Source: Moniliella sp. 'wahieum' (taxonomy: Eukaryota). From it: a DNA stretch of 64,000 nt. The first letter of the stretch is position 1. Each line of letters starts with the position of its first letter. Under the pieces are notes generated by a model. That model did not search any database. It was not told where the DNA came from and saw only the letters and a list, made by a program, of their open reading frames with translations. Where the stretch lies: NCBI GenBank assembly GCA_003971905.1, contig RSEE01000107.1:124001-188000 (forward strand). The letters run 5' to 3'. Below are positions 1-64,000 of this stretch, in pieces. Made by a program: the position numbers and the translations under genes.

Positions 1-501
1 CCCGGCACCCGGCGTCAACGCCATTGGGACCACGATTGCTAGGCAGTGCCCACGCACAAGAACAAGAGCAAGAGCAAGAGCAAGAGAACGAACCATTGTG
101 GATGACGGCCGACTTGGCTATGCACCATCCTTTGGTCAGGTACCAACAAGAACGTATGGGCTTGGTTGTGCCACCTGATCCTGCCGCCCCGCTGTCCCCA
201 TCCTTCTCCAAGACCACGCGTCTGACCTCAACAACGTCCACCAACATCACTCCTACTACCACCGCCACCGGTTCAACCACCGACGGTGCGCTGTGTCCTG
301 CTCCTCTTTCTCGTGGAAAAAGTCGGGGGGGACCTGTACTGTTACCCGCAGCGCATCCGCGAAGGAGGCGACTACGTTTTTCTCTTGGTGGCTCTGGCTT
401 CGGTTTGGGCGGGCGGGCGCGCGGCGTGGGTCTTGTTCCCCCTCGTGCTCGTTGGAGCGGTGATACTGGCGTGGGCAGGCGAAGGCAGCTGTTCGGTCTG
501 A
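1..501 (+). CDS. 3' end of an unidentified gene entering from the left edge, with a hydrophobic C-terminus
   Basis: Open frame with (QE)n and Thr-rich tracts, followed in another frame by hydrophobic segments (YVFLLVALASVW, AAWVLFPLVLVGAVILAW) ending at stop 501. No family recognised. Confidence 0.3.
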
Positions 502-2522
502 CTAGCCACAACGACTAAGTGACTCGGGACTAGTGACTCTGGAGGTTGGCTTTTGGAGAAGGGGGATGGACGATTGGTGATTGGTGACAGGTGATTGGCG
601 ATCCTTACCCAGTTCGTCTGACGTCCAACAACGCATCAGAAAGGCCCAAGGGGAAACAAAGAGCAAAAAACGGGTTTGGCTTCCGCCTTGCACGCTGGTT
701 GCTCTCCTCTTGTCCTGGGTTGGTAAGTTGAGCATGCAACAAATGTGGTTCGGCCACGGTGCATGCGGAACAGACGGATGGAGAGGGTACAAGCGAACAA
801 GGAAGACTACGCAAGACACAGAGAGATGGAGTTGGAGTTGCAATGCAAATACAGAAGATACAGATACAGATACACATCCAGGTCGGATCAGAATACTGGA
901 GAAAACAAAACGATGCCAAACGAGAGAAAAAGGGAACAAAGGGTCAGTTCAGTCCGTCCTTCGTGTCAACGATGCTCATGAATCGCATCGCTGCTCGCCG
1001 TCAAGGGAAGGCTCAGATGGTGGTGCATAGTAGAGCAGGCTCATAGTATGCCGTGGTCAAGCCACGTGCTCACAGCTCATAAAGGGATAGAATCATCTCC
1101 GCCAGACACTTGTATCAAGCACACACATACCATACTGGACAACAAAACAAAAAGAGCCAAGTCAGCAAATGTGCAATAAGGCAGACGTTTGGTCTGGAGC
1201 CTAGAGGGGGGGGGAAGGGTCATAAGTTTTTTTGGTATTTTGGGTGTCTTCACTGATCCTTCAGTAGCAGAACTGGATGATTCGAATCATACCCATGTGC
1301 GAGGTGCAGCGACTTACCATAACGAAAGGGGAAGAAACCAGGGCCCAAGGAAACCGGGCCAACGACCCGAGGGTCGAGCGTGGTCAGGCCAGGTTGCGTG
1401 TGGTGGTGTGTACCAACCCCCACGAGCTGGTTGGAGCTTCTGAAAAGCAAAAAAAAAAATAGCGCGGTGGAGGTCGGGCGGAACGGGAGCAACGTCTCTT
1501 ATGTTCCGCCAACGTGTGATCACTCGTGTCACATGTCACATGTCACACGTGATCACCTGGAAGAAACGGCGGGGGATTGTGGGGCCGGTGAGGCCGGTGA
1601 GAAGATGCATGCCTGATTTGTTGTGTCAATGAGCAAGCTGGTGGAGGACGGGCGAGCGACTAGAATACTGCGGTAACTTCGATAACCGGAATAACGATAC
1701 CCAGGTTGCAAAGAGATACAGACAAGAATGAAGTCGATGATCGATGAAGCTAGTAGGAGAAAAGACGAACCGAGACGCACAGACTGCTCGGTGCTGGGCT
1801 CTCGCACTCTCTACCTCTGCCCGCAGGATAGAGAGGAGCGAGGGCGGACAGCGACGCTCCCAAGCCGGCAAGGGGGTGCTGCTTCTCCCGAGAAAGAAGC
1901 AAGCGAAAGAAACCTACTCCCCACCGCCTTGAGAGCGTGAGGGCCTCAGTCGAAAGCGAATGTTGGGCTGGCAGTGTGGCGGCGAGCGTGTGTGCAGGAT
2001 GGGTGATGGTGGGGATGGGTGATCGGGTGCCGGATCTCCGTGTCGGATGAGCAGGTGATTAATGATTAAGCGGAAGCATGAAGCATGAAATCATCGATCA
2101 CCAATATGCAAACCCTCCCCAAACACACTGGCCTTTTGCTGCGGCACGAGTCACATGTCCACCCGTGGGTTACGCATCACTGCCGCCTCGCTCCTCGCCA
2201 GTGCCTCGCCCCTTCCTCCGCCTTCACGCGTCGCTGGCTCCGCGCCAGCAGTCACCCTTTGCTGCGTCAACCAGTCGATCGCTGGGCCACGTGCGGGGGT
2301 GCGGAAACGGCGATGGCGGTGGCGGTGGCGGTGGCGGGGGTGGCGGTTGGCGGTGTAGTGACAGCGGCAGTGACAGTCGCGGTGACGGTGATTCGTCGGC
2401 TGGGCCCGGACGCAGGGAAGACGGAGCGGCGATCATATTCATAAGTCAAAAGTGGTGCATGATGCCGCTTCCTCCGCTTCCTGCCTCGTCGTCTCTGCCT
2501 CCCCAACTCCGTCGCAGCCGCG

Positions 2523-4817
2523 ATGGCTGAGCGCGCCACAGACAGCTCCGCCACGGGCCTCGCTCCCTCCGCACGTCTCGACGCCAACAGCTCCAGCGCG
2601 GACGCGCTCCTGCTCGTCGTTTGCCTGCCCCAACTTCGGCAAGGCGTCAGGCGAGACGACCTGCTGCGCCGCCACCTCGTCCGCGAGCAGCGCGCTGCGG
2701 TCGCTCCCCGTCTGCCTCGCCAAAAGTCGTGCAACAGTGCTCGCGCTCCAAGGCACGCTGCGACCTCGACTTGCCCTGCAGCCGCTGCCGCAAGAAGAAC
2801 AAGCAATGCGTCGTCCTCCCCCCTCCCATGCAAGCACCCTGACCGACTGTCTGCCTCTGCGCACAGTGTACCCGCGCAACTCCATGGGCGCCACCCATGC
2901 CGACGCGTTGGTCGGTAGAAGCCGGGGCAGCATGACGCCTGCCTCGGTCCCTGCCCCCGCTCCCGCACGCGCCCCGTCTGCTCGCACCAACGATAGTGAC
3001 GACGCCCACTCCCACACCTTCTCCTCCCCCCCAACCCCCAGCACCCCCCTGCCCCTTCCCAACCTCAGCCTCAGCCTCCACCCCAACCCCAACCCCAACC
3101 CCACTCCTGGATCGATCCTACCCACTATATGCGTGGAACGCCCCCCCAAACCATCATTGGGACCATCCGCCACTCACGCGCCGGATGACAGACAGCCCCC
3201 CCGCCACCTCGCGCATGGCCATCGCCAGCACACACCGCATCCCATGCAACCCATGCATCCCATGCATATCAGGCCCAACGGGGAAAACGCCCAAGAGGAT
3301 TCGCTCATTGCGGCTTCGCAGATGCTCTCTCCTTCCCAGATGGTTGTCCTCCCGCCCCTCGATGCGCTGCTCCTTCCTCTGGACGTCCCCATCCAGTCCG
3401 CACCGGATCTGGCTCCGCCCCCAAACTTGCCCCCATCGTCACGGGCTCGGGCGCGTTGCCCCCGACCGGTTTAACGCCGGGCCCTCTTTCTGCACGAAGC
3501 ACGGCGCTGCAGGTGCCAAACACGTTTGATTCTACCCAAGCCTGGCTTGCCGAACCTGTAGTCCCCTCGCCCATCCAGGGCATCGGACCCTTTTCAGCCC
3601 TTCGTGAATCGCTCGGTGCCGCATTCACGTTTCCCATTCCATCGGCCTTGGAACGCACCTTGGACCCTCTTCCCGGTACCGACCAAACTACGGAACCTGC
3701 CCACCTCTCTCCCCCGCGTGCGACCGAGAACACGACCGCCCCCAACCTAGGTGTTACCTCCACCGTCGCTCCCACCCCGGCGGTGGAGCCTGCCCAGGAC
3801 ACCTATCCTGTGGGAGAGGTGGACGACCCGCAATCCCAGACGGCCGCTGTTACACGGCACATCTGGCAATATGGAATCCAAGATGTGCGGGAGCTACCTG
3901 AGAATTTGGCGCGTGCGGCTGCCGCCCAACTGATCACCTATCCCACCCTGATGGTCTTGCCCGAACCCACCTCGCCCGTACCGCCATTTGTCTTTCGTCC
4001 CTGGCTCGCGCGCGTGCGTGTTGATCTTCCTGCCAGCCTGGCCATTGCGCGCAGCGTTCTGGCTGGCTACCTGGTACGCTTGCCCGCTAGCTTGTCTACT
4101 GTATGGGTGAGTATTGCTCGGGAATTGCATCGTCTTATTCGCTCGGCGCCCCAAACGGCCACTGGGAACGACCTGAACCTATTTGCTTCCACCTCCGCCT
4201 TGTGGCTCTACCTCGTGCTAGCGCTCCTGACCGAAGAGCCTGTGGCCGCCGAGTCGATCGATGACCAGGCGGTCAACTCGGGCCTGCATGCGCTCTCCAC
4301 CCTCGCTTCTTCCCTCTCGGTCCGTGTGCAGGACATGGACCAGGCCAACTACGGCGCGCGTGGCACCGGTCTAGGCACGGCCCAAGCAACAATGAGTTTT
4401 GATCGCTGGGGGTTGGTCGAATCGATGCGTCGGGTACTGTTTGCATCCTACTCTCTGCTCGTTCTGCAACGCTTGCGCGAAGGCGTCGAAGGGCTGCAGG
4501 GGACACTGGCAGGATCAGAACTGGTGATGGACGTGGCACTGCCAGCGGACGATTTGACATTCAACGCGACCACTGAAGCCGAGTGGATGCGGGCCTCTGT
4601 CGCGGCGCGGACACGCACGTCTCAAGCGCTCGTCGCACTGGGCGAACCAGTGCAAACGGCAGATCGGTTGCCCACCCTGCGCGACCTACTACGCGCACGC
4701 GCGTACACAACCAAGGGCGCTCCCTTAATGGACGTGTTTGCCCACGCAGACGAATTCACCAACGTCATTCTTGCCGTCGCGCTGGGCCTGGACGGCCTAG
4801 CGCAAGTACCCTGCTAA
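2523..4817 (+). CDS. Zn(II)2Cys6 fungal transcription factor (frameshifted in the assembly)
   Basis: Joining two frames at ~2733 gives RQKSC-x-QCSRSKARCDLDLPCSRCRKKNKQC, a C-x2-C-x6-C-x5-C-x2-C-x6-C cluster. The C-terminal ORF 3456-4817 has middle-homology-like motifs (VPPFVFRPW, WGLVESMRRVLF, LPADDLTFNATTEAEW). Confidence 0.85.
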
Positions 4818-4831
4818 CCCCACCTCCTCCG

Positions 4832-4903
4832 CTCGCGTCTCGCGTCTCGCGTCTCGCCTCTCGCCTCTCGGCCCTTGGCTCTCCGCTCTCCGCTCTCCGC
4901 TCT

Positions 4904-4987
<84 letters not shown>
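4832..4987 (+). repeat. Heptamer microsatellite, (CTCGCGT/CTCGCCT)n followed by (GCTCTCC)n
   Basis: Directly visible just after the TF stop codon. Confidence 0.95.
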
Positions 4988-6206
4988 GCCTTTCTTGAGA
5001 CTGTACTTGATATCCGTTTTTGTTTTTACTTTCTTGTACTCATCTTTTGGGTCTCGGGTCTGGCTCCCCACCTCTTCGCGTATCATTCCTTTCCCTTCCC
5101 TCCCTGATTGCCTGTGCTACACGTTGTCTCTGTTTGGTATGGATCCGTCCTGACCAGCAGCCCCGTCCATTTCATAGACGTGTGTTCACCGGTTGCTCGA
5201 CCTAGGCTCGATTGGATACGTACGGCGACATGGTCAAGCACGGCGGGGGAGGCAGCGACGATTTGAAGCGCACAGAGTTGCGAGGGTTGTTGGCCAGCAC
5301 AGGCTGAGCTCGGAGTTTGTTGAACTCAACTCAACGTTGAACATTAAGGGTTCAAGTCTGCGCGGTGCAAACATGTGCCTTCCAAGCGAAGGTCGTCAAG
5401 TGATCGGATGAGGTATTAGTTCGAAACCATTTGCGATGAGCATACGTGCCCATGTCAGTCTACACGAGGCCGCAAACCGAAAGTTATTGCCTTGTCCAAA
5501 GCAAAGAGTGGACAGTAGTTCGCCCGCCTAGTCAGTCAGACCGGAGCCGAGCCGGACTGTCGCCTGGTGCCTCCCTCAGAACGAGAATTGGACCCTTGTG
5601 CGCATGCCTAGTTAGTCATTCTGTAGCCGAGCCCGCACCGCTACCTGGTATAGTAGCCGCCGCCACAATGACCGCAAACGTTACGCCAGTCTCGCATTGT
5701 TTTTTCCTCGTCCCAATAATGCACAATACCCTCCACCAAAATCCCCTGGCCCAAATGGCATGGATCTTCAGCCAGTTTATTCGGGTTTCTGTGTCGTGTA
5801 CCAAGTTCTGTCGCTTCAGTCTACATGCCTATATAGTACTCTTAGTTCGGAGAAGAGAAGGGTGCGTTCACACTCAAAGGAAAGGAGAGAGGGATTGGAG
5901 AACAGGGGGGTTCACAGGGTTCAGAACAGCGCACAGGCTTAAAGGTAGAAGCGGAAGTGGTGGGATTGTTGGATGAAAGGCAGGGGAAAAAAATGACATG
6001 CACATTCCTCGATCGCATGTGGGAGCGACACAAAGCAGAATGAGGCCTGAGGGACGGGGGGGATGTGTTTCACAGGTGAAAAGAACCGTGTTAATCATAC
6101 TTAGTATGGAGCCCCCAGACGAATGGGTAGCCACGCAGACCAGTGGGGGCAAAAGTGATAAACCACAGAGAGGGGTGTGCTTAGATGGGCACCATGGCGG
6201 GGAGCA

Positions 6207-7454
6207 TCAAGAGGGCCACCGCGACCGAGGCAACGTTGCGCAAGACGGAGCGGGCAGGACCACGCGGATCCATCGCAGAGAGAGTTGAGAGAGTTGAAGT
6301 GACCACAGTAACAATCCCCCGTGGATTTGTGGGCATACTGGGAAGAGGGGGTGGAAGACGCTAACCAAGAGAAGGATGGAGATGGAGATGAGATAAGATG
6401 ATGAAGCTGAAGCTGGACATGGAGATGAGTGAACAGGATTAAATTGGCCCGGCAGCCCTACCAAGGTATTATCCTCGTCAACGTCTTCTTCCTCTTCGTC
6501 GACCGACTCGAGCGTGGTAGGGATCCTGGATCCAGGCACGTTGGAGAGTAGATTTTTGGTAGGGCCAGCTGAGCCTTGAGGTGCGAAGGGGGCAGGGTGG
6601 GTGATGGATGGAAACAGTAAGGAGCCCCGAGACGAGGAGAATGAACATGTGCGGGGTGGTGGTTGGAGGAGGATTCGACGTAGCCGACAGACCAATCAGA
6701 ACCTCCCATTCACCTCCTGCCTCGCAGTCAGAAGGTTTTCCAGACGGAAGGAAATGGCTTCCGAGGCATCCAACAAGGAAGCCGGGGCGGTGGACAAGAT
6801 CGCATCCACATGAGTGCGCACCTTTTCTGCCATCTCGTTGGGCATGGTAGTTGAAGCCACGACGGACTTGGGGATGGATGGAGAAGAGATCGTGTGTTGA
6901 ATATCCCCATCCCCATCCTCATTCCCATTTTCCTTCGGCACAACGGCACGCTCAAACTGGGGAATTTCATTGGGTCCGACGAAGCTTTTCTTGGCATCGG
7001 TCTCGTCCACCAAACAGGGGGAACGTACGGGGCGGGAACAAATGGGGCGTGGTTGCGCCAGATGAGGTAATTGGTGTCGCCATGCTTCACGCTGAAAAAC
7101 ATGTTGACATCTGCAGGTACAAAGGAAGTGTATGTGAGTCACGAGCATCGTGGATCGGGAATAAGAGACGACATAAGAAGGGAGAGGGATAGATGCTGTC
7201 GCAGATTTGGGGGGAAGGGAGGGAGGGGGGACGAACGTACCAGAACCGAAACTGAATTCAAAGGATGAGGTACCAGAGATGCAGGACCAGTGCGGCGAGA
7301 GAGCGACATCAAGATCATGGGCAATGCGGGCGGTCGGAGCCAGGGTAGGATGTGAATGGATCAAGGCGTTGGAGAGAACGAGGAGAGCCTTGGACTGGGT
7401 TTCCGGGGTCAATCCCGAGGCAGAGGCAAGGACTTTCAAGTGTGGGAGAGTCAT
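6207..7454 (-). CDS. Protein with two tandem divergent dynein light chain (LC8)-like domains and an acidic tail
   Basis: ATG at 7454 and GTACGT..CAG intron 7240-7111. Spliced domain 1 is KVLASASGLTPETQSKALLVLSNAL..RIAHDLDVALSPHWSCISGTSSFEFSFGSDVNMFFSVKHGDTNYLIWRN. Domain 2 (after 1-nt indels) is VVASTTMPNEMAEKVRTHVDAILS..AISFRLENLL..GGEWEVLIG..PHMFILLVSGLLTVSIH. The pattern matches LC8 by eye; the C-terminal end is uncertain. Confidence 0.55.
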
Positions 7455-8676
7455 GGTGGACACACGAGGGACGGAAAGGAGAGCAATGGTGTACTGGGTC
7501 GGGGAAATGTGGAGAAGAGGTTGCGAGCAAGGCAGGGAGGCTGAGAACACGAAAAGGTATGTTGGAGAGTGGTAGGGAGAAAAGGGGTAGCTGATGCAAA
7601 GAGAAGGATGGAAGAGATATATATACATGACCTCGCCGATCATACAAACGGTATGTATCAACCAATGTCTTTGCTCTGTGGGTAACAGTCAGACTTTTGA
7701 GCTATGGGTTGGGCAGGAAGGCACAGCCCAGCCGGTGCTAATGGAACGGGAGGTGTGGTAGCCACTCGAGGGCAGCCGCGACACGAGCGTGTTTTATGAG
7801 ACGAGAGGGTATCATCGTCGCACGGTTGTGAGTCTGCCGGTCACAGCGCAGCTTGGTATGCACGGTTCGCTATCACCTGTGCCAGTGTGCATCATAATGT
7901 GCTCTATCTCTGCTGCGCTCCACGAACAGAGGGGGGAGGGTGGCTGTCGCATCGATTTTCTCGAGCTGAGCTAGCCGATTGTGCTCTCCACCAGCCTGTC
8001 GCGCCATATATTAAGGCGGCTGCGCCCCACCCCCCTTGCCTCAGCGGCGGACAAACGGGGGGATTGTGGTGGTGCCCTCATAGCGACCCGACACTGACTT
8101 ATGTGCCGCTCACATCCGGCCACAGCGAAAACGATAATGCCAACCACTAACAAAACGAAGCGTTTTCCTCATACACACGCCACATCACACGCCCGCCGCG
8201 CTTGTCCTCTGCTCGCCCACACCCCAGACGTTCACACCCACATGCACGCCATTTGAGGGTTGATTATAACGCCGACTACCCTCTTGATTGAGCACTACCA
8301 CCACAGTGACCGAATGACTGATGAAGAATGGCGAGAGGTGCGATGAGATGGGGGAGAATGATGGCGACTGCGTACAAAAATAAGCCCTTTCAGCGATTGC
8401 TATGCCTGCGTAATGCAGCAGAATGCTGCTAAGGATTGCGTGGTGAAAAGGTATCACGACAGATTGTGGTCTCACGATCGTACAGCTCCACGAGCTCTGT
8501 TATTCTCAGTTCGATTCTGGGCGCAGTCACTTTTTGGCCCGTGGGGCTTGCGGGCGGCGAGGCGTTACGTAAGAGCGCCACGTGCGTGCACCATGCGGTG
8601 GAGATAGACCAAGGCTGTTCGGGCTGAACTGCGAAGCGCGGCCGGGACTCTACTTCTCTTCCCCCCCAACCCCATC

Positions 8677-9378
8677 ATGGCCGAGCTGAGTGCGTTTGAC
8701 GACCGTGTGCTTGGTCTGCCCCTACGCCTCGGCCTGGCCCAGCGTCTGCCCCCGCCCCTCCTGGCGTTGGAGCTGCAGAGCGTGCTGGCCTTCACTGCGG
8801 TACGCCCCCTCCCCCCTCGCGGCCCCGTGCCCAAGGCCGAGCAGCGGGCCACCTGACTTTTGTTCTGTGTGGACTAGGGTGCGGCGCTTCTGACAGGGGT
8901 AAACTACTGGCCTGCCTACGCGTTCCCCCTTGCCCTGTTTGGCTTGGTGGTCGCGGCGCTTGCTGCTGACGCCCCGCGCGGTGCGGTGGTACGGCTGCTG
9001 GTACATTTTGGGTATTTGGAGATGGCATCGCTTGTGTTGGACGTCGTTTGGCTCCTGTCGAACACGGATAAGGAAAAGGACGCATCCACCTCCCGGTACG
9101 CTTCCTTTGCCGTCGGCCTGACCATGTGCCTCAAGCTGCTCGTGCTTGTCAAGGTGGCGGAACAACTACAGGAGGCCAACGTGCTGGGAGTCCCACCAGG
9201 CGGTGGCTTACCTGGCCCCATTGGCTCCACCTCTCTCCCATCCGCCTTTCCCGCAAGACAGACACGTACGTCGACTGGATACGAGGCATTCCTCCCACCC
9301 CAAGACGGTCCTGGGTACCGTGATGGAGGCCATACGTACGAGTACGACGCCGAGGCACTGGATAGTGCGGCCCGGTGA
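8677..9378 (+). CDS. Small multi-pass membrane protein, AGTRAP-like
   Basis: ATG 8677 and intron 8800-8877 (GTACGC..CCTGAC..TAG) splice in frame. Contains WPAYAFPLALFGLVV..LEMASLVLDVVWLL..FAVGLTMCLKLL followed by a Pro/Gly-rich tail. Family assignment is by motif resemblance only. Confidence 0.6.
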
Positions 9379-11437
9379 CTACGGTGTTTGACTCAGAGGC
9401 GCCCTCGGCAGCACATGACATTCAGCCAGTCAAGCTTCCCTCGCCATGATCGCCATGATCCTATTCTGTATGGCGCGGGGGACAACTGAGGGTAGTTGGA
9501 ATCTCTCTGTACAGAGGCGGCACGCTAAAGGTGGCGATATTGATCCGGCATGTAAGCCAGGACGCGCAGTGCAACTAGGACCCCTTTGGCTTGCGTATCG
9601 GACAAACAAATAGGAGAGTTCCGCTGGTGCGGGCGCGGTGAGCGCTTTGGGAGCACAATTTGGCCACAGAAGCGCAGTGCCCACGGCGTCCCATCTTCTT
9701 GCCTTTGCGGCGCTCCAGGGGTAGACTTATGCTTTGTGAACATTGTCCGGGTATGGAGGCGACTGGCCCAGCCGGCAGTGGATGTCACGGCCAGTTACAA
9801 CAACTATTTCGAAACGCGTCAGGGTTCGTGGCTCTCGGAGCACCGTACATGCCAGTTCATAGTCGTCCACCGATATATCTCTTGGGCAACTAACCCCCTG
9901 CCGCCTTCAGGTTGTTTTCCTAATGTCACGATCTCCAAAGATGCCATCTGGGACAGTTCCGGTCCTTCGCAGTGCACTTGTCCATCACTTCCTCGCGATG
10001 AACCTACACAATCGATCGACTTTTTGACCCCGTCCGTCGATCGTCCTGCACCTTCAGGTGACCTTCCCTTGGCCAAGTACCCTGCTGGCTACCGTGCGTT
10101 TCCATCAATTGATGGAAGGTTGACCTGCTTCAACCATTAAATTCGTCGCTAGGGTCCTCACTCTCTCCCCATCCTTCCCATCCTACAAAAGGTGAGAGGG
10201 AAGAGGACGTTCCCACTCTCTTCCCAGCCGCAAGCATTCCACCAACACCAGTCTCAGCCTTGGAGCCGCAATGGCACTAGGCTTCTGTTGCAAAGCTTCG
10301 ACCCGACAACACACGGTCTCAGCAGCAAGCGACGACGCAAAGAGAGGAAAGAAGATACTTGGGTAAGAGAAGTATAAGAGGGAGACAAGTGGTCACTGTT
10401 ACACTGTTACAAGGAAGAAAGTTAGTTCGAGTACGTCCCCGCCAGTGCCGGTGACATGTGACATGTCCATTCAACAACAACCATGCATCACCACTTGAGC
10501 ACGCAGGGGGTCTCCTGTCCTGCGTTTCTCCTGTCGCCAGATGCAAATCGATAATATACTTTCAGCCTCCTCTCGAGCAGCCGAAGAACCAGCGCTGCTC
10601 GAGAGCGAATGGGCCTCGTTGGGACGCGATGGTACATGTCAGATACAGGAGGCTGCCGTCGGGGCTTGCTCGCGCTGGTGGGGGTAGGGGGAGGGTGGCA
10701 GAAGATGAATGGAATGGCTAGGCGGGCTACAGGCGTGGTCGCTGTCCGATCTTGGCATCTCAGAGTATACATCTCAGAGATTAGGATTATCAATGCCGAT
10801 TATGGCCTCCTGTCCTGACGCTCCGACAAGCTCACGCTTTGACATTCGACCCTGCCTGCGTCCTGCTGCGTCTGGTCCCCCCGGGCCAACCTAAACCTAC
10901 GGCGCCAGCAGCGACGGGCGGGGTGCGCCAGGACGACGGGCAGGCGGGCCGTGTGGGGCAGGACAGGCCGAGGGCGCGGCGCATGCGACTGTCCCCGTGG
11001 TCGCGGTGTTGGCGGTCCCAGCGGGTGCTTCGCGCTGGCGCCGGCGGGGCTGCGAGTGGCTAAATGCTAACGCCTGCGCACGGAGGCTATGCCTTTCCGG
11101 CCGCACGTGAATAGCAAGGGAACCGAGAGTAGACTAGGAAATGCAGAATGGATGACGGGTGGCGGGTGCGTAAACCATCCCAACGTGGGCTAGGGTTGGC
11201 GCTTGTCCCCCAGCCACTGCCCTGTGCGCTCGCTGACCGTCTGGGACCTGTGCTGTGCTATAACATGTAGCAACAGCACCTTTCCTCTGGCCAAGTATGG
11301 GCCGTCGCGTGCTGCTGGCCACGCTCTGGTACCCGCCTCCCCCTCCGACCGGTTCCAAGTCTTTAAAATGCCCCGCCCACCTCCATCGGGATCTCCCCAT
11401 CCCCCCCCCATACCTTGCCCCCCCTCGCCTGTGCACC

Positions 11438-12388
11438 ATGGACGCCTACCACACCCTCCATCTCTCCAAGGAAGGCTTCTCCTCCGAGCTGCTGGCCAAG
11501 TACGACACGTTCGTGTTTGACTGTGACGGTGTTCTCTACCGCATCGACACGCCCATTACGGGCAGTGCCGATGCGCTGGCCTACCTCCGCTCGCAGGGCA
11601 AGAAGGTACTGTTTGTCACGAACAATGCGTCCGTCTCGCGCGCGACCTATCTCAAAAAGTTTGCCAAGCTCGGCATTGAGGTGCACGAGGACGAGATGAT
11701 CTCTTCGGCGTACGCGGGCCGTGTACGTTTCCCAAGTACTCAAGATCAAGCAGCAAGAGCGCAACAAGGTCTATGTGCTGGGCATGGAGGGCATTGAGCA
11801 TGAGCTCGACCTCGAAGGCATCGAGCAATTGGCGGCACAAGATACTTACCACCGTTCTGCCGGTCTGCCCTCGGACCATCCCTTTGAGACCCTCGCTGCC
11901 CCAGGCACCATCGATCCAAAGGTAGGAGCGGTCATTGTGGGCTTTGACATTGATCAGAACTATGCCAAGACAGCCAAGGCGGCCAAGTACGTGATGGACC
12001 CCGAGGTACACTTTATCCTCACCAACGAGGACACCACCACACCGGCCATTGGCGGTCCTTGGCCGAGGCCGGCGCGACCGTCGCGCCCATCATCAACTCG
12101 ACTGGACGCCAGCCAATCGTGATAGGTAAACCGCACCAGCCGATTCTGGGCTGTGTCGTGCGCGCTCACAATGTCGATCCTACCCGCGCCATCTTTTTTG
12201 GCGATCGACTCGATACCGATATCCCCTTTGGTCAACGCGCTGGGTTTGCCCAGTGCCTCGTCCTCAGTGGTATCACCTCCAAGGCCGTGCTCGACCGACC
12301 AGACCGCCCCATCACTCCCACGTATGTTGCTAAGGACATTGCTACCGCCGTCGACTTGGCTGGACACGTGCCGGACAAGTGGCACTAA
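11438..12388 (+). CDS. PHO13: HAD-IIA phosphatase (p-nitrophenyl phosphatase / phosphoglycolate phosphatase)
   Basis: Motifs FVFDCDGVL, FVTNNAS, VIGKP and FFGDRLDTDI across three frames (indels near 11718 and 12062). Confidence 0.9.
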
Positions 12389-12603
12389 GTCTTGTAATAC
12401 GGGCTGGTCCTGGGGCCTGGGGCTTGGGGCCTGGGCCTGATACCCCCCTCATTTCAGCCTCTTCCATCCCCCCATTCTCTCTCTGCCCCATTGTTAAGTC
12501 CCTTTTTGTGCTTCGTTCTGTGTAAGCAATCCTTCATGCGTACCTCTGTGTGGGCACGCCGGCTGTAGACCCGAGTCGAAATAGATCCTTTTAGAGCCAA
12601 TTC

Positions 12604-12670
12604 CACACAACACGATACAACACAGCACGACACAGCAACACAATACAACACAACACGATACAACACAACA
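12604..12670 (+). repeat. Degenerate pentamer repeat (CACAA/TACAA/CACGA/CACAG)n
   Basis: Visible between the convergent genes; it produces the spurious LCCIV translations in the ORF track. Confidence 0.85.
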
Positions 12671-12757
12671 TTTCGATTCGAGATCCAGCATCAGCGCATG
12701 GAGCGCTGCAACATCCAGTAGAAGCGGCAGGGAGACGAGTGCGTCGGATAAGCTTAT

Positions 12758-13649
12758 TTACTCGGTCTTGGGCGTCTTGGGTGTCTTGGGCGGGCGACCA
12801 CGACGTTTCTTGACGGGCGTGCTTGGGGAGGGTAGGGCCGTTGCCGGCACCCAAGAGCGGTGCGCGACCTACGCCGCCGAGCCAGGCCAGGCGGAACACA
12901 AACAGGAGGAAGGTGATGACCACATTACCAAACAAGAGAGCGTTCCAAGCGTCGAGCTGACCCAGGCGGTTAAGCGTCGCCCACAACCCCTGCCCAGCGG
13001 CGAAGGAAGCATGTACAACGTGACCCCAATGTGGACCAAGTCGGCAAAACCCAGCACCAAGAGCAGGGCCTGGACAAGCGTCTGCTGCACACGCGGGTCC
13101 TTAACGTGCGTGCGAACCACATGGAAAAAAAACGGCACCGTTGAGCGATAACAGCAGATAACAACTTCCCAGCTGGGCAATTGCCATGCCGGCCGCAGGC
13201 GGAGGCGAAGGAGAGGAAGCGCGCGCGAGAGTTGCTCCGAAGTAGAGAGAAAGGCAGCTGGCACTTGGTCCTGGTAGAACTGCCGCGGCTGGAACAAGGC
13301 TAACCCGGCGCCAGACAGCGTGCTGATCGGCTCCACCACGCCGAAAAAGAAGTACCTGAGGGGGGGGGGGGCGAGGGTTAGCTGATCTGCGTAGCCACGG
13401 CAAGCCCAGCAGCGCAAACGAGGAGGGTGCTGATGCGAAGGCAGGCACGTACCAGAAGCGCGGGAGGGGGGCGAGGAGGCGCGGAGGGCCGGGCTGGGGG
13501 GGGGGGGAGGAGCTGGTGCGGCGGGCGGGAGGCAGGGCGGGCGGGGACGGGGGCGGGGGCGAGAGCGAGGCAGCGGCGGGTTCGGGTTGGGGTTCGGGTT
13601 CGGCAGACTGCTCGGCGGCGCGCGCCATCCGGCGCGTCAAGGGCGGCAT
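12758..13649 (-). CDS. Uncharacterised fungal integral membrane protein (about 4 TM) with a probable C-terminal AT-hook-like motif
   Basis: MPPLTRRMAR start and intron ~13451-13356 (GTACGT..GCTAAC..CAG). Contains FFFGVVEPISTLSGAG, AQLGSCYLLL, GFADLVHIGVT and WNALLFGNVVITFLLFVFRLAWLGG. A shifted frame ends SPSTPVKKRRGRPPKTPKTPKTE* at 12758. Confidence 0.7.
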
Positions 13650-14403
13650 GGCGGGAGAAGCAGGGTGGTGGCGGGGGGTGGTCAGGGCGCCTCGACGCGT
13701 GGGGGTGGGCTGAGATGTTTGGGCGAGGCATGATGATCGATGAGCCTCACGCGTTCACGTGCTCACGTGACCCCACGCAAGCGGTACTGACCCACACCGC
13801 TGAGAGCACGTGACGACCACGCCAGGGCGGGTGCGTAGGCTGGGTGGGGCAGCAAGAGGTGCTGAAGCGCAGGCAGGCGGAGGGACGAAGGCACAACAGC
13901 GGGCTCAGAGCAGGCAGAGACATCCTCTCGCCGCTTCTTGCAGGACGAAGGATACAGAGGAGCATGGCTGGCCTGGCACGTGCCGACCTGAAGATGAGCT
14001 TGCGACACGTATATATCATTCAGGGGAGAGCATGCTACTAGCTTGCCTGGGAAAGAGCGCGGTGGCGTAAACGACCGTCAGGGGCCAGAAGTAAAGTCGT
14101 CGGTGCTCTCCTGGCGAGGATCTGGGACGGGGTCGGATTGCGACCGCAGGGCTGCGACCGATTGAGTGCCTGCTGCGGCGGCTGCTTTGGCGGGGGAAGG
14201 GGAAGCGGCGGTGTAAGCGAGGCGGCCAGTGACTAGTCACGTGCAGCATGCAGCATGCAAAGGCGGGCTGGGCGCTAGGGTTGCCTGGTGCGCCGCTGTT
14301 GGAGCTTAGAGTGTCTTTTGTGGCCGGCGAAGCAACGCAGCCCCGATCGACGACCGTCCTCCAGCCGCCGCCCGCGCCACCCCCACCCCCACCAGCCCAG
14401 CCG

Positions 14404-17400
14404 ATGTTTGCGCCCGATGCGCTCTTCGACGCCTCCGACTGGGCCGCCGCCACTGCGCTCGCCGCCGGCTGGCCCAGCTCCGCACCCGCCCCGCGCGCCC
14501 CGCCGCCCGCCCCACCGACGCCCCGCTCGCCCCGACGCCCGCCGATGCTTCGCTCGCCGCTCTGACCGCCCCACTTCCTCACCCCTCCCTCCCTGCTCCC
14601 GGCGGCCGACCAGACGCAGGACCCCCTGCAGGCCCTCCCGCTCGCCTGGAACGAGTGGCCCACCTTCGATGCCCTCCAGGCCCACACTGTCCACCCGGCC
14701 ACCCAGACCACCCACCTCTCCTTTGTCCGTGCCGGCCTGGCGGGCGACGTGGTCGGCTGGCAAGAGGAGGTGGAGGAAACATCGTCCCTCAAACGCACCC
14801 ACCTCGGCGCAGGCAAGACCTCCTCCTCCCTCCAGCGCGCACAGGAAGTGTCGGCCGCCCACTTTGTCCAGGGCAAAGTGGGCAACTCCATGTTCACCCC
14901 TGGTGGGCTGGATGCCGTCGTCGTGGCCCCTGAAACGGCCCGTCGCACCACCGCCGACCCCTTTGCGCTCGGAGCAGAGCTCAAGACCACCCCGCCTGGA
15001 TTCGTTCGGGGCATGTACGAGGGTGCACCGTCGGAGGACCAAGGCGTGAAGCAGTTTGGTTCCTGGCTGCTGCCAGAACCAGTGTATGTACCACTTGCTG
15101 CTTCCGTATCTACCCACCCGCTCCACCCTTCCCGTCGGCCGCGCCTTTCCTGCCTGCCCGGCGCTTTCGGAAGAGAGAAGATGGCTCAGGACCGCTTGGG
15201 CGCCGAGCTGGATGACTTGCTCCCCACTGAGCCTATGCAGTCTTTGCGGCGACCTGCGAAAAAACGCAATCAGCGCGAGTGGGCGCACTGGTGGATGTGG
15301 CCACTGGCTTCCCCGATTTCGAGCAACTGGTGCCGGCGCCAGCGCATGAGTATCCCTTTGAGCTGGATGTTTCCAAAAGCAGGCAGTGTACCACATTGAG
15401 CAAGGCGATTCCGTCTTTGTGGCAGCCCACACGTCGGCGGGCAAGACGGTGGTGGCAGAGTATGCGATTGCGTTGGCCATGAAGCATATGACGCGATGCG
15501 TCTACACGTCGCCCATCAAGGCTTTGTCCAACCAAAAGTTCCGCGAGTTTAAGGAAACGTTTGGCGCGGACAATGTCGGTATCCTTACTGGCGATGTGCA
15601 GATCAACGAGACGGCACCTTGCTTGATCATGACGACTGAGATTTTACGCAGCATGCTCTACCGTGGCGCCGACCTGATCCGCGATGTAGAGTTTATCATT
15701 TTTGATGAGGTGCACTATGTCAACGACCAGGAACGTGGTGTGGTATGGGAAGAAGTCATCATCCTCGCCCCGCAACACATTAGCCTCATCCTCCTCTCCG
15801 CCACTGTGCCCAACACACGAGGTACGTCACCCTCTTCCCTCGCCGCTCTTGCCGCGTCGCATCATGCACATGACCCACAAGCCCCTTGCCAGGCTCGGCA
15901 GCTACTGACCCCCTTGCATCATCTTAGAATTCGCCGATTGGGTCGGCCGGACCAAAAAAAGAGATTTATGTGATTAGCACACTCAAACGACCTGTGCCGT
16001 TGGAACACTTCCTCTTCTCCGGATCGGATCTGTATAAGGTCGTCGACGCAACGGGCACACTCTTACCCCGCGGCTTCCGTGACGCGCGGGACGCAGCCAT
16101 GCGCAAGCAAGATCGCGAGCTGGAAGCTGCGGGATTGCTCCCCGCCCCCCCACCCAGCACACAAGCCCGCGCGCACGCGGTGGACGCGGAGGTAGAGGTG
16201 GCCCTCCCCTCCGCGGCGGCGGGACCGTGGTGGTCGCGGAGGTCGTGGTGGGGGATCGCGGTGGTCGTGGAGGTCGGGGAGGACGCGGGGGGCGGTAGCC
16301 GCACGAGGTGGGGTGGCTGCACGAGGGGCAATGGCCGGGCGAGAGGGAGGGGGCGGACGAGGAGGCATGACAGGCGGCGCGAGGGGTGGTAACGCCGGTC
16401 GTCCAGGACCCGATCCAGATTTGTGGGTGACGATGGTGGGTATGCTGCGAAAACGCAACTTGCTCCCCACGGTCGTATTTGTGTTTAGTAAGAAAAAGTG
16501 TGAGGAGTATGCGGCGGCATGCCCAACACTGATCTCAACACGGCCAAGGAGAAGAACGAGGTGCACCTGATGATGGAGAAGGCAGTGCAACGGTTGAAAG
16601 AGGTCGACCGTACTCTGCCCCAGATCACACGAATGCGCGAGCTGCTGGCTCGGGGAATTGGAGTGCATCACGGTGGCCTCTTGCCACTGGTAAAGGAGGT
16701 GGTGGAAATCTTGTTCCAGCGGGGCCTTGTCAAGGTTCTCTTTGCCACTGAGACGTTTGCTATGGGTCAACATGCCAGCCAAAGCGGTTGTCTTCTCCTC
16801 GACGCGCAAACATGACGGTACCACCTTCCGCAACCTTTCTCCCGGCGAGTACACCCAGATGGCCGGTCGCGCCGGGCGACGTGGTCTCGATGCCACGGGA
16901 ACAGTGATCATCAACGCTAGTGAGCGGGGATACCCGCAACCGATGGTCAAAGAGATGGTGCTCGGTACGCCCGACAAACTGATCAGCCAATTCCGCTTGA
17001 CGTACAACATGATCCTCAATCTGTTGCGGGTGGAGGCGCTCAAGTGGGAGGATGATCAAGCGCTCCTTTTCGGAAAATGCAGTACAAAATTACAGCCGGA
17101 GCATGAACGTCGACTGCGTGTACTGCAGCAACGGCTCGACGCTGTGCCATCCCTCAAGAGCGTTGAGCGAAACGATGCGTTTGGCCAGTACTACGACTTG
17201 GCACAGGGTGCCACGGCGGCCCAGAAGGCGGTGGTGGAGATGGCGGTGGAGCAGGCACGTGCGCGCGTCCTCCCTCCTGGCCGGATCGTGCTTCTACGCG
17301 ACGAGCACTTTGACTTTTCGCTTGCCGTGGTGGTCAAACTGCTTGCGCCAACGGCGCAGACAGGGGTGTTGGTTTTGGCTGCCGTGTCGCCGGAGCGCAA

Positions 17401-18467
17401 GGGCGGGCATTGGATCGCACGCACGCGCGACGGGGCACGAGCTCCCCTCTGGCCTCCGACACTGGACGTGCAACCGAGTGAGATTGCTGGATGGGTGTAC
17501 GATTTGCGGGAAGTGCGCTTGGATGCACTGGTCTGGCTCACGCCTTATAGCATCACTTTCCTCAGAGTCAAGTACTCTCGCATCGCAAGAGCGCCTCAAC
17601 AGTACCCTTGACCTTCTTCGGCCGATTGGACAGACGTTGGCCAAGCTCTCTGCGCGTCACAAGGGCAAGGCGTTCCCCGAAGTGTCGTACGCCAAGTTGG
17701 GCCGCCTTGATTTCCGCGAGCTTTGGCGCAGCGCGAAGAGTACACGTCCCGCCTCGCTGCGCTAGCAAGTGTACGAGCGGACAAACACTTTGAGGCGGAT
17801 TACCGTATTGTGCACCAACGTCGCACGCTCCAGGCCGAGGTGCGCGATCTGGAACTTCGGCTGAGCAACGAGAACTTGGAGTTGTTGCCAGACTATCACC
17901 AGCGGGTAGGTGTACTCAAGACATTGCGATTTGTAGATGGGGTGTCGGAGAGTGTGTTGCTCAAGGGCCGGGTGGCATGCGAGATCAATACAGCCGACAC
18001 GCTCGTCCTCACCGAACTTATCTTGGACAATGCCCTGGCACGCTTTCCCCCGAAGAAACGGTGGCGCTGTTGAGCATGTTTATCTACGATGCGCGCGACG
18101 AGACGGTGCCCCCGCTCTCGCCCGGTATGGAAAAGGGGTGGAGATGGTACGTGCAACAGCAGCAAAGTAGGTGCGGTCCAAACCCACACCAAATCGCAGC
18201 TGAAGACTTTGACTCCAAGTTCCGTCCGGGCTGGTGCATGTCGTCCTGGCCTGGGCTCAGGGCACGCCCTTCGAGGAAATCACAACCATGACCGACGTCG
18301 CAGAGGGCACCATCGTACGCACCATCACTCGCCTGGACGAAACATGTCGGGAAGTACGGGACGCCGCACGCGTCATCGGAGATGCCGACCTCTACCGCAA
18401 GATGGACACCGCTCAGACACTCATTCGCCGCGACATTGTGTTTGCCGCCGCCAGCCTGTACTTCTAG
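14404..18467 (+). CDS. SKI2: Ski2 DExH-box RNA helicase (exosome cofactor, antiviral superkiller)
   Basis: Motifs [59 protein letters not shown] and C-terminal [14 protein letters not shown]. Has an N-terminal Ski2-type extension and an RGG-rich insert. Intron 15822-15927; many indels. Confidence 0.95.
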
Positions 18468-20349
18468 CGGCGCATGCGCTCGTTACTCAGCCTGAGGCTC
18501 CACAACTCCAATTCCAATTCCAATTCACATGTGCACTGCTGTGCTAAAGCTACAACTAGGGGGGGGCAATTCAATCCGTCGATCATTCGAGGGTTTGGTG
18601 GTACCGGTTACCTTGGCCGCCGTGGAGAGCCACAATGATCTTCGAGCCCCACGAATGGAGCGGTCGGGGTGGCGTCTCGGAGGGACTCTCTTTCTGCGTA
18701 TAGTAGACGAGTCAAACCGAGGGACAAGTTAGGAAATCGCTGGTCAATTTGAGCGAAGGACAGATACTAGTCGTGGCTTGTGGTCGCGGGAGGCGGGTCC
18801 CCTCGGAGTCGAAGAGGCCATCATCCGGAACGGACTACTACACGGTCTATTTTACGTGCTGCATGGCATGAATGCGGGTTGATGCATGATGCAACGTTGA
18901 TGGATCAGTCATGTGGGCCTGCTTTCATTGAGGGAGTTGATCGCATTGCAGGCACAGGCTCAGAGGGGTCGCTGATTGAGGTGGTATTATCCTTTTGCGC
19001 GCGGGACTGGTCGGGATCAGATAGCCCCTGCTGCTGATGGAAAGGACTACTAGACTACTACTAGGGAACCAGTGATCACGAGCAGTGGGAGGGTGAACGC
19101 GGTGAACGAGAGGCGTCAACGAGTAGAAAAGCTCTGTGGCAGTGCAGTGGCCTAGTGTCACATGACAGTGTTGCAAAGGGTCAGTCTAACAGGGAGGAGT
19201 ATATCCATCATCTCCACGTCGCAACCAGTGACTGAATCAATCGCTAGTAGTAAAGAGCACTGCGTGCGAAAAGAGACGCTCGCAGAGAAAGCATAGGATG
19301 CGCGCTTGGCAATCCTCTCTCTTGCTTTTTGTGCAAGGGCAGCCTCCGCCCAGCCTGGGTGTCGCGATCCTGCTGGTGTCGAGGTCACGTCATCGAGGTC
19401 ATCAAGCAGAAACGGGGTATCCATCATTATGCGCATCATTGCCAAGCTCACCGCTCTGCTCGACGGTCCAACGTTCAACGTTCAACGGTCGTCAACGTTC
19501 AACGTGGCGCGCGTTGTGTCCGGCGCGCGTGTCTCCTTGACTACTTCAGTTGCGTTCCTCCGATACCGCCCCCCCAGAGCCCCACACTCTCATTGATCAT
19601 CGTGCGGCTCCTGCCGCCCCCTCCCCTGCACGAGTACTCCACATCAAAACACTGCGAACGCGCACAAGAGTGGGGGGAGAAACGGGTGTCCTATATATGG
19701 TTGCCGTGTTTGGGAGGGGGGGCGATGGAGACTATGGATTACTTTGAGAGATCACTGATGATGTGGTTTCGGGGGAGGACGAGGCGCGTCTCGGAGGGGC
19801 GCCGGTCTGATGGATCACCGAGATGATCGAATCATTGATCATCCCAAGTAGAGAAACAACGTCCAGGCTGGTATCATATACCCCCAACCCCCCCGGTGCT
19901 CCATAGTACCCGCCCCACATGCGCCGCATGTGCACTCAGACAGGACATGTGTTTGTGTTGCCTGCACTTTGCCTTGCCTTTGCCCCGCCAGCACGCGCCA
20001 CATCATGACGTCATCCTCATCTGCCTCCGACCAATCGATTCAATTCAAGCTACTCCAGCCGCGACTCTGCTACGGGCGGGGCGACTGCTCTGGTGCGTGG
20101 TCGGATTGTGAACCCTCGCCGGACAGATTAGTAGTAGCAACCCTTTGGCATACTCCAGGTTTCCAATGTACCCACCCCACCAGACGCCGTGGTACTATAA
20201 TAGCCCTCGTTCACCTCCTTGTTTCCCAAGCCTGTTTCTCCATCTCTCCATCCACACTCCCTTCCTCTTTTGCCACGCGCTTCAAGTAGCTCTGCACGTG
20301 CTGCGCCCTTCATACTCTACAAGCTTCACGATCCATTGACAACAAAGCC

Positions 20350-20661
20350 ATGTCGTACGTCTCCCCGGTCCACACCCACTCATCTCTCTCCGCCATGCAT
20401 GCGCGATGCTGACGCTACATCCATATTATGGGAAAATGTGACTCTCCCACCGACAGCCCTCCTCCAAATGTCAAGATCTGCCCCCACTGTCGCCTTCGCG
20501 TTTCGCCCCTCCGGTCTGAATGCAAGTTCTGTGGCCTCATCCTACCACATGCACCGCTCCAGCCGGCCGGCCCGGCTGCAGACGCACCCCTCAAGGATTG
20601 GAACCGGAACGACACTCACTTGGGAATCTCCTCCACTTCCCTCGGCGCAAAATACATGTGA
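20350..20661 (+). CDS. Small zinc-ribbon protein (CPHC-x10-CKFC), about 69 aa
   Basis: ATG-TC then GTACGT intron 20355-20456 (GCTGAC branch, CAG) splices in frame to MSPPPNVKICPHCRLRVSPLRSECKFCGLILP. TATAAT lies at ~20196. It may continue via a GTGAGC donor at ~20658. Confidence 0.55.
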
Positions 20662-23600
20662 GCAGTCGTAATGCAGGATACTATACCAACGAGACCACAA
20701 ACGCTCTACGATGGAATCAAAACAAAACCAGGGATCGCTGCGTTGAATTCCTTTTTAACCTTGACCTCCTCTGTTCGTCTCTCCTAGACTGTTCTTCTGT
20801 TTCTACGATTTTAAACTCTCTCTCTTTCCATCAACAGGTGGGCGGAGCAATGCCACACGAAACTGTGTACCACGACACACCGTGTACGTGTTGTTGCGTG
20901 CTGAAAAAAGCCCACGTTCCCTCCCTTCTTCCAGACGTTGTACATATCTTCTCGCATATCACACCTCGGCATACCTACATTGAAAGGGGAGGTCATGACG
21001 CTTGCTCCCCTTCCTCTCTTCCTTGTTACGTTTCGCCTTAATGTCCCATCCATCACGGGGCCTCATGCCCTCATGGGGGCAATACGGGGTATATTGCTCC
21101 CGTTACACAAATGTATCTTTTTCTAACTCCCCATACCTAAGGCACATTACATATTGAGTGCTAGGCTCCTACTTGGGTGAGGAGTATCAGCTGACGTATA
21201 CTAGGAGAGATAATCAAATGTTTTACCGGCAAAAGAGGTCGATCGGAGCAAGAAGGTTACGCGAATAGCTGGCGGGTTAACATTCTCTGACAAGTTGTCT
21301 ACTGGCGCTGGGCTAGACACCATCTTCTCATCCATGATGCCAGGTTTTTTGAACGCGACGAGCTCGCGGCCAGGAGACGGATAGGGGTGCCAAAGATTTG
21401 TTCATGCGCAATAGTTAAGTGCGTACTTACTGTGGTTATCTTCACGATGGATGCAGCTGGGTTAGTATTATGCCAGATGGAGTTGCCACGGATGAGAAAG
21501 GAGCAGAGAAGTAGAAGGAACTTCGGTATAAAATCAACGAGCTAGTAAGGACACAGGCGAACAGCTGCGTATCATTAGTAGCGTTTTGGTTGAAGGAAGC
21601 CCTGCTGTTAGGTTGTGTTGTGGCGGCCGGGGACGCTAGTCACGTGACTGGCTTCCCACTTCCACCTTGGGCTCCCAGACTCCGAAGGCTGGTGGCGCGC
21701 GCGTAGCCACATATAAGCCATCGAATAATGTGGCCTTCTCCAGTAGTCCTCATGTCCTGCTTCCTATCACCAACGGCTGCCTTCTCCCGCCCGCAATCGA
21801 TCGTCTACGCTACTGTCCTATACGCTTCAGTATTCATTGCACTGGTCTCAGCCGGGTGCGTCCAGACGTCCTCAGTATTCAATTGCGATTATTCACAGCC
21901 GCTAAATGTGATTACGCATTTGATTATGCGCACGCAAGCTCCGCGTGTTTTTCCTCACCAATACATGGCTCAAGACGCCACTGTTTCTGCCTACGCATTA
22001 TGCATGTTCGGTAATGCATGAGAAGAGGAGATACCCTAGGGCTCCGTCCTAATTGCCTTGTCAGTGTTGGAGAGAACACTACTATTCTGCCGTTACGAAG
22101 CGCAGTGGGCAGAACGTTCAACACAAACTCCCAGTTGCCCTTTTGTGCTGCATATCCTAATAGGGCCACATTTGCCAGCTCTACGGTACACCAGAGACCT
22201 ACCTTCTCTTCGACCTCCCTATAGGAGCTACCGGGGTACATCGGAGCACTTTGTGCACACAAAGACACTCACTTAGAGCATTGTGAAAGATGGTGATTAG
22301 CCCCTCGTTTTACTGGCACCTGTAGCCATTAAATACTCCTGTCAGTGTACCTCTCATCTTCAATGTACCATTGACCCACTCCCACACCATTTCTAGCAGC
22401 ACCATGACTACTCCTCGCTCACTGTGGATCGCAAGACGTGCCGAGAGAAGAACGAGTGCCCGGTTCCAGCTCCGATCCGGACGATATACGGTGGCAACAT
22501 CAAGTCATATCCGATGCGAACTGCACCCACGCACCAGGATCTCCAGAGTGCCATGAGCAATCCAACCACTCCATTGGAAGGACTCAGGACAGGAAGCAAC
22601 CTTCTCTCCCCTTGTCTGCATACCAGCCCATCGTTAGCAAGAAGTCCCTGGTCCCTCCCCAGCCCCCGGCCTTCATCTTCGCACCCCCCTTCGCTCTTTG
22701 GCCTGTGCATGCCAGACAAGAGGCGATTGACCAAGCAAAAGAGTGGCGGTACGGGTTGCTCTGAACGTGCTCACTATGGATGAACAATGGCAATACGGAG
22801 AGGCAAGTGCCATGCGAGAAGTGGGGTTGTTGGTTCAGTCGGCGTCAGCGCGGAATCAGCAAGGAAGGAAGATGACCCAAGGGTGGTGCGCGCCACCAAC
22901 CCGTGGACATGACAAGACAGAAGATGATTCCGAGTGTGAGTCGTCCTTCTCTCCTTGTCGGTCGGCGCCGCCGGCACCAGTAGGTTGTTGGTGGCGCGAG
23001 CCTCGTCAAGGACGCGGTCGGGGGCGGATGAGCCAGGAGAAGCGGCGGCGGCTGGCTCGGCGGAGAGCGGATGTGCTGGCCCGGATGTCGGCGCAGGCGG
23101 CACGGGAGGGACGGTGAGGCGGGAACAGGAGACCAGCATCCTGGTGTGCTGGATGACCAACGAGGGAGCCAGGGTAATGATCACGCGGATCACGGCGCTG
23201 GGCCTTAAGCCCACCGAATACACAGGTCTAGCTAGTGGTGATGGACACAGTCGAGACGAAGGCGTGGCGCGGCGGATCGACAGTGGCGTGCTGGCGGCGA
23301 GGACGCGGAGAGACCGCCGGCACGGGGGCCGTCTGTGGCACCAGGTAGTAGGGTTGCTCGCGGGGGGCGCGGCGCCACAGACGGGGCGCTTGGGGGGGGA
23401 GTGGCACGGAGGCAGTTGCCACGCGAGGACGGGCACAGGGCCAGTGTTCCGCAGCGATCGGCGGCAGGGGCGGGTGGAGGTGGGGCATGCTCGGCAAGCT
23501 CTGTGCGCCGCCCGCCGTCTCCACCTCACCTCCGCTCGTCTCCCTCTCGACTCCCTTCATCTCCATCTCCATCTCCACCTCCATCTCCATCTCCATTGCC

Positions 23601-23683
23601 GCCCCCATCTCCTCCTCCTCCTCCCCTCCCTCCTCCTCCATCGCCTCCGGCCCCGCCCACTTCCCCCCCCCCCCCCCCCCCCA

Positions 23684-26600
23684 ATGAGCGCCGCTGCCGT
23701 GGACGGTGCCGCGCCTGAGCGCCGGTCGGGATCGGAGGAGCCCTCCGCCGCCGGGCCGCCGCACCGACGGCGCCCTCCGCGCGCGTCGCGACGGCTCCCG
23801 CAGCCGGCAGCCAGCCTGGGCGGTTCATCTGTGCGATCTGCAGCCAGTGCTTCCAGCGCAAGAATGGCCTCAGCCGCCACATGCGCTCCCACACAGGCGA
23901 GAAGCCCTTCGCGTGCTCCTACTGCCACTTCAAGTCCACCCGCACCGACAGCCTCCAGCGCCACATGAAGCTCCACCTCACACCGCCCTCCACAACTCCA
24001 TCGCCGCCGCCCACCACCACCAACTCGGCCACCTCGGCCACCGCCCCGCCCGAGCGCTCCCCCCGCCGCCCCTACCTCTGCCGCCCTCCCGCCTCCTCCG
24101 CCACAGTCGCAGCCGCCGCAGCCCCCGCCGCCGCTGCCACACGCCTTCCCCCCTCCGCCGCTCCGCCGCCGCCGCCCTACCGCTTTCTGCCGCCGTCCTC
24201 GTCGCCCTATGGCCCGCCCTCCACCTTGCCCCATCCCTACATGATGCCCCCGCCGCCGCCCCCCGCCGCCTCGCATGCCGCCGCCGCCTCCCCACGCGCT
24301 CTATGCCCCACGCACCCCTTCTCCCCCGCGTCAGCCCCTCCCTACTTCCCGCCCCAGCCGACGCAGCCACAATGTTGGCCCACATGCCCAGGCTCCTTCT
24401 CCCTACAGCCGCCATGTACCTCCGCCTCCGCTGCCCCAGCCGCGGGGCCGCTCTCCTTCGTTGTCCACCCCAGAGGAGAGCCCTTCGCCCGAGGCGTATC
24501 CCCAGCAGTGGAGGTATGAGTACGGTACCCGTATGATGGCTACCAGCCTGCAACAGACCCCCCAGCAATACGAGGCCTCGTACGAGACGCCGCCTTTGCC
24601 TGGTGCCTACCCGTACGGCCGGGAGGACTTGACGCGGGACGCGGCGCTGCTCAACTCGATGCGTGCAGGACAAGAGCCACAGGGTCTGGGCCTGGACTTG
24701 GACCCACATGCCGGCCTGCGCTCTCCCGCCTTCGTGTCTACCGCCTTGTCGGGTTCCGTCGAAGAAGAGGAGGAATCTGGCATGATCCGCTCGGGCAGCT
24801 TGGCCGGGTTTGTCTCCGCTCTGCATGAAGGCGATGTCGAATTTACTCGCCTCTTTGACCGTTCCCTCACGACGAGACGAATTTGGGATTTGCAGCATAT
24901 GTCCACATGGCCGCGGCGGCCTTGGCTCCCGCCCTGCAGGCCGAGCTCAATTCCACCTTTTCTGAGGGCGATGGCTCTGCGCTTCATGCTCTCGCTGAGG
25001 CAGCGGAAGAAACGGGGGAGCCGAGATTGAGTCTCGGGGTTGACCAAGTCCACCTCTTTGCTCGAACATTTGCCCTGTCTCTGCCCTTTATCCATGTGCC
25101 TACCCTTCTTTCTACGCTCCACCCATCCGAAAGATGGACATCGATTCGCCCCTGCGCCCGCACCTTCAAGTCGAGGCCCAAGACCGGAAACGGTACCGCT
25201 CGTTCGTCTGCCCAACGCAAGGGGCTCCATCTCGACCTGCCCCCACGCACGAGCCATCCGTTTGCGGGCAAGAAGGCAGGACTTGCTGTGGGGTATGGCT
25301 CTCCTGGGCACTGCCTACGGCCCCGCCCACAAGCTCAAGCCACAACACGGCTTGACCGCACTCAAGGCGCATCTGGTTCATGGCGTGGCCGAGTCCGGTC
25401 GCCCACTTTGGCCCTCTAGCCCCAGGTCGCCACATGAGTCAGCTCTAGGACTGAACATGAACATGAAATAATATGCGTGCGTCGCCTCGCCTCGGGCCAC
25501 CTCGGACCCCTCGCACTCCGCACCTGCATACTCGCACCCACGTTCTGCCATTGTCCAGCTCAGTCCGCATCCGGCTCCTATACGCGAGAGCGGGAGGGAG
25601 CGGGAGAAGGGCACGTCAAGAGATCCGGAGGAGCTGGTGCGTCGTGTCCAAGCCTTGATCTTGGGCCAACTGGCCGCCTTGCTATCGGGTGAACGGATCA
25701 GTGAGAACCATGCACGTCTGCTACATGCGGCCGCGGTAACTGTACGTGCTTACTGCCTATAACCCTCTGATCTACATCTTCTTTGCGATTGGATGGGATC
25801 TGTGCGTGACGTGATGCTAACTTTGTTTTGGGGGGGTTGATCAGACGGTGCGAGAATTGTTGTTGGTCCCTGAGCCCGAGGAGGAGAAAGGATGGCGGAG
25901 CTGGGTGAGACGGATGGAACGCCGGCGGACAGTGTGGGCGGTATGGGTGTGCGACGTGTTACAGTCGATCTTACTACCTGCGCGACCGTGGCTCGCGCCC
26001 AACGAGTTGAGCCTCATTGACCTTGCCCACCTGGGCGAGGAAGAACTCTGGACCGCACCGACCGAGGCGGACTGGGAGCAACGCTGGGCCCAACGTCATC
26101 CCACCCCACGCAAACGACGAGGGGACGAGACGGAAGCTCCGTTGGACCAGGTGGTGACTGCGTTGCTGGGGCCCTTGGCCCCCCAGGCTCGCTCACCCCG
26201 AGCACCCACTTGGGCTTTGGTCGGCTGGCCTTGACACCTACCCTCCCCCCGCCACAACAGCGGAAGCATGCGCGGACTGGGTCGCTGCGCACCGCAAGTG
26301 GCAGTGTCTTCCGCCCGCCCGAGCGGGAAGAGGCGAGGTGCTTGCCTCGTTGCCCAACGAGGGCAGGGGGAGCGCCATTTTGGCTCTGGCCGGGCAAGCG
26401 GTAGGCGAATGCGTGCGGGACGAGGAGGCTCGTCGGGCACTGAGTGCAGCGGCGGAAAGTGCACCGGAAGACGAGAGTGTGGAGGAAGATTTGAATGCGT
26501 TGGATGCTCGTGTCAGTCCAACGGTCGCGCGGTTGGAAGCGGCAGTATCGCTGTGCCGCGCCCATCCGGCCCAGGGCGCACTCGCCACCTCCTTCCTCGC

Positions 26601-26984
26601 CCCGCTCACCACCCACTTCTTGACGCAACTTTCAGAGCGCGTCCAGCCCCGGGGACGAACGTTCCGCTTCCTCGTCCAACCTGACGAGGGGTGGAGCAAA
26701 ATCCTCCCCCGCCGCTCCACCCGCGCGGCGTGAGGGAGACGCTGCAGCTGCTGGCGTCGTTGCGCGAGGGAGCACGGGCGAGCGCTGGCGAAGCGGACGG
26801 CGAAGCGGATGGGGCAAGTCTGAGTGAGAGGGGGCGCGAGCGAGCGGGTGCAGGTGCAGGTGCGCGGGACGAGGGAGCGGATGGCGAACGTACCACGGCG
26901 AACGAGGAGGGCAAGTGGGTCCGTCTGCTGTTTCCTCCCCCGCCCCCTTTACCACCCGCCCAGGCGTTGTCAGTGCGCGAGTAG
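23684..26984 (+). CDS. C2H2 zinc-finger transcription factor with a fungal-specific TF domain
   Basis: FICAICSQCFQRKNGLSRHMRSHTGEKPFACSYCHFKSTRTDSLQRHMKLH at ~23824-23976. Downstream LPFIHVPTL and WRSWVRRMERRRTVWAVWVCD..EELWTAPTEADW. Intron acceptor at ~25844; 3' end uncertain. Confidence 0.8.
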
Positions 26985-27806
26985 GAATAGGGAGGGTTAG
27001 AGCTATATCTTTTTTTTGTCGTCTGCCTATATTGTCGTTGCTTTTTTTTGGAATGTGTCGCTTATTGTCATGTCTGGACCGGTCGTCTGGCCCGAGGTTG
27101 GATCGGCCAGGTCGAGATCCCTGGTGGTCGATTGGCGGACACCAACACGCTATAGACATAGGGGGCACTGGTGGATGGTGGGCGTGGGACGGAGAGTAAG
27201 CGCGCCTAGTAAGCAAGTGTAGGAGCCATGGCAACGTTCCTGTTGTTAGCTTTGCGCGGTAGGGGGGAACGATGATCGATGACAGGATGACCGGATGTCC
27301 GATCCTTTAGCGCGTCGAATATTGAATCGCTCCGGCTGTGCGCTGAATGACGGCAGAGCGAGCTCGCTCGTGCTGGAGCTGAGGATGATGCCAATAGCCA
27401 CGGCCGCAGAGCGCATCAAGCTCGTTGAGCTCGTTGAGCTCGTCGAGCTCATCGAGCTCATCGAACTCCTCCGCATGGCCAGCGTGGCGAGTGCGGGCGG
27501 CGGGATCGGAAGAGGTTTGCGCAGATGGCGGTGAAGGGCAAGTCTTGACTGCGTCGCGCGAAGCCACGCCAAGCCTCACCGGTAGGTTGCTCGCCCGCGG
27601 TCTGTGCGAGGGCGAAGCTAACCGCGTGACGTGGATGGCTGATGATGTCATCCATGCGCCACACGCGTCGGCCGGTACTCGGTACTCATGGTACTCAGGC
27701 GGGGGAGACAGGGTATTGGAGGACCGGCAGGCAGACACCACCGGCGAGCGCGCCGATCGAGAGGGAGCAGAGCAGAATCCCACCTGCCACCTCCACCACC
27801 ACCATC

Positions 27807-29430
27807 ATGCATAAGCTCCTCCACAAAATCGACGCCAAGTTGTCCAAGCTTGATCTGGGCAGCCACCCGCCCCCCTCCGCCGGCAGCGGCAGCGGCAGCG
27901 CCGAGACCAACGCCGCTCAGGGCGCGCCGACCGACGTCAATGCGTTGCCACCCAGTGTGCTGCACTATCGCTTCCGCAAGCAGCGTGGCGTCAACCTCGG
28001 CTCGTGGTTTACCCTCGAGACGTGGCTGACCGGCTCGCTGTTTCAAGGGGTGCAGCGCGCCAAGTCCGAGTTTGACTTGAACAAGCAGCTGCCCGCCGAG
28101 GAGGCGAAGCGCCGACTCCACCACCACTGGGCTACATTTGTCAACGACGGCGACTGGGCTTGGATGCGGGAGCATGGCGTGAATACTGTCCGGCTGCCCA
28201 TTGGGTACTACCACTTTTTGCCCGACGTGGCGCCCGAGTTGATGAAGCGCACCGAGTACGAAGCATATACCGAGACCTACAAGGGCGCCTGGCGCTACAT
28301 TCAACAGGCAATTGAAAAGGCAGGACAGCTGGGGATTGGCGTCCTGATTGATCTCCACGCTGCTCCTGGTGGACAAAACGCTGATGGTCACGTGGGGCTG
28401 ACCATTAGCAAGCCGGGGTTGTGGGAAGGGTGGAATGCCCGGAGCAACCAGAAGAAAACGATTGCGATCTTGGTCGAGCTGGTTAAGGCGGTGGGTGGGT
28501 ACGAGAATGTGGTTGGCGTGGAGCTGCTCAACGAACCGAAGAATGGTCCGCATTTGACTGCGTTTTACGATGAAGCGTTGGGCCCGATCCGGCAGGCCGA
28601 CAAGAACCTGCAGATCACATCGTTGCCAATTTATGTGTCGGATGGGTGGACGTTGGATTGGTACACTGAGCAGTTTGGCCGGGTGCGCAACACACCACGT
28701 ACCCCCCTTGTTGTGGACCACCACCTCTACCGCGCCTTTACCCCAGAGGACCACAAGCTGTTTTGTGCCAGGCATGTACAAGGTGTCCGGCCAGGCGGAT
28801 GGACGTACAAGCACTTTCAGGCTGCCAGCGGCAAGGGCCAGGGGAACCTGATTGTGGGCGAGTGGAGTGCTGCGCTGCACCACACCTCGTGGGACCCACA
28901 GGTGGACAAACGGACGCAGCAGGCAGATTGGGCTCATTCGCAGCTACGCCTCTTTGAGGACACATGTGGCGGTAACTTTTTCTGGACGCTCAAGAAAGAA
29001 GGCGGGAAGGACTGCGGATGGGGATTCTATTCGGCGGTGGAGGAAGGGGTGTTGCCCTCGAACCTGTTGTCGTTTGCACTGGGCAAGGATCCAGGTCAAG
29101 TGCCGGGCGGGAGGCAGCACAGCAGTTTGGCGAGGACCAGCGGCGCCGGTCGTTGGCTGGTCATACGGGCTACTGGGACAGCCGGGGCGGGAAGTACGAG
29201 CACTGGCGGTTCGAGGATGGCTTCCGCCAAGCTTGGGGGGATGCGACCGCGTTCTGGTACGACCCCTCGGGCTCGCAGCCGGCCAACATTGATACAAGCA
29301 GGCACTCTGTGCCGTTCGCCAGGCAGCCTACGAAGCGAACAAGGGCTCGTCGGCCAGCTCATGGGAGTACCAGCATGGTTACTTGGCCGGAGTGGATATG
29401 TTCGAGAAGTTCATCCGTGGCCAGGCGTGA
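27807..29430 (+). CDS. Glycoside hydrolase family 5 (exo-beta-1,3-glucanase-like, no signal peptide)
   Basis: QRGVNLGSWFTLETW, NTVRLPIGY, IDLHAAPGGQN, catalytic ELLNEP and IVGEWS, FFWTLK. The frameshifted tail ends WEYQHGYLAGVDMFEKFIRGQA*. Confidence 0.9.
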
Positions 29431-30060
29431 GTGATGGCCGCGGATGTAGATATACCTCTTATTATGACGATGGACGTTCAAGCTTCAAGAAGATAGACCC
29501 ACCGCGAAGCCATACCCGCTAGCTAGCTCTTCAAAGCTTCAAGCTTGGCCGAGAGCGAGACGGGAGAGAGAAAGGAGACAGGGAACCGTGGTCTGCGCCA
29601 CCCCTTTGTCTGTTCCGACTTGCTTGCTTGGCTCTTGTCTTCTTCCCTTCAGCTTGCTTGAAGGACTTGTGGCTGACCGCCCTGCCTTCTTGCACGTCTT
29701 GAAGCTCATCTCTCGTGCTGCCCATAGCGTTTCCTAGCTGCAGTCTAGCATATACGTGTTGGGTTCCCATCAGGCCCATCAGGCCAGCACAGAAAAAAGC
29801 AGGAGGGAAGAACTATTAAATGAGTGTGCACTTGTCCGAGGGGAGACAGATACCTAGTTGTCCGTCCCCCCGGCTAATTTTGTTTGCACACTCATCGATC
29901 ATCTACTGCTTTAATGTTCCGACATTTCAGTTCCGCGTCAGGCATCGAATAGGTCACTAGCACTAGTCACTGATCACCGTGATCGAGTGATCATTCGCCG
30001 CCGGCCGCAAGTAGCCGTGGAAGTCCAACCCGCCCCAGATTGGCTGTGTTGCTGGATGGG

Positions 30061-30110
30061 TCAAGCTTCAAGCTTCAAGCTTCAAGCTTCAAGCTTCAAG
30101 CTTCAAGCTT
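30061..30110 (+). repeat. (TCAAGCT)7 perfect heptamer array (AAGCTT palindrome + C)
   Basis: Seven tandem copies are visible. Confidence 0.97.
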
Positions 30111-30664
30111 CGCCAGAGCAAATCGTCAGTACTGCTTGATTGCTCATTTTTCTTTCCGATTGGAGATGGTCGCTGATCGATGATGATTCAGAGTCGGAAA
30201 CAAGCGGCGGTCTTTGACTAACTCCAAGCCAACTCAGCCTCGGCCAGCCATGCACCAAGAAGTCAAGCTTCAAAACCGATGCGTGTGGCCAGTGTGACAC
30301 CGACTGCGGCCTCTCTTGCTCGTGCGATCCGTAGCGGGGTTATCCGGTATCGGCTGGGACATGGGACAAGACCTATTCCGACAGGGCCCGTGCGCTGGCA
30401 CACTGGCTCTGTGCCGTCTCCCGCGGCGTCGGAGCCACGGGCGCACACTGCCCCCCCTCTGCCCTTCTGGGCTGGGCGCTAGCAGTTCGACCCGCTGCTG
30501 CTAGTTCCCCCCTGCCATGCCCCATGGCCCGCCGTCCCGGGCCGAATTTTTTTTTTCCACCTCCCCGGCATGGCTGCCATCGCGCGCACGGCGTATAAAG
30601 CACTTTGTCGTCCCCGCACTCGTCTGCCCCACCATCCCTTCCTTCTCCCCGCTGTGTAGCCACC

Positions 30665-32209
30665 ATGTCCGCCGCGCAGAACACGGTATTTGCCAAGATC
30701 GACGCGAACGAGGATGCGTACATCCAGCGCCTCGCCGAGGCCGTCGCCATCCCATCCGTCTCGGGCTCGGTCAAGTACCGCAAGCACGTGTACGAGATGG
30801 CTGACTGGCTCGTGGCCCAGCTCAAGAAGGTGGGCGCGACGGCCGAGCTTAAGCCTCTGGGCAAGCAGACCCTTGATGGCCAGGAGATCGACTTGCCCCC
30901 CGCTGTCTTTTCCCAGCTGGGCACCGACCCCAAGAAGAAGACCATCCTTATCTATGGTGTACGTAGTGTCATTGCCCATCTCCCGTCATCCCTTTCTCCC
31001 TTTCTCATTTCCCCCCTTCCACCTCCCTCTACCTTTGCTCTTGTTCCCAGCCACTGACAAACTTGGTATAGCACTACGATGTGCAACCGGCGCTCAAGTC
31101 GGATGGGTGGAACACCGAGCCTTCGAGCTGGTGGTTAAGAAGGACACGGACCAGATGTTGGTCGTGGTTCGACCGATGACAAGGGTCCCATTCTCGGCTG
31201 GTTCAACGTGATTGATGCGCACCAGCAGAGCGGGGTGGAGCTTCCTGTGAACATCAAGTTCTGCTTTGAGGGATGGAGGAATCGGGTTCGGTGGGTCTGG
31301 ACGATCTGATTGTGCGGGAAAAGGATGGGTTTTTGTCTGGTGTGGATGCGATCTGCATCTCGGACAACTACTGGTTGACAACGACCAAACCGTGCCTGAC
31401 GAACGGGCTGCGCGGGATCCAGTACTTTAAGCTGCACATTGAAGGTCCCGGTGCCGACTTGCACTCGGGTGTGTTTGGCGGGATGGTGCACGAGCCAATG
31501 ACGGACCTGTTCAAGATCATGTCGCAGCTCGTCACGCCTTCGGGGGAGATCCTGGTGCCTGGGATTAAGGAGCTGGTGCAGCCTCTGACCGCCGAGGAAC
31601 GGAAACGGTACGAGGTGATGGACTTCTCCATCTCCAGCCTTGACGACAATGTCCAGGCCAAGATTTCCACCTCCGATGAAAAGGAGAAAGTGTTGATGGC
31701 GCGCATGCGGTACCCTTCGCTCTCGTTGCATGGATTGAAGGTGCCTTTTCCGAGGCGGGGACCAAGACGGTCATCCCCCAAGGTGGTGGGCAAGTTCTCG
31801 CTTCGTCTTGTGCCTGACATGACGCCCGAGAAGGTGGTGGCAGTGGTGACCAAGTATGTGAATGAGCTGTGGACTCAGCTGGGCAGCAAAAAACAAGATG
31901 ACGCTCGAGGCCGAGCCTGGTGGAAAGCCTTGGCTGGCGGACCCTAACCACTGGAACTACGCTGCTGCCTTCAAGGCGACTGAGGAGGTGTACGGCGTGA
32001 CGCCCGACTTGACCCGTGAGGGTGGGTCGATCCCCGTTGCTCTCTCCTTCTCTGAGATCCTGGGCAAGAACCTGCTTCTTCTTCTTCCCATGGGCCGCGC
32101 TGACGATGGCGCGCACAGCATTAACGAGAAGCTCAACTTGTCCAACTTCCTCAAGGGATCCAAGGTCATGGCTGCCTACCTCCACCAGGTGGCCGCCTTG
32201 GCTCAGTAA
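30665..32209 (+). CDS. DUG1: M20 Cys-Gly metallodipeptidase (CNDP2/Dug1)
   Basis: LIYG|HYDVQP across intron 30959-31071; DDKGP, FEGMEESGS, DLHSGVFGG, RYPSLSLHG, TREGGSIP, DDGAHSINEK. Confidence 0.95.
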
Positions 32210-32878
32210 AGGACGATGGCGTGCAGCTATGAACGTCCCCGAATCCATCCAGGTGCATATCCATACATTACAGCATCAAGCTTGGCATGTGAAACGGCGT
32301 TGAGGTGAAAGTGAATCGAGTCGATCCACTCAAAAGTCTGTAGTTTGAAAAGTGCTTTTCAGCTGGGCACATCAAAAAAAGCATGGCGGGAGAGAACCCC
32401 TATTCTAGACGTAAACCGCATGAGCTGCAAGCTGCATGTGTATGGCAAGAATCGCAATGAATGAACCGGTTTTTGTTTGAATTGTGTTAGTGGAGAACTG
32501 TTCTCACGGGATGAATGGAAAATGATTGCATTGCGGCGAAAAGGGGAAAGAATCAACCCAGTCGAAGGGTTGTGCTTGATGGGAGAATCAGTTGTTAAGG
32601 GTGATGCGTATGGTGGCGGCTCGCACCCACTGCAGCGTACCATCGCCCTTGGAGTTATTAGGGAGAGTGATCGACAGTTGTGGCTCCGGGGGCTGGGCCT
32701 GTTTGAAGAATACCTCATCTATGGAATACTTACTTTGTACCAACGCCATCACTCACATAATCACGGGCTAGCATGCGCGGGTGGACTTCCTTTCTCTTCC
32801 GATACAACCACAATCCTACTTTTATGCCCCCCCCGAGAGAGTAGAAGTGCCGAAACAACCCGGTAGAAGTAGAATTTT

Positions 32879-33861
32879 TCAAGCAAAAACCCGACGAACC
32901 GAGAGCTCGTCCTCGACCGGGGCGAGAGCTGCGCGCTTCTCCTTGAGTTGTTGTGCTCTCGACTGTCTCGGCGTACTTGTTTGACTTTTTCCGGCGCATA
33001 GCGGACCGAATGGCGTTGGGCGACACGTACTCTGGGTTGTCAAACAGGACCGCACCAGAGAAAGAGCCTTCAAAGATTTTGATGGGTGTCAGGACAAACC
33101 GGGGCCCAATCTCGGTCAATGTCGGAACAGCAATCCCGTCTGATTTCTTGTTCTTCTTGCTGGCGTTCCCACTCAGCTGGGCAGCAAGCGCCGCTTGCAT
33201 CTCCGACTCGTTCTCGTGAGCCAAAGGCTCAACAATTTGAAAGTTGCGGAACCAAATCTTGCCGTCCAACAGGGAAAAGGACAGGACGTGGTCCACAAAC
33301 GGTTTGGTCCGCCGCGACGTTTGCGGTACACCAAAGATCTGGATGAGCATTTCCTTGAGTTGCAGGTGAGGCTCAGCGTCAAAGCCAGCGTCAAAGGTGA
33401 CAATGTGCCGACTTCCCTTCAAGCAGTTGCCGGTCATCTTCAGTTCGTCCATGGTGTGGATGTTGTTTACCTGCAACTTGACGGTAGGGCCGTTGGGTGC
33501 CTTGCTCATCCACATGAACAGGTCAAGGTGCTTGCGTGCCTCAAAGAAGAGAGTGTTCTGTGCAAATGTTAGAACTCGATCGGGCGGCATAAGAGAGGAG
33601 GCATGCATACGTTGCAATTGTTAAGCTCTGCAAGCTCGTTGAGCACGTGGAGCTGATGCTTCGTGTCCAGCTTAGCGTCCCGCTTAGCGTGCGGCATGAG
33701 CGCCTCGAGGTCCGAGATGAGGTGCCGCATCTGGCTCGTCACGCCCCGCGAGGGGACCATCAGCACACGCTGCCTGTTCTTGCGGAGGGAGCAACGCTCT
33801 CGCTCTCCCCGTCGTCATGCTTGCGCTTGCCCTTGGACACGGCGGCAAACTTGGTCGCCAT
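32879..33861 (-). CDS. BRX1: Brix-domain 60S ribosome biogenesis protein
   Basis: SRGVTSQMRHLISDL, LNELAELNNCN|NTLFFEARK (intron 33610-33558), HTMDELKMTGNCLKGSR, EIGPRFVLTPIKIFEGSFSG. Confidence 0.95.
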
Positions 33862-35119
33862 TGGAGTGGGTGGATGGGTGGATGGGTGGATGGGTGGTCT
33901 AAGAGCCGCACGCCGTGATTCGAGAGAAAAAAGAAAAAAGTTGGCGCGGCGATTGAAATTGCATTCTCGTCTTTGCAGCCCTGCAGTTCCGCGGGTCGGT
34001 GCAACAGCCTCGGAAGAGGGAGGCTGGTGTACGTAAGCCAGCAGGGCAGCCGCTACGCGTCCACTCGGCAGCCCATAGAACAATTAAAGTACGCACCGGA
34101 GCCTGTAGCTGCATCGCATGGCTGGAGGCGTCAAGTGAGGGTCTCTTTCTCCTGACCACGCAATCGGAAGATGGCCAGCTGGGTCTGTACAGCGCGCCCC
34201 CGCACCTCCGGCGCCTACTTGATGAGATCCGAAATTTGATACCGTCAGGCTTCTGGCGCAAACCATCACAAGAGCCACGAAACGGTGTTGCACGCCCCGG
34301 TACTTTCGGGTGGGAGGAGGGAGTGCTGAGGAAAAATCTGATGAAACCCCCGGCCAAAGCAAGCGCATGCTTCCTTACCCGAAGAAGGGGCATGGGGGTC
34401 AGAAAGAGAAAGAAAGAGGAGGTCGAAGTTACGCAAAGGAAGCGAACAAGGCTCGAAAGAGTGGGCGAACGCGTGGAAGAGGAAGAAACGATCCTGATCA
34501 ATAGTAAAGCGACCGAGCCGGCACCTGAATGCAAGGCTGGCAGAGACGCTGAGGAAAGAAGGATGGTCTCAACACATATCAACAAGTGATTCGATTTTGG
34601 GTTCAATGCCGGGCCGGTTTCGGGGAGGGAACTGTAAGTACGGGGCATAAACGCGTAACACTTGCGTGTAATGCAACAAGAGCTGTATCTTTTCGCCAAT
34701 GGTCCTGCAGGGCCTTGGTAGTTTCCTCCTCAGATTGGTTGGCTCGTATCATCGAACATCACTGTCCTTGCCTGAAAAGTGACATTCACCCATCCAACAC
34801 GATAACGATGCACGCTCGCGTTTACCCCGAGACGCGAGGCCGTAGAAGCCGTTGAGAGCCTATAGTTTTTGGAAAGAATGCTACGCCTATCAATGTGGAT
34901 GGCTCGTGGGCGCGTTCAGGGATCAAGCCTCAAGTACAGTCGATGAGACGGCTGTTGCGCTGTTGCGCACGGCGGTCCCTCCTAGTGAGTTTCCATGCTA
35001 GCTTCTAATCAACCCCAACGAAGGGACGAACCCAACTCCTGACTCTCGTGGGGTACCTGTGGCCAACGGTATATGACTGCAGCGCGATAGAAGCACAGAT
35101 CTCAGCGGGAACAAGTGAA

Positions 35120-35550
35120 TTACTTGGAGGTCTTTTCCAGTTCAGCCCTAGAGGGGGAACCAAGCGGGGGTTAGAACCTTGGACAACAGACAGACACACA
35201 CACAGACACACCACACGGGGTCGAAAAGTGAACGTACCTCAATGCCTTGCTAAAGTCATCTTCAACATCGTCGTCGTCCCAATTGTCCGCCCAGAGGTGA
35301 TCTTCTCCCGTGCGTCCCGAGGCGCCACCGACAATCGACAGGCCTACCGCGCTGCCCGGGGCCGAGGGGGCAGCTGCAGCGCCATTGGAAATGTAGACGT
35401 TCTTGTCGGACAGATGGGCCAGTGCCGTATCGGTATCGTTCCAGTCTTGCGCGTCAAACTCCTCAAACTCATCGTCCTCGTCCAGAACGCCCAGAGGAGG
35501 CAGGTCCTCAGCGGAAAATTGAGGCGGGGGAAGGCACTGGTGCTAGCCAT
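35120..35550 (-). CDS. SEM1: Sem1/Dss1 (proteasome lid, TREX-2 and BRCA2/Brh2 cofactor)
   Basis: Own translation: LGVLDEDDEFEEFDAQDW..HLWADNWDDDDVEDDFSKALR, intron 35237-35148, then AELEKTSK*. A 1-nt indel in the C-run just after the ATG hides it from the ORF track. Confidence 0.93.
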
Positions 35551-36244
35551 GGTCACTCTAGTGGGCGGTGGTGGGGGCAGCTCGCCCTACTCCCGGCCGA
35601 GCGGCCTGGCAACCATCGGTGGTCCAACCCAACGCGTGGCCGCCGTTCATTCCGCCCAGTATGGATTCCGCCCACCCACGGGAGTTTCACCTGGTTTCAA
35701 ATTTCATTCCAGTGGTCTCGATGATTGAATTGATGGTTGATGCATGATGCGTGGCGTGATGCATGATGGTCGATCATCGATGATTGCTGGTGGGTGGAGC
35801 TTCAATTGAAGCTTGAAGCTTGACGCTTGAAGCTTGAAGGGTCGATGATCGCCCGCCCGATCGGCCCAATTGGCCAAACCCCACCACAGCGCCTTGCACT
35901 TGGCCAGTCTGGCAGGCAGCAAGCATAATGCATCAATATTCAATCAAGCATCAAGCATGCAATGCCGATGCCCCCCCCACCACCCGCCACCTTCCGTCTC
36001 GACCATCCTTGTTTCCTAGGCAGGGTGGTCGACGCAGGCAAGGCGACGCCCCTTGAACGTTGAACGTTGAGCGATACTGGCCTCCCACTTCGCCCGCGCA
36101 CAGCAGCGCAGGCGCAGGCGCAGGAGCGCACGGGGGTATGCGTGCGACGAGTACGAGATTGTTATGGAGGGCTCTGCGGGTTCTGAGATCTGAGATCTGA
36201 AAGCGTACTGACTTAGTGATCCGCGTCGATGTTGCGGGCCCGGT

Positions 36245-36420
36245 TACCCCGTCATGCATCATGGCCAACATCCAACATGGCATCCTGTGCACCTCGGCGC
36301 ACTGTGTCGTGTGTGACATGTGAGGCCTGAGGAGCGGAGTCTTGCGTTTTGGCTGGTGGACCAAGGGCACGATGTATGGCTTACCAGCATTCGTTCTAAC
36401 TATGGTGCGGGTCACATTAC
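36245..36420 (+). pseudogene. Isolated fragment of an acid lipase / sterol esterase (alpha/beta-hydrolase)
   Basis: QHGILCTSAHCVV followed by EERSLAFWLVDQGHDVWLTSIRSNYGAGH. No GxSxG or other downstream lipase motif is visible. Confidence 0.6.
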
Positions 36421-37337
36421 TGTATCCTCGAGACTCTCGATCGAGGCGACGATCATCATTGATGAGGAGGATTACCCAACAAAGGGGGGCGGGGGGTGCA
36501 CGTACATGGAGAGCCAAACCGAAAAAAACGCCCAAGGTGGGTACGATGCAACTCGCTTCCAAAAAGCCATACGACTATTATATATGGACCAGAGGAAGAG
36601 CTGTATGTGGACCGAACCACGTTCCACCCCGATTCCCTGGTGGGAGAGGGGTTTGGCCAGGAGTATGAGCCACAGTATGTCCACTAGGTCGGTTGCGTGA
36701 CGTGCATGTTTTACCTTTTTGCGTTCGTTATGCTTATGTCGTGTTACCGATTGTTAGCCACCATTTCTTCCCTCTGTTTTTCTTTTATGTTCATGTCGCA
36801 TCTTACTCCCCGGTAGGGGGCTTGCTTTTCCCTTTGTTGCAATGACATTCATGGTTACTATCTACAGGCGGTCTGCCGTGCCTTTCACCCTTTCCCTCCT
36901 CGACGGCGACTACTGTTGCGCATGACATGAATGCAGGACGTAGCTGCATGGATAGTAGCCAATCCGGTCCCATGCAAGTGAAGCATAACACACGAGGAGA
37001 CCAGGCCTACTTTGGGTAGCAGTTTTGCGTGTTTTGGCCTTCCTCACGTACGAGGAAGGAATAGGGAATGGGGAAAGGGGGGGGGGGAGTGACAGAGGGG
37101 AGGCAGACGGGCGGCACGGTGAGAGAGCATGATGGTAGACTGGTTGGAAATAAGTAAACAAAAATGAGACCGACGTGACTCCCGTGCAGAGTAGGTGCAT
37201 GTGCAAGTAGGTGCAGGTGCACGATCAGGGCGAAGCGCAAGCCAGGCGCGCAGGGCGGTGGGGGGACCGAGAAAAGAAGAGAGGAAGGTACATATCGTGG
37301 ATACGTTCCACCACGGTGCACTCCGTACCCGGAATGA

Positions 37338-39633
37338 TTAATGAATGGACAACACGGGGGAAAAAGGAGGCGCACGCGCGCGCGCGGGGGGGGGAAGGTT
37401 CAACATAGCCCCATTAGGAAATCCGAGCGCCGAGCGGTCAGGATTGGAGCCTCCCCAAATGCGACCAAGACCAAGACCAACACCAAGCCAAGCGACGAGG
37501 AAGAACGCAACCTTACCGGCTCCACGGTCGGCAAACGCAACGAGCGAAGGACGATGGCGCGGGAGCCGATCTGGGTCGGAGTCAGAGTCTGGGTCTGGGT
37601 CTGGGTCAGGGTCCTCGGACGGCAAGCGAGGCGCACAGGAGGGGGGGGGAGGTACATCCCCCTCGTCCTTTCTCCACCTCCATGCTTTCCCGCGTAGGTC
37701 CTCCCCCTCCCTACTTCCGTCCCTGTCCCCATCCACGTCCCCATCCACTTCCCCATCCATGTTTCCATCCACGTCCCCATCCACGTCCCCATCCACGTCC
37801 CCATCCACGTCCCCATCCATGTTTCCATCCACGTCCCCGTCCCGACCGACGTGCTTCTGCCTGCCGCGGCCACCGATCCCGATCCCGTTTGCATTTGCAT
37901 TTGCATTTGCATTTGCATTTGCATTTGCATTTGCATTTGGGTTTGGGTTTGCATTTGGGTTTGCGGGTGCGGTCGCGACGGGAGAGAAGATGGGCGGGAG
38001 GGACCTGCCGCCGCCCCCGCCCGAGCCATGGGGCGCCCACGAGTGGCGATGGGATTGGAGTGAGCTGAGCGTGGGCGTGGGTGTGTGTGTGAGGGTGGGT
38101 CGATGGGGCGGGTGTTGGTCTTGGTCTTGGACTTGGACTTGGTTGCCGCCGGTGGCCACGTCAACACTTGCCCGTCGGTCCGGGACTTGGTCGCTGACGG
38201 TACCCACGGCAGCCACGGCAGCTACGTCGACACTTGCCCGTCGGTCTGGGTCCACACGAAATTCGCGACGCCGTTTGCGTGCGGCGCAGCCCTGGAATGA
38301 GTCAGGACAGACCACGGTGGTTAGAACGGATACGAGGCACACATTTAACCAAACCAAACCAAATCAACTCCCCAAACCAACAACCAACAGCACCAAGCAC
38401 CAAGCACCAAGCACCAAGCACCAAGCACCAAGCACCAAGCACCAAGCAGCACCAACCTAACACCAAGCAGCAAGCAGCAAGCCAACCGTGGCGAAAGCGA
38501 GACGGGAGACGGGAGACAGGAGGCTAACTAACAACATACCTTGACCAAAATATGGCGGTTGAGCGCATCTTTGCGGGAGAAGGGTTTGTGGCACTCAGGG
38601 CACTCAAAGGGCAAGGTACCCAAATGTTTGCGTGCATGGCGGCGCAGGTCGTGGTTGCGGGCAAATGCCGCGCCGCACGAGACGCACTTGAACGGTCGCG
38701 AGGGAGCAGGGACAGATGGCGCACGAGGCAGCGAAGGTAGCGGTGGAGGACCAGCGGGGGAAGGTACCTGTACTCCACCAAGCACCTCGTCCATCTGGCC
38801 CCATGGTGCTGAGGCGCGTCGGTCCATGTGCATAGGGTAGGGAGAGTGGGAAGCGTGGGGGCAGGAGGCTGGTGGGCCAGCAGAGAAGAGCGCTCGTACG
38901 GCAACGCAGGTGGGGCGGGGAGGTGGGCGGGATGGGCAGGATGGGCAGGATGGGCAGGATGGGCAGGATGGGCAGGATGGGCGGGGTGAGAGTAGGGGTC
39001 AGGGCTGGGGCCGGACAGACTGCTGCGCGTATAAGGCAGCGGGTAGGGAGGCAGCGCACGGGGCGTATGCGAGGGGGCATAAGAGCGTCTTCGTGCGCCC
39101 GGTCGCTCCCATGCGGCCGGGGGCGGTGAAGGGGCGGCGGCAGCAGCAGACGCGGTCGTGGGGACGGGGTAGGGCGGGTGGGGCGCCCAATGACCCGGCG
39201 CGGACACAGGCGAGGAGCGGCGATCGGAGGCAGGCGGGTCGTACGGGTGGTAAGCATCGTACGCTTCGTATGCTTCGTACGCACTGCCGCGGCGGGAGGA
39301 AGGCGCGGTGCTGGTGAGGGGAGGCAGACGGGGTCGGTCGCCAGTGAGGACAGCGGTGGGGCCAGAGAAGCTGGCGCGGGGGCCGAGGGGCGGGCGAAGA
39401 TGGGAGGGGGGCAGGCTGCGTGGCTGGCCGACGGGAGGCGCGTGGGCAAGACCAAAGCCCTGGACGATGGAGGGCAGGCGGCTGCGGTGGAGGGCGGGGC
39501 GGTGGGCGAGAGGGAGCGGGAGCGGGCGCGGGCGGAGGCCGAGGCGGAGGCGGGGGGCAGCGGGGGCATGGACGGCGGCGCGTGGCTGCTGGGGGCTGCG
39601 GCCGACGGCGACAGCGGGAGGGCGCGGAGGACA
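37338..39633 (-). CDS. C2H2 zinc-finger transcription factor with low-complexity flanks
   Basis: RPFKCVSCGAAFARNHDLRRHARKHLGTLPFECPECHKPFSRKDALNRHILVK|GC across intron 38539-38292. Pro-rich N-terminus and (NA)n and (DGDV)n tail; both ends uncertain. Confidence 0.8.
37726..37965 (+). repeat. Coding-frame repeats: 12-mer (CCCCATCCACGT)n and hexamer (TTTGCA)n
   Basis: Directly visible; they encode (DGDV)n and (NA)n on the minus strand. Confidence 0.9.
38388..38447 (+). repeat. (CAAGCAC)n heptamer array, about 8 copies, inside an intron
   Basis: Directly visible. Confidence 0.95.
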
Positions 39634-41512
39634 TGGGGGGAGCAAGGCGTGAGTGGGTTGGGCAGGACAGACAGAAGGGCAGGACTGGGCCCTGGAAGGC
39701 GGTCGGAAGAGGAGCGCACGCCAGCGCTGATCCAGCGCTCGTCCACCTGCCCAGACGCGAGGACAGAGCACGTTGGGCAGCTAGCTCGGCTGTTTCTTGC
39801 ACCCGCCATCGCCCAGCGCCTCAGCCTCGCCACCGCCCGCACTGGGGTACTGCATCGGCATCACACACCACCCATCAGCATCACCATCACCATCACCATC
39901 CGCCATGCAGGCACCAGCGCTCAGCGCCCGCTTCTTCCTCCCGACCAGCGCCTCGGAAGCGCACCAGTGCAGCGTATAGCCCCCGCCATCTGCCGTCGCC
40001 TCCCCTCTCCCATGCCTAACCCACACAGCCAGCCCACTGCATCGACATCGCCCATCGCACATCCGACACGGCCGCCAATCACAACCCACGCGCCCCCCCC
40101 CCACATCCCCATCGCCCGCCCCCCGCTGCGTCCCCCCACGTCCCCTTGCCAGCCCCGCCACCCACCCGCCCAGCTGGTCGGATCACATGCACCCCCAGGC
40201 GGCCATGCCCCTCGGTTCACACACCCATCCCAGTGCATTTGCCACCCTCCCCCATATGGATCTGCATCACAATCAACCACACGCCAGCACATCAGCATGC
40301 CCCTCAGGCTGAGGCCTCATCCATCATCCATCATCCATCATCCATCATCCATCGGTGCCTCCTTGGGCCTTAGGCCTTGCTGCTGCTATAAGGTGCAGAT
40401 AGCCACAATCCAGGAGCATGTGACACTGGGACATGTGGTGGGCCACTAGTGGGCCACGGTACAAGGCAAACGCTAAGCACCTGGCAGCACTGGGCACTTG
40501 GCACGTATATCCAGCTGCTCAGCCTGAGCGCCCAGCTGGGCCCCCAGCCTGGGGCCCCAGCCCCCAGCGCCAAGCCAGCTGCACCCGTGCTGGGGCTGCC
40601 CGAGCATCTTCCACCGCAGGCCCAGCATGCAGCATCCCCGCGACATCGATCCGTCATCGCGTCATCGATCATCGATCATCATACAGACGGTCCTCAATGT
40701 CTGCCGTATGCATTCTACACAAGTTTGATGGTGGTGCGCTATGTGCGCCGCCTCCCGACCCAGAGCAACGCTAGCATGGCCTGCAACCGGCAACCCTGGT
40801 GCCGTCCCAGGCTGGACGAATGTCCCAAACCACACAGACGCACATACCCCACATCAGCGTTCAAGGCCCGCGACATTCAACCCAGGAACCTCTCTCTGAT
40901 GCACACTGTCGGGTACTAGCTCCTTTTTCCTTCTGCCAGACGGATGGACTTGGCGGATCAACGAGCAACGAGCAACGAGCAACGAGCAACAATAAACGAT
41001 TCACGTTCACAGCTCCACCATGGGCCATACGACTGACCTGCCATCTAAGATCTAAGATCTAAGATCTCCATACATGTAGCCTTGGGTTGAAGAATGCCAT
41101 GTATACTGTGGCTCAACAAGAACCGTGCGCGCGGATGGCGCTGTAGAATGCACGTCCCCCGCACCGCGAACGTCCCACTGCATGGTCACGATCATCGAGC
41201 GCCCAAGCGGGGCTGAAGCTGAAGCTTGAAGGATTAATATTTAATGACCGACCGGAAGGGACCTTAAACCAGACCAGAGGGACCGGAGGGAGTCGGAGGG
41301 GATCGGAGGGATTGGAGGGACCGGAGGCACCGGAGGGATTGGAGGTAAAGTGCACCGGCAACCCAGTGAGTTTAGTTGAGCCACCTCCCCCCCCGCGGCC
41401 ACCAGCCTTTCGTAGCAGGTTGACAAGGAAGATTGATTGTGCTGGTGCTCGGTCGGGCCAGGCTCACATCCCAGACCTCTCTCATCCCCCACCTCCCACC
41501 TCGGAGGACGGA

Positions 41513-42234
41513 TCAGAAGGCAAACGAAGGATCCTCCTCCTCGGCAAAAAACGCATGGTAAGTGACCATGGTGGAATACACCAGGGCGCCACCGACGATG
41601 GCCATGGCGCATGCGGAGGTTGAGAGGAGGGCAGCATGAGCCAAGGCCAAAGGGAGGGCGACGCCACTGACGAGCATGATGGCTGTGAGGAAGTTGCCCA
41701 GGTCAACAAAGGCCGTGTTGTAGTCCGCTGAGTAATCGTCGTGCCCGGCCAAGCGTGAACAGAGCGAATTGGGGATCGGGGCGAGGACGAAAAGCAGCGC
41801 TGTACCAATGCAGAGAAGGGAGAGGTAGGGAGTGGGGGGGTTAGTGTGTCGTACGGAGCTACTGAGCCCAGCGGAGAGAAAAGGTGGTCTGCGCATAGTG
41901 TCCTGATCCAAGTGCGAAAGCAGATGTCATAGGACGCGGACAGTAAATGCAGAGAGGGGGAGGGGGGAGAGACGTACCAACCAAAAGGGGGTACCAGTTG
42001 GACCAAAGTGCACACGAAGAATCAAGAGCAAAAACCCAAACGCCAAAACAAACGCGAGCCAGATAACCGCTGTTGACGACAACCCCGTTGGTTAGTACTT
42101 AGTACTTAGTCCAGATGCAAGATGCAAGATCAATCCTTGGACCCGGCTCGGCAGTCCTAGCCATTGGACATTAACCATAAGCCATTGGACATTGGACATT
42201 GGACATTGGACATACTGCGAATCCCGGACGCCAT
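41513..42234 (-). CDS. VPS55: Vacuolar protein sorting 55 (OB-RGRP family)
   Basis: MASGIR|TVIWLAFVLAFGFLLLIL..CALWSNWYPLLV|ALLFVLAPIPN..DLGNFLTAIMLVSGVALPLALAH; introns 42215-42070 and 41977-41800. Confidence 0.9.
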
Positions 42235-42812
42235 CGTGCCAAAATCAAAGGTGTCCACGACACGAGCAAAGCCAGCACGGTGGAGTTCCAACAACAACGG
42301 CCGCCAGAGCGAGCGAGCAAGCCAGCGAGAGGGTGGATGGTGGATGGGCTGCCGGCCAGATGGCGCTCGTAATCGTAATCGATAATCGACGTAATCGTAA
42401 TCGCGGACTGGGCAACGCCACTGCGCGCTTACTTCAGCACCCGACGTCGTACTCCTCGACGCGGAATTGAATTGTTCAGGAGCTGTTATCACCACTGTTA
42501 CTTGGCCCCTCGCGATTAAAATTGGTGCCAACGATCTTGTGAGATCTGAGATCTGGCTCGATTTCAGAGTGCGGCGACTGCATCCCCGAAGCTGGGACCG
42601 AATTGGCTGAGGCGACGCTCAGCTGGAACCGCAACAGCAACACAAGACGCCACTAAGCGCCCGATAGGTACCTGAGACGTTCTCCTATTCTCTTTGGTTC
42701 TCTTTTTGGTATTGCTCGCTTACCACCTTCTCAACCACTGCTCTTGAGCTTGAAGCTCAAAGCTTGACCAGCTTAGCTTCTTCGTTGTTTGGAAACCATC
42801 CTCGGCACCACC

Positions 42813-43548
42813 ATGGCCACCATTTGGAACGCGATCTGGAGCTTGATCCCGCAAGGTTCTCCTGTCCCGCACGCGGTACCTCAAGTGGGGGAACAAGCGC
42901 CGCCGCACCCTGCGCTGAATGGCAAGCCTACCATCATCGCTTCCCGCGCCACTGCGGGTGTCCCTTTGCTCAAAAGGAGGTCTTGACCCTCGGGGAGCTG
43001 ATCAAGACGTACAAGGATAAGGATAAGGACTTGCATGTGATCATCGTCCAGCACTCGCCCCAAGACGTTACCCAGCAATGGTTCGATGCAATTGGGTACG
43101 TTCCCCCCCCCCCGCCCCTCTCCCGCTTGCCATCTTGCCTTTTCCCCCTCTTTCTTCTCCCCCCCCGCTCCCTCTCACCGAAACGGGTGCACTAACGCTA
43201 CGCCCTACCCTATGTGGAACGAATAGCGGTCCCGCTGCGTTCGGCGATGCTTCGCGGTACACGTTGCTATCCGATCCTTCGCGGGAGCTTTATGCGCTGT
43301 GGGGGGGGTACGTTAGGATGGACGTCGCTGTTGGATCGCGGGGCGTTTGGTAAGATATCGCAGTTGGCGAAGGAGAATATTTCGGTCACTACGTTTGCTG
43401 GGTCGTACCGCTGGCAAAATTCAGGTGGGTTTGCAGTGACGGAGCAAGGTACGTAGCTTGGTGCCATATCGCAACGACTGCGAGCGATATGTGCGATTAC
43501 GAAGCGGCGGCAAAGAGTTTTGTTCGAGTGATTCAAGTGGGGAGATAA
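42813..43548 (+). CDS. Thioredoxin-fold redoxin (AhpC/TSA-like, peroxiredoxin-like 2 type)
   Basis: PQVGEQAP, RHCGCPFAQKE, LLSDPSRELYALWG, RWQNSGGFAV, AWCHIATTASDMCDY; intron 43096-43226. Confidence 0.8.
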
Positions 43549-44945
43549 GGTGGTGTAGGGCGCGGGGGGGGGGGGGGGAGCAGAGCGGGTTCCTGTCCCG
43601 CTTTCTTTTGTCGTGCGAGTGAAGGTGCTTATCCTGCAAAGAGCAGGAGTGTGAACATGGGTTGTTACGACGTATGGTCGATGATATATGATGCAGGATG
43701 CGGAAGGCGCGAAGAGAGAGGTATAGGCACGTGAAGGAGGTGGCAAAGTAAAGAGAGAACGCCGACCTGAGCGCTGAGCCTGAGCAGAGAAGGGCAACCG
43801 TTACTCAGTTTCGTCAATGACGTTCAAGATTACCACTTGGTACACCCCACATTTTTCACGTGTAGGAACAAAGTTGTCTGTGGCGACGGTGCTCTCTGTT
43901 TCGGTAGCGATGTATCATGAACCACTCGGGGCCCGACAGACGTGATGATATGTGACAGCCTACTGTATTTATCTGGAGCCGTCCCCACGGCTCTCCTTCA
44001 TGATGCTTGCACTCCTACTAGAGCCATCGATTCTCGGGTACCCTGATCAGACCTACTCACCCGACTGACATCGTTGCGGCTAGTATAATGTTGCCCCACC
44101 ACGCCTTAGCCACCCCTTCGCCCTGAGGTAGGCTTAACCAACCGAATCTCCGTTTTCCCACCGAGAGGGGATGTATATCGAGAGAAAGGTAAGCCAGATA
44201 CCGTCTCATCTTCTTTGCACTGTCCCCCCCCCCTCGCTCTCCAAGGGCAGGCCCAGATCATGCACATTGGCATTGGGTTCTCGGTGTTTCCTTCCGCTTG
44301 GGGAGAAGGAGGATCCACAAGCGAGCGAAAAGTGGTTGGGATGAACGATGATTGCATCACATCCATAGATGTTTTTCTTCTCTAGTGTGCCGGACCAGCA
44401 GTTGATACGACCGTCACGCACATTCCCCTGGGCACACTTGACTCCCTCTCTGCGTCATATATCTGTCGGCGTATGCACTTGCTCTGCATCTGTTCTGTGG
44501 TCTTCCTTCCAGTCCTCGTATAGAGCAAACGTCCGCTATATACAAAATGAAATAGGGGCACAGGGAGGCTGGGTAGTGAAGCTTGAAGGAGATACGCGGT
44601 GCCGAAATGATTAATGATACTTGAAGCTTGACAATCGACACAATTCCGCCTCCCTCGGCCTCCTCATCGATCGTCCGCCAGATCTAGTAAGAAGACTTCA
44701 ATAAGCTTCAAGCTTTAAGGGCTTCAAAACAGCCCTCAGGCTCCGCCATCTGCTCCACCTGGAGAGCAGCCGGATGGACCGACATGATATTGAACTCCTG
44801 GGATCCTGAGAGCCACAGGTCTCAGGCTGAGCGCTAAGGCTAAGGGCTAGGCCGGTTCAGGGGACTCACTGATACGTCCACACATCATCACACGCATCGT
44901 CAACGACCGTTTTGATTCGGGCTCAGAGAACGGTAGGTAAGACCT

Positions 44946-45508
44946 GGTATGATCAGTACAAGAGAACCCCGGCCTACGGCCCGGTCAGCTGGGCTTCGCC
45001 CGAGCTGCCGTTCCCCCTTCGCCACCGTAGCCACCGTTCCACCGTCGCCAACACCGACATAGGAATAAATCACCGATTCGTTCTGGCTGCAGGGGGTGGA
45101 ACGTGGCACGGGGCAGCTGATGTAAAAAGTGCACAGGGCGAATGGAGGAATAATATACCCGGGGACGCACTCAAGAGCCGTTTTTCCCCTGGTTTGACGA
45201 CGCGACGATACTACGGCACCAAGACGGCGGGCAAGTGTTCGCGCATTGGAAGGAGTTGGCTACTAAGTCTCAGTGGAAATGGTTCCTCGCTCGGATGTCA
45301 ACCACGTTCATCCGTGTCCACACGCGCTTCCTAGGGTACGGGACCGGATGGCGTGAGCGGAGGGTCCTGATATCCTGGCGATCCCCTGGTTCCTTGACTT
45401 AGTGGCGCTTCCAAGTAACCCCCGCAAGATGACCGGTTAGGTTTAGACGTAGCGTTCCCCCTGTCCCAGCCTTAAGCTCTGTCAATGAAATGGACGTGAC
45501 TTAGGGAT
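44946..45508 (+). repeat. Dispersed repeat, copy 1 (probable DNA transposon remnant)
   Basis: Aligns by eye over its whole length to the reverse complement of 60403-61005, with substitutions and small indels. Confidence 0.9.
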
Positions 45509-47733
45509 ATCAGTGCGCTTAATTGTTGGGATGACGGTCATCCTCCGCATCTTCGCATTGTTCTTCCCACGCGTCTTCGGGCCAACATATGGCGTTGGTG
45601 CTCACGAATCATATAATTAAGTGGTGGGTGTGTTGTGCCTGCATGTGGCGCCTCCCCTTTTTTTGACGGAGGTGGCAACGTGTCAGCCACAGCGAGTTGC
45701 ACGTTGCTGGTTTGTCCGATTGGGCCTTTCAGGTCCTCAAGTCCCAGGGGGGGAGAGTGGGGGGGGGGGGATAGGCCGACGAGAGGACGAATTGAAGAAA
45801 ACTTGGGGTCGTTACTAGTAGTAGTACTTCATTGTTACCGTGGGATGATGGAAGATCGAGGAGTGGGTGGGGCCGAGTGTGGATGGCTAACACATCAGTA
45901 TGGAGAGAGGCGTTTAGGCGTCGCTGAGGACTGAAACTGAGGAATAAGTTCAGTACGGAGGTATATATAGTCCTGTTGAGTATATACTGCAGAGTACTGA
46001 GAGTATACTGAAACGTCGACGGCAGAGCTTTTACTAGACCTAATCGACCCCACTGGGCACGAGAATGCTCCCATCCCACAGCGAATGGAGAAGCGCCGGC
46101 ACTCTGTCTGGCGTTGATGTCCAGTAGCTAGGAGCGACGGACAGCAGGAGCAACACAGTCGTTGGGTGTGTACCATCTATACACGCAGGGCGCACTTTTC
46201 CAGTCCTTCGATCCTCGATCAATCCGATCAATACCGATCATCGATCCCCGATCTTGTCCAGATCGATCTCGAGCAGATCTTGCGCCGCCAGGGCGCATGG
46301 GGGCAGTGTCCGGGCGTACTGGCCAGGGTGCATATGCTAGCCATGTCAGTGCATGTCATGCATGTCAGCCTGCCCACTCGGCCTCCCCACAGCGCTGCGG
46401 GTGGCATGCAGTCGTGTATATACTGGGCAGCAGCGGCAGCGCAGGCAGAGCGCTGCAGCGCGGTACTACGCGTTACGCGTTGCGCCGACACGGCATATGC
46501 GTCGCATGTTGCAGCCGCCCGCACTGGGCCAGTCTGGTTGCTCTCCCAAAGGCCAGGCACGCACGGGGAGGGGTACAGAGCAGAGGGTTAGCATAGCAGG
46601 CATAGCTGCCACTCCGCCCCCTAGCGACCACACCCACCTCCAACGCCCCTGCCTTCTTGTCTCCTGGCCCTCCACCACACCTCTCGCTGGCAGCAGAGCA
46701 TCCACCTGTCCCAGCCACCACAGCCACTGCCCCCTGTCACTGCCGCCCCCTTCTCTCTCTGCACAGCGTATACGCGTCTCGCTCCACACACTCCTCTCCA
46801 TTCTTTCTCCACCCTCCACTCCCCTCTGCCCATTGGCTTTTCCGCACATCCTCTCCAGGGGGACCACTCGGTCCTCTGCTTCTTCCTCTACCTGAACGCT
46901 CGCCACACACAACACACCACTCGATCCTCCTCCGGCTAGTACAGCCTCGCTTTCCATCCTAGTGGCCATCATCCCAACCCAACCTTCTTCAGCGTTTCCA
47001 CGTTGTCCCCCCTTCCCCATTTCTTTTCTCTTTAAGCAGCCGATTGACGCTCTGCATTCCCCCCCCGCCGGGTCTCGTCCCTACGACTCCCATTCCCACA
47101 TCGAACCACCGTCCGTGTGCCCCTTCGCTTTCTCCCCCACCCAACGCCTCGTTTTCCCTGTCGTCTGTGTTCTTTTTGCACCCGATTCTCTGTGATCAAG
47201 AGCTCTCGTCCCCCCTTTTTGCCAGCAACACGCGAACGCACCAGCGTCTCTTCTGTTGCCCAGACTCTTTATTTACCCCCCCATTGTCCAATGACTCACT
47301 AAGTTCCTACATCCCCAGCTTTTAGACCTTCCGTGAGTGTCGTTTCTGGCCCCCGAAACGCATCCATTCTTTCATCTCGTGTGTTGCGCTGGACTGACCA
47401 TGTCTCTTCACACCAGGATATCGTTAAGGTCGTTTCGTGCAACATTGTACAACGCGTCTTTCTGTCGCTGTACCCTGCTTGAGCATAACACTATTATCCC
47501 ACCGCTTTGCTTTGCCCTTTACATTTCCGCTTCATCCGTTTGCCTTGCTTTGCTCCTACAAGCAATTCTGTTCGTTACTTTTCCGTGTATCCTATACCCT
47601 TTTGGTATAGAACCCCTCTGTTCCATTTCTTTGGCGTCCGGTAACGTTACGCCGCCCTCGTGGCATTTCCTCCTTTCCGTCCCTCCGTCTCCCATACACC
47701 CAACAACATTTATCAAACAACTAAGCACCTGTC

Positions 47734-50700
47734 ATGAAGACCGTGACGGATTCCGATCCTCTTGATCTCGAAGCTTTATTGCTCAAGATACGGAATTTCA
47801 ATCGGCAGAGCCTTTCTCGGGTCTTAATCCAGCGATGGAAGCATTGATGGATCCGTTCAGATTGGACGGTGACAGTCTCTCGTCTCTCCTTTCAAGCAAT
47901 GTCGACAAGGACAATTTCGGTTTGGAAGGCTTTCCTGCCGGCCCCAAACATATCTCTGACCTCGCATTTTCTCCATCGGGCCAGATGGCATTCTCTGACC
48001 CCGCCAATCTTCAGTTTAACCATCCATTGTTATCGGATATGCCAACCTTCGGGGAAGATAATGGAAGCAACAAAAATGCGGAGGTGGGATTGCCCTTGCC
48101 CGAAATATTCCCTTCCTTGGCCGGACATGCCTCTGATTCAGACGACATGACTTCATTTTTTTCCTCCATCCCGGCCGTGGTGCAACACAACACCCTTCCT
48201 CTGGATCCAGCCCGAACCGAGCTGACCACATTTTCCCTTCCGTTCGTACTGGAAACTCAGGGCTTACCAAGGGAAAATGTCACAAACCTCGTTTCCATCC
48301 AAACCGGCGAACTCAAGCCACGCCACAAAACGTATCATCAACGTATCCGTCAGTACCACCGTATCCGTTCCCAGCATTGGCTCGGGCGCAAGACCTTGCC
48401 TACTGCCCGGCCAATCACAACAGGGGGACAATCTGCTGCGGGCCCGCGGATGGCTGGTCTGCAAGCAGGGATGTCTCTACAAGATCGCCGGCGTCAACGC
48501 CACCTGAAGCAACAGCAACCTGTTTTTCTAGCCCCGCACTGGTGGGAGCGTCAATCTTATTTGAGCTCTTCCTTCCCTCCGCTGATTCCGGACAAAGGCA
48601 AGAAGCGCACTTTATCTATGACAGAGCCAGCACCTGATCTGTCCGCGCCTCCTACCAAATTTGCACGGAAGGCTACTAGTGCTTGGCAGCTTATCCCCTC
48701 CATCCAACACTCGGCTACATCCAAGCCTGCCTTCTCTTCTTCACCCTGTCTTGACGGATACGCAGGGGAGCTGAAAACAGACATGGGGATGCCTTCTGTC
48801 GCTATCACTTCGAACACGGTGGTGTTGCCAAATGTGGTCAGTCCGCAGGTTGCGATGCCAGCAACCGAGCACATTCACGGTGCTACTTCATCTTTATCAG
48901 GGTTTGACGTCCTCACTGCCCTGGCGAAGGTAGCTGCCCGCCCAAATCCGGAAGTCAACATGGGCCCAGTGGACGAGTCATGTTCATTTACGATTGTGGA
49001 TGTGGACCTTGAGGACCAGCCTGTGGTGTACTGCTCTGACGCATTCCTCCAATTGACGGGATACGAGAAGCACGACGTCATTGGTCGAAACTGTCGCTTT
49101 CTTCAAGCACCGGCTGGACTTGTACCAAAGGGATCTCACCGTACGGCTACGGACCCCCAGGCGATTCGACACTTGGCCTCCTTCTTATCCCAGAAGAAAG
49201 AGTGTCAGGCGAACTTGATCAATTACCGCAAGGACGGCCGCCCTTTCATCAACTTGGTCACCATTGTTCCCATCCGATGGGACGATCTGGATCGCATCAA
49301 GTACATGGTAGGGTTTCAAATCGACTTGATTGAACAACCTGGATCTATTGTGGAGAAGAGAGCGGACGGATCGTACGTTGTCAACTACTCGTCCCTCACC
49401 CCCTTGGCGCTTCCACAAGGTTCCACCAGTATTGGGCATACAGAGCCGGTTTCGCTGCCCCACTCAAGGAAACATGCACCTTTGGTTCTGACGGATGAGG
49501 AACTTGACGCTGAGCGTACTCTAGAGAATGCGTTTAACGTATCGGATGCCGTGAGAGGTAACATGCAAGATCCACTAGCCCGGGCCCGCCTGATCCGAGA
49601 ACTCTCCTGACGTGGCGTATGTTTTGTCATTGAAGGGTACATTCTTTTACGTCTCCCCATCGGTCCAGCACATTCTTGGATTTAAGCCATCGGAACTGAT
49701 TGGCTGCTCGATTGCCGACTTTATGCATCCGTCGGACATTGTGCCGGTATTCCGGGAGCTGAAAGACTCTACCTCGAATGCCGCCATTGCCGCCTCCGCT
49801 CAATTGGCTTCACATCGTCGTCGGTGTAGAAAAAGAGCAGCAGGACCTACGGTCAACCTCATGTTCCGTATGCGGTGCAAGGACAACTCGTACCTCTGGA
49901 TCGAGTCGGCGGGAAAGCTTGTGATCCAGCAGGGCAAAGGACGCAAGGTAGTAGTTTCGACCGGTCGTCCCCGACCAGAGTATCACCTTGGAGAGAAGAT
50001 CGTAACTGAAGCTGCCTTGACCCAGCAGGGTTTCTGGGCCCGCATTTCGACCGACGGCTTGTTTCTCACTGTTCTCTCCCCCGTAACCCATGTTCTGCAT
50101 CTTTCTCCATCTGCCTTGATCGGGTATGGCTTCAAGGACCTTTGTGATCCTCTGGCTGTCCCAGCGCTGATTCGGGCGGTACGCATGCCCACCCCTACCG
50201 CGGTTCTTCACACTTTACCTAGCAGCAACAGGGCTACATCACTGGTCGTATCGAGCTTTTACCCAAGCGCTCCTCAACCTCCTGATGGCACCCCACTCTC
50301 CACTCGGAATGTAAGCGTGTGGGTGCACATCGCCCGTGCCACCCCCCACCAGTTGGCCAATCTGATTCCCAATGTAACCCTGACCATTGACCCGGGCCCC
50401 ATCGCCCTGCCTCCCCAAGGCCAGGACGATACATTTGCCGGACTGGATACGCTGCGCGGATCCAACTGGAGCTACGAACTGCATCGGCTGCAGAATACCA
50501 ACCGGCATTTGAAGCAAGCCATTCACCTCGCTCGCTGCAAGCGCGTCGCCTCCCTCGGAACCGACGGATCTTGCGTCGGTCTCTCTCCATCCCCCGACCC
50601 AGGTGGACGAGAGGGCAGGACAAACTGCGTCGGCCTGACCGACGCAACGGGTACGGTAGGGGACATGTTGAATGACCCACGTGCGCCATATGCGTCCAGA

Positions 50701-50949
50701 TCCAGATCGGTCCTGTCGAACCCGTTGGCTCCGATTCGGAACCCGCGCCCGAGCCAGACGCCTTCTTCATCTTGCGACTCAAGTTCCGGGGTCAACTCGG
50801 GGGTCAGCTCGGGCTCAGGCTTACTTTCCACCACCTCGACTGGGGCTACGTTAGCCCACCCGCGTCCAGCAGGCCACTTCGTTCCTGTCGTCGACAATGA
50901 TGTCATCGGACGAGAGTGGAAAAGACAGCACCAAGCCAGATGCGGTTGA
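47734..50949 (+). CDS. wc-1: White collar-1 blue-light photoreceptor (LOV + two PAS domains, no GATA finger)
   Basis: SGFDVLTALAKVAARPNP..GPVDESCSF, GRNCRFLQ, NYRKDGRPFINL and VGFQIDL; after an indel at ~49595, ENSPDVAYVLSLKG, HPSDIVPVFRELKDS and WSYELHRLQNTN. The start is either 47734 or 47835. Confidence 0.93.
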
Positions 50950-53552
50950 TGGGTCTAGCTCTGCACCGCGCGGGCGAAGCTCGGGTGGGAATCTTCCAAC
51001 GTCGGAATCGACCACGGCATGAGAGCCCCCCAAGGTCCGGTTCTTCCCTGGACAACCGTTGGGCTTGAGCATGAGTCAGTCCTCTCTTCCTTGACCCTGG
51101 GCTTCGACTATGTCAAGGTTCAACGTCCTATGCCAACACAGGAGATGAACATCACTATCATCATAAGAAGGGATCAGACCGAGAGCTCATGCAGCCATAG
51201 GTGTATAATCAGGATGCAGGCACTCCCAGAGAGGTGGAAAGGCCACCTATGGACGCTGCGCAATCGGACGCAGCAGATGAAGGGGTCTATATCAAGATTG
51301 GGCGCGATGAGTACAATCAAGTCTCGTAGTACAAGGGGTATACAATCTCTTGGAGGCCCTACGGTCGACTCACCGTAAATTCGCTTGGATTGGTTAGTGG
51401 ATCGGATGCGGGGGGGGGGGGTATATAAAGACAATGAGTGCCCTCTCGGAGTATATAGCAGAGACAGCTGTAATGAATGTGGCGAGGCTTCTTCTGCACC
51501 GCAGCTTAGGCAGTATAGACTTGACGTATCTGAGGCCTCCAGGGCTTTTATCTGAGACGGTAAAGTGCACTGCCATCCAGAGCTTCAATACTGGACCGGG
51601 ACGGGCTTCGGCGTGGTTGGAAGGGGACTCTGCGTCCGGAGATAACAGGAGCGCCCTGTACCCTTGTCCTCTATCCTGCTCTTTATTTCTCTCTCTTTCC
51701 TACACGCAGAAACCAGTCAGACGTTACACGTGTGTTACTCCGGATTTGAACTGCATCCGTTCATGTTAACACGTTCACCTGGCATCAGCCCGGGTGGTTC
51801 GGGGAAAAGCCGATTAGAAAGTGGTAGAGCTGTGCCGGGCTATAGACATCTACTAATATGGGACCGTGACGAACTACAAAGAGGTTATATCCTCCGCGGT
51901 GAAGATATGACTTGTCAAAGATCTGTCGATACGGGTTGATCGACATCGTGTATATCTCGATCCTGTGCGCGCTGCTCCCTGACGCATCGCGTGATATCTG
52001 TGCCTCTGAGATCTGAGATCTGAGATCTGAGATACGAGAAAAGGCGCGCACCAGGGGCTGCAGCTCCGCGGTGGTGGTGGTGTGGACCCACCGAATCATA
52101 CTGTTCATGTTGTATCGAGGGTTATTGTTAGCGGCAGTAACCGGTAACTTCCATCAGGTTCTAGCAACCGGTTTTGCCGATACTATATGGCCCGAGCTAC
52201 GCTCCCTTGGCGTCGCATTAGATTTGTGCCACAAACGTACAAATGTCCCGTCACGCGTCACGCGTCACGCGTCCATGCACACATGTCACTTGCACACGTC
52301 ACGTCGCGTGCACCCCGCGCCGGCCACCTTGGCCACCCATTGTGCGGGCCCTGTGGGAACCACCGTCCTACGTCACGCGTCAGTACTCAGTACTGTACTC
52401 GGTAGTCAGTACGAGCACCTGGACTTTCGACCCCACAGCACGCGAGGCAGGTCACCGGTCAGGCCTCAGGCCGGGCCCTACTCCGAGCACACCGGAACCT
52501 CATCCGTGCAGGCCCGCCCACGCTCTCTTCTGCCCCCGTCCGCGTCATCCACACACATGTCCCTATCACCACCATACCTCACTCAGTACTCATCCCACTG
52601 TGCCTCACGCCGCACGCAGTGGCTCCGAACGCCCCACGTGCAGCTATTACTCGTGGCGCCCACAGCGCCTTCTCTCTGCACCGGGCCATCCTCGTCTTTT
52701 TCCGCCTCACGGCTGGAGCCCCCTTCTGCTGCCCCCCCTGCACACTCACACCCCACGTGGCGCTCGCGCCTGGGTGTGGTATCCTGTTGTTACTGGCGTG
52801 GCAATGCCGTGCCAACCCTTGACACAGATGTAAAGGGTGCCTAGGCCAAGAAAAGTACGGGCAAGAATAACGCTAGCCATAGCAGCAGCTATCCGCTACG
52901 AGATCGTAACTAATGTGTTGCGTATCTTCATTTGGTTCCTTTCCTCTTCACGGTACGTTCTGAACGCTTCTACCCGAACCCACTTGCAGGTGGAGACGCA
53001 CCACTGGGTAAGTAAGGCCCGTGGGCCCACGTGGGGTGTCGGCAGTGTCGCCTCATTTCACAAGAAGGTTGTCAAACACAACCGGGAGACTATGACCGCA
53101 ACCCCAACGGCGTGAAGGGCAGGATCCTTCCGATGCGCATTCCCATCCTCCTTCATCTCTGTCTCGATTTGCTGAATATACAACCAGGTGGAGAAGCTGT
53201 CTAACGGACTTTGAAACCAGTGGGGCATTTGACTGGATGCCATCCCTGAGACTCCGATGCAACTGTCTCGTCGCAGCGCCTGTGATACTAACCCTTCGAA
53301 CACATATGGTGGCCTGGCACGATATGCAATACCAATCTATCCAAACACCAGATCTCCTTGGTTTAATTATAGGATTAGCCATTATTATTGGATAGTTCCC
53401 CATTGGCAAGAATAAACGTGTACGCAACAGGAGCAGTCATAGTCCTCGATGTCGACAGTGCCATCGGGAGACATTGATGTCGGGGTACCCGGGGACATCT
53501 ATGCTATCGTTGGAGACCTATTACCCCTATGGTATCACCCACGTCAATGACA

Positions 53553-53625
53553 CCCCCGACGTCTAAGGCACTCACGACGTCTAAGGCACTCACGACGTCT
53601 AAGGCACCCCCGACGTCTAAGGCAT
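53553..53625 (+). repeat. 18-bp minisatellite (CGACGTCTAAGGCACTCA-like), 4 copies
   Basis: Directly visible, within a degenerate 9-bp-periodic tract. Confidence 0.9.
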
Positions 53626-54894
53626 CTTTGGTAGTGCTGTCATCGCCGACATATTTGACGTGAACCCTATCATTGATAGGGCGTAACCCTTTGATGTTTT
53701 CCCCTTCCCTGATGTCTTTGATACCCTGAGCGAGTCTCGTATCCATGTCGCCAATGACATCCATTTCGTATCTGACATCATGGACATCACTACCGTCCCC
53801 GTCTTCGAGAACAGCTGCGTTATTTACTTGATGTCTATGACATCAAAGTAAAGGTCCTCAAACTATGACAGTCATGATCGTCATGATAGTCATGGATGTC
53901 AGAAAGGGGTCGGTAGTGTAGCTTGAAGCTTGGCTAGCTTTATGTAGAGCTTAGTACCCACGACGGGCGCCTTTTTTTTAACTCTTGGCGCGTATTACAG
54001 TGCCTCAAACAAACCCGGAAATGGGTTTCTCAGCCGCCGCCTTGTTCAGCCTCGGCGTCTCAGTGCCCAGCCTGAGCGCCCTGAGTCCCGGGTCCTGAGC
54101 GCTAAGCGCTGAGGCTGAGACTCCTCAGCGCTCAGTTTTTGAATTTACCACGACACGGACCATGGTCCGGAGTCTCTCGGGGAACAGCTCGGCAACCGGG
54201 AACCAGTATTCACGCTGAAATGACGACCTGTGCCCGCCCCTAGCGTCAAAAGCCTCTTTAATTAGTACTTAGTGCTCAATTTTCAAGCGTTTTCAAGCTT
54301 CCAGCTAGCTAGCTTCAAGCTTCACCTTCAAGCTTCGCAGCTTCAAGCTTCAAGCTTCACCACAGTATAGTACATGTCATACTTAGTCACCCTGTCACCT
54401 GGTCACCACGAGTTCATCCCAAACACGGGGCGCAGCATTTCGACGAATAGTACTCTCTATCTTTCTTCCCGTCCATGTCCAGTCCCGAGGCCCAGGGCTC
54501 TTTCAGTTCCAGATGAGGCCCTGAGACTGATCTGAGGTAACCGTCACTCTGCCTGCCTGCTCTGCCATGGTAGGTCCAATAGTGGCGATAATCGATAATC
54601 GATAATCGATAATGAGGGATAGTAGTCAATGACCCGATGATCGATGACCGATGACCTCTTTATGACCGCGCCGTAAGGGAGCCGGTGTGACTTGTCTGTG
54701 ATATGCGTGGCGGTCCGGTTTGTAGGTGTCGGGTCTGCTATATCCCCCCCCGCATCTCCGGCTATCTGTTACTGCCACCGCCCCTCATCTGCTCAACCTC
54801 TTTATTGTTCTTCTGTTAATCCTGAGAAGACCTCATCTGCATCCCTCTCGCCACCACAACCACCTCTGCATGTACCCCGTTCTTGGCAGTGGCC

Positions 54895-57461
54895 ATGTCG
54901 GGTACGAGCACAGAACGCACTACCAACCAGAACGCCAATAACGGCTTTATTTCCACCATCTGTCGTCGCCTCAGCCTCACCGCCAACCTTAAATCCCCCC
55001 AACTGTCTGCCGGGATCAGCACCCAGCACCCACACAAGGAGTATGGGCGGTGGCGCAACGTGCTTGGAAGTGGGGCGGGGGTACCGTGCGCTTGGTCAAG
55101 CGACCGAGGGACAACCTTACGTTTGCCATCAAGGAGTTCCGTCCTATTCAGCAAGGCGAGTCGGAGCGACACTATGTCAACAAAATCACCGCTGAATTTT
55201 GTGTCGGCACAACTTTGGACCATATCAACATCATCAAGACCACCGACATTTTCCGGTATCAGTCGAGTTACTTTCAGGTGTTTGAGTATGTTCCGTACGA
55301 CCTGTTTGCTGTGACCATGGCTGGTCGCATGTCCCGCACCGAGGTCTACTGTATATTTCGCCAGATTGTGGATGGGTGGATTACCTGCACAACCTCGGCT
55401 TGGCCCATCGCGATCTCAAATTGGACAACTGCGTCATGACGGAGGACAACACGATCAAGATTATTGATTTTGGCACGGCCATTGTCTTCCACAGTCCGGG
55501 AAAGAGCAAGGTCGCCGCGGCAGGCGTAGTGGGATCCGACCCTTACCTTGCACCCGAAGTGATTACCAGTCCAAAGCAGTACGATCCGCGCCTAGCGGAC
55601 ATTTGGTCACTTGGGGTGATCTTTCTGTGCCTCTACCTTCGTCGATTTCCTTGGCGATTGCCGGATCCGAACAAGGACCCATGTTTCCGGCAGTACGTGG
55701 ACGAACACCCGGAACCTCCCTACCCTCCCCATTCAAGCTTTGCCGAAATGGTCGCCCAACCCGTATCGAGTCTTTCGTACGCCCTAGCGTCTCGCCCCGA
55801 GGCGGCCATTATCCTCGAACCCAAGTCCGGGTGGAGGGGAATGCTGCCACCAAGTTCAATCCCGACCTTCTTCCAGCGTTTGACCCAGATGTGGGAGCAT
55901 CCATGATGGAGCAAGGGGGACCAGGGACGAGGGCGAGCTCGATCAGCAGCCACAGTTCCAGCTCCGAGATGGCGATGAACAACGAGACGCCCAGCACGGC
56001 ACCGTCTACCGCGCAGAGCAAACGCTCGCTGATAACCCTTAAGCACTCACCGTCTAGCTCTGTGCTCCGGTCGGACCGTGACAATCCCACCGTCTCTACT
56101 CGTGCTGCGAAGCAGACGGGACGCCCTGATTCTCGCCCCCTTCCCACCAGTTGCCCTCCTGCGACGAGGAATGCGCATGCGCACCAGTCCGACACTGCTT
56201 TGTCCCCGGCTATTTGCCCCGAGACAAGTAGCCACGTCGCTGTATTGAAACTGGAGCCGAACCCAAACGAGTTTCTTCGGCTTCCGAACCAGGACATGCC
56301 CACTGAAGTAGTCCGGGCCTTGGCTGAGCAATCAGGTTACGCGCGCTTTGCTCCCCCTCCGTCTCCCGCCTCTCCTCGCGAACCTAGGGGGCCTTTTTCA
56401 TCGTCTGAAGGCGGGCCTGGCCCATATGAGGTGATCCCTACCATCAGCGAGACAGAGTACGAGATGGACGATCCGTTGCACTGTTCTTCTCCTTCCGAAT
56501 CGTTGTGGACCCACAGGCCCACAACCAAGAGGGAAGAGGCGCTGTACGTGCCGTCTGAGCGAGCCTCGCAAGGAGTGAGTACGCTCAACCTAAGCCCTGG
56601 CTCAGAAACAAGGACCTCAGCGTCGATCATGATTCCGAGAAACCGGCGCGGCTCTTCGGGTCGGCCCAACACCTCGTCGGTTCACGTACCATCTGATGTA
56701 CACGGCTGGACCGTGGAGGGAACCGAGCCCTCGCGCAACGCGGCACTGAATAGCAGGCCAATTGAGGAACTGGCTAGGGCCGGCATGGCTGGTTCGCCTC
56801 GGGTCTATCTCCATGGAACTTCGCCCAAGACGAGCAAGCAACGTGTGTTGTACCCGTCTACTCCGACCTTGGAGGGCAAGCAGCCCATTCGGCAGCACAT
56901 TGAGCCCATTCCCCGACCCTCGTGGTGCACCACGTCGACGTCCTCAATGGACGGGGTGAAGACTGTGGGCGCAAGGACCGAAGAGGTGGTCCCCAAGCCC
57001 CCGCCGCACGACAGTTTGTTGAGTCTCGCTCCGCTCGAAGCACGCCCAGCACTGCAACGCATGCTCATGATCAACCCGGCTCGGCGATGCACACTAGGGG
57101 ATTTGCTCCGTGGTCCGCGGTACGCAGACATTCTTTCGCCACTTCACCATTTACCTGGGCAGAGAGCAGAAGAGCCACCGGAAGGACTTGTTGGATCATC
57201 CACCTTGCCTGGTGCACCTTCGCTCTCCCCGGCGGGGAGTCCCAAACGCGCTCGATCTGCTCCCAAACTGCGCGGGCTACAAGACCTGGGGAGACCCAAT
57301 CCGACCCCTGGCTCACCAGCATCACCACCTGCTCCTCCCTCTTGCTCGAGGGCAATGGAGAGACACCGTGCCACACCCATCACCACCCGATCCGTCCGGA
57401 AGTGCCGGACGAACCGCCGAAACGGGGAAAGGCCTTCCTGCCAGGCCCGTTTACTTCGTAA
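54895..57461 (+). CDS. HAL/NPR-family Ser/Thr kinase (Hrk1-like) with a large C-lobe insertion
   Basis: [47 protein letters not shown] and DIWSLG; subdomain XI ([15 protein letters not shown]) only at ~57050. The C-terminal frame with DPWLTSI ends at 57461. Confidence 0.9.
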
Positions 57462-57888
57462 CGTGGCTCTAGGCCGTCGGCCTTCGCCTGACGCCCGTAC
57501 AACCGCGCAATGATACAAGAACGCGCAAAAGCGAGTGGCAGGTTGGGACACAGAATAATAGACAGAAAAGGCTGAATATACTGAGCAGAGGAAGGTGCAG
57601 TAAGGCTGGGATGGAGCACAATGCCCGTTGGATTTCCCCGTGTGTTGGTCGACAACACTACCGTTGGATTGCCACAAAAAGCAGGCCCAGTGACTAGTGA
57701 CACCTCTCAAGCACGTTGTCGCGTTCCATGTTACTGACTAGAACATTTGGCGCACAAAAGGGGGAGGGGATAGCATGTGATATTGCACAAACACTTTTCG
57801 TCTGTCGAGGCTGAGCCACTCTTTGGGAAAGGAGCCGGGGAGGGGAGGAGGGGCAAAGGAAAGGGCAGTGGTGGGCACAATTTAATAC

Positions 57889-59546
57889 TTAGTGGGCCGC
57901 CTCAAACTCCAGGCCAGACTCGTGGGTGGGAACAGAGAGGATGCGCATAGAGTTGGTTGCACCCTTGCCCGCGCGCCATCCTTGGAGGGCAACAACGGTC
58001 GAGCCCGGCTTGAGAATGCCAAGCTGCATCGCCTGGGCAAAACCAAACTTGATGCGGTTGTCTACATCTTCCTGCCATTTGCCCACAGCCGGACGCGGCT
58101 GGGTGTAGAGGAAAGGGTACGTTCCACGGAACAGGTGGCACGCGCGAACGGTCTGGGGGTTGCGTGTCAAGACCAAAACGGGGCACCGCGGGCGGTACTT
58201 GGCAACGAGGCGGGCAGTGTTACCTGAGCTCGACATGAGCAGAATCGCACCAGCGTTCTGTTCCAACGAAGCTGCGACAGCAGCCATGGCCACGGTCTCC
58301 TCGGTGGGGTCGGGGTCTGGATCACTTGCCGCATCTCATTGAAGATGGCAGGATACGCCAATGCCGATTCGGCCAACCGTGCCGTCCGGGCCATGGCGGT
58401 AACTGCCTCAACAGGGTACAGTCCCTTGGCCGTCTCCCCCGACAGCATCACGCAATCAGCACCGTCGAGCACAGCGTTGAACACGTCCGACACTTCGGCC
58501 GGGTGGGACGGTTGTTCTTGATCATCGACTCGAGCATTTGGGTGGCACAAATGACCGGCTTACCAGCCAAGTTGCACTGGGCGATCATCATTTTCTGTAA
58601 CAAAGCAACAGCACTGGTAAGCACACTGTACTTACTACAACGAGTATAGGGTGTAGTTGAGACGTACCTGGCTCACCGCGACCGCTTCGGCAGGGATTTC
58701 AATGCCAAGGTCACCACGGGCGACCATGATGCCATCGGTCTCCTTGAGAATCTGAGAAAAGTTCTGTACGCCCTGATGAGACTCGATCTTGGAGATAATC
58801 TTGAGGTTGGTTCCATCCGGACCCAGAACCTTGCGGATGTGCTTGACGTCGTTCGGGGTACGAATAAAGGAAGCAAAAATGTAGTCCAAGTCCTTTGCGA
58901 CTGCAAAGCGAATGTCCGCTTCGTCCTTGGCCGACAGGGCAGGTAGATCAATCTCGGTCATGGGCAGGTTGACACCTTTCTTGTTGCTTAGCACACCCGC
59001 GTTCACAGCACGCACTTTGACCTTGGTCGGCGACTCGATGGCGAGCACTTCGAGGGCAAGAATGCCATCGTCAATGTAAATTTTCTTGCCCACGTCGATC
59101 ATCTTGGGCAAGTTTTTGTAGTCAATGTAGAGGTACTCGGGCTGGACTTTTCCGCAAAGGCGTCGTCCGTCGTGACGTAAAACTCGTGGCCTGCCTCGAT
59201 GGGCGCATCCTCTCCGTTGACCATCATGCCAGTGCGCATCTCGGGGCCCTTAGTATCGAGCGCAATCGCTAGCGGGCGGCCAGGATACTGGGCCTCGACG
59301 TGGCGGGCATTGTCGATGACCGACTGGAAGTACTCGTGGGTGCCATGCGACGCATTGAGGCGTACCACGTTCATGCCGGCGTCGCGGAGGGCCCTGAGGG
59401 TGGGCACGTTGTTGCTCTTGGGGCCGATGGTGCAGACGATGGCCGTCTTGCGATCGTTGGGGTTGGACGCAGCCTCTTCGAGGCTGAGCGGATCGAGGCC
59501 GGCGAGCCACTCGATCTGGGTCATGTTGGCGTTGGGAGCAAGCCAT
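57889..59546 (-). CDS. CDC19: Pyruvate kinase
   Basis: [66 protein letters not shown]; intron 58667-58595. Confidence 0.97.
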
Positions 59547-60402
59547 GGCGGGCAGAGGCGGGAAGGGGGGAGGGTGGGGGTGGTGGTGGTGGTGGTGGCA
59601 GAGCAGAAGAAGGCGGAGCGCGTTGTGCGAACCATGAGGGCTGAGGTGAATGGGGCGGCTGGGGCGGCATGGAGCTCAGGGGCGTCGGCGTCATACTGAT
59701 TGCGGGTGCGGCGGAGGGGTGGATGCACGGCATAATGGGTCTGACAGGTGTCTGACAAGTGACTGCTGATGCATGATGCTTGTTGCCGCGCCCCGGAGTT
59801 GGCGGCTGCGCGGAGGCTCTGCTGCGCCGCTGTGCCCCTGGCAGGCGGCACAGGGGCCGTGCGGGCACAACTACCCCCGGCACCACGGCGCCACTCAGTA
59901 CTCACGCGTCACGCGTCACGAGTCACTAATTAATCGTCCTGGTCGCCGTCCCTGCCGCCTCCCCCAGCTCCCCCCAGCTCGCCTTGTCCAGGCGCGCGCC
60001 CCTCCCTTCGTACATCCGCGCTCCGCTCCGCTCAGCCGGCCGCAGTCGTTGGCGCGGCTCGCCGTCGCACAGCAGAAACTGGCCACTCCAGCCCTCCGCA
60101 TCTTCGTCTCCGCCATGAACCAAGTTTCGTGTGGGCCCGCCCACTCGACAGAAAAAAGGCATGCTGTCCGGCGCACAGGAGAGCCCATCAAGCGCAATGT
60201 GCGTACACAGCGCGCCCCTGCTTTCTTAGTTTGCTTTTGGTATGTACTTAGCAGTAAATGTGGTGTAGTTGTGGAACCCCACACGTCATCCCACGTGCCC
60301 CCCGTTCGCCAATCGCGATCTGTAGTACCATAATAGTGGCCAGTCATAGTGCGTGAAACAGATGGTCAGGCTGTTCGGATCCATACACTCACCCTACCCA
60401 GA

Positions 60403-61580
60403 ATCCCTAGATCACATCCATTTCATTGACAGAGCTTAAGGCTGGGACAGGGGGAACGCTACGTCTAAACCTAACCGTTCATCTTGCGGGGGTTACTTGG
60501 AAGCGCCACTAAGGTCAAGGAACCAGGGGATCGCCAGGATATCAGGACCCTCCGGCTCACGCCATCCGGTCCCGTACCCTAGGAAGCGCGTGTGGACACG
60601 GAGGAACGTGGTTGACATCCGAGCGAGGAACCATTTCCACTGAGACTTATTAGTAGCCAAATCCTTCCAATGCGCAAACAACTTGCCCGCTGTATTGTGT
60701 CGTAGTATCCTCGCGTCGTCAAAACCAGGGGAAAACGGCTCTTGAGTGCGTCCATGGTACTTGGCGTTCTTGTCTATATTATCCCTAGATTCGCCCTGTG
60801 CACTTTTTACATCAGCTGCCCCGTGCCACCTTCCACGCCCCCTGCAGCCAGCAAGCATCGGTGATATTATTTCTCTATGTCGGTGTTGACGACGGTGGAA
60901 CGGTGGCTACGGTGGCGAAGGGGGAACGGTGGCTAATATGGCGACGCAGCACGCTCCAGCTGACCGGGCCATAGGCCCGGTGGTCCTCCTTGTGGCCTAT
61001 ACCCTTTCAGGGCAATTGCACGCCCAGGCATTTTCCGCCGGGTACAAGATTCCCGCCTAATGTCACAACACAGGTATCGGTTATTGTGCAGTCAAACCTA
61101 TATGGGGTTAGATGAACTCTCCTCTTCGACAAAAACCCCTGGGGCACATGACTTAGCTACGCTCAAGAGCACACCACGTGTGCATTCCACGGTCTACCTG
61201 CATATGGTATGATGTACGAGACTGTCCCCTGGAGACATCAATAAACGACGATACAGAAGCTTGAATCTGTGCCTTCCCTCCTCGGTGTTATCGGTAATAA
61301 TAGTGTCAGTCACCTCTCAGATCTCAGCCTCGACAGGCAAAGTTGTCTTCGTCATCTGTCTTCCATCAGGCCACACCGTTACAGTTTGGAAGGGGGTGCT
61401 TGACGGACATTGACTTGTCGCGAGGGACGAGTTGAAAGAGCAATTTGCGCGGGTCCGGGCTCTATAGAAAAAAGTTTATAATAGTTGGCGCGTATAAGCA
61501 ACACACCCGGATGAACGGGTCGGTTTAGGTGCAGCACTTCGTGGTCCCAGCTTAAGCTTTGTCAATGATATATGTGGTTA
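60403..61580. mobile_element. Non-autonomous TIR-bounded element (~1.2 kb) containing repeat copy 2
   Basis: 60423-60448 TCATTGACAGAGCTTAAGGCTGGGAC matches the reverse complement of 61544-61568 (TCATTGACAAAGCTTAAGCTGGGAC). An inner block 60465-60483 matches rc 61510-61528 at 17/19. No TSD or transposase recognised. Confidence 0.65.
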
Positions 61581-62742
61581 CAGAATAAAAGGCCCACATA
61601 TGGATGGACGAAGAGGGTTAAACGTTAAACGTTAAATGATTGCTCTCGCGGCGTGGCATAGCCCATCCATTGACAAAATGCGTCACAGCAGGAGTCATCT
61701 TGAGTCCAACCGTTGATCTTCCATCCTATCGGCCCCGAAAAGGAACTCGCTCTTACGCTCCTCCCGCGTGGAACCTCGAGGCCATGGCCAGCCGTCTCTG
61801 TTGCTCTCTCGCTCTCCGTCGCGGCGGTCTACAGATGAAAAGGTCAGTGATACTATCATCGCCGTGCCGTCGAGTTTGGGAGCATATCAATGGTAATGCA
61901 TAATGGTCCAAGCAGTCCCAGTGTGCGAAGTGAGCTTCCAGTCCGCCAGCCACTCAGCAACCAGCCTTCGACATCATATTCATCATGGTGCCCAAACACC
62001 CCCCAACGCGAACGCGCTGGCCGGGTTGCTGTTGGGACACTAGTGCGGGTGTGTCAAGGGCATAGCCGGACTCGCGCTCCCAGCCCCTTCCATCCATCGG
62101 CCAGCTCCGCTAGTTCCGCGCGGGCGGAAGTGTGGCTGTCCGACATGCCTCCTTCTACAAGCCTGGCAGTCGTAGCTCACAGTCTTCTCTCTCTTCCACT
62201 CCCTCCTCCTCCTCCCTCTCCGCTACTCTCTACTATCGCTCACACAAGCAATCAATCCCTCTCTCGTCTATTGAATATTGTGACCCCCCAGTTCTTGCTT
62301 GCTGTCTCGCTTGGCATCGGGATCCGGTCACATCACTGTGTTAGAGGGGAGTGCTAGGGTTCTCCTGCGCGGCCCTCAATGGATCGGTGACGCTCGCAGG
62401 CCGCGCACGCCCTGCGCGCTCCCTCCCTTCTCTCTCTCCTTTCTCCTTCCCATCAGACGTTGCTTGAAGACTTGTGGCTCACCACTTTGCCTTCACGCCT
62501 TGTCTGAAGGCTGCTTTGCAGCTGATCCATAGGATCGCGAGTGCTCCCAAGTCGCACTCTAGCACACTGCTCCATATTTCAACAGCAACAACCAAAGGGT
62601 GACCGGTGACTGGTGATGCCCAGTGCGTGGCTGCGACCAGCGGTGATGCAGGTGATGCTTAGGTCATCCCCGCACCCGCGTATAGGTAGGTCCACCCACG
62701 ATCCACTGAGCCAGTCCCATTGCCGAGTCCAACCACCGCCGC

Positions 62743-64000
62743 CATGGCCGACGCGCTGGCCCAGGCCGCGAGCCACGTAGCGAGCACCGCTGGGACAACG
62801 CAGGGCTGCGCGTGCTTATGTCCGCGCACCAGCATGTCCTAGGCGCCCTCAACAGCGGGGCGTCCCCCAGTTCTGCGGATGAGGAGGCGTGCGCATGTGT
62901 GCGGGCGGCCGGGCTGATGCCTGCAGTACTCGCAACGGCCCATGCGGCACTCCCTCTGCGGGTCGGGGCGCTGGCTAATGAGTGGACGGGGAATGTGCAG
63001 GCCACATTACAGTCTTTGGAGGGGCTTTTGAGGAACGACCAGCTTTGGCTTGCTGCCGTGGGTGCTGGCCCAGCGCAGCTAGCCCGGTACGCGGATCGCT
63101 TCGTGACGTCCTTGGGTGACCATCCGGCTTCTCTCCTCTTACGAGCGCCGCCGAGACGTTGTTGGAGCACAGCTTTTCTGTGTGGGTCACTTCGGACGCG
63201 CCTCCTACGTGGTCTGCCACCCTGCCTGGATCCGCATTTGTTGCCCATGCCGCCGCGCTGGGGTTGAGCCCTGCTCTGGACCGCACACTGGACATGGTCA
63301 CGCTCTCTTACATTGATCGACTGGCCAAGAAGGCCTGCGCCGACGATGGGGACCGCACAGCGCCCCAGTTGGCGTCAATCGTTGATTCAGTTCGGACTGG
63401 GGGGCTTCTTCGCATATCGCCCTCGTCCGAGCGCGGGTTCGGTCTCAGCTGGCGTGTTCTTCCGACGATGACGCTTCCCTTGTCTCTGCTGAAAAGAGTA
63501 CGGTGGACCAAATAGTGGTGCATGCGATTCTGTCTGCACGACTGGTTCAGTTTCGCTCCCTTGCTCGCGTTTCCTGCCTCTTCCCCGCGTTGAGGGACAT
63601 CCAGACGTGCCTTGATGCCTTGGCATCGTATCCTTCAAAGGGCGATTCCGACATTATCGCCCAGATGGCGCGCACTCTTCTTGCTTCCTGGCGCACATCC
63701 ATTCTCCTCCCCGCCACGCCTACCGATGCGCTGGTGGAATTCTTTGTACTACTGGTCCATGCTTGTCGCGCCACGCTTTCTGAGGGTGGACAGGTCCTGC
63801 TCTCCCATCTCGTCCCCCCTTTACGCGCTACGCTCCGCAGCCGAAGCGATACGATCGACGTGGTGGTGTCGGCACTGCTGGGAAAGGGGGCGGCATGCCA
63901 ACTACTTCGTCCTGCTTTCAAGCGGGTGTCAAACGGGCATGACCTTGATGGAGCAGACGGTCCTAGCGCGCTTGAACCTGATGACCCCGCCGACGAGGAT
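62743..64000 (+). CDS. APC2: Probable anaphase-promoting complex subunit 2 (cullin-like), 5' part, divergent
   Basis: SILLPATPTDALVEFFVLLVHACR..GQVLLSHLVPPLRATLRSRSDTIDVVVSALLG resembles the Apc2 pattern RLLHPGAxTxDI..GVLL..V..PIR.YLR.R.DTI..IV..L. The gene runs off the window end. Confidence 0.5.

What the first reader, a model, noticed from the sequence alone, without database searches (positions are those of the whole stretch)
572..62618. Window-wide family of period-7 tandem arrays, many built from an A....T hexamer palindrome plus one spacer base
Seen: non-coding DNA repeatedly carries 2-7+ copy arrays of unit length 7 but different sequence. Palindrome+1 units: AAGCTT+C/G (30061-30110, 35806-35840, 54340-54358), AGATCT+G (36182-36202, 52005-52032), AGATCT+A (41043-41067), AACGTT+C/G/A (19469-19505, 36053-36073, 61617-61637), ACGCGT+C (52249-52272, 59902-59926), AGTACT+C/T (52381-52394, 42092-42112), ATCGAT+A/C (54586-54613, 40662-40680), ACATGT+C/G (1527-1547, 10451-10467), ATGCAT+G (~35739-35768) and ACCGGT+G (62598-62618). 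Non-palindromic 7-mers also occur (572-599, 4832-4987, 12410-12437, 38388-38447, 40317-40352, 40959-40989, 42183-42213). Coding repeats instead have periods 6, 9 or 12. Established: heptamers are normally a rare SSR class, and palindrome+1 is the same geometry as hairpin-forming CNG repeats. Inference: the conserved length with free sequence suggests a mechanism that makes 7-bp duplications (7-nt staggered cuts and fill-in, iterated transposon footprints, or hairpin-assisted slippage), or selection for phased dyad binding sites.
Basis: partly seen in the sequence, partly recalled or inferred. Interest (0 to 1): 0.8.

Follow-up and report, generated by a model that had tools for sequence, protein, structure and literature searches.

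The report
Stereotyped 7-base scars at TNA sites
The non-coding DNA of this smut-related fungus is peppered with one very regular 7-base insertion at T-any-A sites, part direct and part mirror-image copy of the neighbouring bases, which most likely is the scar of a jumping gene cutting itself out again and again, and which builds the unusual 7-base repeats.

Summary
Exact period-7 arrays of 2 or more copies number 61, against 3.4 in shuffles. Of these, 28 have a 6-nt palindrome plus one base as unit, and 27 of the 28 are A....T.

The underlying rule is TNA + 4-nt palindrome + the same TNA: 82 such 10-mers against 2.2 expected. ANT, CNG and GNC cores sit at chance. In 869 kb from 80 other fungal loci the rate is 4.3 per 64 kb.

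The unit is not a plain 7-bp duplication. TNAxy becomes TNAxy-y'x'-TNAxy, five bases copied directly and two inverted. Fifty of 58 chains mirror a flank, and in 5 of 5 mixed chains each palindrome mirrors its own flank.

The product is stereotyped, uses all 16 palindromes and lies mostly outside ORFs.

Best reading (0.55): repeated insertion and excision of a cut-and-paste element with a 7-bp, TNA-centred target duplication and hairpinned flanks. No element or transposase lies in the window.

Non-rule heptamers look like ordinary repeats.

The scan reached the same reading in five other stretches of this genome. A published remark on U. maydis '10-bp repeats' as TE footprints may describe the same thing, but I could not check it.

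The parts
1529..1545 (.). TCA catg TCA catg TCA, 2 links
   Evidence: both flanks mirror
1738..1747 (.). TGA tcga TGA
   Evidence: left flank mirrors
2056..2065 (.). TGA ttaa TGA
   Evidence: right flank mirrors
2091..2100 (.). TCA tcga TCA
   Evidence: no flank mirrors
5331..5340 (.). TCA acgt TGA (N differs)
   Evidence: right flank mirrors
6041..6050 (.). TGA ggcc TGA; 12-nt unit TGAGG cc TGAGG
   Evidence: right flank mirrors
10452..10461 (.). TGA catg TGA
   Evidence: right flank mirrors
13734..13743 (.). TGA tcga TGA
   Evidence: left flank mirrors
14230..14239 (.). TGA ctag TCA (N differs)
   Evidence: left flank mirrors
18880..18889 (.). TGA tgca TGA
   Evidence: right flank mirrors
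19475..19501 (.). two TCA acgt TCA units (19475-19484, 19492-19501) in one degenerate array
22012..22021 (.). TAA tgca TGA (N differs)
   Evidence: no flank mirrors; may be chance
27273..27282 (.). TGA tcga TGA
   Evidence: left flank mirrors
27805..27814 (.). TCA tgca TAA (N differs)
   Evidence: left flank mirrors
29478..29487 (.). TCA agct TCA
   Evidence: right flank mirrors; lies in the last codons of the GH5 ORF
29892..29901 (.). TCA tcga TCA; 12-nt unit
   Evidence: right flank mirrors
30061..30105 (.). (TCA agct) x6 + TCA, the longest rule array (7.3 copies)
30174..30183 (.). TGA tcga TGA
   Evidence: no flank mirrors
30263..30272 (.). TCA agct TCA
   Evidence: no flank mirrors
35697..36330 (.). 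densest cluster, upstream of the DSS1/SEM1 gene, with 11 chains: 35697, 35738, 35757, 35774, 35807 (2 links), 35828, 35926 (mixed: TAA tgca TCA atat TCA), 36054 (2), 36184 (2), 36252, 36314 (mixed: TGA catg TGA ggcc TGA)
37335..37344 (.). TGA ttaa TGA
   Evidence: left flank mirrors
40310..40319 (.). TGA ggcc TCA (N differs), abutting the (TCATCCA)5.3 array
40662..40678 (.). TCA tcga TCA tcga TCA
   Evidence: right flank mirrors
41046..41062 (.). TAA gatc TAA gatc TAA
   Evidence: both flanks mirror
41220..41243 (.). TGA agct TGA (41220) and TTA atat TTA (41234), adjacent 12-nt units
42092..42108 (.). TTA gtac TTA gtac TTA
   Evidence: right flank mirrors
42376..42385 (.). TAA tcga TAA
42540..42549 (.). 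TGA gatc TGA
43682..45439 (.). intergenic stretch with 8 single units: 43682, 43768, 44577, 44608, 44622, 44708, 44828, 45430 (the last three with differing N)
52007..52030 (.). (TGA gatc) x3 + TGA
   Evidence: both flanks mirror
52138..52147 (.). TAA ccgg TAA
   Evidence: no flank mirrors
52251..52267 (.). TCA cgcg TCA cgcg TCA
   Evidence: both flanks mirror
52373..52389 (.). mixed chain cg TCA cgcg TCA gtac TCA gt
   Evidence: left palindrome mirrors the left flank, right palindrome the right flank
52452..52468 (.). mixed chain gg TCA ccgg TCA ggcc TCA gg
52583..52592 (.). TCA gtac TCA
54096..54134 (.). TGA gcgc TAA gcgc TGA and TCA gcgc TCA
   Evidence: no flank mirrors
54262..54271 (.). 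TTA gtac TTA
54315..54359 (.). TCA agct TCA (54315) and TCA agct TCA agct TCA (54343)
54589..54612 (.). (TAA tcga) x3 + TAA
54638..54647 (.). TGA tcga TGA, followed by the direct repeat (CGATGAC)2.1
57691..57700 (.). TGA ctag TGA
59767..59776 (.). TGA tgca TGA, upstream of pyruvate kinase
59895..59918 (.). mixed chain ac TCA gtac TCA cgcg TCA cgcg TCA cg, upstream of pyruvate kinase
61317..61326 (.). TCA gatc TCA
61619..61635 (.). TAA acgt TAA acgt TAA
61894..61903 (.). TAA tgca TAA
62600..62609 (.). TGA ccgg TGA
40317..40353 (.). (TCATCCA)5.3: TNA-centred direct 7-bp repeat, filler = right flank + left flank, not palindromic
4832..4987 (.). non-rule heptamer arrays (CTCGCGT)3.7, (TCTCGCC)2.7, (GCTCTCC)~16; no TNA; read as ordinary microsatellites
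38389..38482 (.). non-rule heptamer array (AGCACCA)~13; no TNA
40959..40990 (.). non-rule heptamer array (CAACGAG)4.6; no TNA, no hairpin
42183..42213 (.). non-rule heptamer array (CATTGGA)4.4; no TNA, no hairpin
572..602 (.). non-rule heptamer array (GATTGGT)4.4, imperfect
12409..12439 (.). non-rule heptamer array (CCTGGGG)4.6, imperfect

Best explanation
The palindrome+1 heptamers are excision scars of a cut-and-paste DNA element.

Shown from the sequence: at a site pq-TNA-xy exactly 7 nt are added, giving either pq-TNA-xy.y'x'-TNA-xy or pq-TNA-q'p'.pq-TNA-xy. TNA and two flanking bases are duplicated directly, and those two bases are also copied in inverted form. Repeats of the event at the same or the new TNA build the period-7 arrays.

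Inferred mechanism, in five steps:
1. The element inserts with a 7-bp target duplication centred on TNA.
2. On excision both flanks are sealed as hairpins exactly at the element boundary, as hAT, Transib, MULE and RAG do.
3. A host nuclease opens each hairpin 2 nt from the tip, leaving 4-nt self-complementary 3' overhangs, xyy'x' on the left and q'p'pq on the right.
4. The two overhangs are ligated in register although they are mismatched.
5. Replication or mismatch repair leaves one palindrome or the other.

This always adds 7 bp. It explains why the length is fixed while the sequence is free. It also explains why the hexamer reads A....T: the A and T belong to the two TNA copies.

The element itself was not found in this window. 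It may lie elsewhere in the genome or be extinct.
For: Specificity:
- TNA-pal4-TNA with the same N: 82 against 2.2 expected. ANT, CNG and GNC cores are at chance (2 v 2.3, 7 v 7.8, 7 v 7.8).
- 80 other fungal loci (869 kb): 4.3 per 64 kb, with pal4 in 58 of 794 TNA-4-TNA 10-mers, about 1/16.

Flank copying:
- 50 of 58 same-N chains have at least one flank mirrored, where chance is about 1/16 per flank.
- The 41 single units split right 20, left 13, both 2, none 6.
- 12-nt units W5 + rc(last or first 2) + W5 occur at 24 loci against about 4.4 expected. Twenty of the 24 have W = TNAxy or y'x'TNA.
- In 5 of 5 mixed chains the left palindrome mirrors the left flank and the right palindrome the right flank. 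This requires at least two independent events at one original pqTNAxy site and excludes pure slippage.

Stereotypy:
- The 134 TNA-4-TNA 10-mers split into 76 palindromic and flank-mirrored (0.25 expected), 5 direct, 2 with one inverted base, and 30 unexplained (28.6 expected by chance).
- TNATNA 34 v 35.4, TNA-pal2-TNA 6 v 7.9, TNA-pal4-pal4-TNA 1 v 0.13.

Sequence-agnostic:
- All 16 palindromes are used, and usage does not differ from flank dinucleotide frequencies (p = 0.08).

Location:
- 45 of 58 chains lie outside a crude ORF mask covering 49% of the window. Eight of the 13 inside lie in two doubtful ORF stretches.

Established knowledge:
- hAT, Transib, MULE and RAG form hairpins on flanking DNA. 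Host enzymes open them and NHEJ leaves footprints (PMC5499845, passages).
- P-nucleotide palindromes occur in Ac/Ds footprints in fungi (PMC5873905, passages).
- Basidiomycete DNA transposons with 7-bp target duplications exist: hAT7 in rusts and Kyakuja in Laccaria (PMC12730594, passages).
Against: - No element was found. None of 824 pairs of identical TNA-centred 7-mers encloses inverted ends. Among 82,116 TNA pairs the single hit is an array itself. The 25 longest of 50 inverted repeats are arrays or low-complexity DNA. None of 198 ORFs of 120 aa or more has a transposase family.
- The density, about one chain per kb, and the repeated hits on one site demand very many insertion-excision cycles.
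- Known footprints are heterogeneous (28 kinds in 128 Ac/Ds excisions). These are nearly uniform.
- The hAT hallmark, a palindrome centred on the complement of the element-adjacent base, is absent. N is the same in 82 of 94 pairs, and the 7 'flipped base' candidates are 6 ordinary rule scars and one non-palindromic unit.
- The 7-bp duplication is inferred from symmetry. Only 5 direct + 2 inverted bases are seen in any one event.
- Non-TNA heptamer arrays are not explained by this model.
- Only one 64-kb window was examined, and there are no population or read data.
Confidence: 0.55

Rival explanations
1. An endogenous, element-free break-and-repair process. A host nuclease or domesticated hairpin-forming transposase cuts at TNA, and a stereotyped repair route adds the 7 nt. 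This would be a lineage-specific mutational signature rather than transposon scars.
For: No element or transposase lies in the window. The product is extremely uniform. Repeated hits occur on the same sites. Density is very high.
Against: A single duplex cut cannot leave both ends carrying TNAxy. A prior duplication, which is what insertion provides, is needed to obtain direct plus inverted copies. A plain staggered cut with fill-in predicts direct 7-bp duplications, which are rare at TNA (5 of 134). No such enzyme is known; this last point is recalled, not searched.
Confidence: 0.17
2. Hairpin-assisted replication slippage. Any heptamer can expand, and palindrome+1 units expand best because slipped strands fold, like CNG repeats.
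For: Three of 4 rule arrays folded as single-stranded DNA are more stable than shuffles (z -5.2, -2.8, -2.5; the fourth is -1.2). Arrays of 3 or more copies may well grow or shrink by slippage once formed.
Against: - It cannot create the 12-nt proto-units with an inverted dinucleotide.
- It cannot create mixed chains whose palindromes mirror their own flanks (5 of 5).
- It does not explain why only the TNA core is enriched and not ANT, CNG or GNC.
- Rule arrays are not longer than others: 7 of 27 rule and 7 of 34 non-rule arrays reach 3 copies.
- The non-folding arrays (TCATCCA)5.3, (CATTGGA)4.4 and (CAACGAG)4.6 reach similar sizes.
Confidence: 0.1
3. Canonical footprints of a Tc1/mariner-like or PIF/Harbinger-like element with a 3-bp TNA duplication. 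The 4-nt palindrome would be 2 nt left behind from each inverted terminal repeat.
For: TNA resembles the 3-bp target of PIF/Harbinger; canonical Harbinger elements make 3-bp duplications (PMC12730594). Two bases from each inverted end would automatically form a palindrome.
Against: The palindrome copies the local flank in 76 of 82 cases. All 16 palindromes occur. Mixed chains match a different flank on each side. This would need 16 element families, each choosing matching flanks. TNATNA, the fill-in product, is not enriched (34 v 35.4).
Confidence: 0.04
4. Selected cis-regulatory lattices: phased dyad-symmetric protein binding sites in promoters.
For: Chains cluster in intergenic DNA next to gene starts, for example upstream of DSS1/SEM1 and pyruvate kinase.
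Against: No sequence is preferred beyond TNA. All 16 palindromes occur at about background flank frequencies. Chains lie 3' of genes as well, after GH5 and after WC-1. Selection does not explain the flank mirroring.
Confidence: 0.04
5. Assembly or base-calling artefact.
For: None positive. The reads could not be inspected.
Against: The pattern is rule-based, involves many different sequences, depends on local flanks and avoids ORFs. No known artefact behaves this way; that statement is inference.
Confidence: 0.02

Closest known systems
Excision footprints of flank-hairpin transposons (hAT such as Ac/Ds, Transib, MULE) and P nucleotides of V(D)J coding joints
   Same: The target duplication is retained at the empty site. 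Next to it stands a short inverted copy of the flank end, as expected from an opened hairpin (mechanism from PMC5499845 and PMC5873905, passages).
   Different: - The inferred duplication is 7 bp, centred on TNA. hAT makes 8 bp, MULE 8-10 bp and Transib 5 bp (recalled).
- The palindrome is even-centred and the middle base is never flipped, unlike Ac/Ds.
- The product is almost uniform, against 28 footprint kinds in 128 Ac/Ds excisions.
- No element was found in the window.
Basidiomycete DNA transposons with 7-bp target duplications: hAT7 (Pucciniales) and Kyakuja (Laccaria bicolor)
   Same: They are cut-and-paste elements of basidiomycetes that make 7-bp duplications (PMC12730594, passages). 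hAT7 belongs to a superfamily that hairpins its flanks.
   Different: Their target consensus and footprints were not visible to me. The figure is not held, and the supplement shows consensus sequences only. No homologue was found in this window.
'10-bp repeats' of Ustilago maydis, suggested to be TE footprints (Laurie et al. 2012; Schirawski et al. 2010), as cited in PMC4081816
   Same: They are numerous small intergenic repeats in a fungus of the same subphylum, interpreted as footprints of past TE activity (PMC4081816, passages). TNA+4+TNA is 10 bp long.
   Different: The sequence of those repeats is given neither in the passages read nor in the searchable supplements. The primary papers are not held. 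Identity with the present rule is therefore untested.
Canonical footprints of Tc1/mariner elements (recalled)
   Same: They are a stereotyped scar explained by ligating two short 3' overhangs across a mismatch that is later resolved either way. My model uses the same logic.
   Different: There the extra bases come from the element ends and the duplication is TA. Here they come from the local flank.
Hairpin-forming microsatellites (CNG repeats)
   Same: Rule arrays can fold into imperfect hairpins.
   Different: The units are born by a non-slippage event.

Membership tests
Flank-hairpin transposon excision footprints (hAT/Transib/MULE type) | Direct duplication of the target remains at the empty site | tested here: met
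   TNA plus two flank bases are duplicated in 76 of 82 palindromic units. 12-nt units occur at 24 loci against about 4.4 expected.
Flank-hairpin transposon excision footprints (hAT/Transib/MULE type) | Palindromic (P) nucleotides: an inverted copy of the flank end at the junction | tested here: met
   50 of 58 chains mirror a flank, and 5 of 5 mixed chains mirror both.
Flank-hairpin transposon excision footprints (hAT/Transib/MULE type) | An element with terminal repeats and a DDE transposase, flanked by the same duplication, exists in the genome | tested here: not met
   Window only: 0 of 824 candidate 7-bp pairs, and no transposase family in 198 ORFs. The rest of the genome is not held.
Flank-hairpin transposon excision footprints (hAT/Transib/MULE type) | Heterogeneous junctions (variable P length, small deletions) | tested here: not met
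   One product dominates: 76 flank-mirrored pal4, against 5 direct and 2 with one inverted base. Fillers of 0, 2 or 8 nt are at chance.
hAT superfamily specifically | 8-bp duplication, with palindromes centred on the complement of the base next to the element | tested here: not met
   The inferred duplication is 7 bp. N is unchanged in 82 of 94 pairs. The predicted flipped-base forms are not found beyond coincidence. hAT7 families with 7-bp duplications exist.
PIF/Harbinger or CACTA footprints (3-bp duplication) | A 3-bp duplication with junctions built from the TSD end or the element ends | tested here: not met
   TNATNA 34 v 35.4 and TNA-pal2-TNA 6 v 7.9. The filler copies bases beyond the TNA.
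Slippage microsatellites | Birth and growth by direct duplication of the unit | tested here: not met
   This applies to the rule class: proto-units carry an inverted dinucleotide and mixed chains exist. The feature is met for the non-rule heptamers, which follow the general decline of counts with period.
Slippage microsatellites | Copy number polymorphic between isolates | not testable with these tools
   No run was listed and no genome is held.
U. maydis '10-bp repeats' (TE footprints) | Same sequence rule | not testable with these tools
   The primary papers are not held. The citing paper gives no sequence.

The most novel reading that the evidence does not exclude
An undescribed cut-and-paste element, or a domesticated hairpin-forming transposase, has a 7-bp TNA-centred target and an almost invariant repair outcome. 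It has written about one scar per kb. That would make it the main source of new intergenic sequence, of short palindromes and of heptamer microsatellites in this branch of the Ustilaginomycotina. The scars would then be a readable, countable record of transposition history in a genome that now looks nearly free of transposons.
Probability: 0.3. Interest if true: 0.8.

Novelty: new variant of a known kind. Interest (0 to 1): 0.62.

Why it matters
If the reading is right, a large share of the non-coding DNA of this compact fungal genome was written by one enzyme-driven process, not by point mutation.

- It would explain an odd microsatellite spectrum, a heptamer peak.
- It would give a simple sequence rule for counting past transposition events in genomes that appear TE-poor.
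- It would supply promoters with a steady stream of new short palindromes.
- It offers a natural system with a nearly deterministic hairpin-opening and end-joining outcome, useful for studying DSB repair in basidiomycetes.
- It could put the old suggestion of 'TE footprints' in smut genomes on a mechanistic footing.

Tried and rejected
Data that could not be obtained:
- Whole genome: not held.
- Sequencing runs for 35001-45000: none was listed, so there was no read check and no isolate comparison.
- Orthologous loci: a metagenome scan with the WC-1 LOV exon gave 80 fungal loci, but none is close (58% identity or less). I used them only as controls. A first try with wrong coordinates failed on stop codons.

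Searches for the element in the window:
- TSD + TIR scan, inverted repeats and Pfam on 198 ORFs. Nothing was found.

Alternative junction models tested and rejected:
- Ac-like flipped bases and odd palindromic fillers.
- Fillers of 0, 2 and 8 nt.
- Non-TNA cores.
- 11-nt units, meaning 3 inverted bases at non-symmetric sites: 5 v 2.75 and 3 v 2.72.

Other checks:
- ORF 55468-57510 has no homologue at E <= 1e-10 among 8000 scored candidates. It was therefore useless for placing the organism. BRX1 served instead.

Literature (10 searches):
- No paper in the held library describes TNA-centred palindromic heptamers or a period-7 peak in Ustilaginomycotina.
- Laurie 2012 and Laurie 2013 are not held.
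- The supplements of PMC4081816 hold no mention; 4 of 15 files were not searched.
- PMC8120014 was irrelevant.

My own first guess, slippage at 50%, was dropped after the flank tests.

Full report
WHAT THE WINDOW IS

It is 64 kb of a gene-dense fungal genome with 58% G+C. Genes recognised by Pfam:
- a HAD hydrolase (11.3-12.4 kb)
- a Ski2-like helicase (14.6-18.1 kb)
- two C2H2 zinc-finger genes
- a GH5 glycosidase (27.6-29.5 kb)
- BRX1 (32.7-33.6 kb)
- DSS1/SEM1 (35.2-35.5 kb)
- Vps55 (41.5-41.9 kb)
- a white-collar-1-like gene with three PAS domains (47.8-50.9 kb)
- a protein kinase (55.0-55.9 kb)
- pyruvate kinase (57.9-59.4 kb)

The BRX1 exon is closest to Tilletiaria anomala (68% identity), then to Malassezia, Sympodiomycopsis, Jaminaea and Ceraceosorus. 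The organism is therefore a member of the Ustilaginomycotina without a close named relative in that search. No whole genome is held.

Tandem Repeats Finder lists many period-7 rows. My count of exact runs with 2 or more copies and a primitive unit, set against 30 dinucleotide-preserving shuffles:

| Period | Observed | Shuffle mean |
|---|---|---|
| 5 | 102 | 54.2 |
| 6 | 79 | 12.4 |
| 7 | 61 | 3.4 |
| 8 | 8 | 1.0 |
| 9 | 13 | 0.27 |

At 3 or more copies period 7 (14) equals period 6 (13) and dwarfs periods 5 (2) and 8 (1).

Two are weaker than stated: 35738-35768 is interrupted, and 62598 is exact for only 13 nt.

Of the 61 arrays, 28 have a 6-nt palindrome plus one base as unit, 27 A....T and one G....C. 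Only 2.0-2.7% of 7-mers do so in the A....T form.

Periods 3, 6, 9 and 12 sit mostly inside a crude ORF mask covering 49% of the window: 33 of 53, 48 of 79, 7 of 13 and 2 of 2. Period 7 does so in 16 of 61. The mask is rough. It is built from stop-to-stop ORFs scored by a self-trained codon model, and it overstates coding DNA.

THE RULE BEHIND IT

A....T plus one base, repeated, is the same as TNA plus a 4-nt palindrome.
- TNA-palindrome-TNA with the same middle base occurs 82 times, against 2.2 expected.
- The same construction on ANT, CNG or GNC cores is at chance: 2 v 2.3, 7 v 7.8, 7 v 7.8.
- The 94 10-mers with any N merge into 68 chains: 49 single, 15 double, 3 triple and one of six links. 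With the same N there are 58 chains.
- In 80 other fungal loci (869 kb, fetched with the WC-1 exon) TNA units occur 4.3 times per 64 kb, like ANT units at 4.0.
- There only 8 of 196 period-7 arrays obey the rule.
- There only 58 of 794 TNA-4-TNA 10-mers are palindromic, about 1 in 16.

The feature is therefore specific to this lineage, at least relative to those fungi.

THE ELEMENTARY EVENT

Runs with period 7 and length exactly 12 are in excess (97 v 39.2). At 24 loci they have the form W5 + reverse complement of the last or first two bases of W + W5, against about 4.4 expected. In 20 of the 24, W is TNAxy or its mirror y'x'TNA. One is shifted by a base and three lack TNA, which is about the chance number.

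So TNAxy becomes TNAxy-y'x'-TNAxy: seven bases added, five copied directly and two inverted.

- Of the 58 same-N chains, 50 have at least one flank that mirrors the adjacent half-palindrome.
- The 41 single units split right 20, left 13, both 2, none 6. This symmetry is expected if either flank can supply the inverted copy.
- In all 5 mixed chains the left palindrome mirrors the left flank and the right palindrome the right flank. An example is tg TGA catg TGA ggcc TGA gg at 36314.
- This is what two independent events at one original site tgTGAgg would give. Slippage cannot produce it.

THE PRODUCT IS STEREOTYPED

The 134 TNA-4-TNA same-N 10-mers divide as follows:

| Class | Observed | Expected |
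|---|---|---|
| Palindromic and flank-mirrored | 76 | 0.25 |
| Palindromic without flank match | 6 | 2.1 |
| Direct 7-bp duplication | 5 (three in one array) | 0.18 |
| One inverted base | 2 | 0.18 |
| Half explained | 15 | 4.1 |
| Other | 30 | 28.6 |

Other junction lengths are not enriched: TNATNA 34 v 35.4, a 2-nt palindrome 6 v 7.9, two palindromes in a row 1 v 0.13, and a 3-nt odd palindrome 10 v 9.5.

All 16 possible palindromes occur. Their usage does not differ significantly from the dinucleotides that flank ordinary TNA sites (chi-square p = 0.08). The middle base is C or G in 53 of 62 cases, against 70% in the background (p = 0.008).

WHERE THE CHAINS LIE

Forty-five of 58 chains lie outside the ORF mask. 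Of the 13 inside, six are in a weak ORF at 52.0-52.8 kb and two are in the upstream extension of the pyruvate kinase ORF.

Chains cluster at:
- 35.7-36.3 kb, upstream of DSS1/SEM1, with 11 chains
- 40.3-42.5 kb, on both sides of Vps55
- 43.7-45.4 kb
- 52.0-52.6 kb, downstream of WC-1
- 54.1-54.6 kb, upstream of the kinase
- 59.8-62.6 kb, upstream of pyruvate kinase

They therefore occur both 5' and 3' of genes.

MECHANISM

What is shown is the +7 event, its dependence on TNA, the flank mirroring, the recurrence at one site and the uniformity. The mechanism below is inferred.

An inverted copy of a flank end is the signature of a hairpin-sealed DNA end opened off-centre (P nucleotides). hAT, Transib and MULE transposases and RAG make such hairpins on the flanking DNA. 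Host enzymes open them and end joining leaves footprints (PMC5499845, passages; PMC5873905, passages).

For the left end to finish in TNAxy while the right end starts with TNAxy, the site must have been duplicated beforehand. Insertion does exactly that. Events use either flank, so the duplication must extend two bases to each side of TNA. That makes it 7 bp, centred on N.

If both hairpins are opened 2 nt from the tip, the ends carry 4-nt self-complementary 3' overhangs, xyy'x' and q'p'pq. Ligating both strands in register gives a 4-nt mismatch. Replication or repair then resolves it to one palindrome or the other. The net gain is always 7 bp, whichever flank wins.

Each event adds a new TNA in a favourable context, so arrays can grow by further events. 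Four of 17 same-N multi-link chains are mixed, plus one with a changed N. My own enumeration predicts about a quarter mixed for independent second events. Once several copies exist, slippage probably contributes too.

Basidiomycete transposons with 7-bp duplications are on record: hAT7 in rust fungi and Kyakuja in Laccaria (PMC12730594, passages). I could not see their target consensus.

WHAT SPEAKS AGAINST IT

- No element was found in the window. None of 824 pairs of identical TNA-centred 7-mers encloses inverted ends. The listed inverted repeats are arrays or low-complexity DNA. No transposase domain occurs in 198 ORFs of 120 aa or more.
- The Ac/Ds hallmark is missing. That hallmark is a palindrome centred on the complement of the base next to the element. 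Here N is unchanged in 82 of 94 pairs, and only 4 of the 12 differing pairs are complementary, which is the chance share. The seven 'flipped-base' candidates are six ordinary rule scars and one non-palindromic unit.
- Known footprints are far more varied, with 28 kinds among 128 Ac/Ds excisions in Candida.
- One chain per kb implies an enormous number of insertion-excision cycles.

These points keep an element-free, enzyme-driven process alive as a rival.

THE OTHER HEPTAMERS

Thirty-four of the 61 arrays do not obey the rule, and 29 of them contain no TNA at all. Outside the ORF mask the counts run p5 57, p6 31, non-rule p7 23, p8 6. That is a smooth decline with no peak.

Against the control fungi the window is richer in all short repeats. 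At 2 or more copies p6 is 1.9-fold, non-rule p7 2.4-fold and p8 2.2-fold higher. I therefore read these arrays as ordinary microsatellites.

(TCATCCA)5.3 at 40317 is a TNA-centred direct repeat and may be a variant product. Three non-rule arrays do not fold as single-stranded DNA yet have 4.4-5.3 copies. Three of four rule arrays do fold. Seven of 27 rule arrays and 7 of 34 non-rule arrays reach three copies. Hairpin potential is thus not what makes arrays long.

COMPARISON AND NOVELTY

The thing works like a transposon excision footprint with P nucleotides. It is not shown to be a member of any named superfamily. The inferred target length, the even-centred palindrome and the uniformity all differ from hAT, and no element is at hand.

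[quoted passage not shown] 2012 and Schirawski et al. 2010. TNA+4+TNA is 10 bp, so this may be the same thing. The primary papers are not held, and the citing paper and its searchable supplements give no sequence.

Ten full-text searches found no description of the rule, the flank mirroring or a heptamer peak in these fungi.

The scan itself reached the same reading in five other stretches of this genome. Those notes gave me the flank-mirroring lead, which I then tested here.

I rate the finding a new variant of a known kind.

LIMITS

- Only one window was examined.
- The coding mask is crude.
- There are no reads, isolates or relatives.
- The 7-bp duplication and the ligation-across-mismatch step are inferences.

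Noticed in passing
window 1217-1295 (-): Rfam match to the C/D-box snoRNA snR61/Z1/Z11 at 47.9 bits, above the gathering score of 45. It is the only Rfam hit in the window. ARAGORN found no tRNA gene.
   Followed up: no
window 47766-50946 (+): A white-collar-1-like photoreceptor gene in at least two long exons. It has a LOV-type PAS domain and two further PAS domains. The best metagenomic relatives reach only 58% identity in the LOV exon.
   Followed up: partly
window 55468-57510 (+): A 681-codon open frame just downstream of the protein kinase domain exons. It has no Pfam family and no homologue at E <= 1e-10 among the 8000 candidates scored. It may be a lineage-specific tail of the kinase, or not coding at all.
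   Followed up: partly
window 37725-37842 and 38924-38982: Long in-frame-type repeats: period 12 (GTCCCCATCCAC x9.8) and period 9 (TGGGCAGGA x6.6). They lie in or near the C2H2 zinc-finger gene region. They are a different class from the heptamers.
   Followed up: no
window 23663-23682 and 43564-43578: Homopolymer runs C20 and G15.
   Followed up: no
window 4832-4987: Three different TNA-free heptamer arrays stand back to back directly after the long ORF 3189-4814, the last with about 16 copies. It is unexplained why three different 7-mers expanded side by side.
   Followed up: partly
window 40439-40457: An 8-nt word is repeated after a 3-nt spacer (tgggccac tag tgggccac). It is one of several short non-period-7 duplications in the same intergenic stretch.
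   Followed up: no
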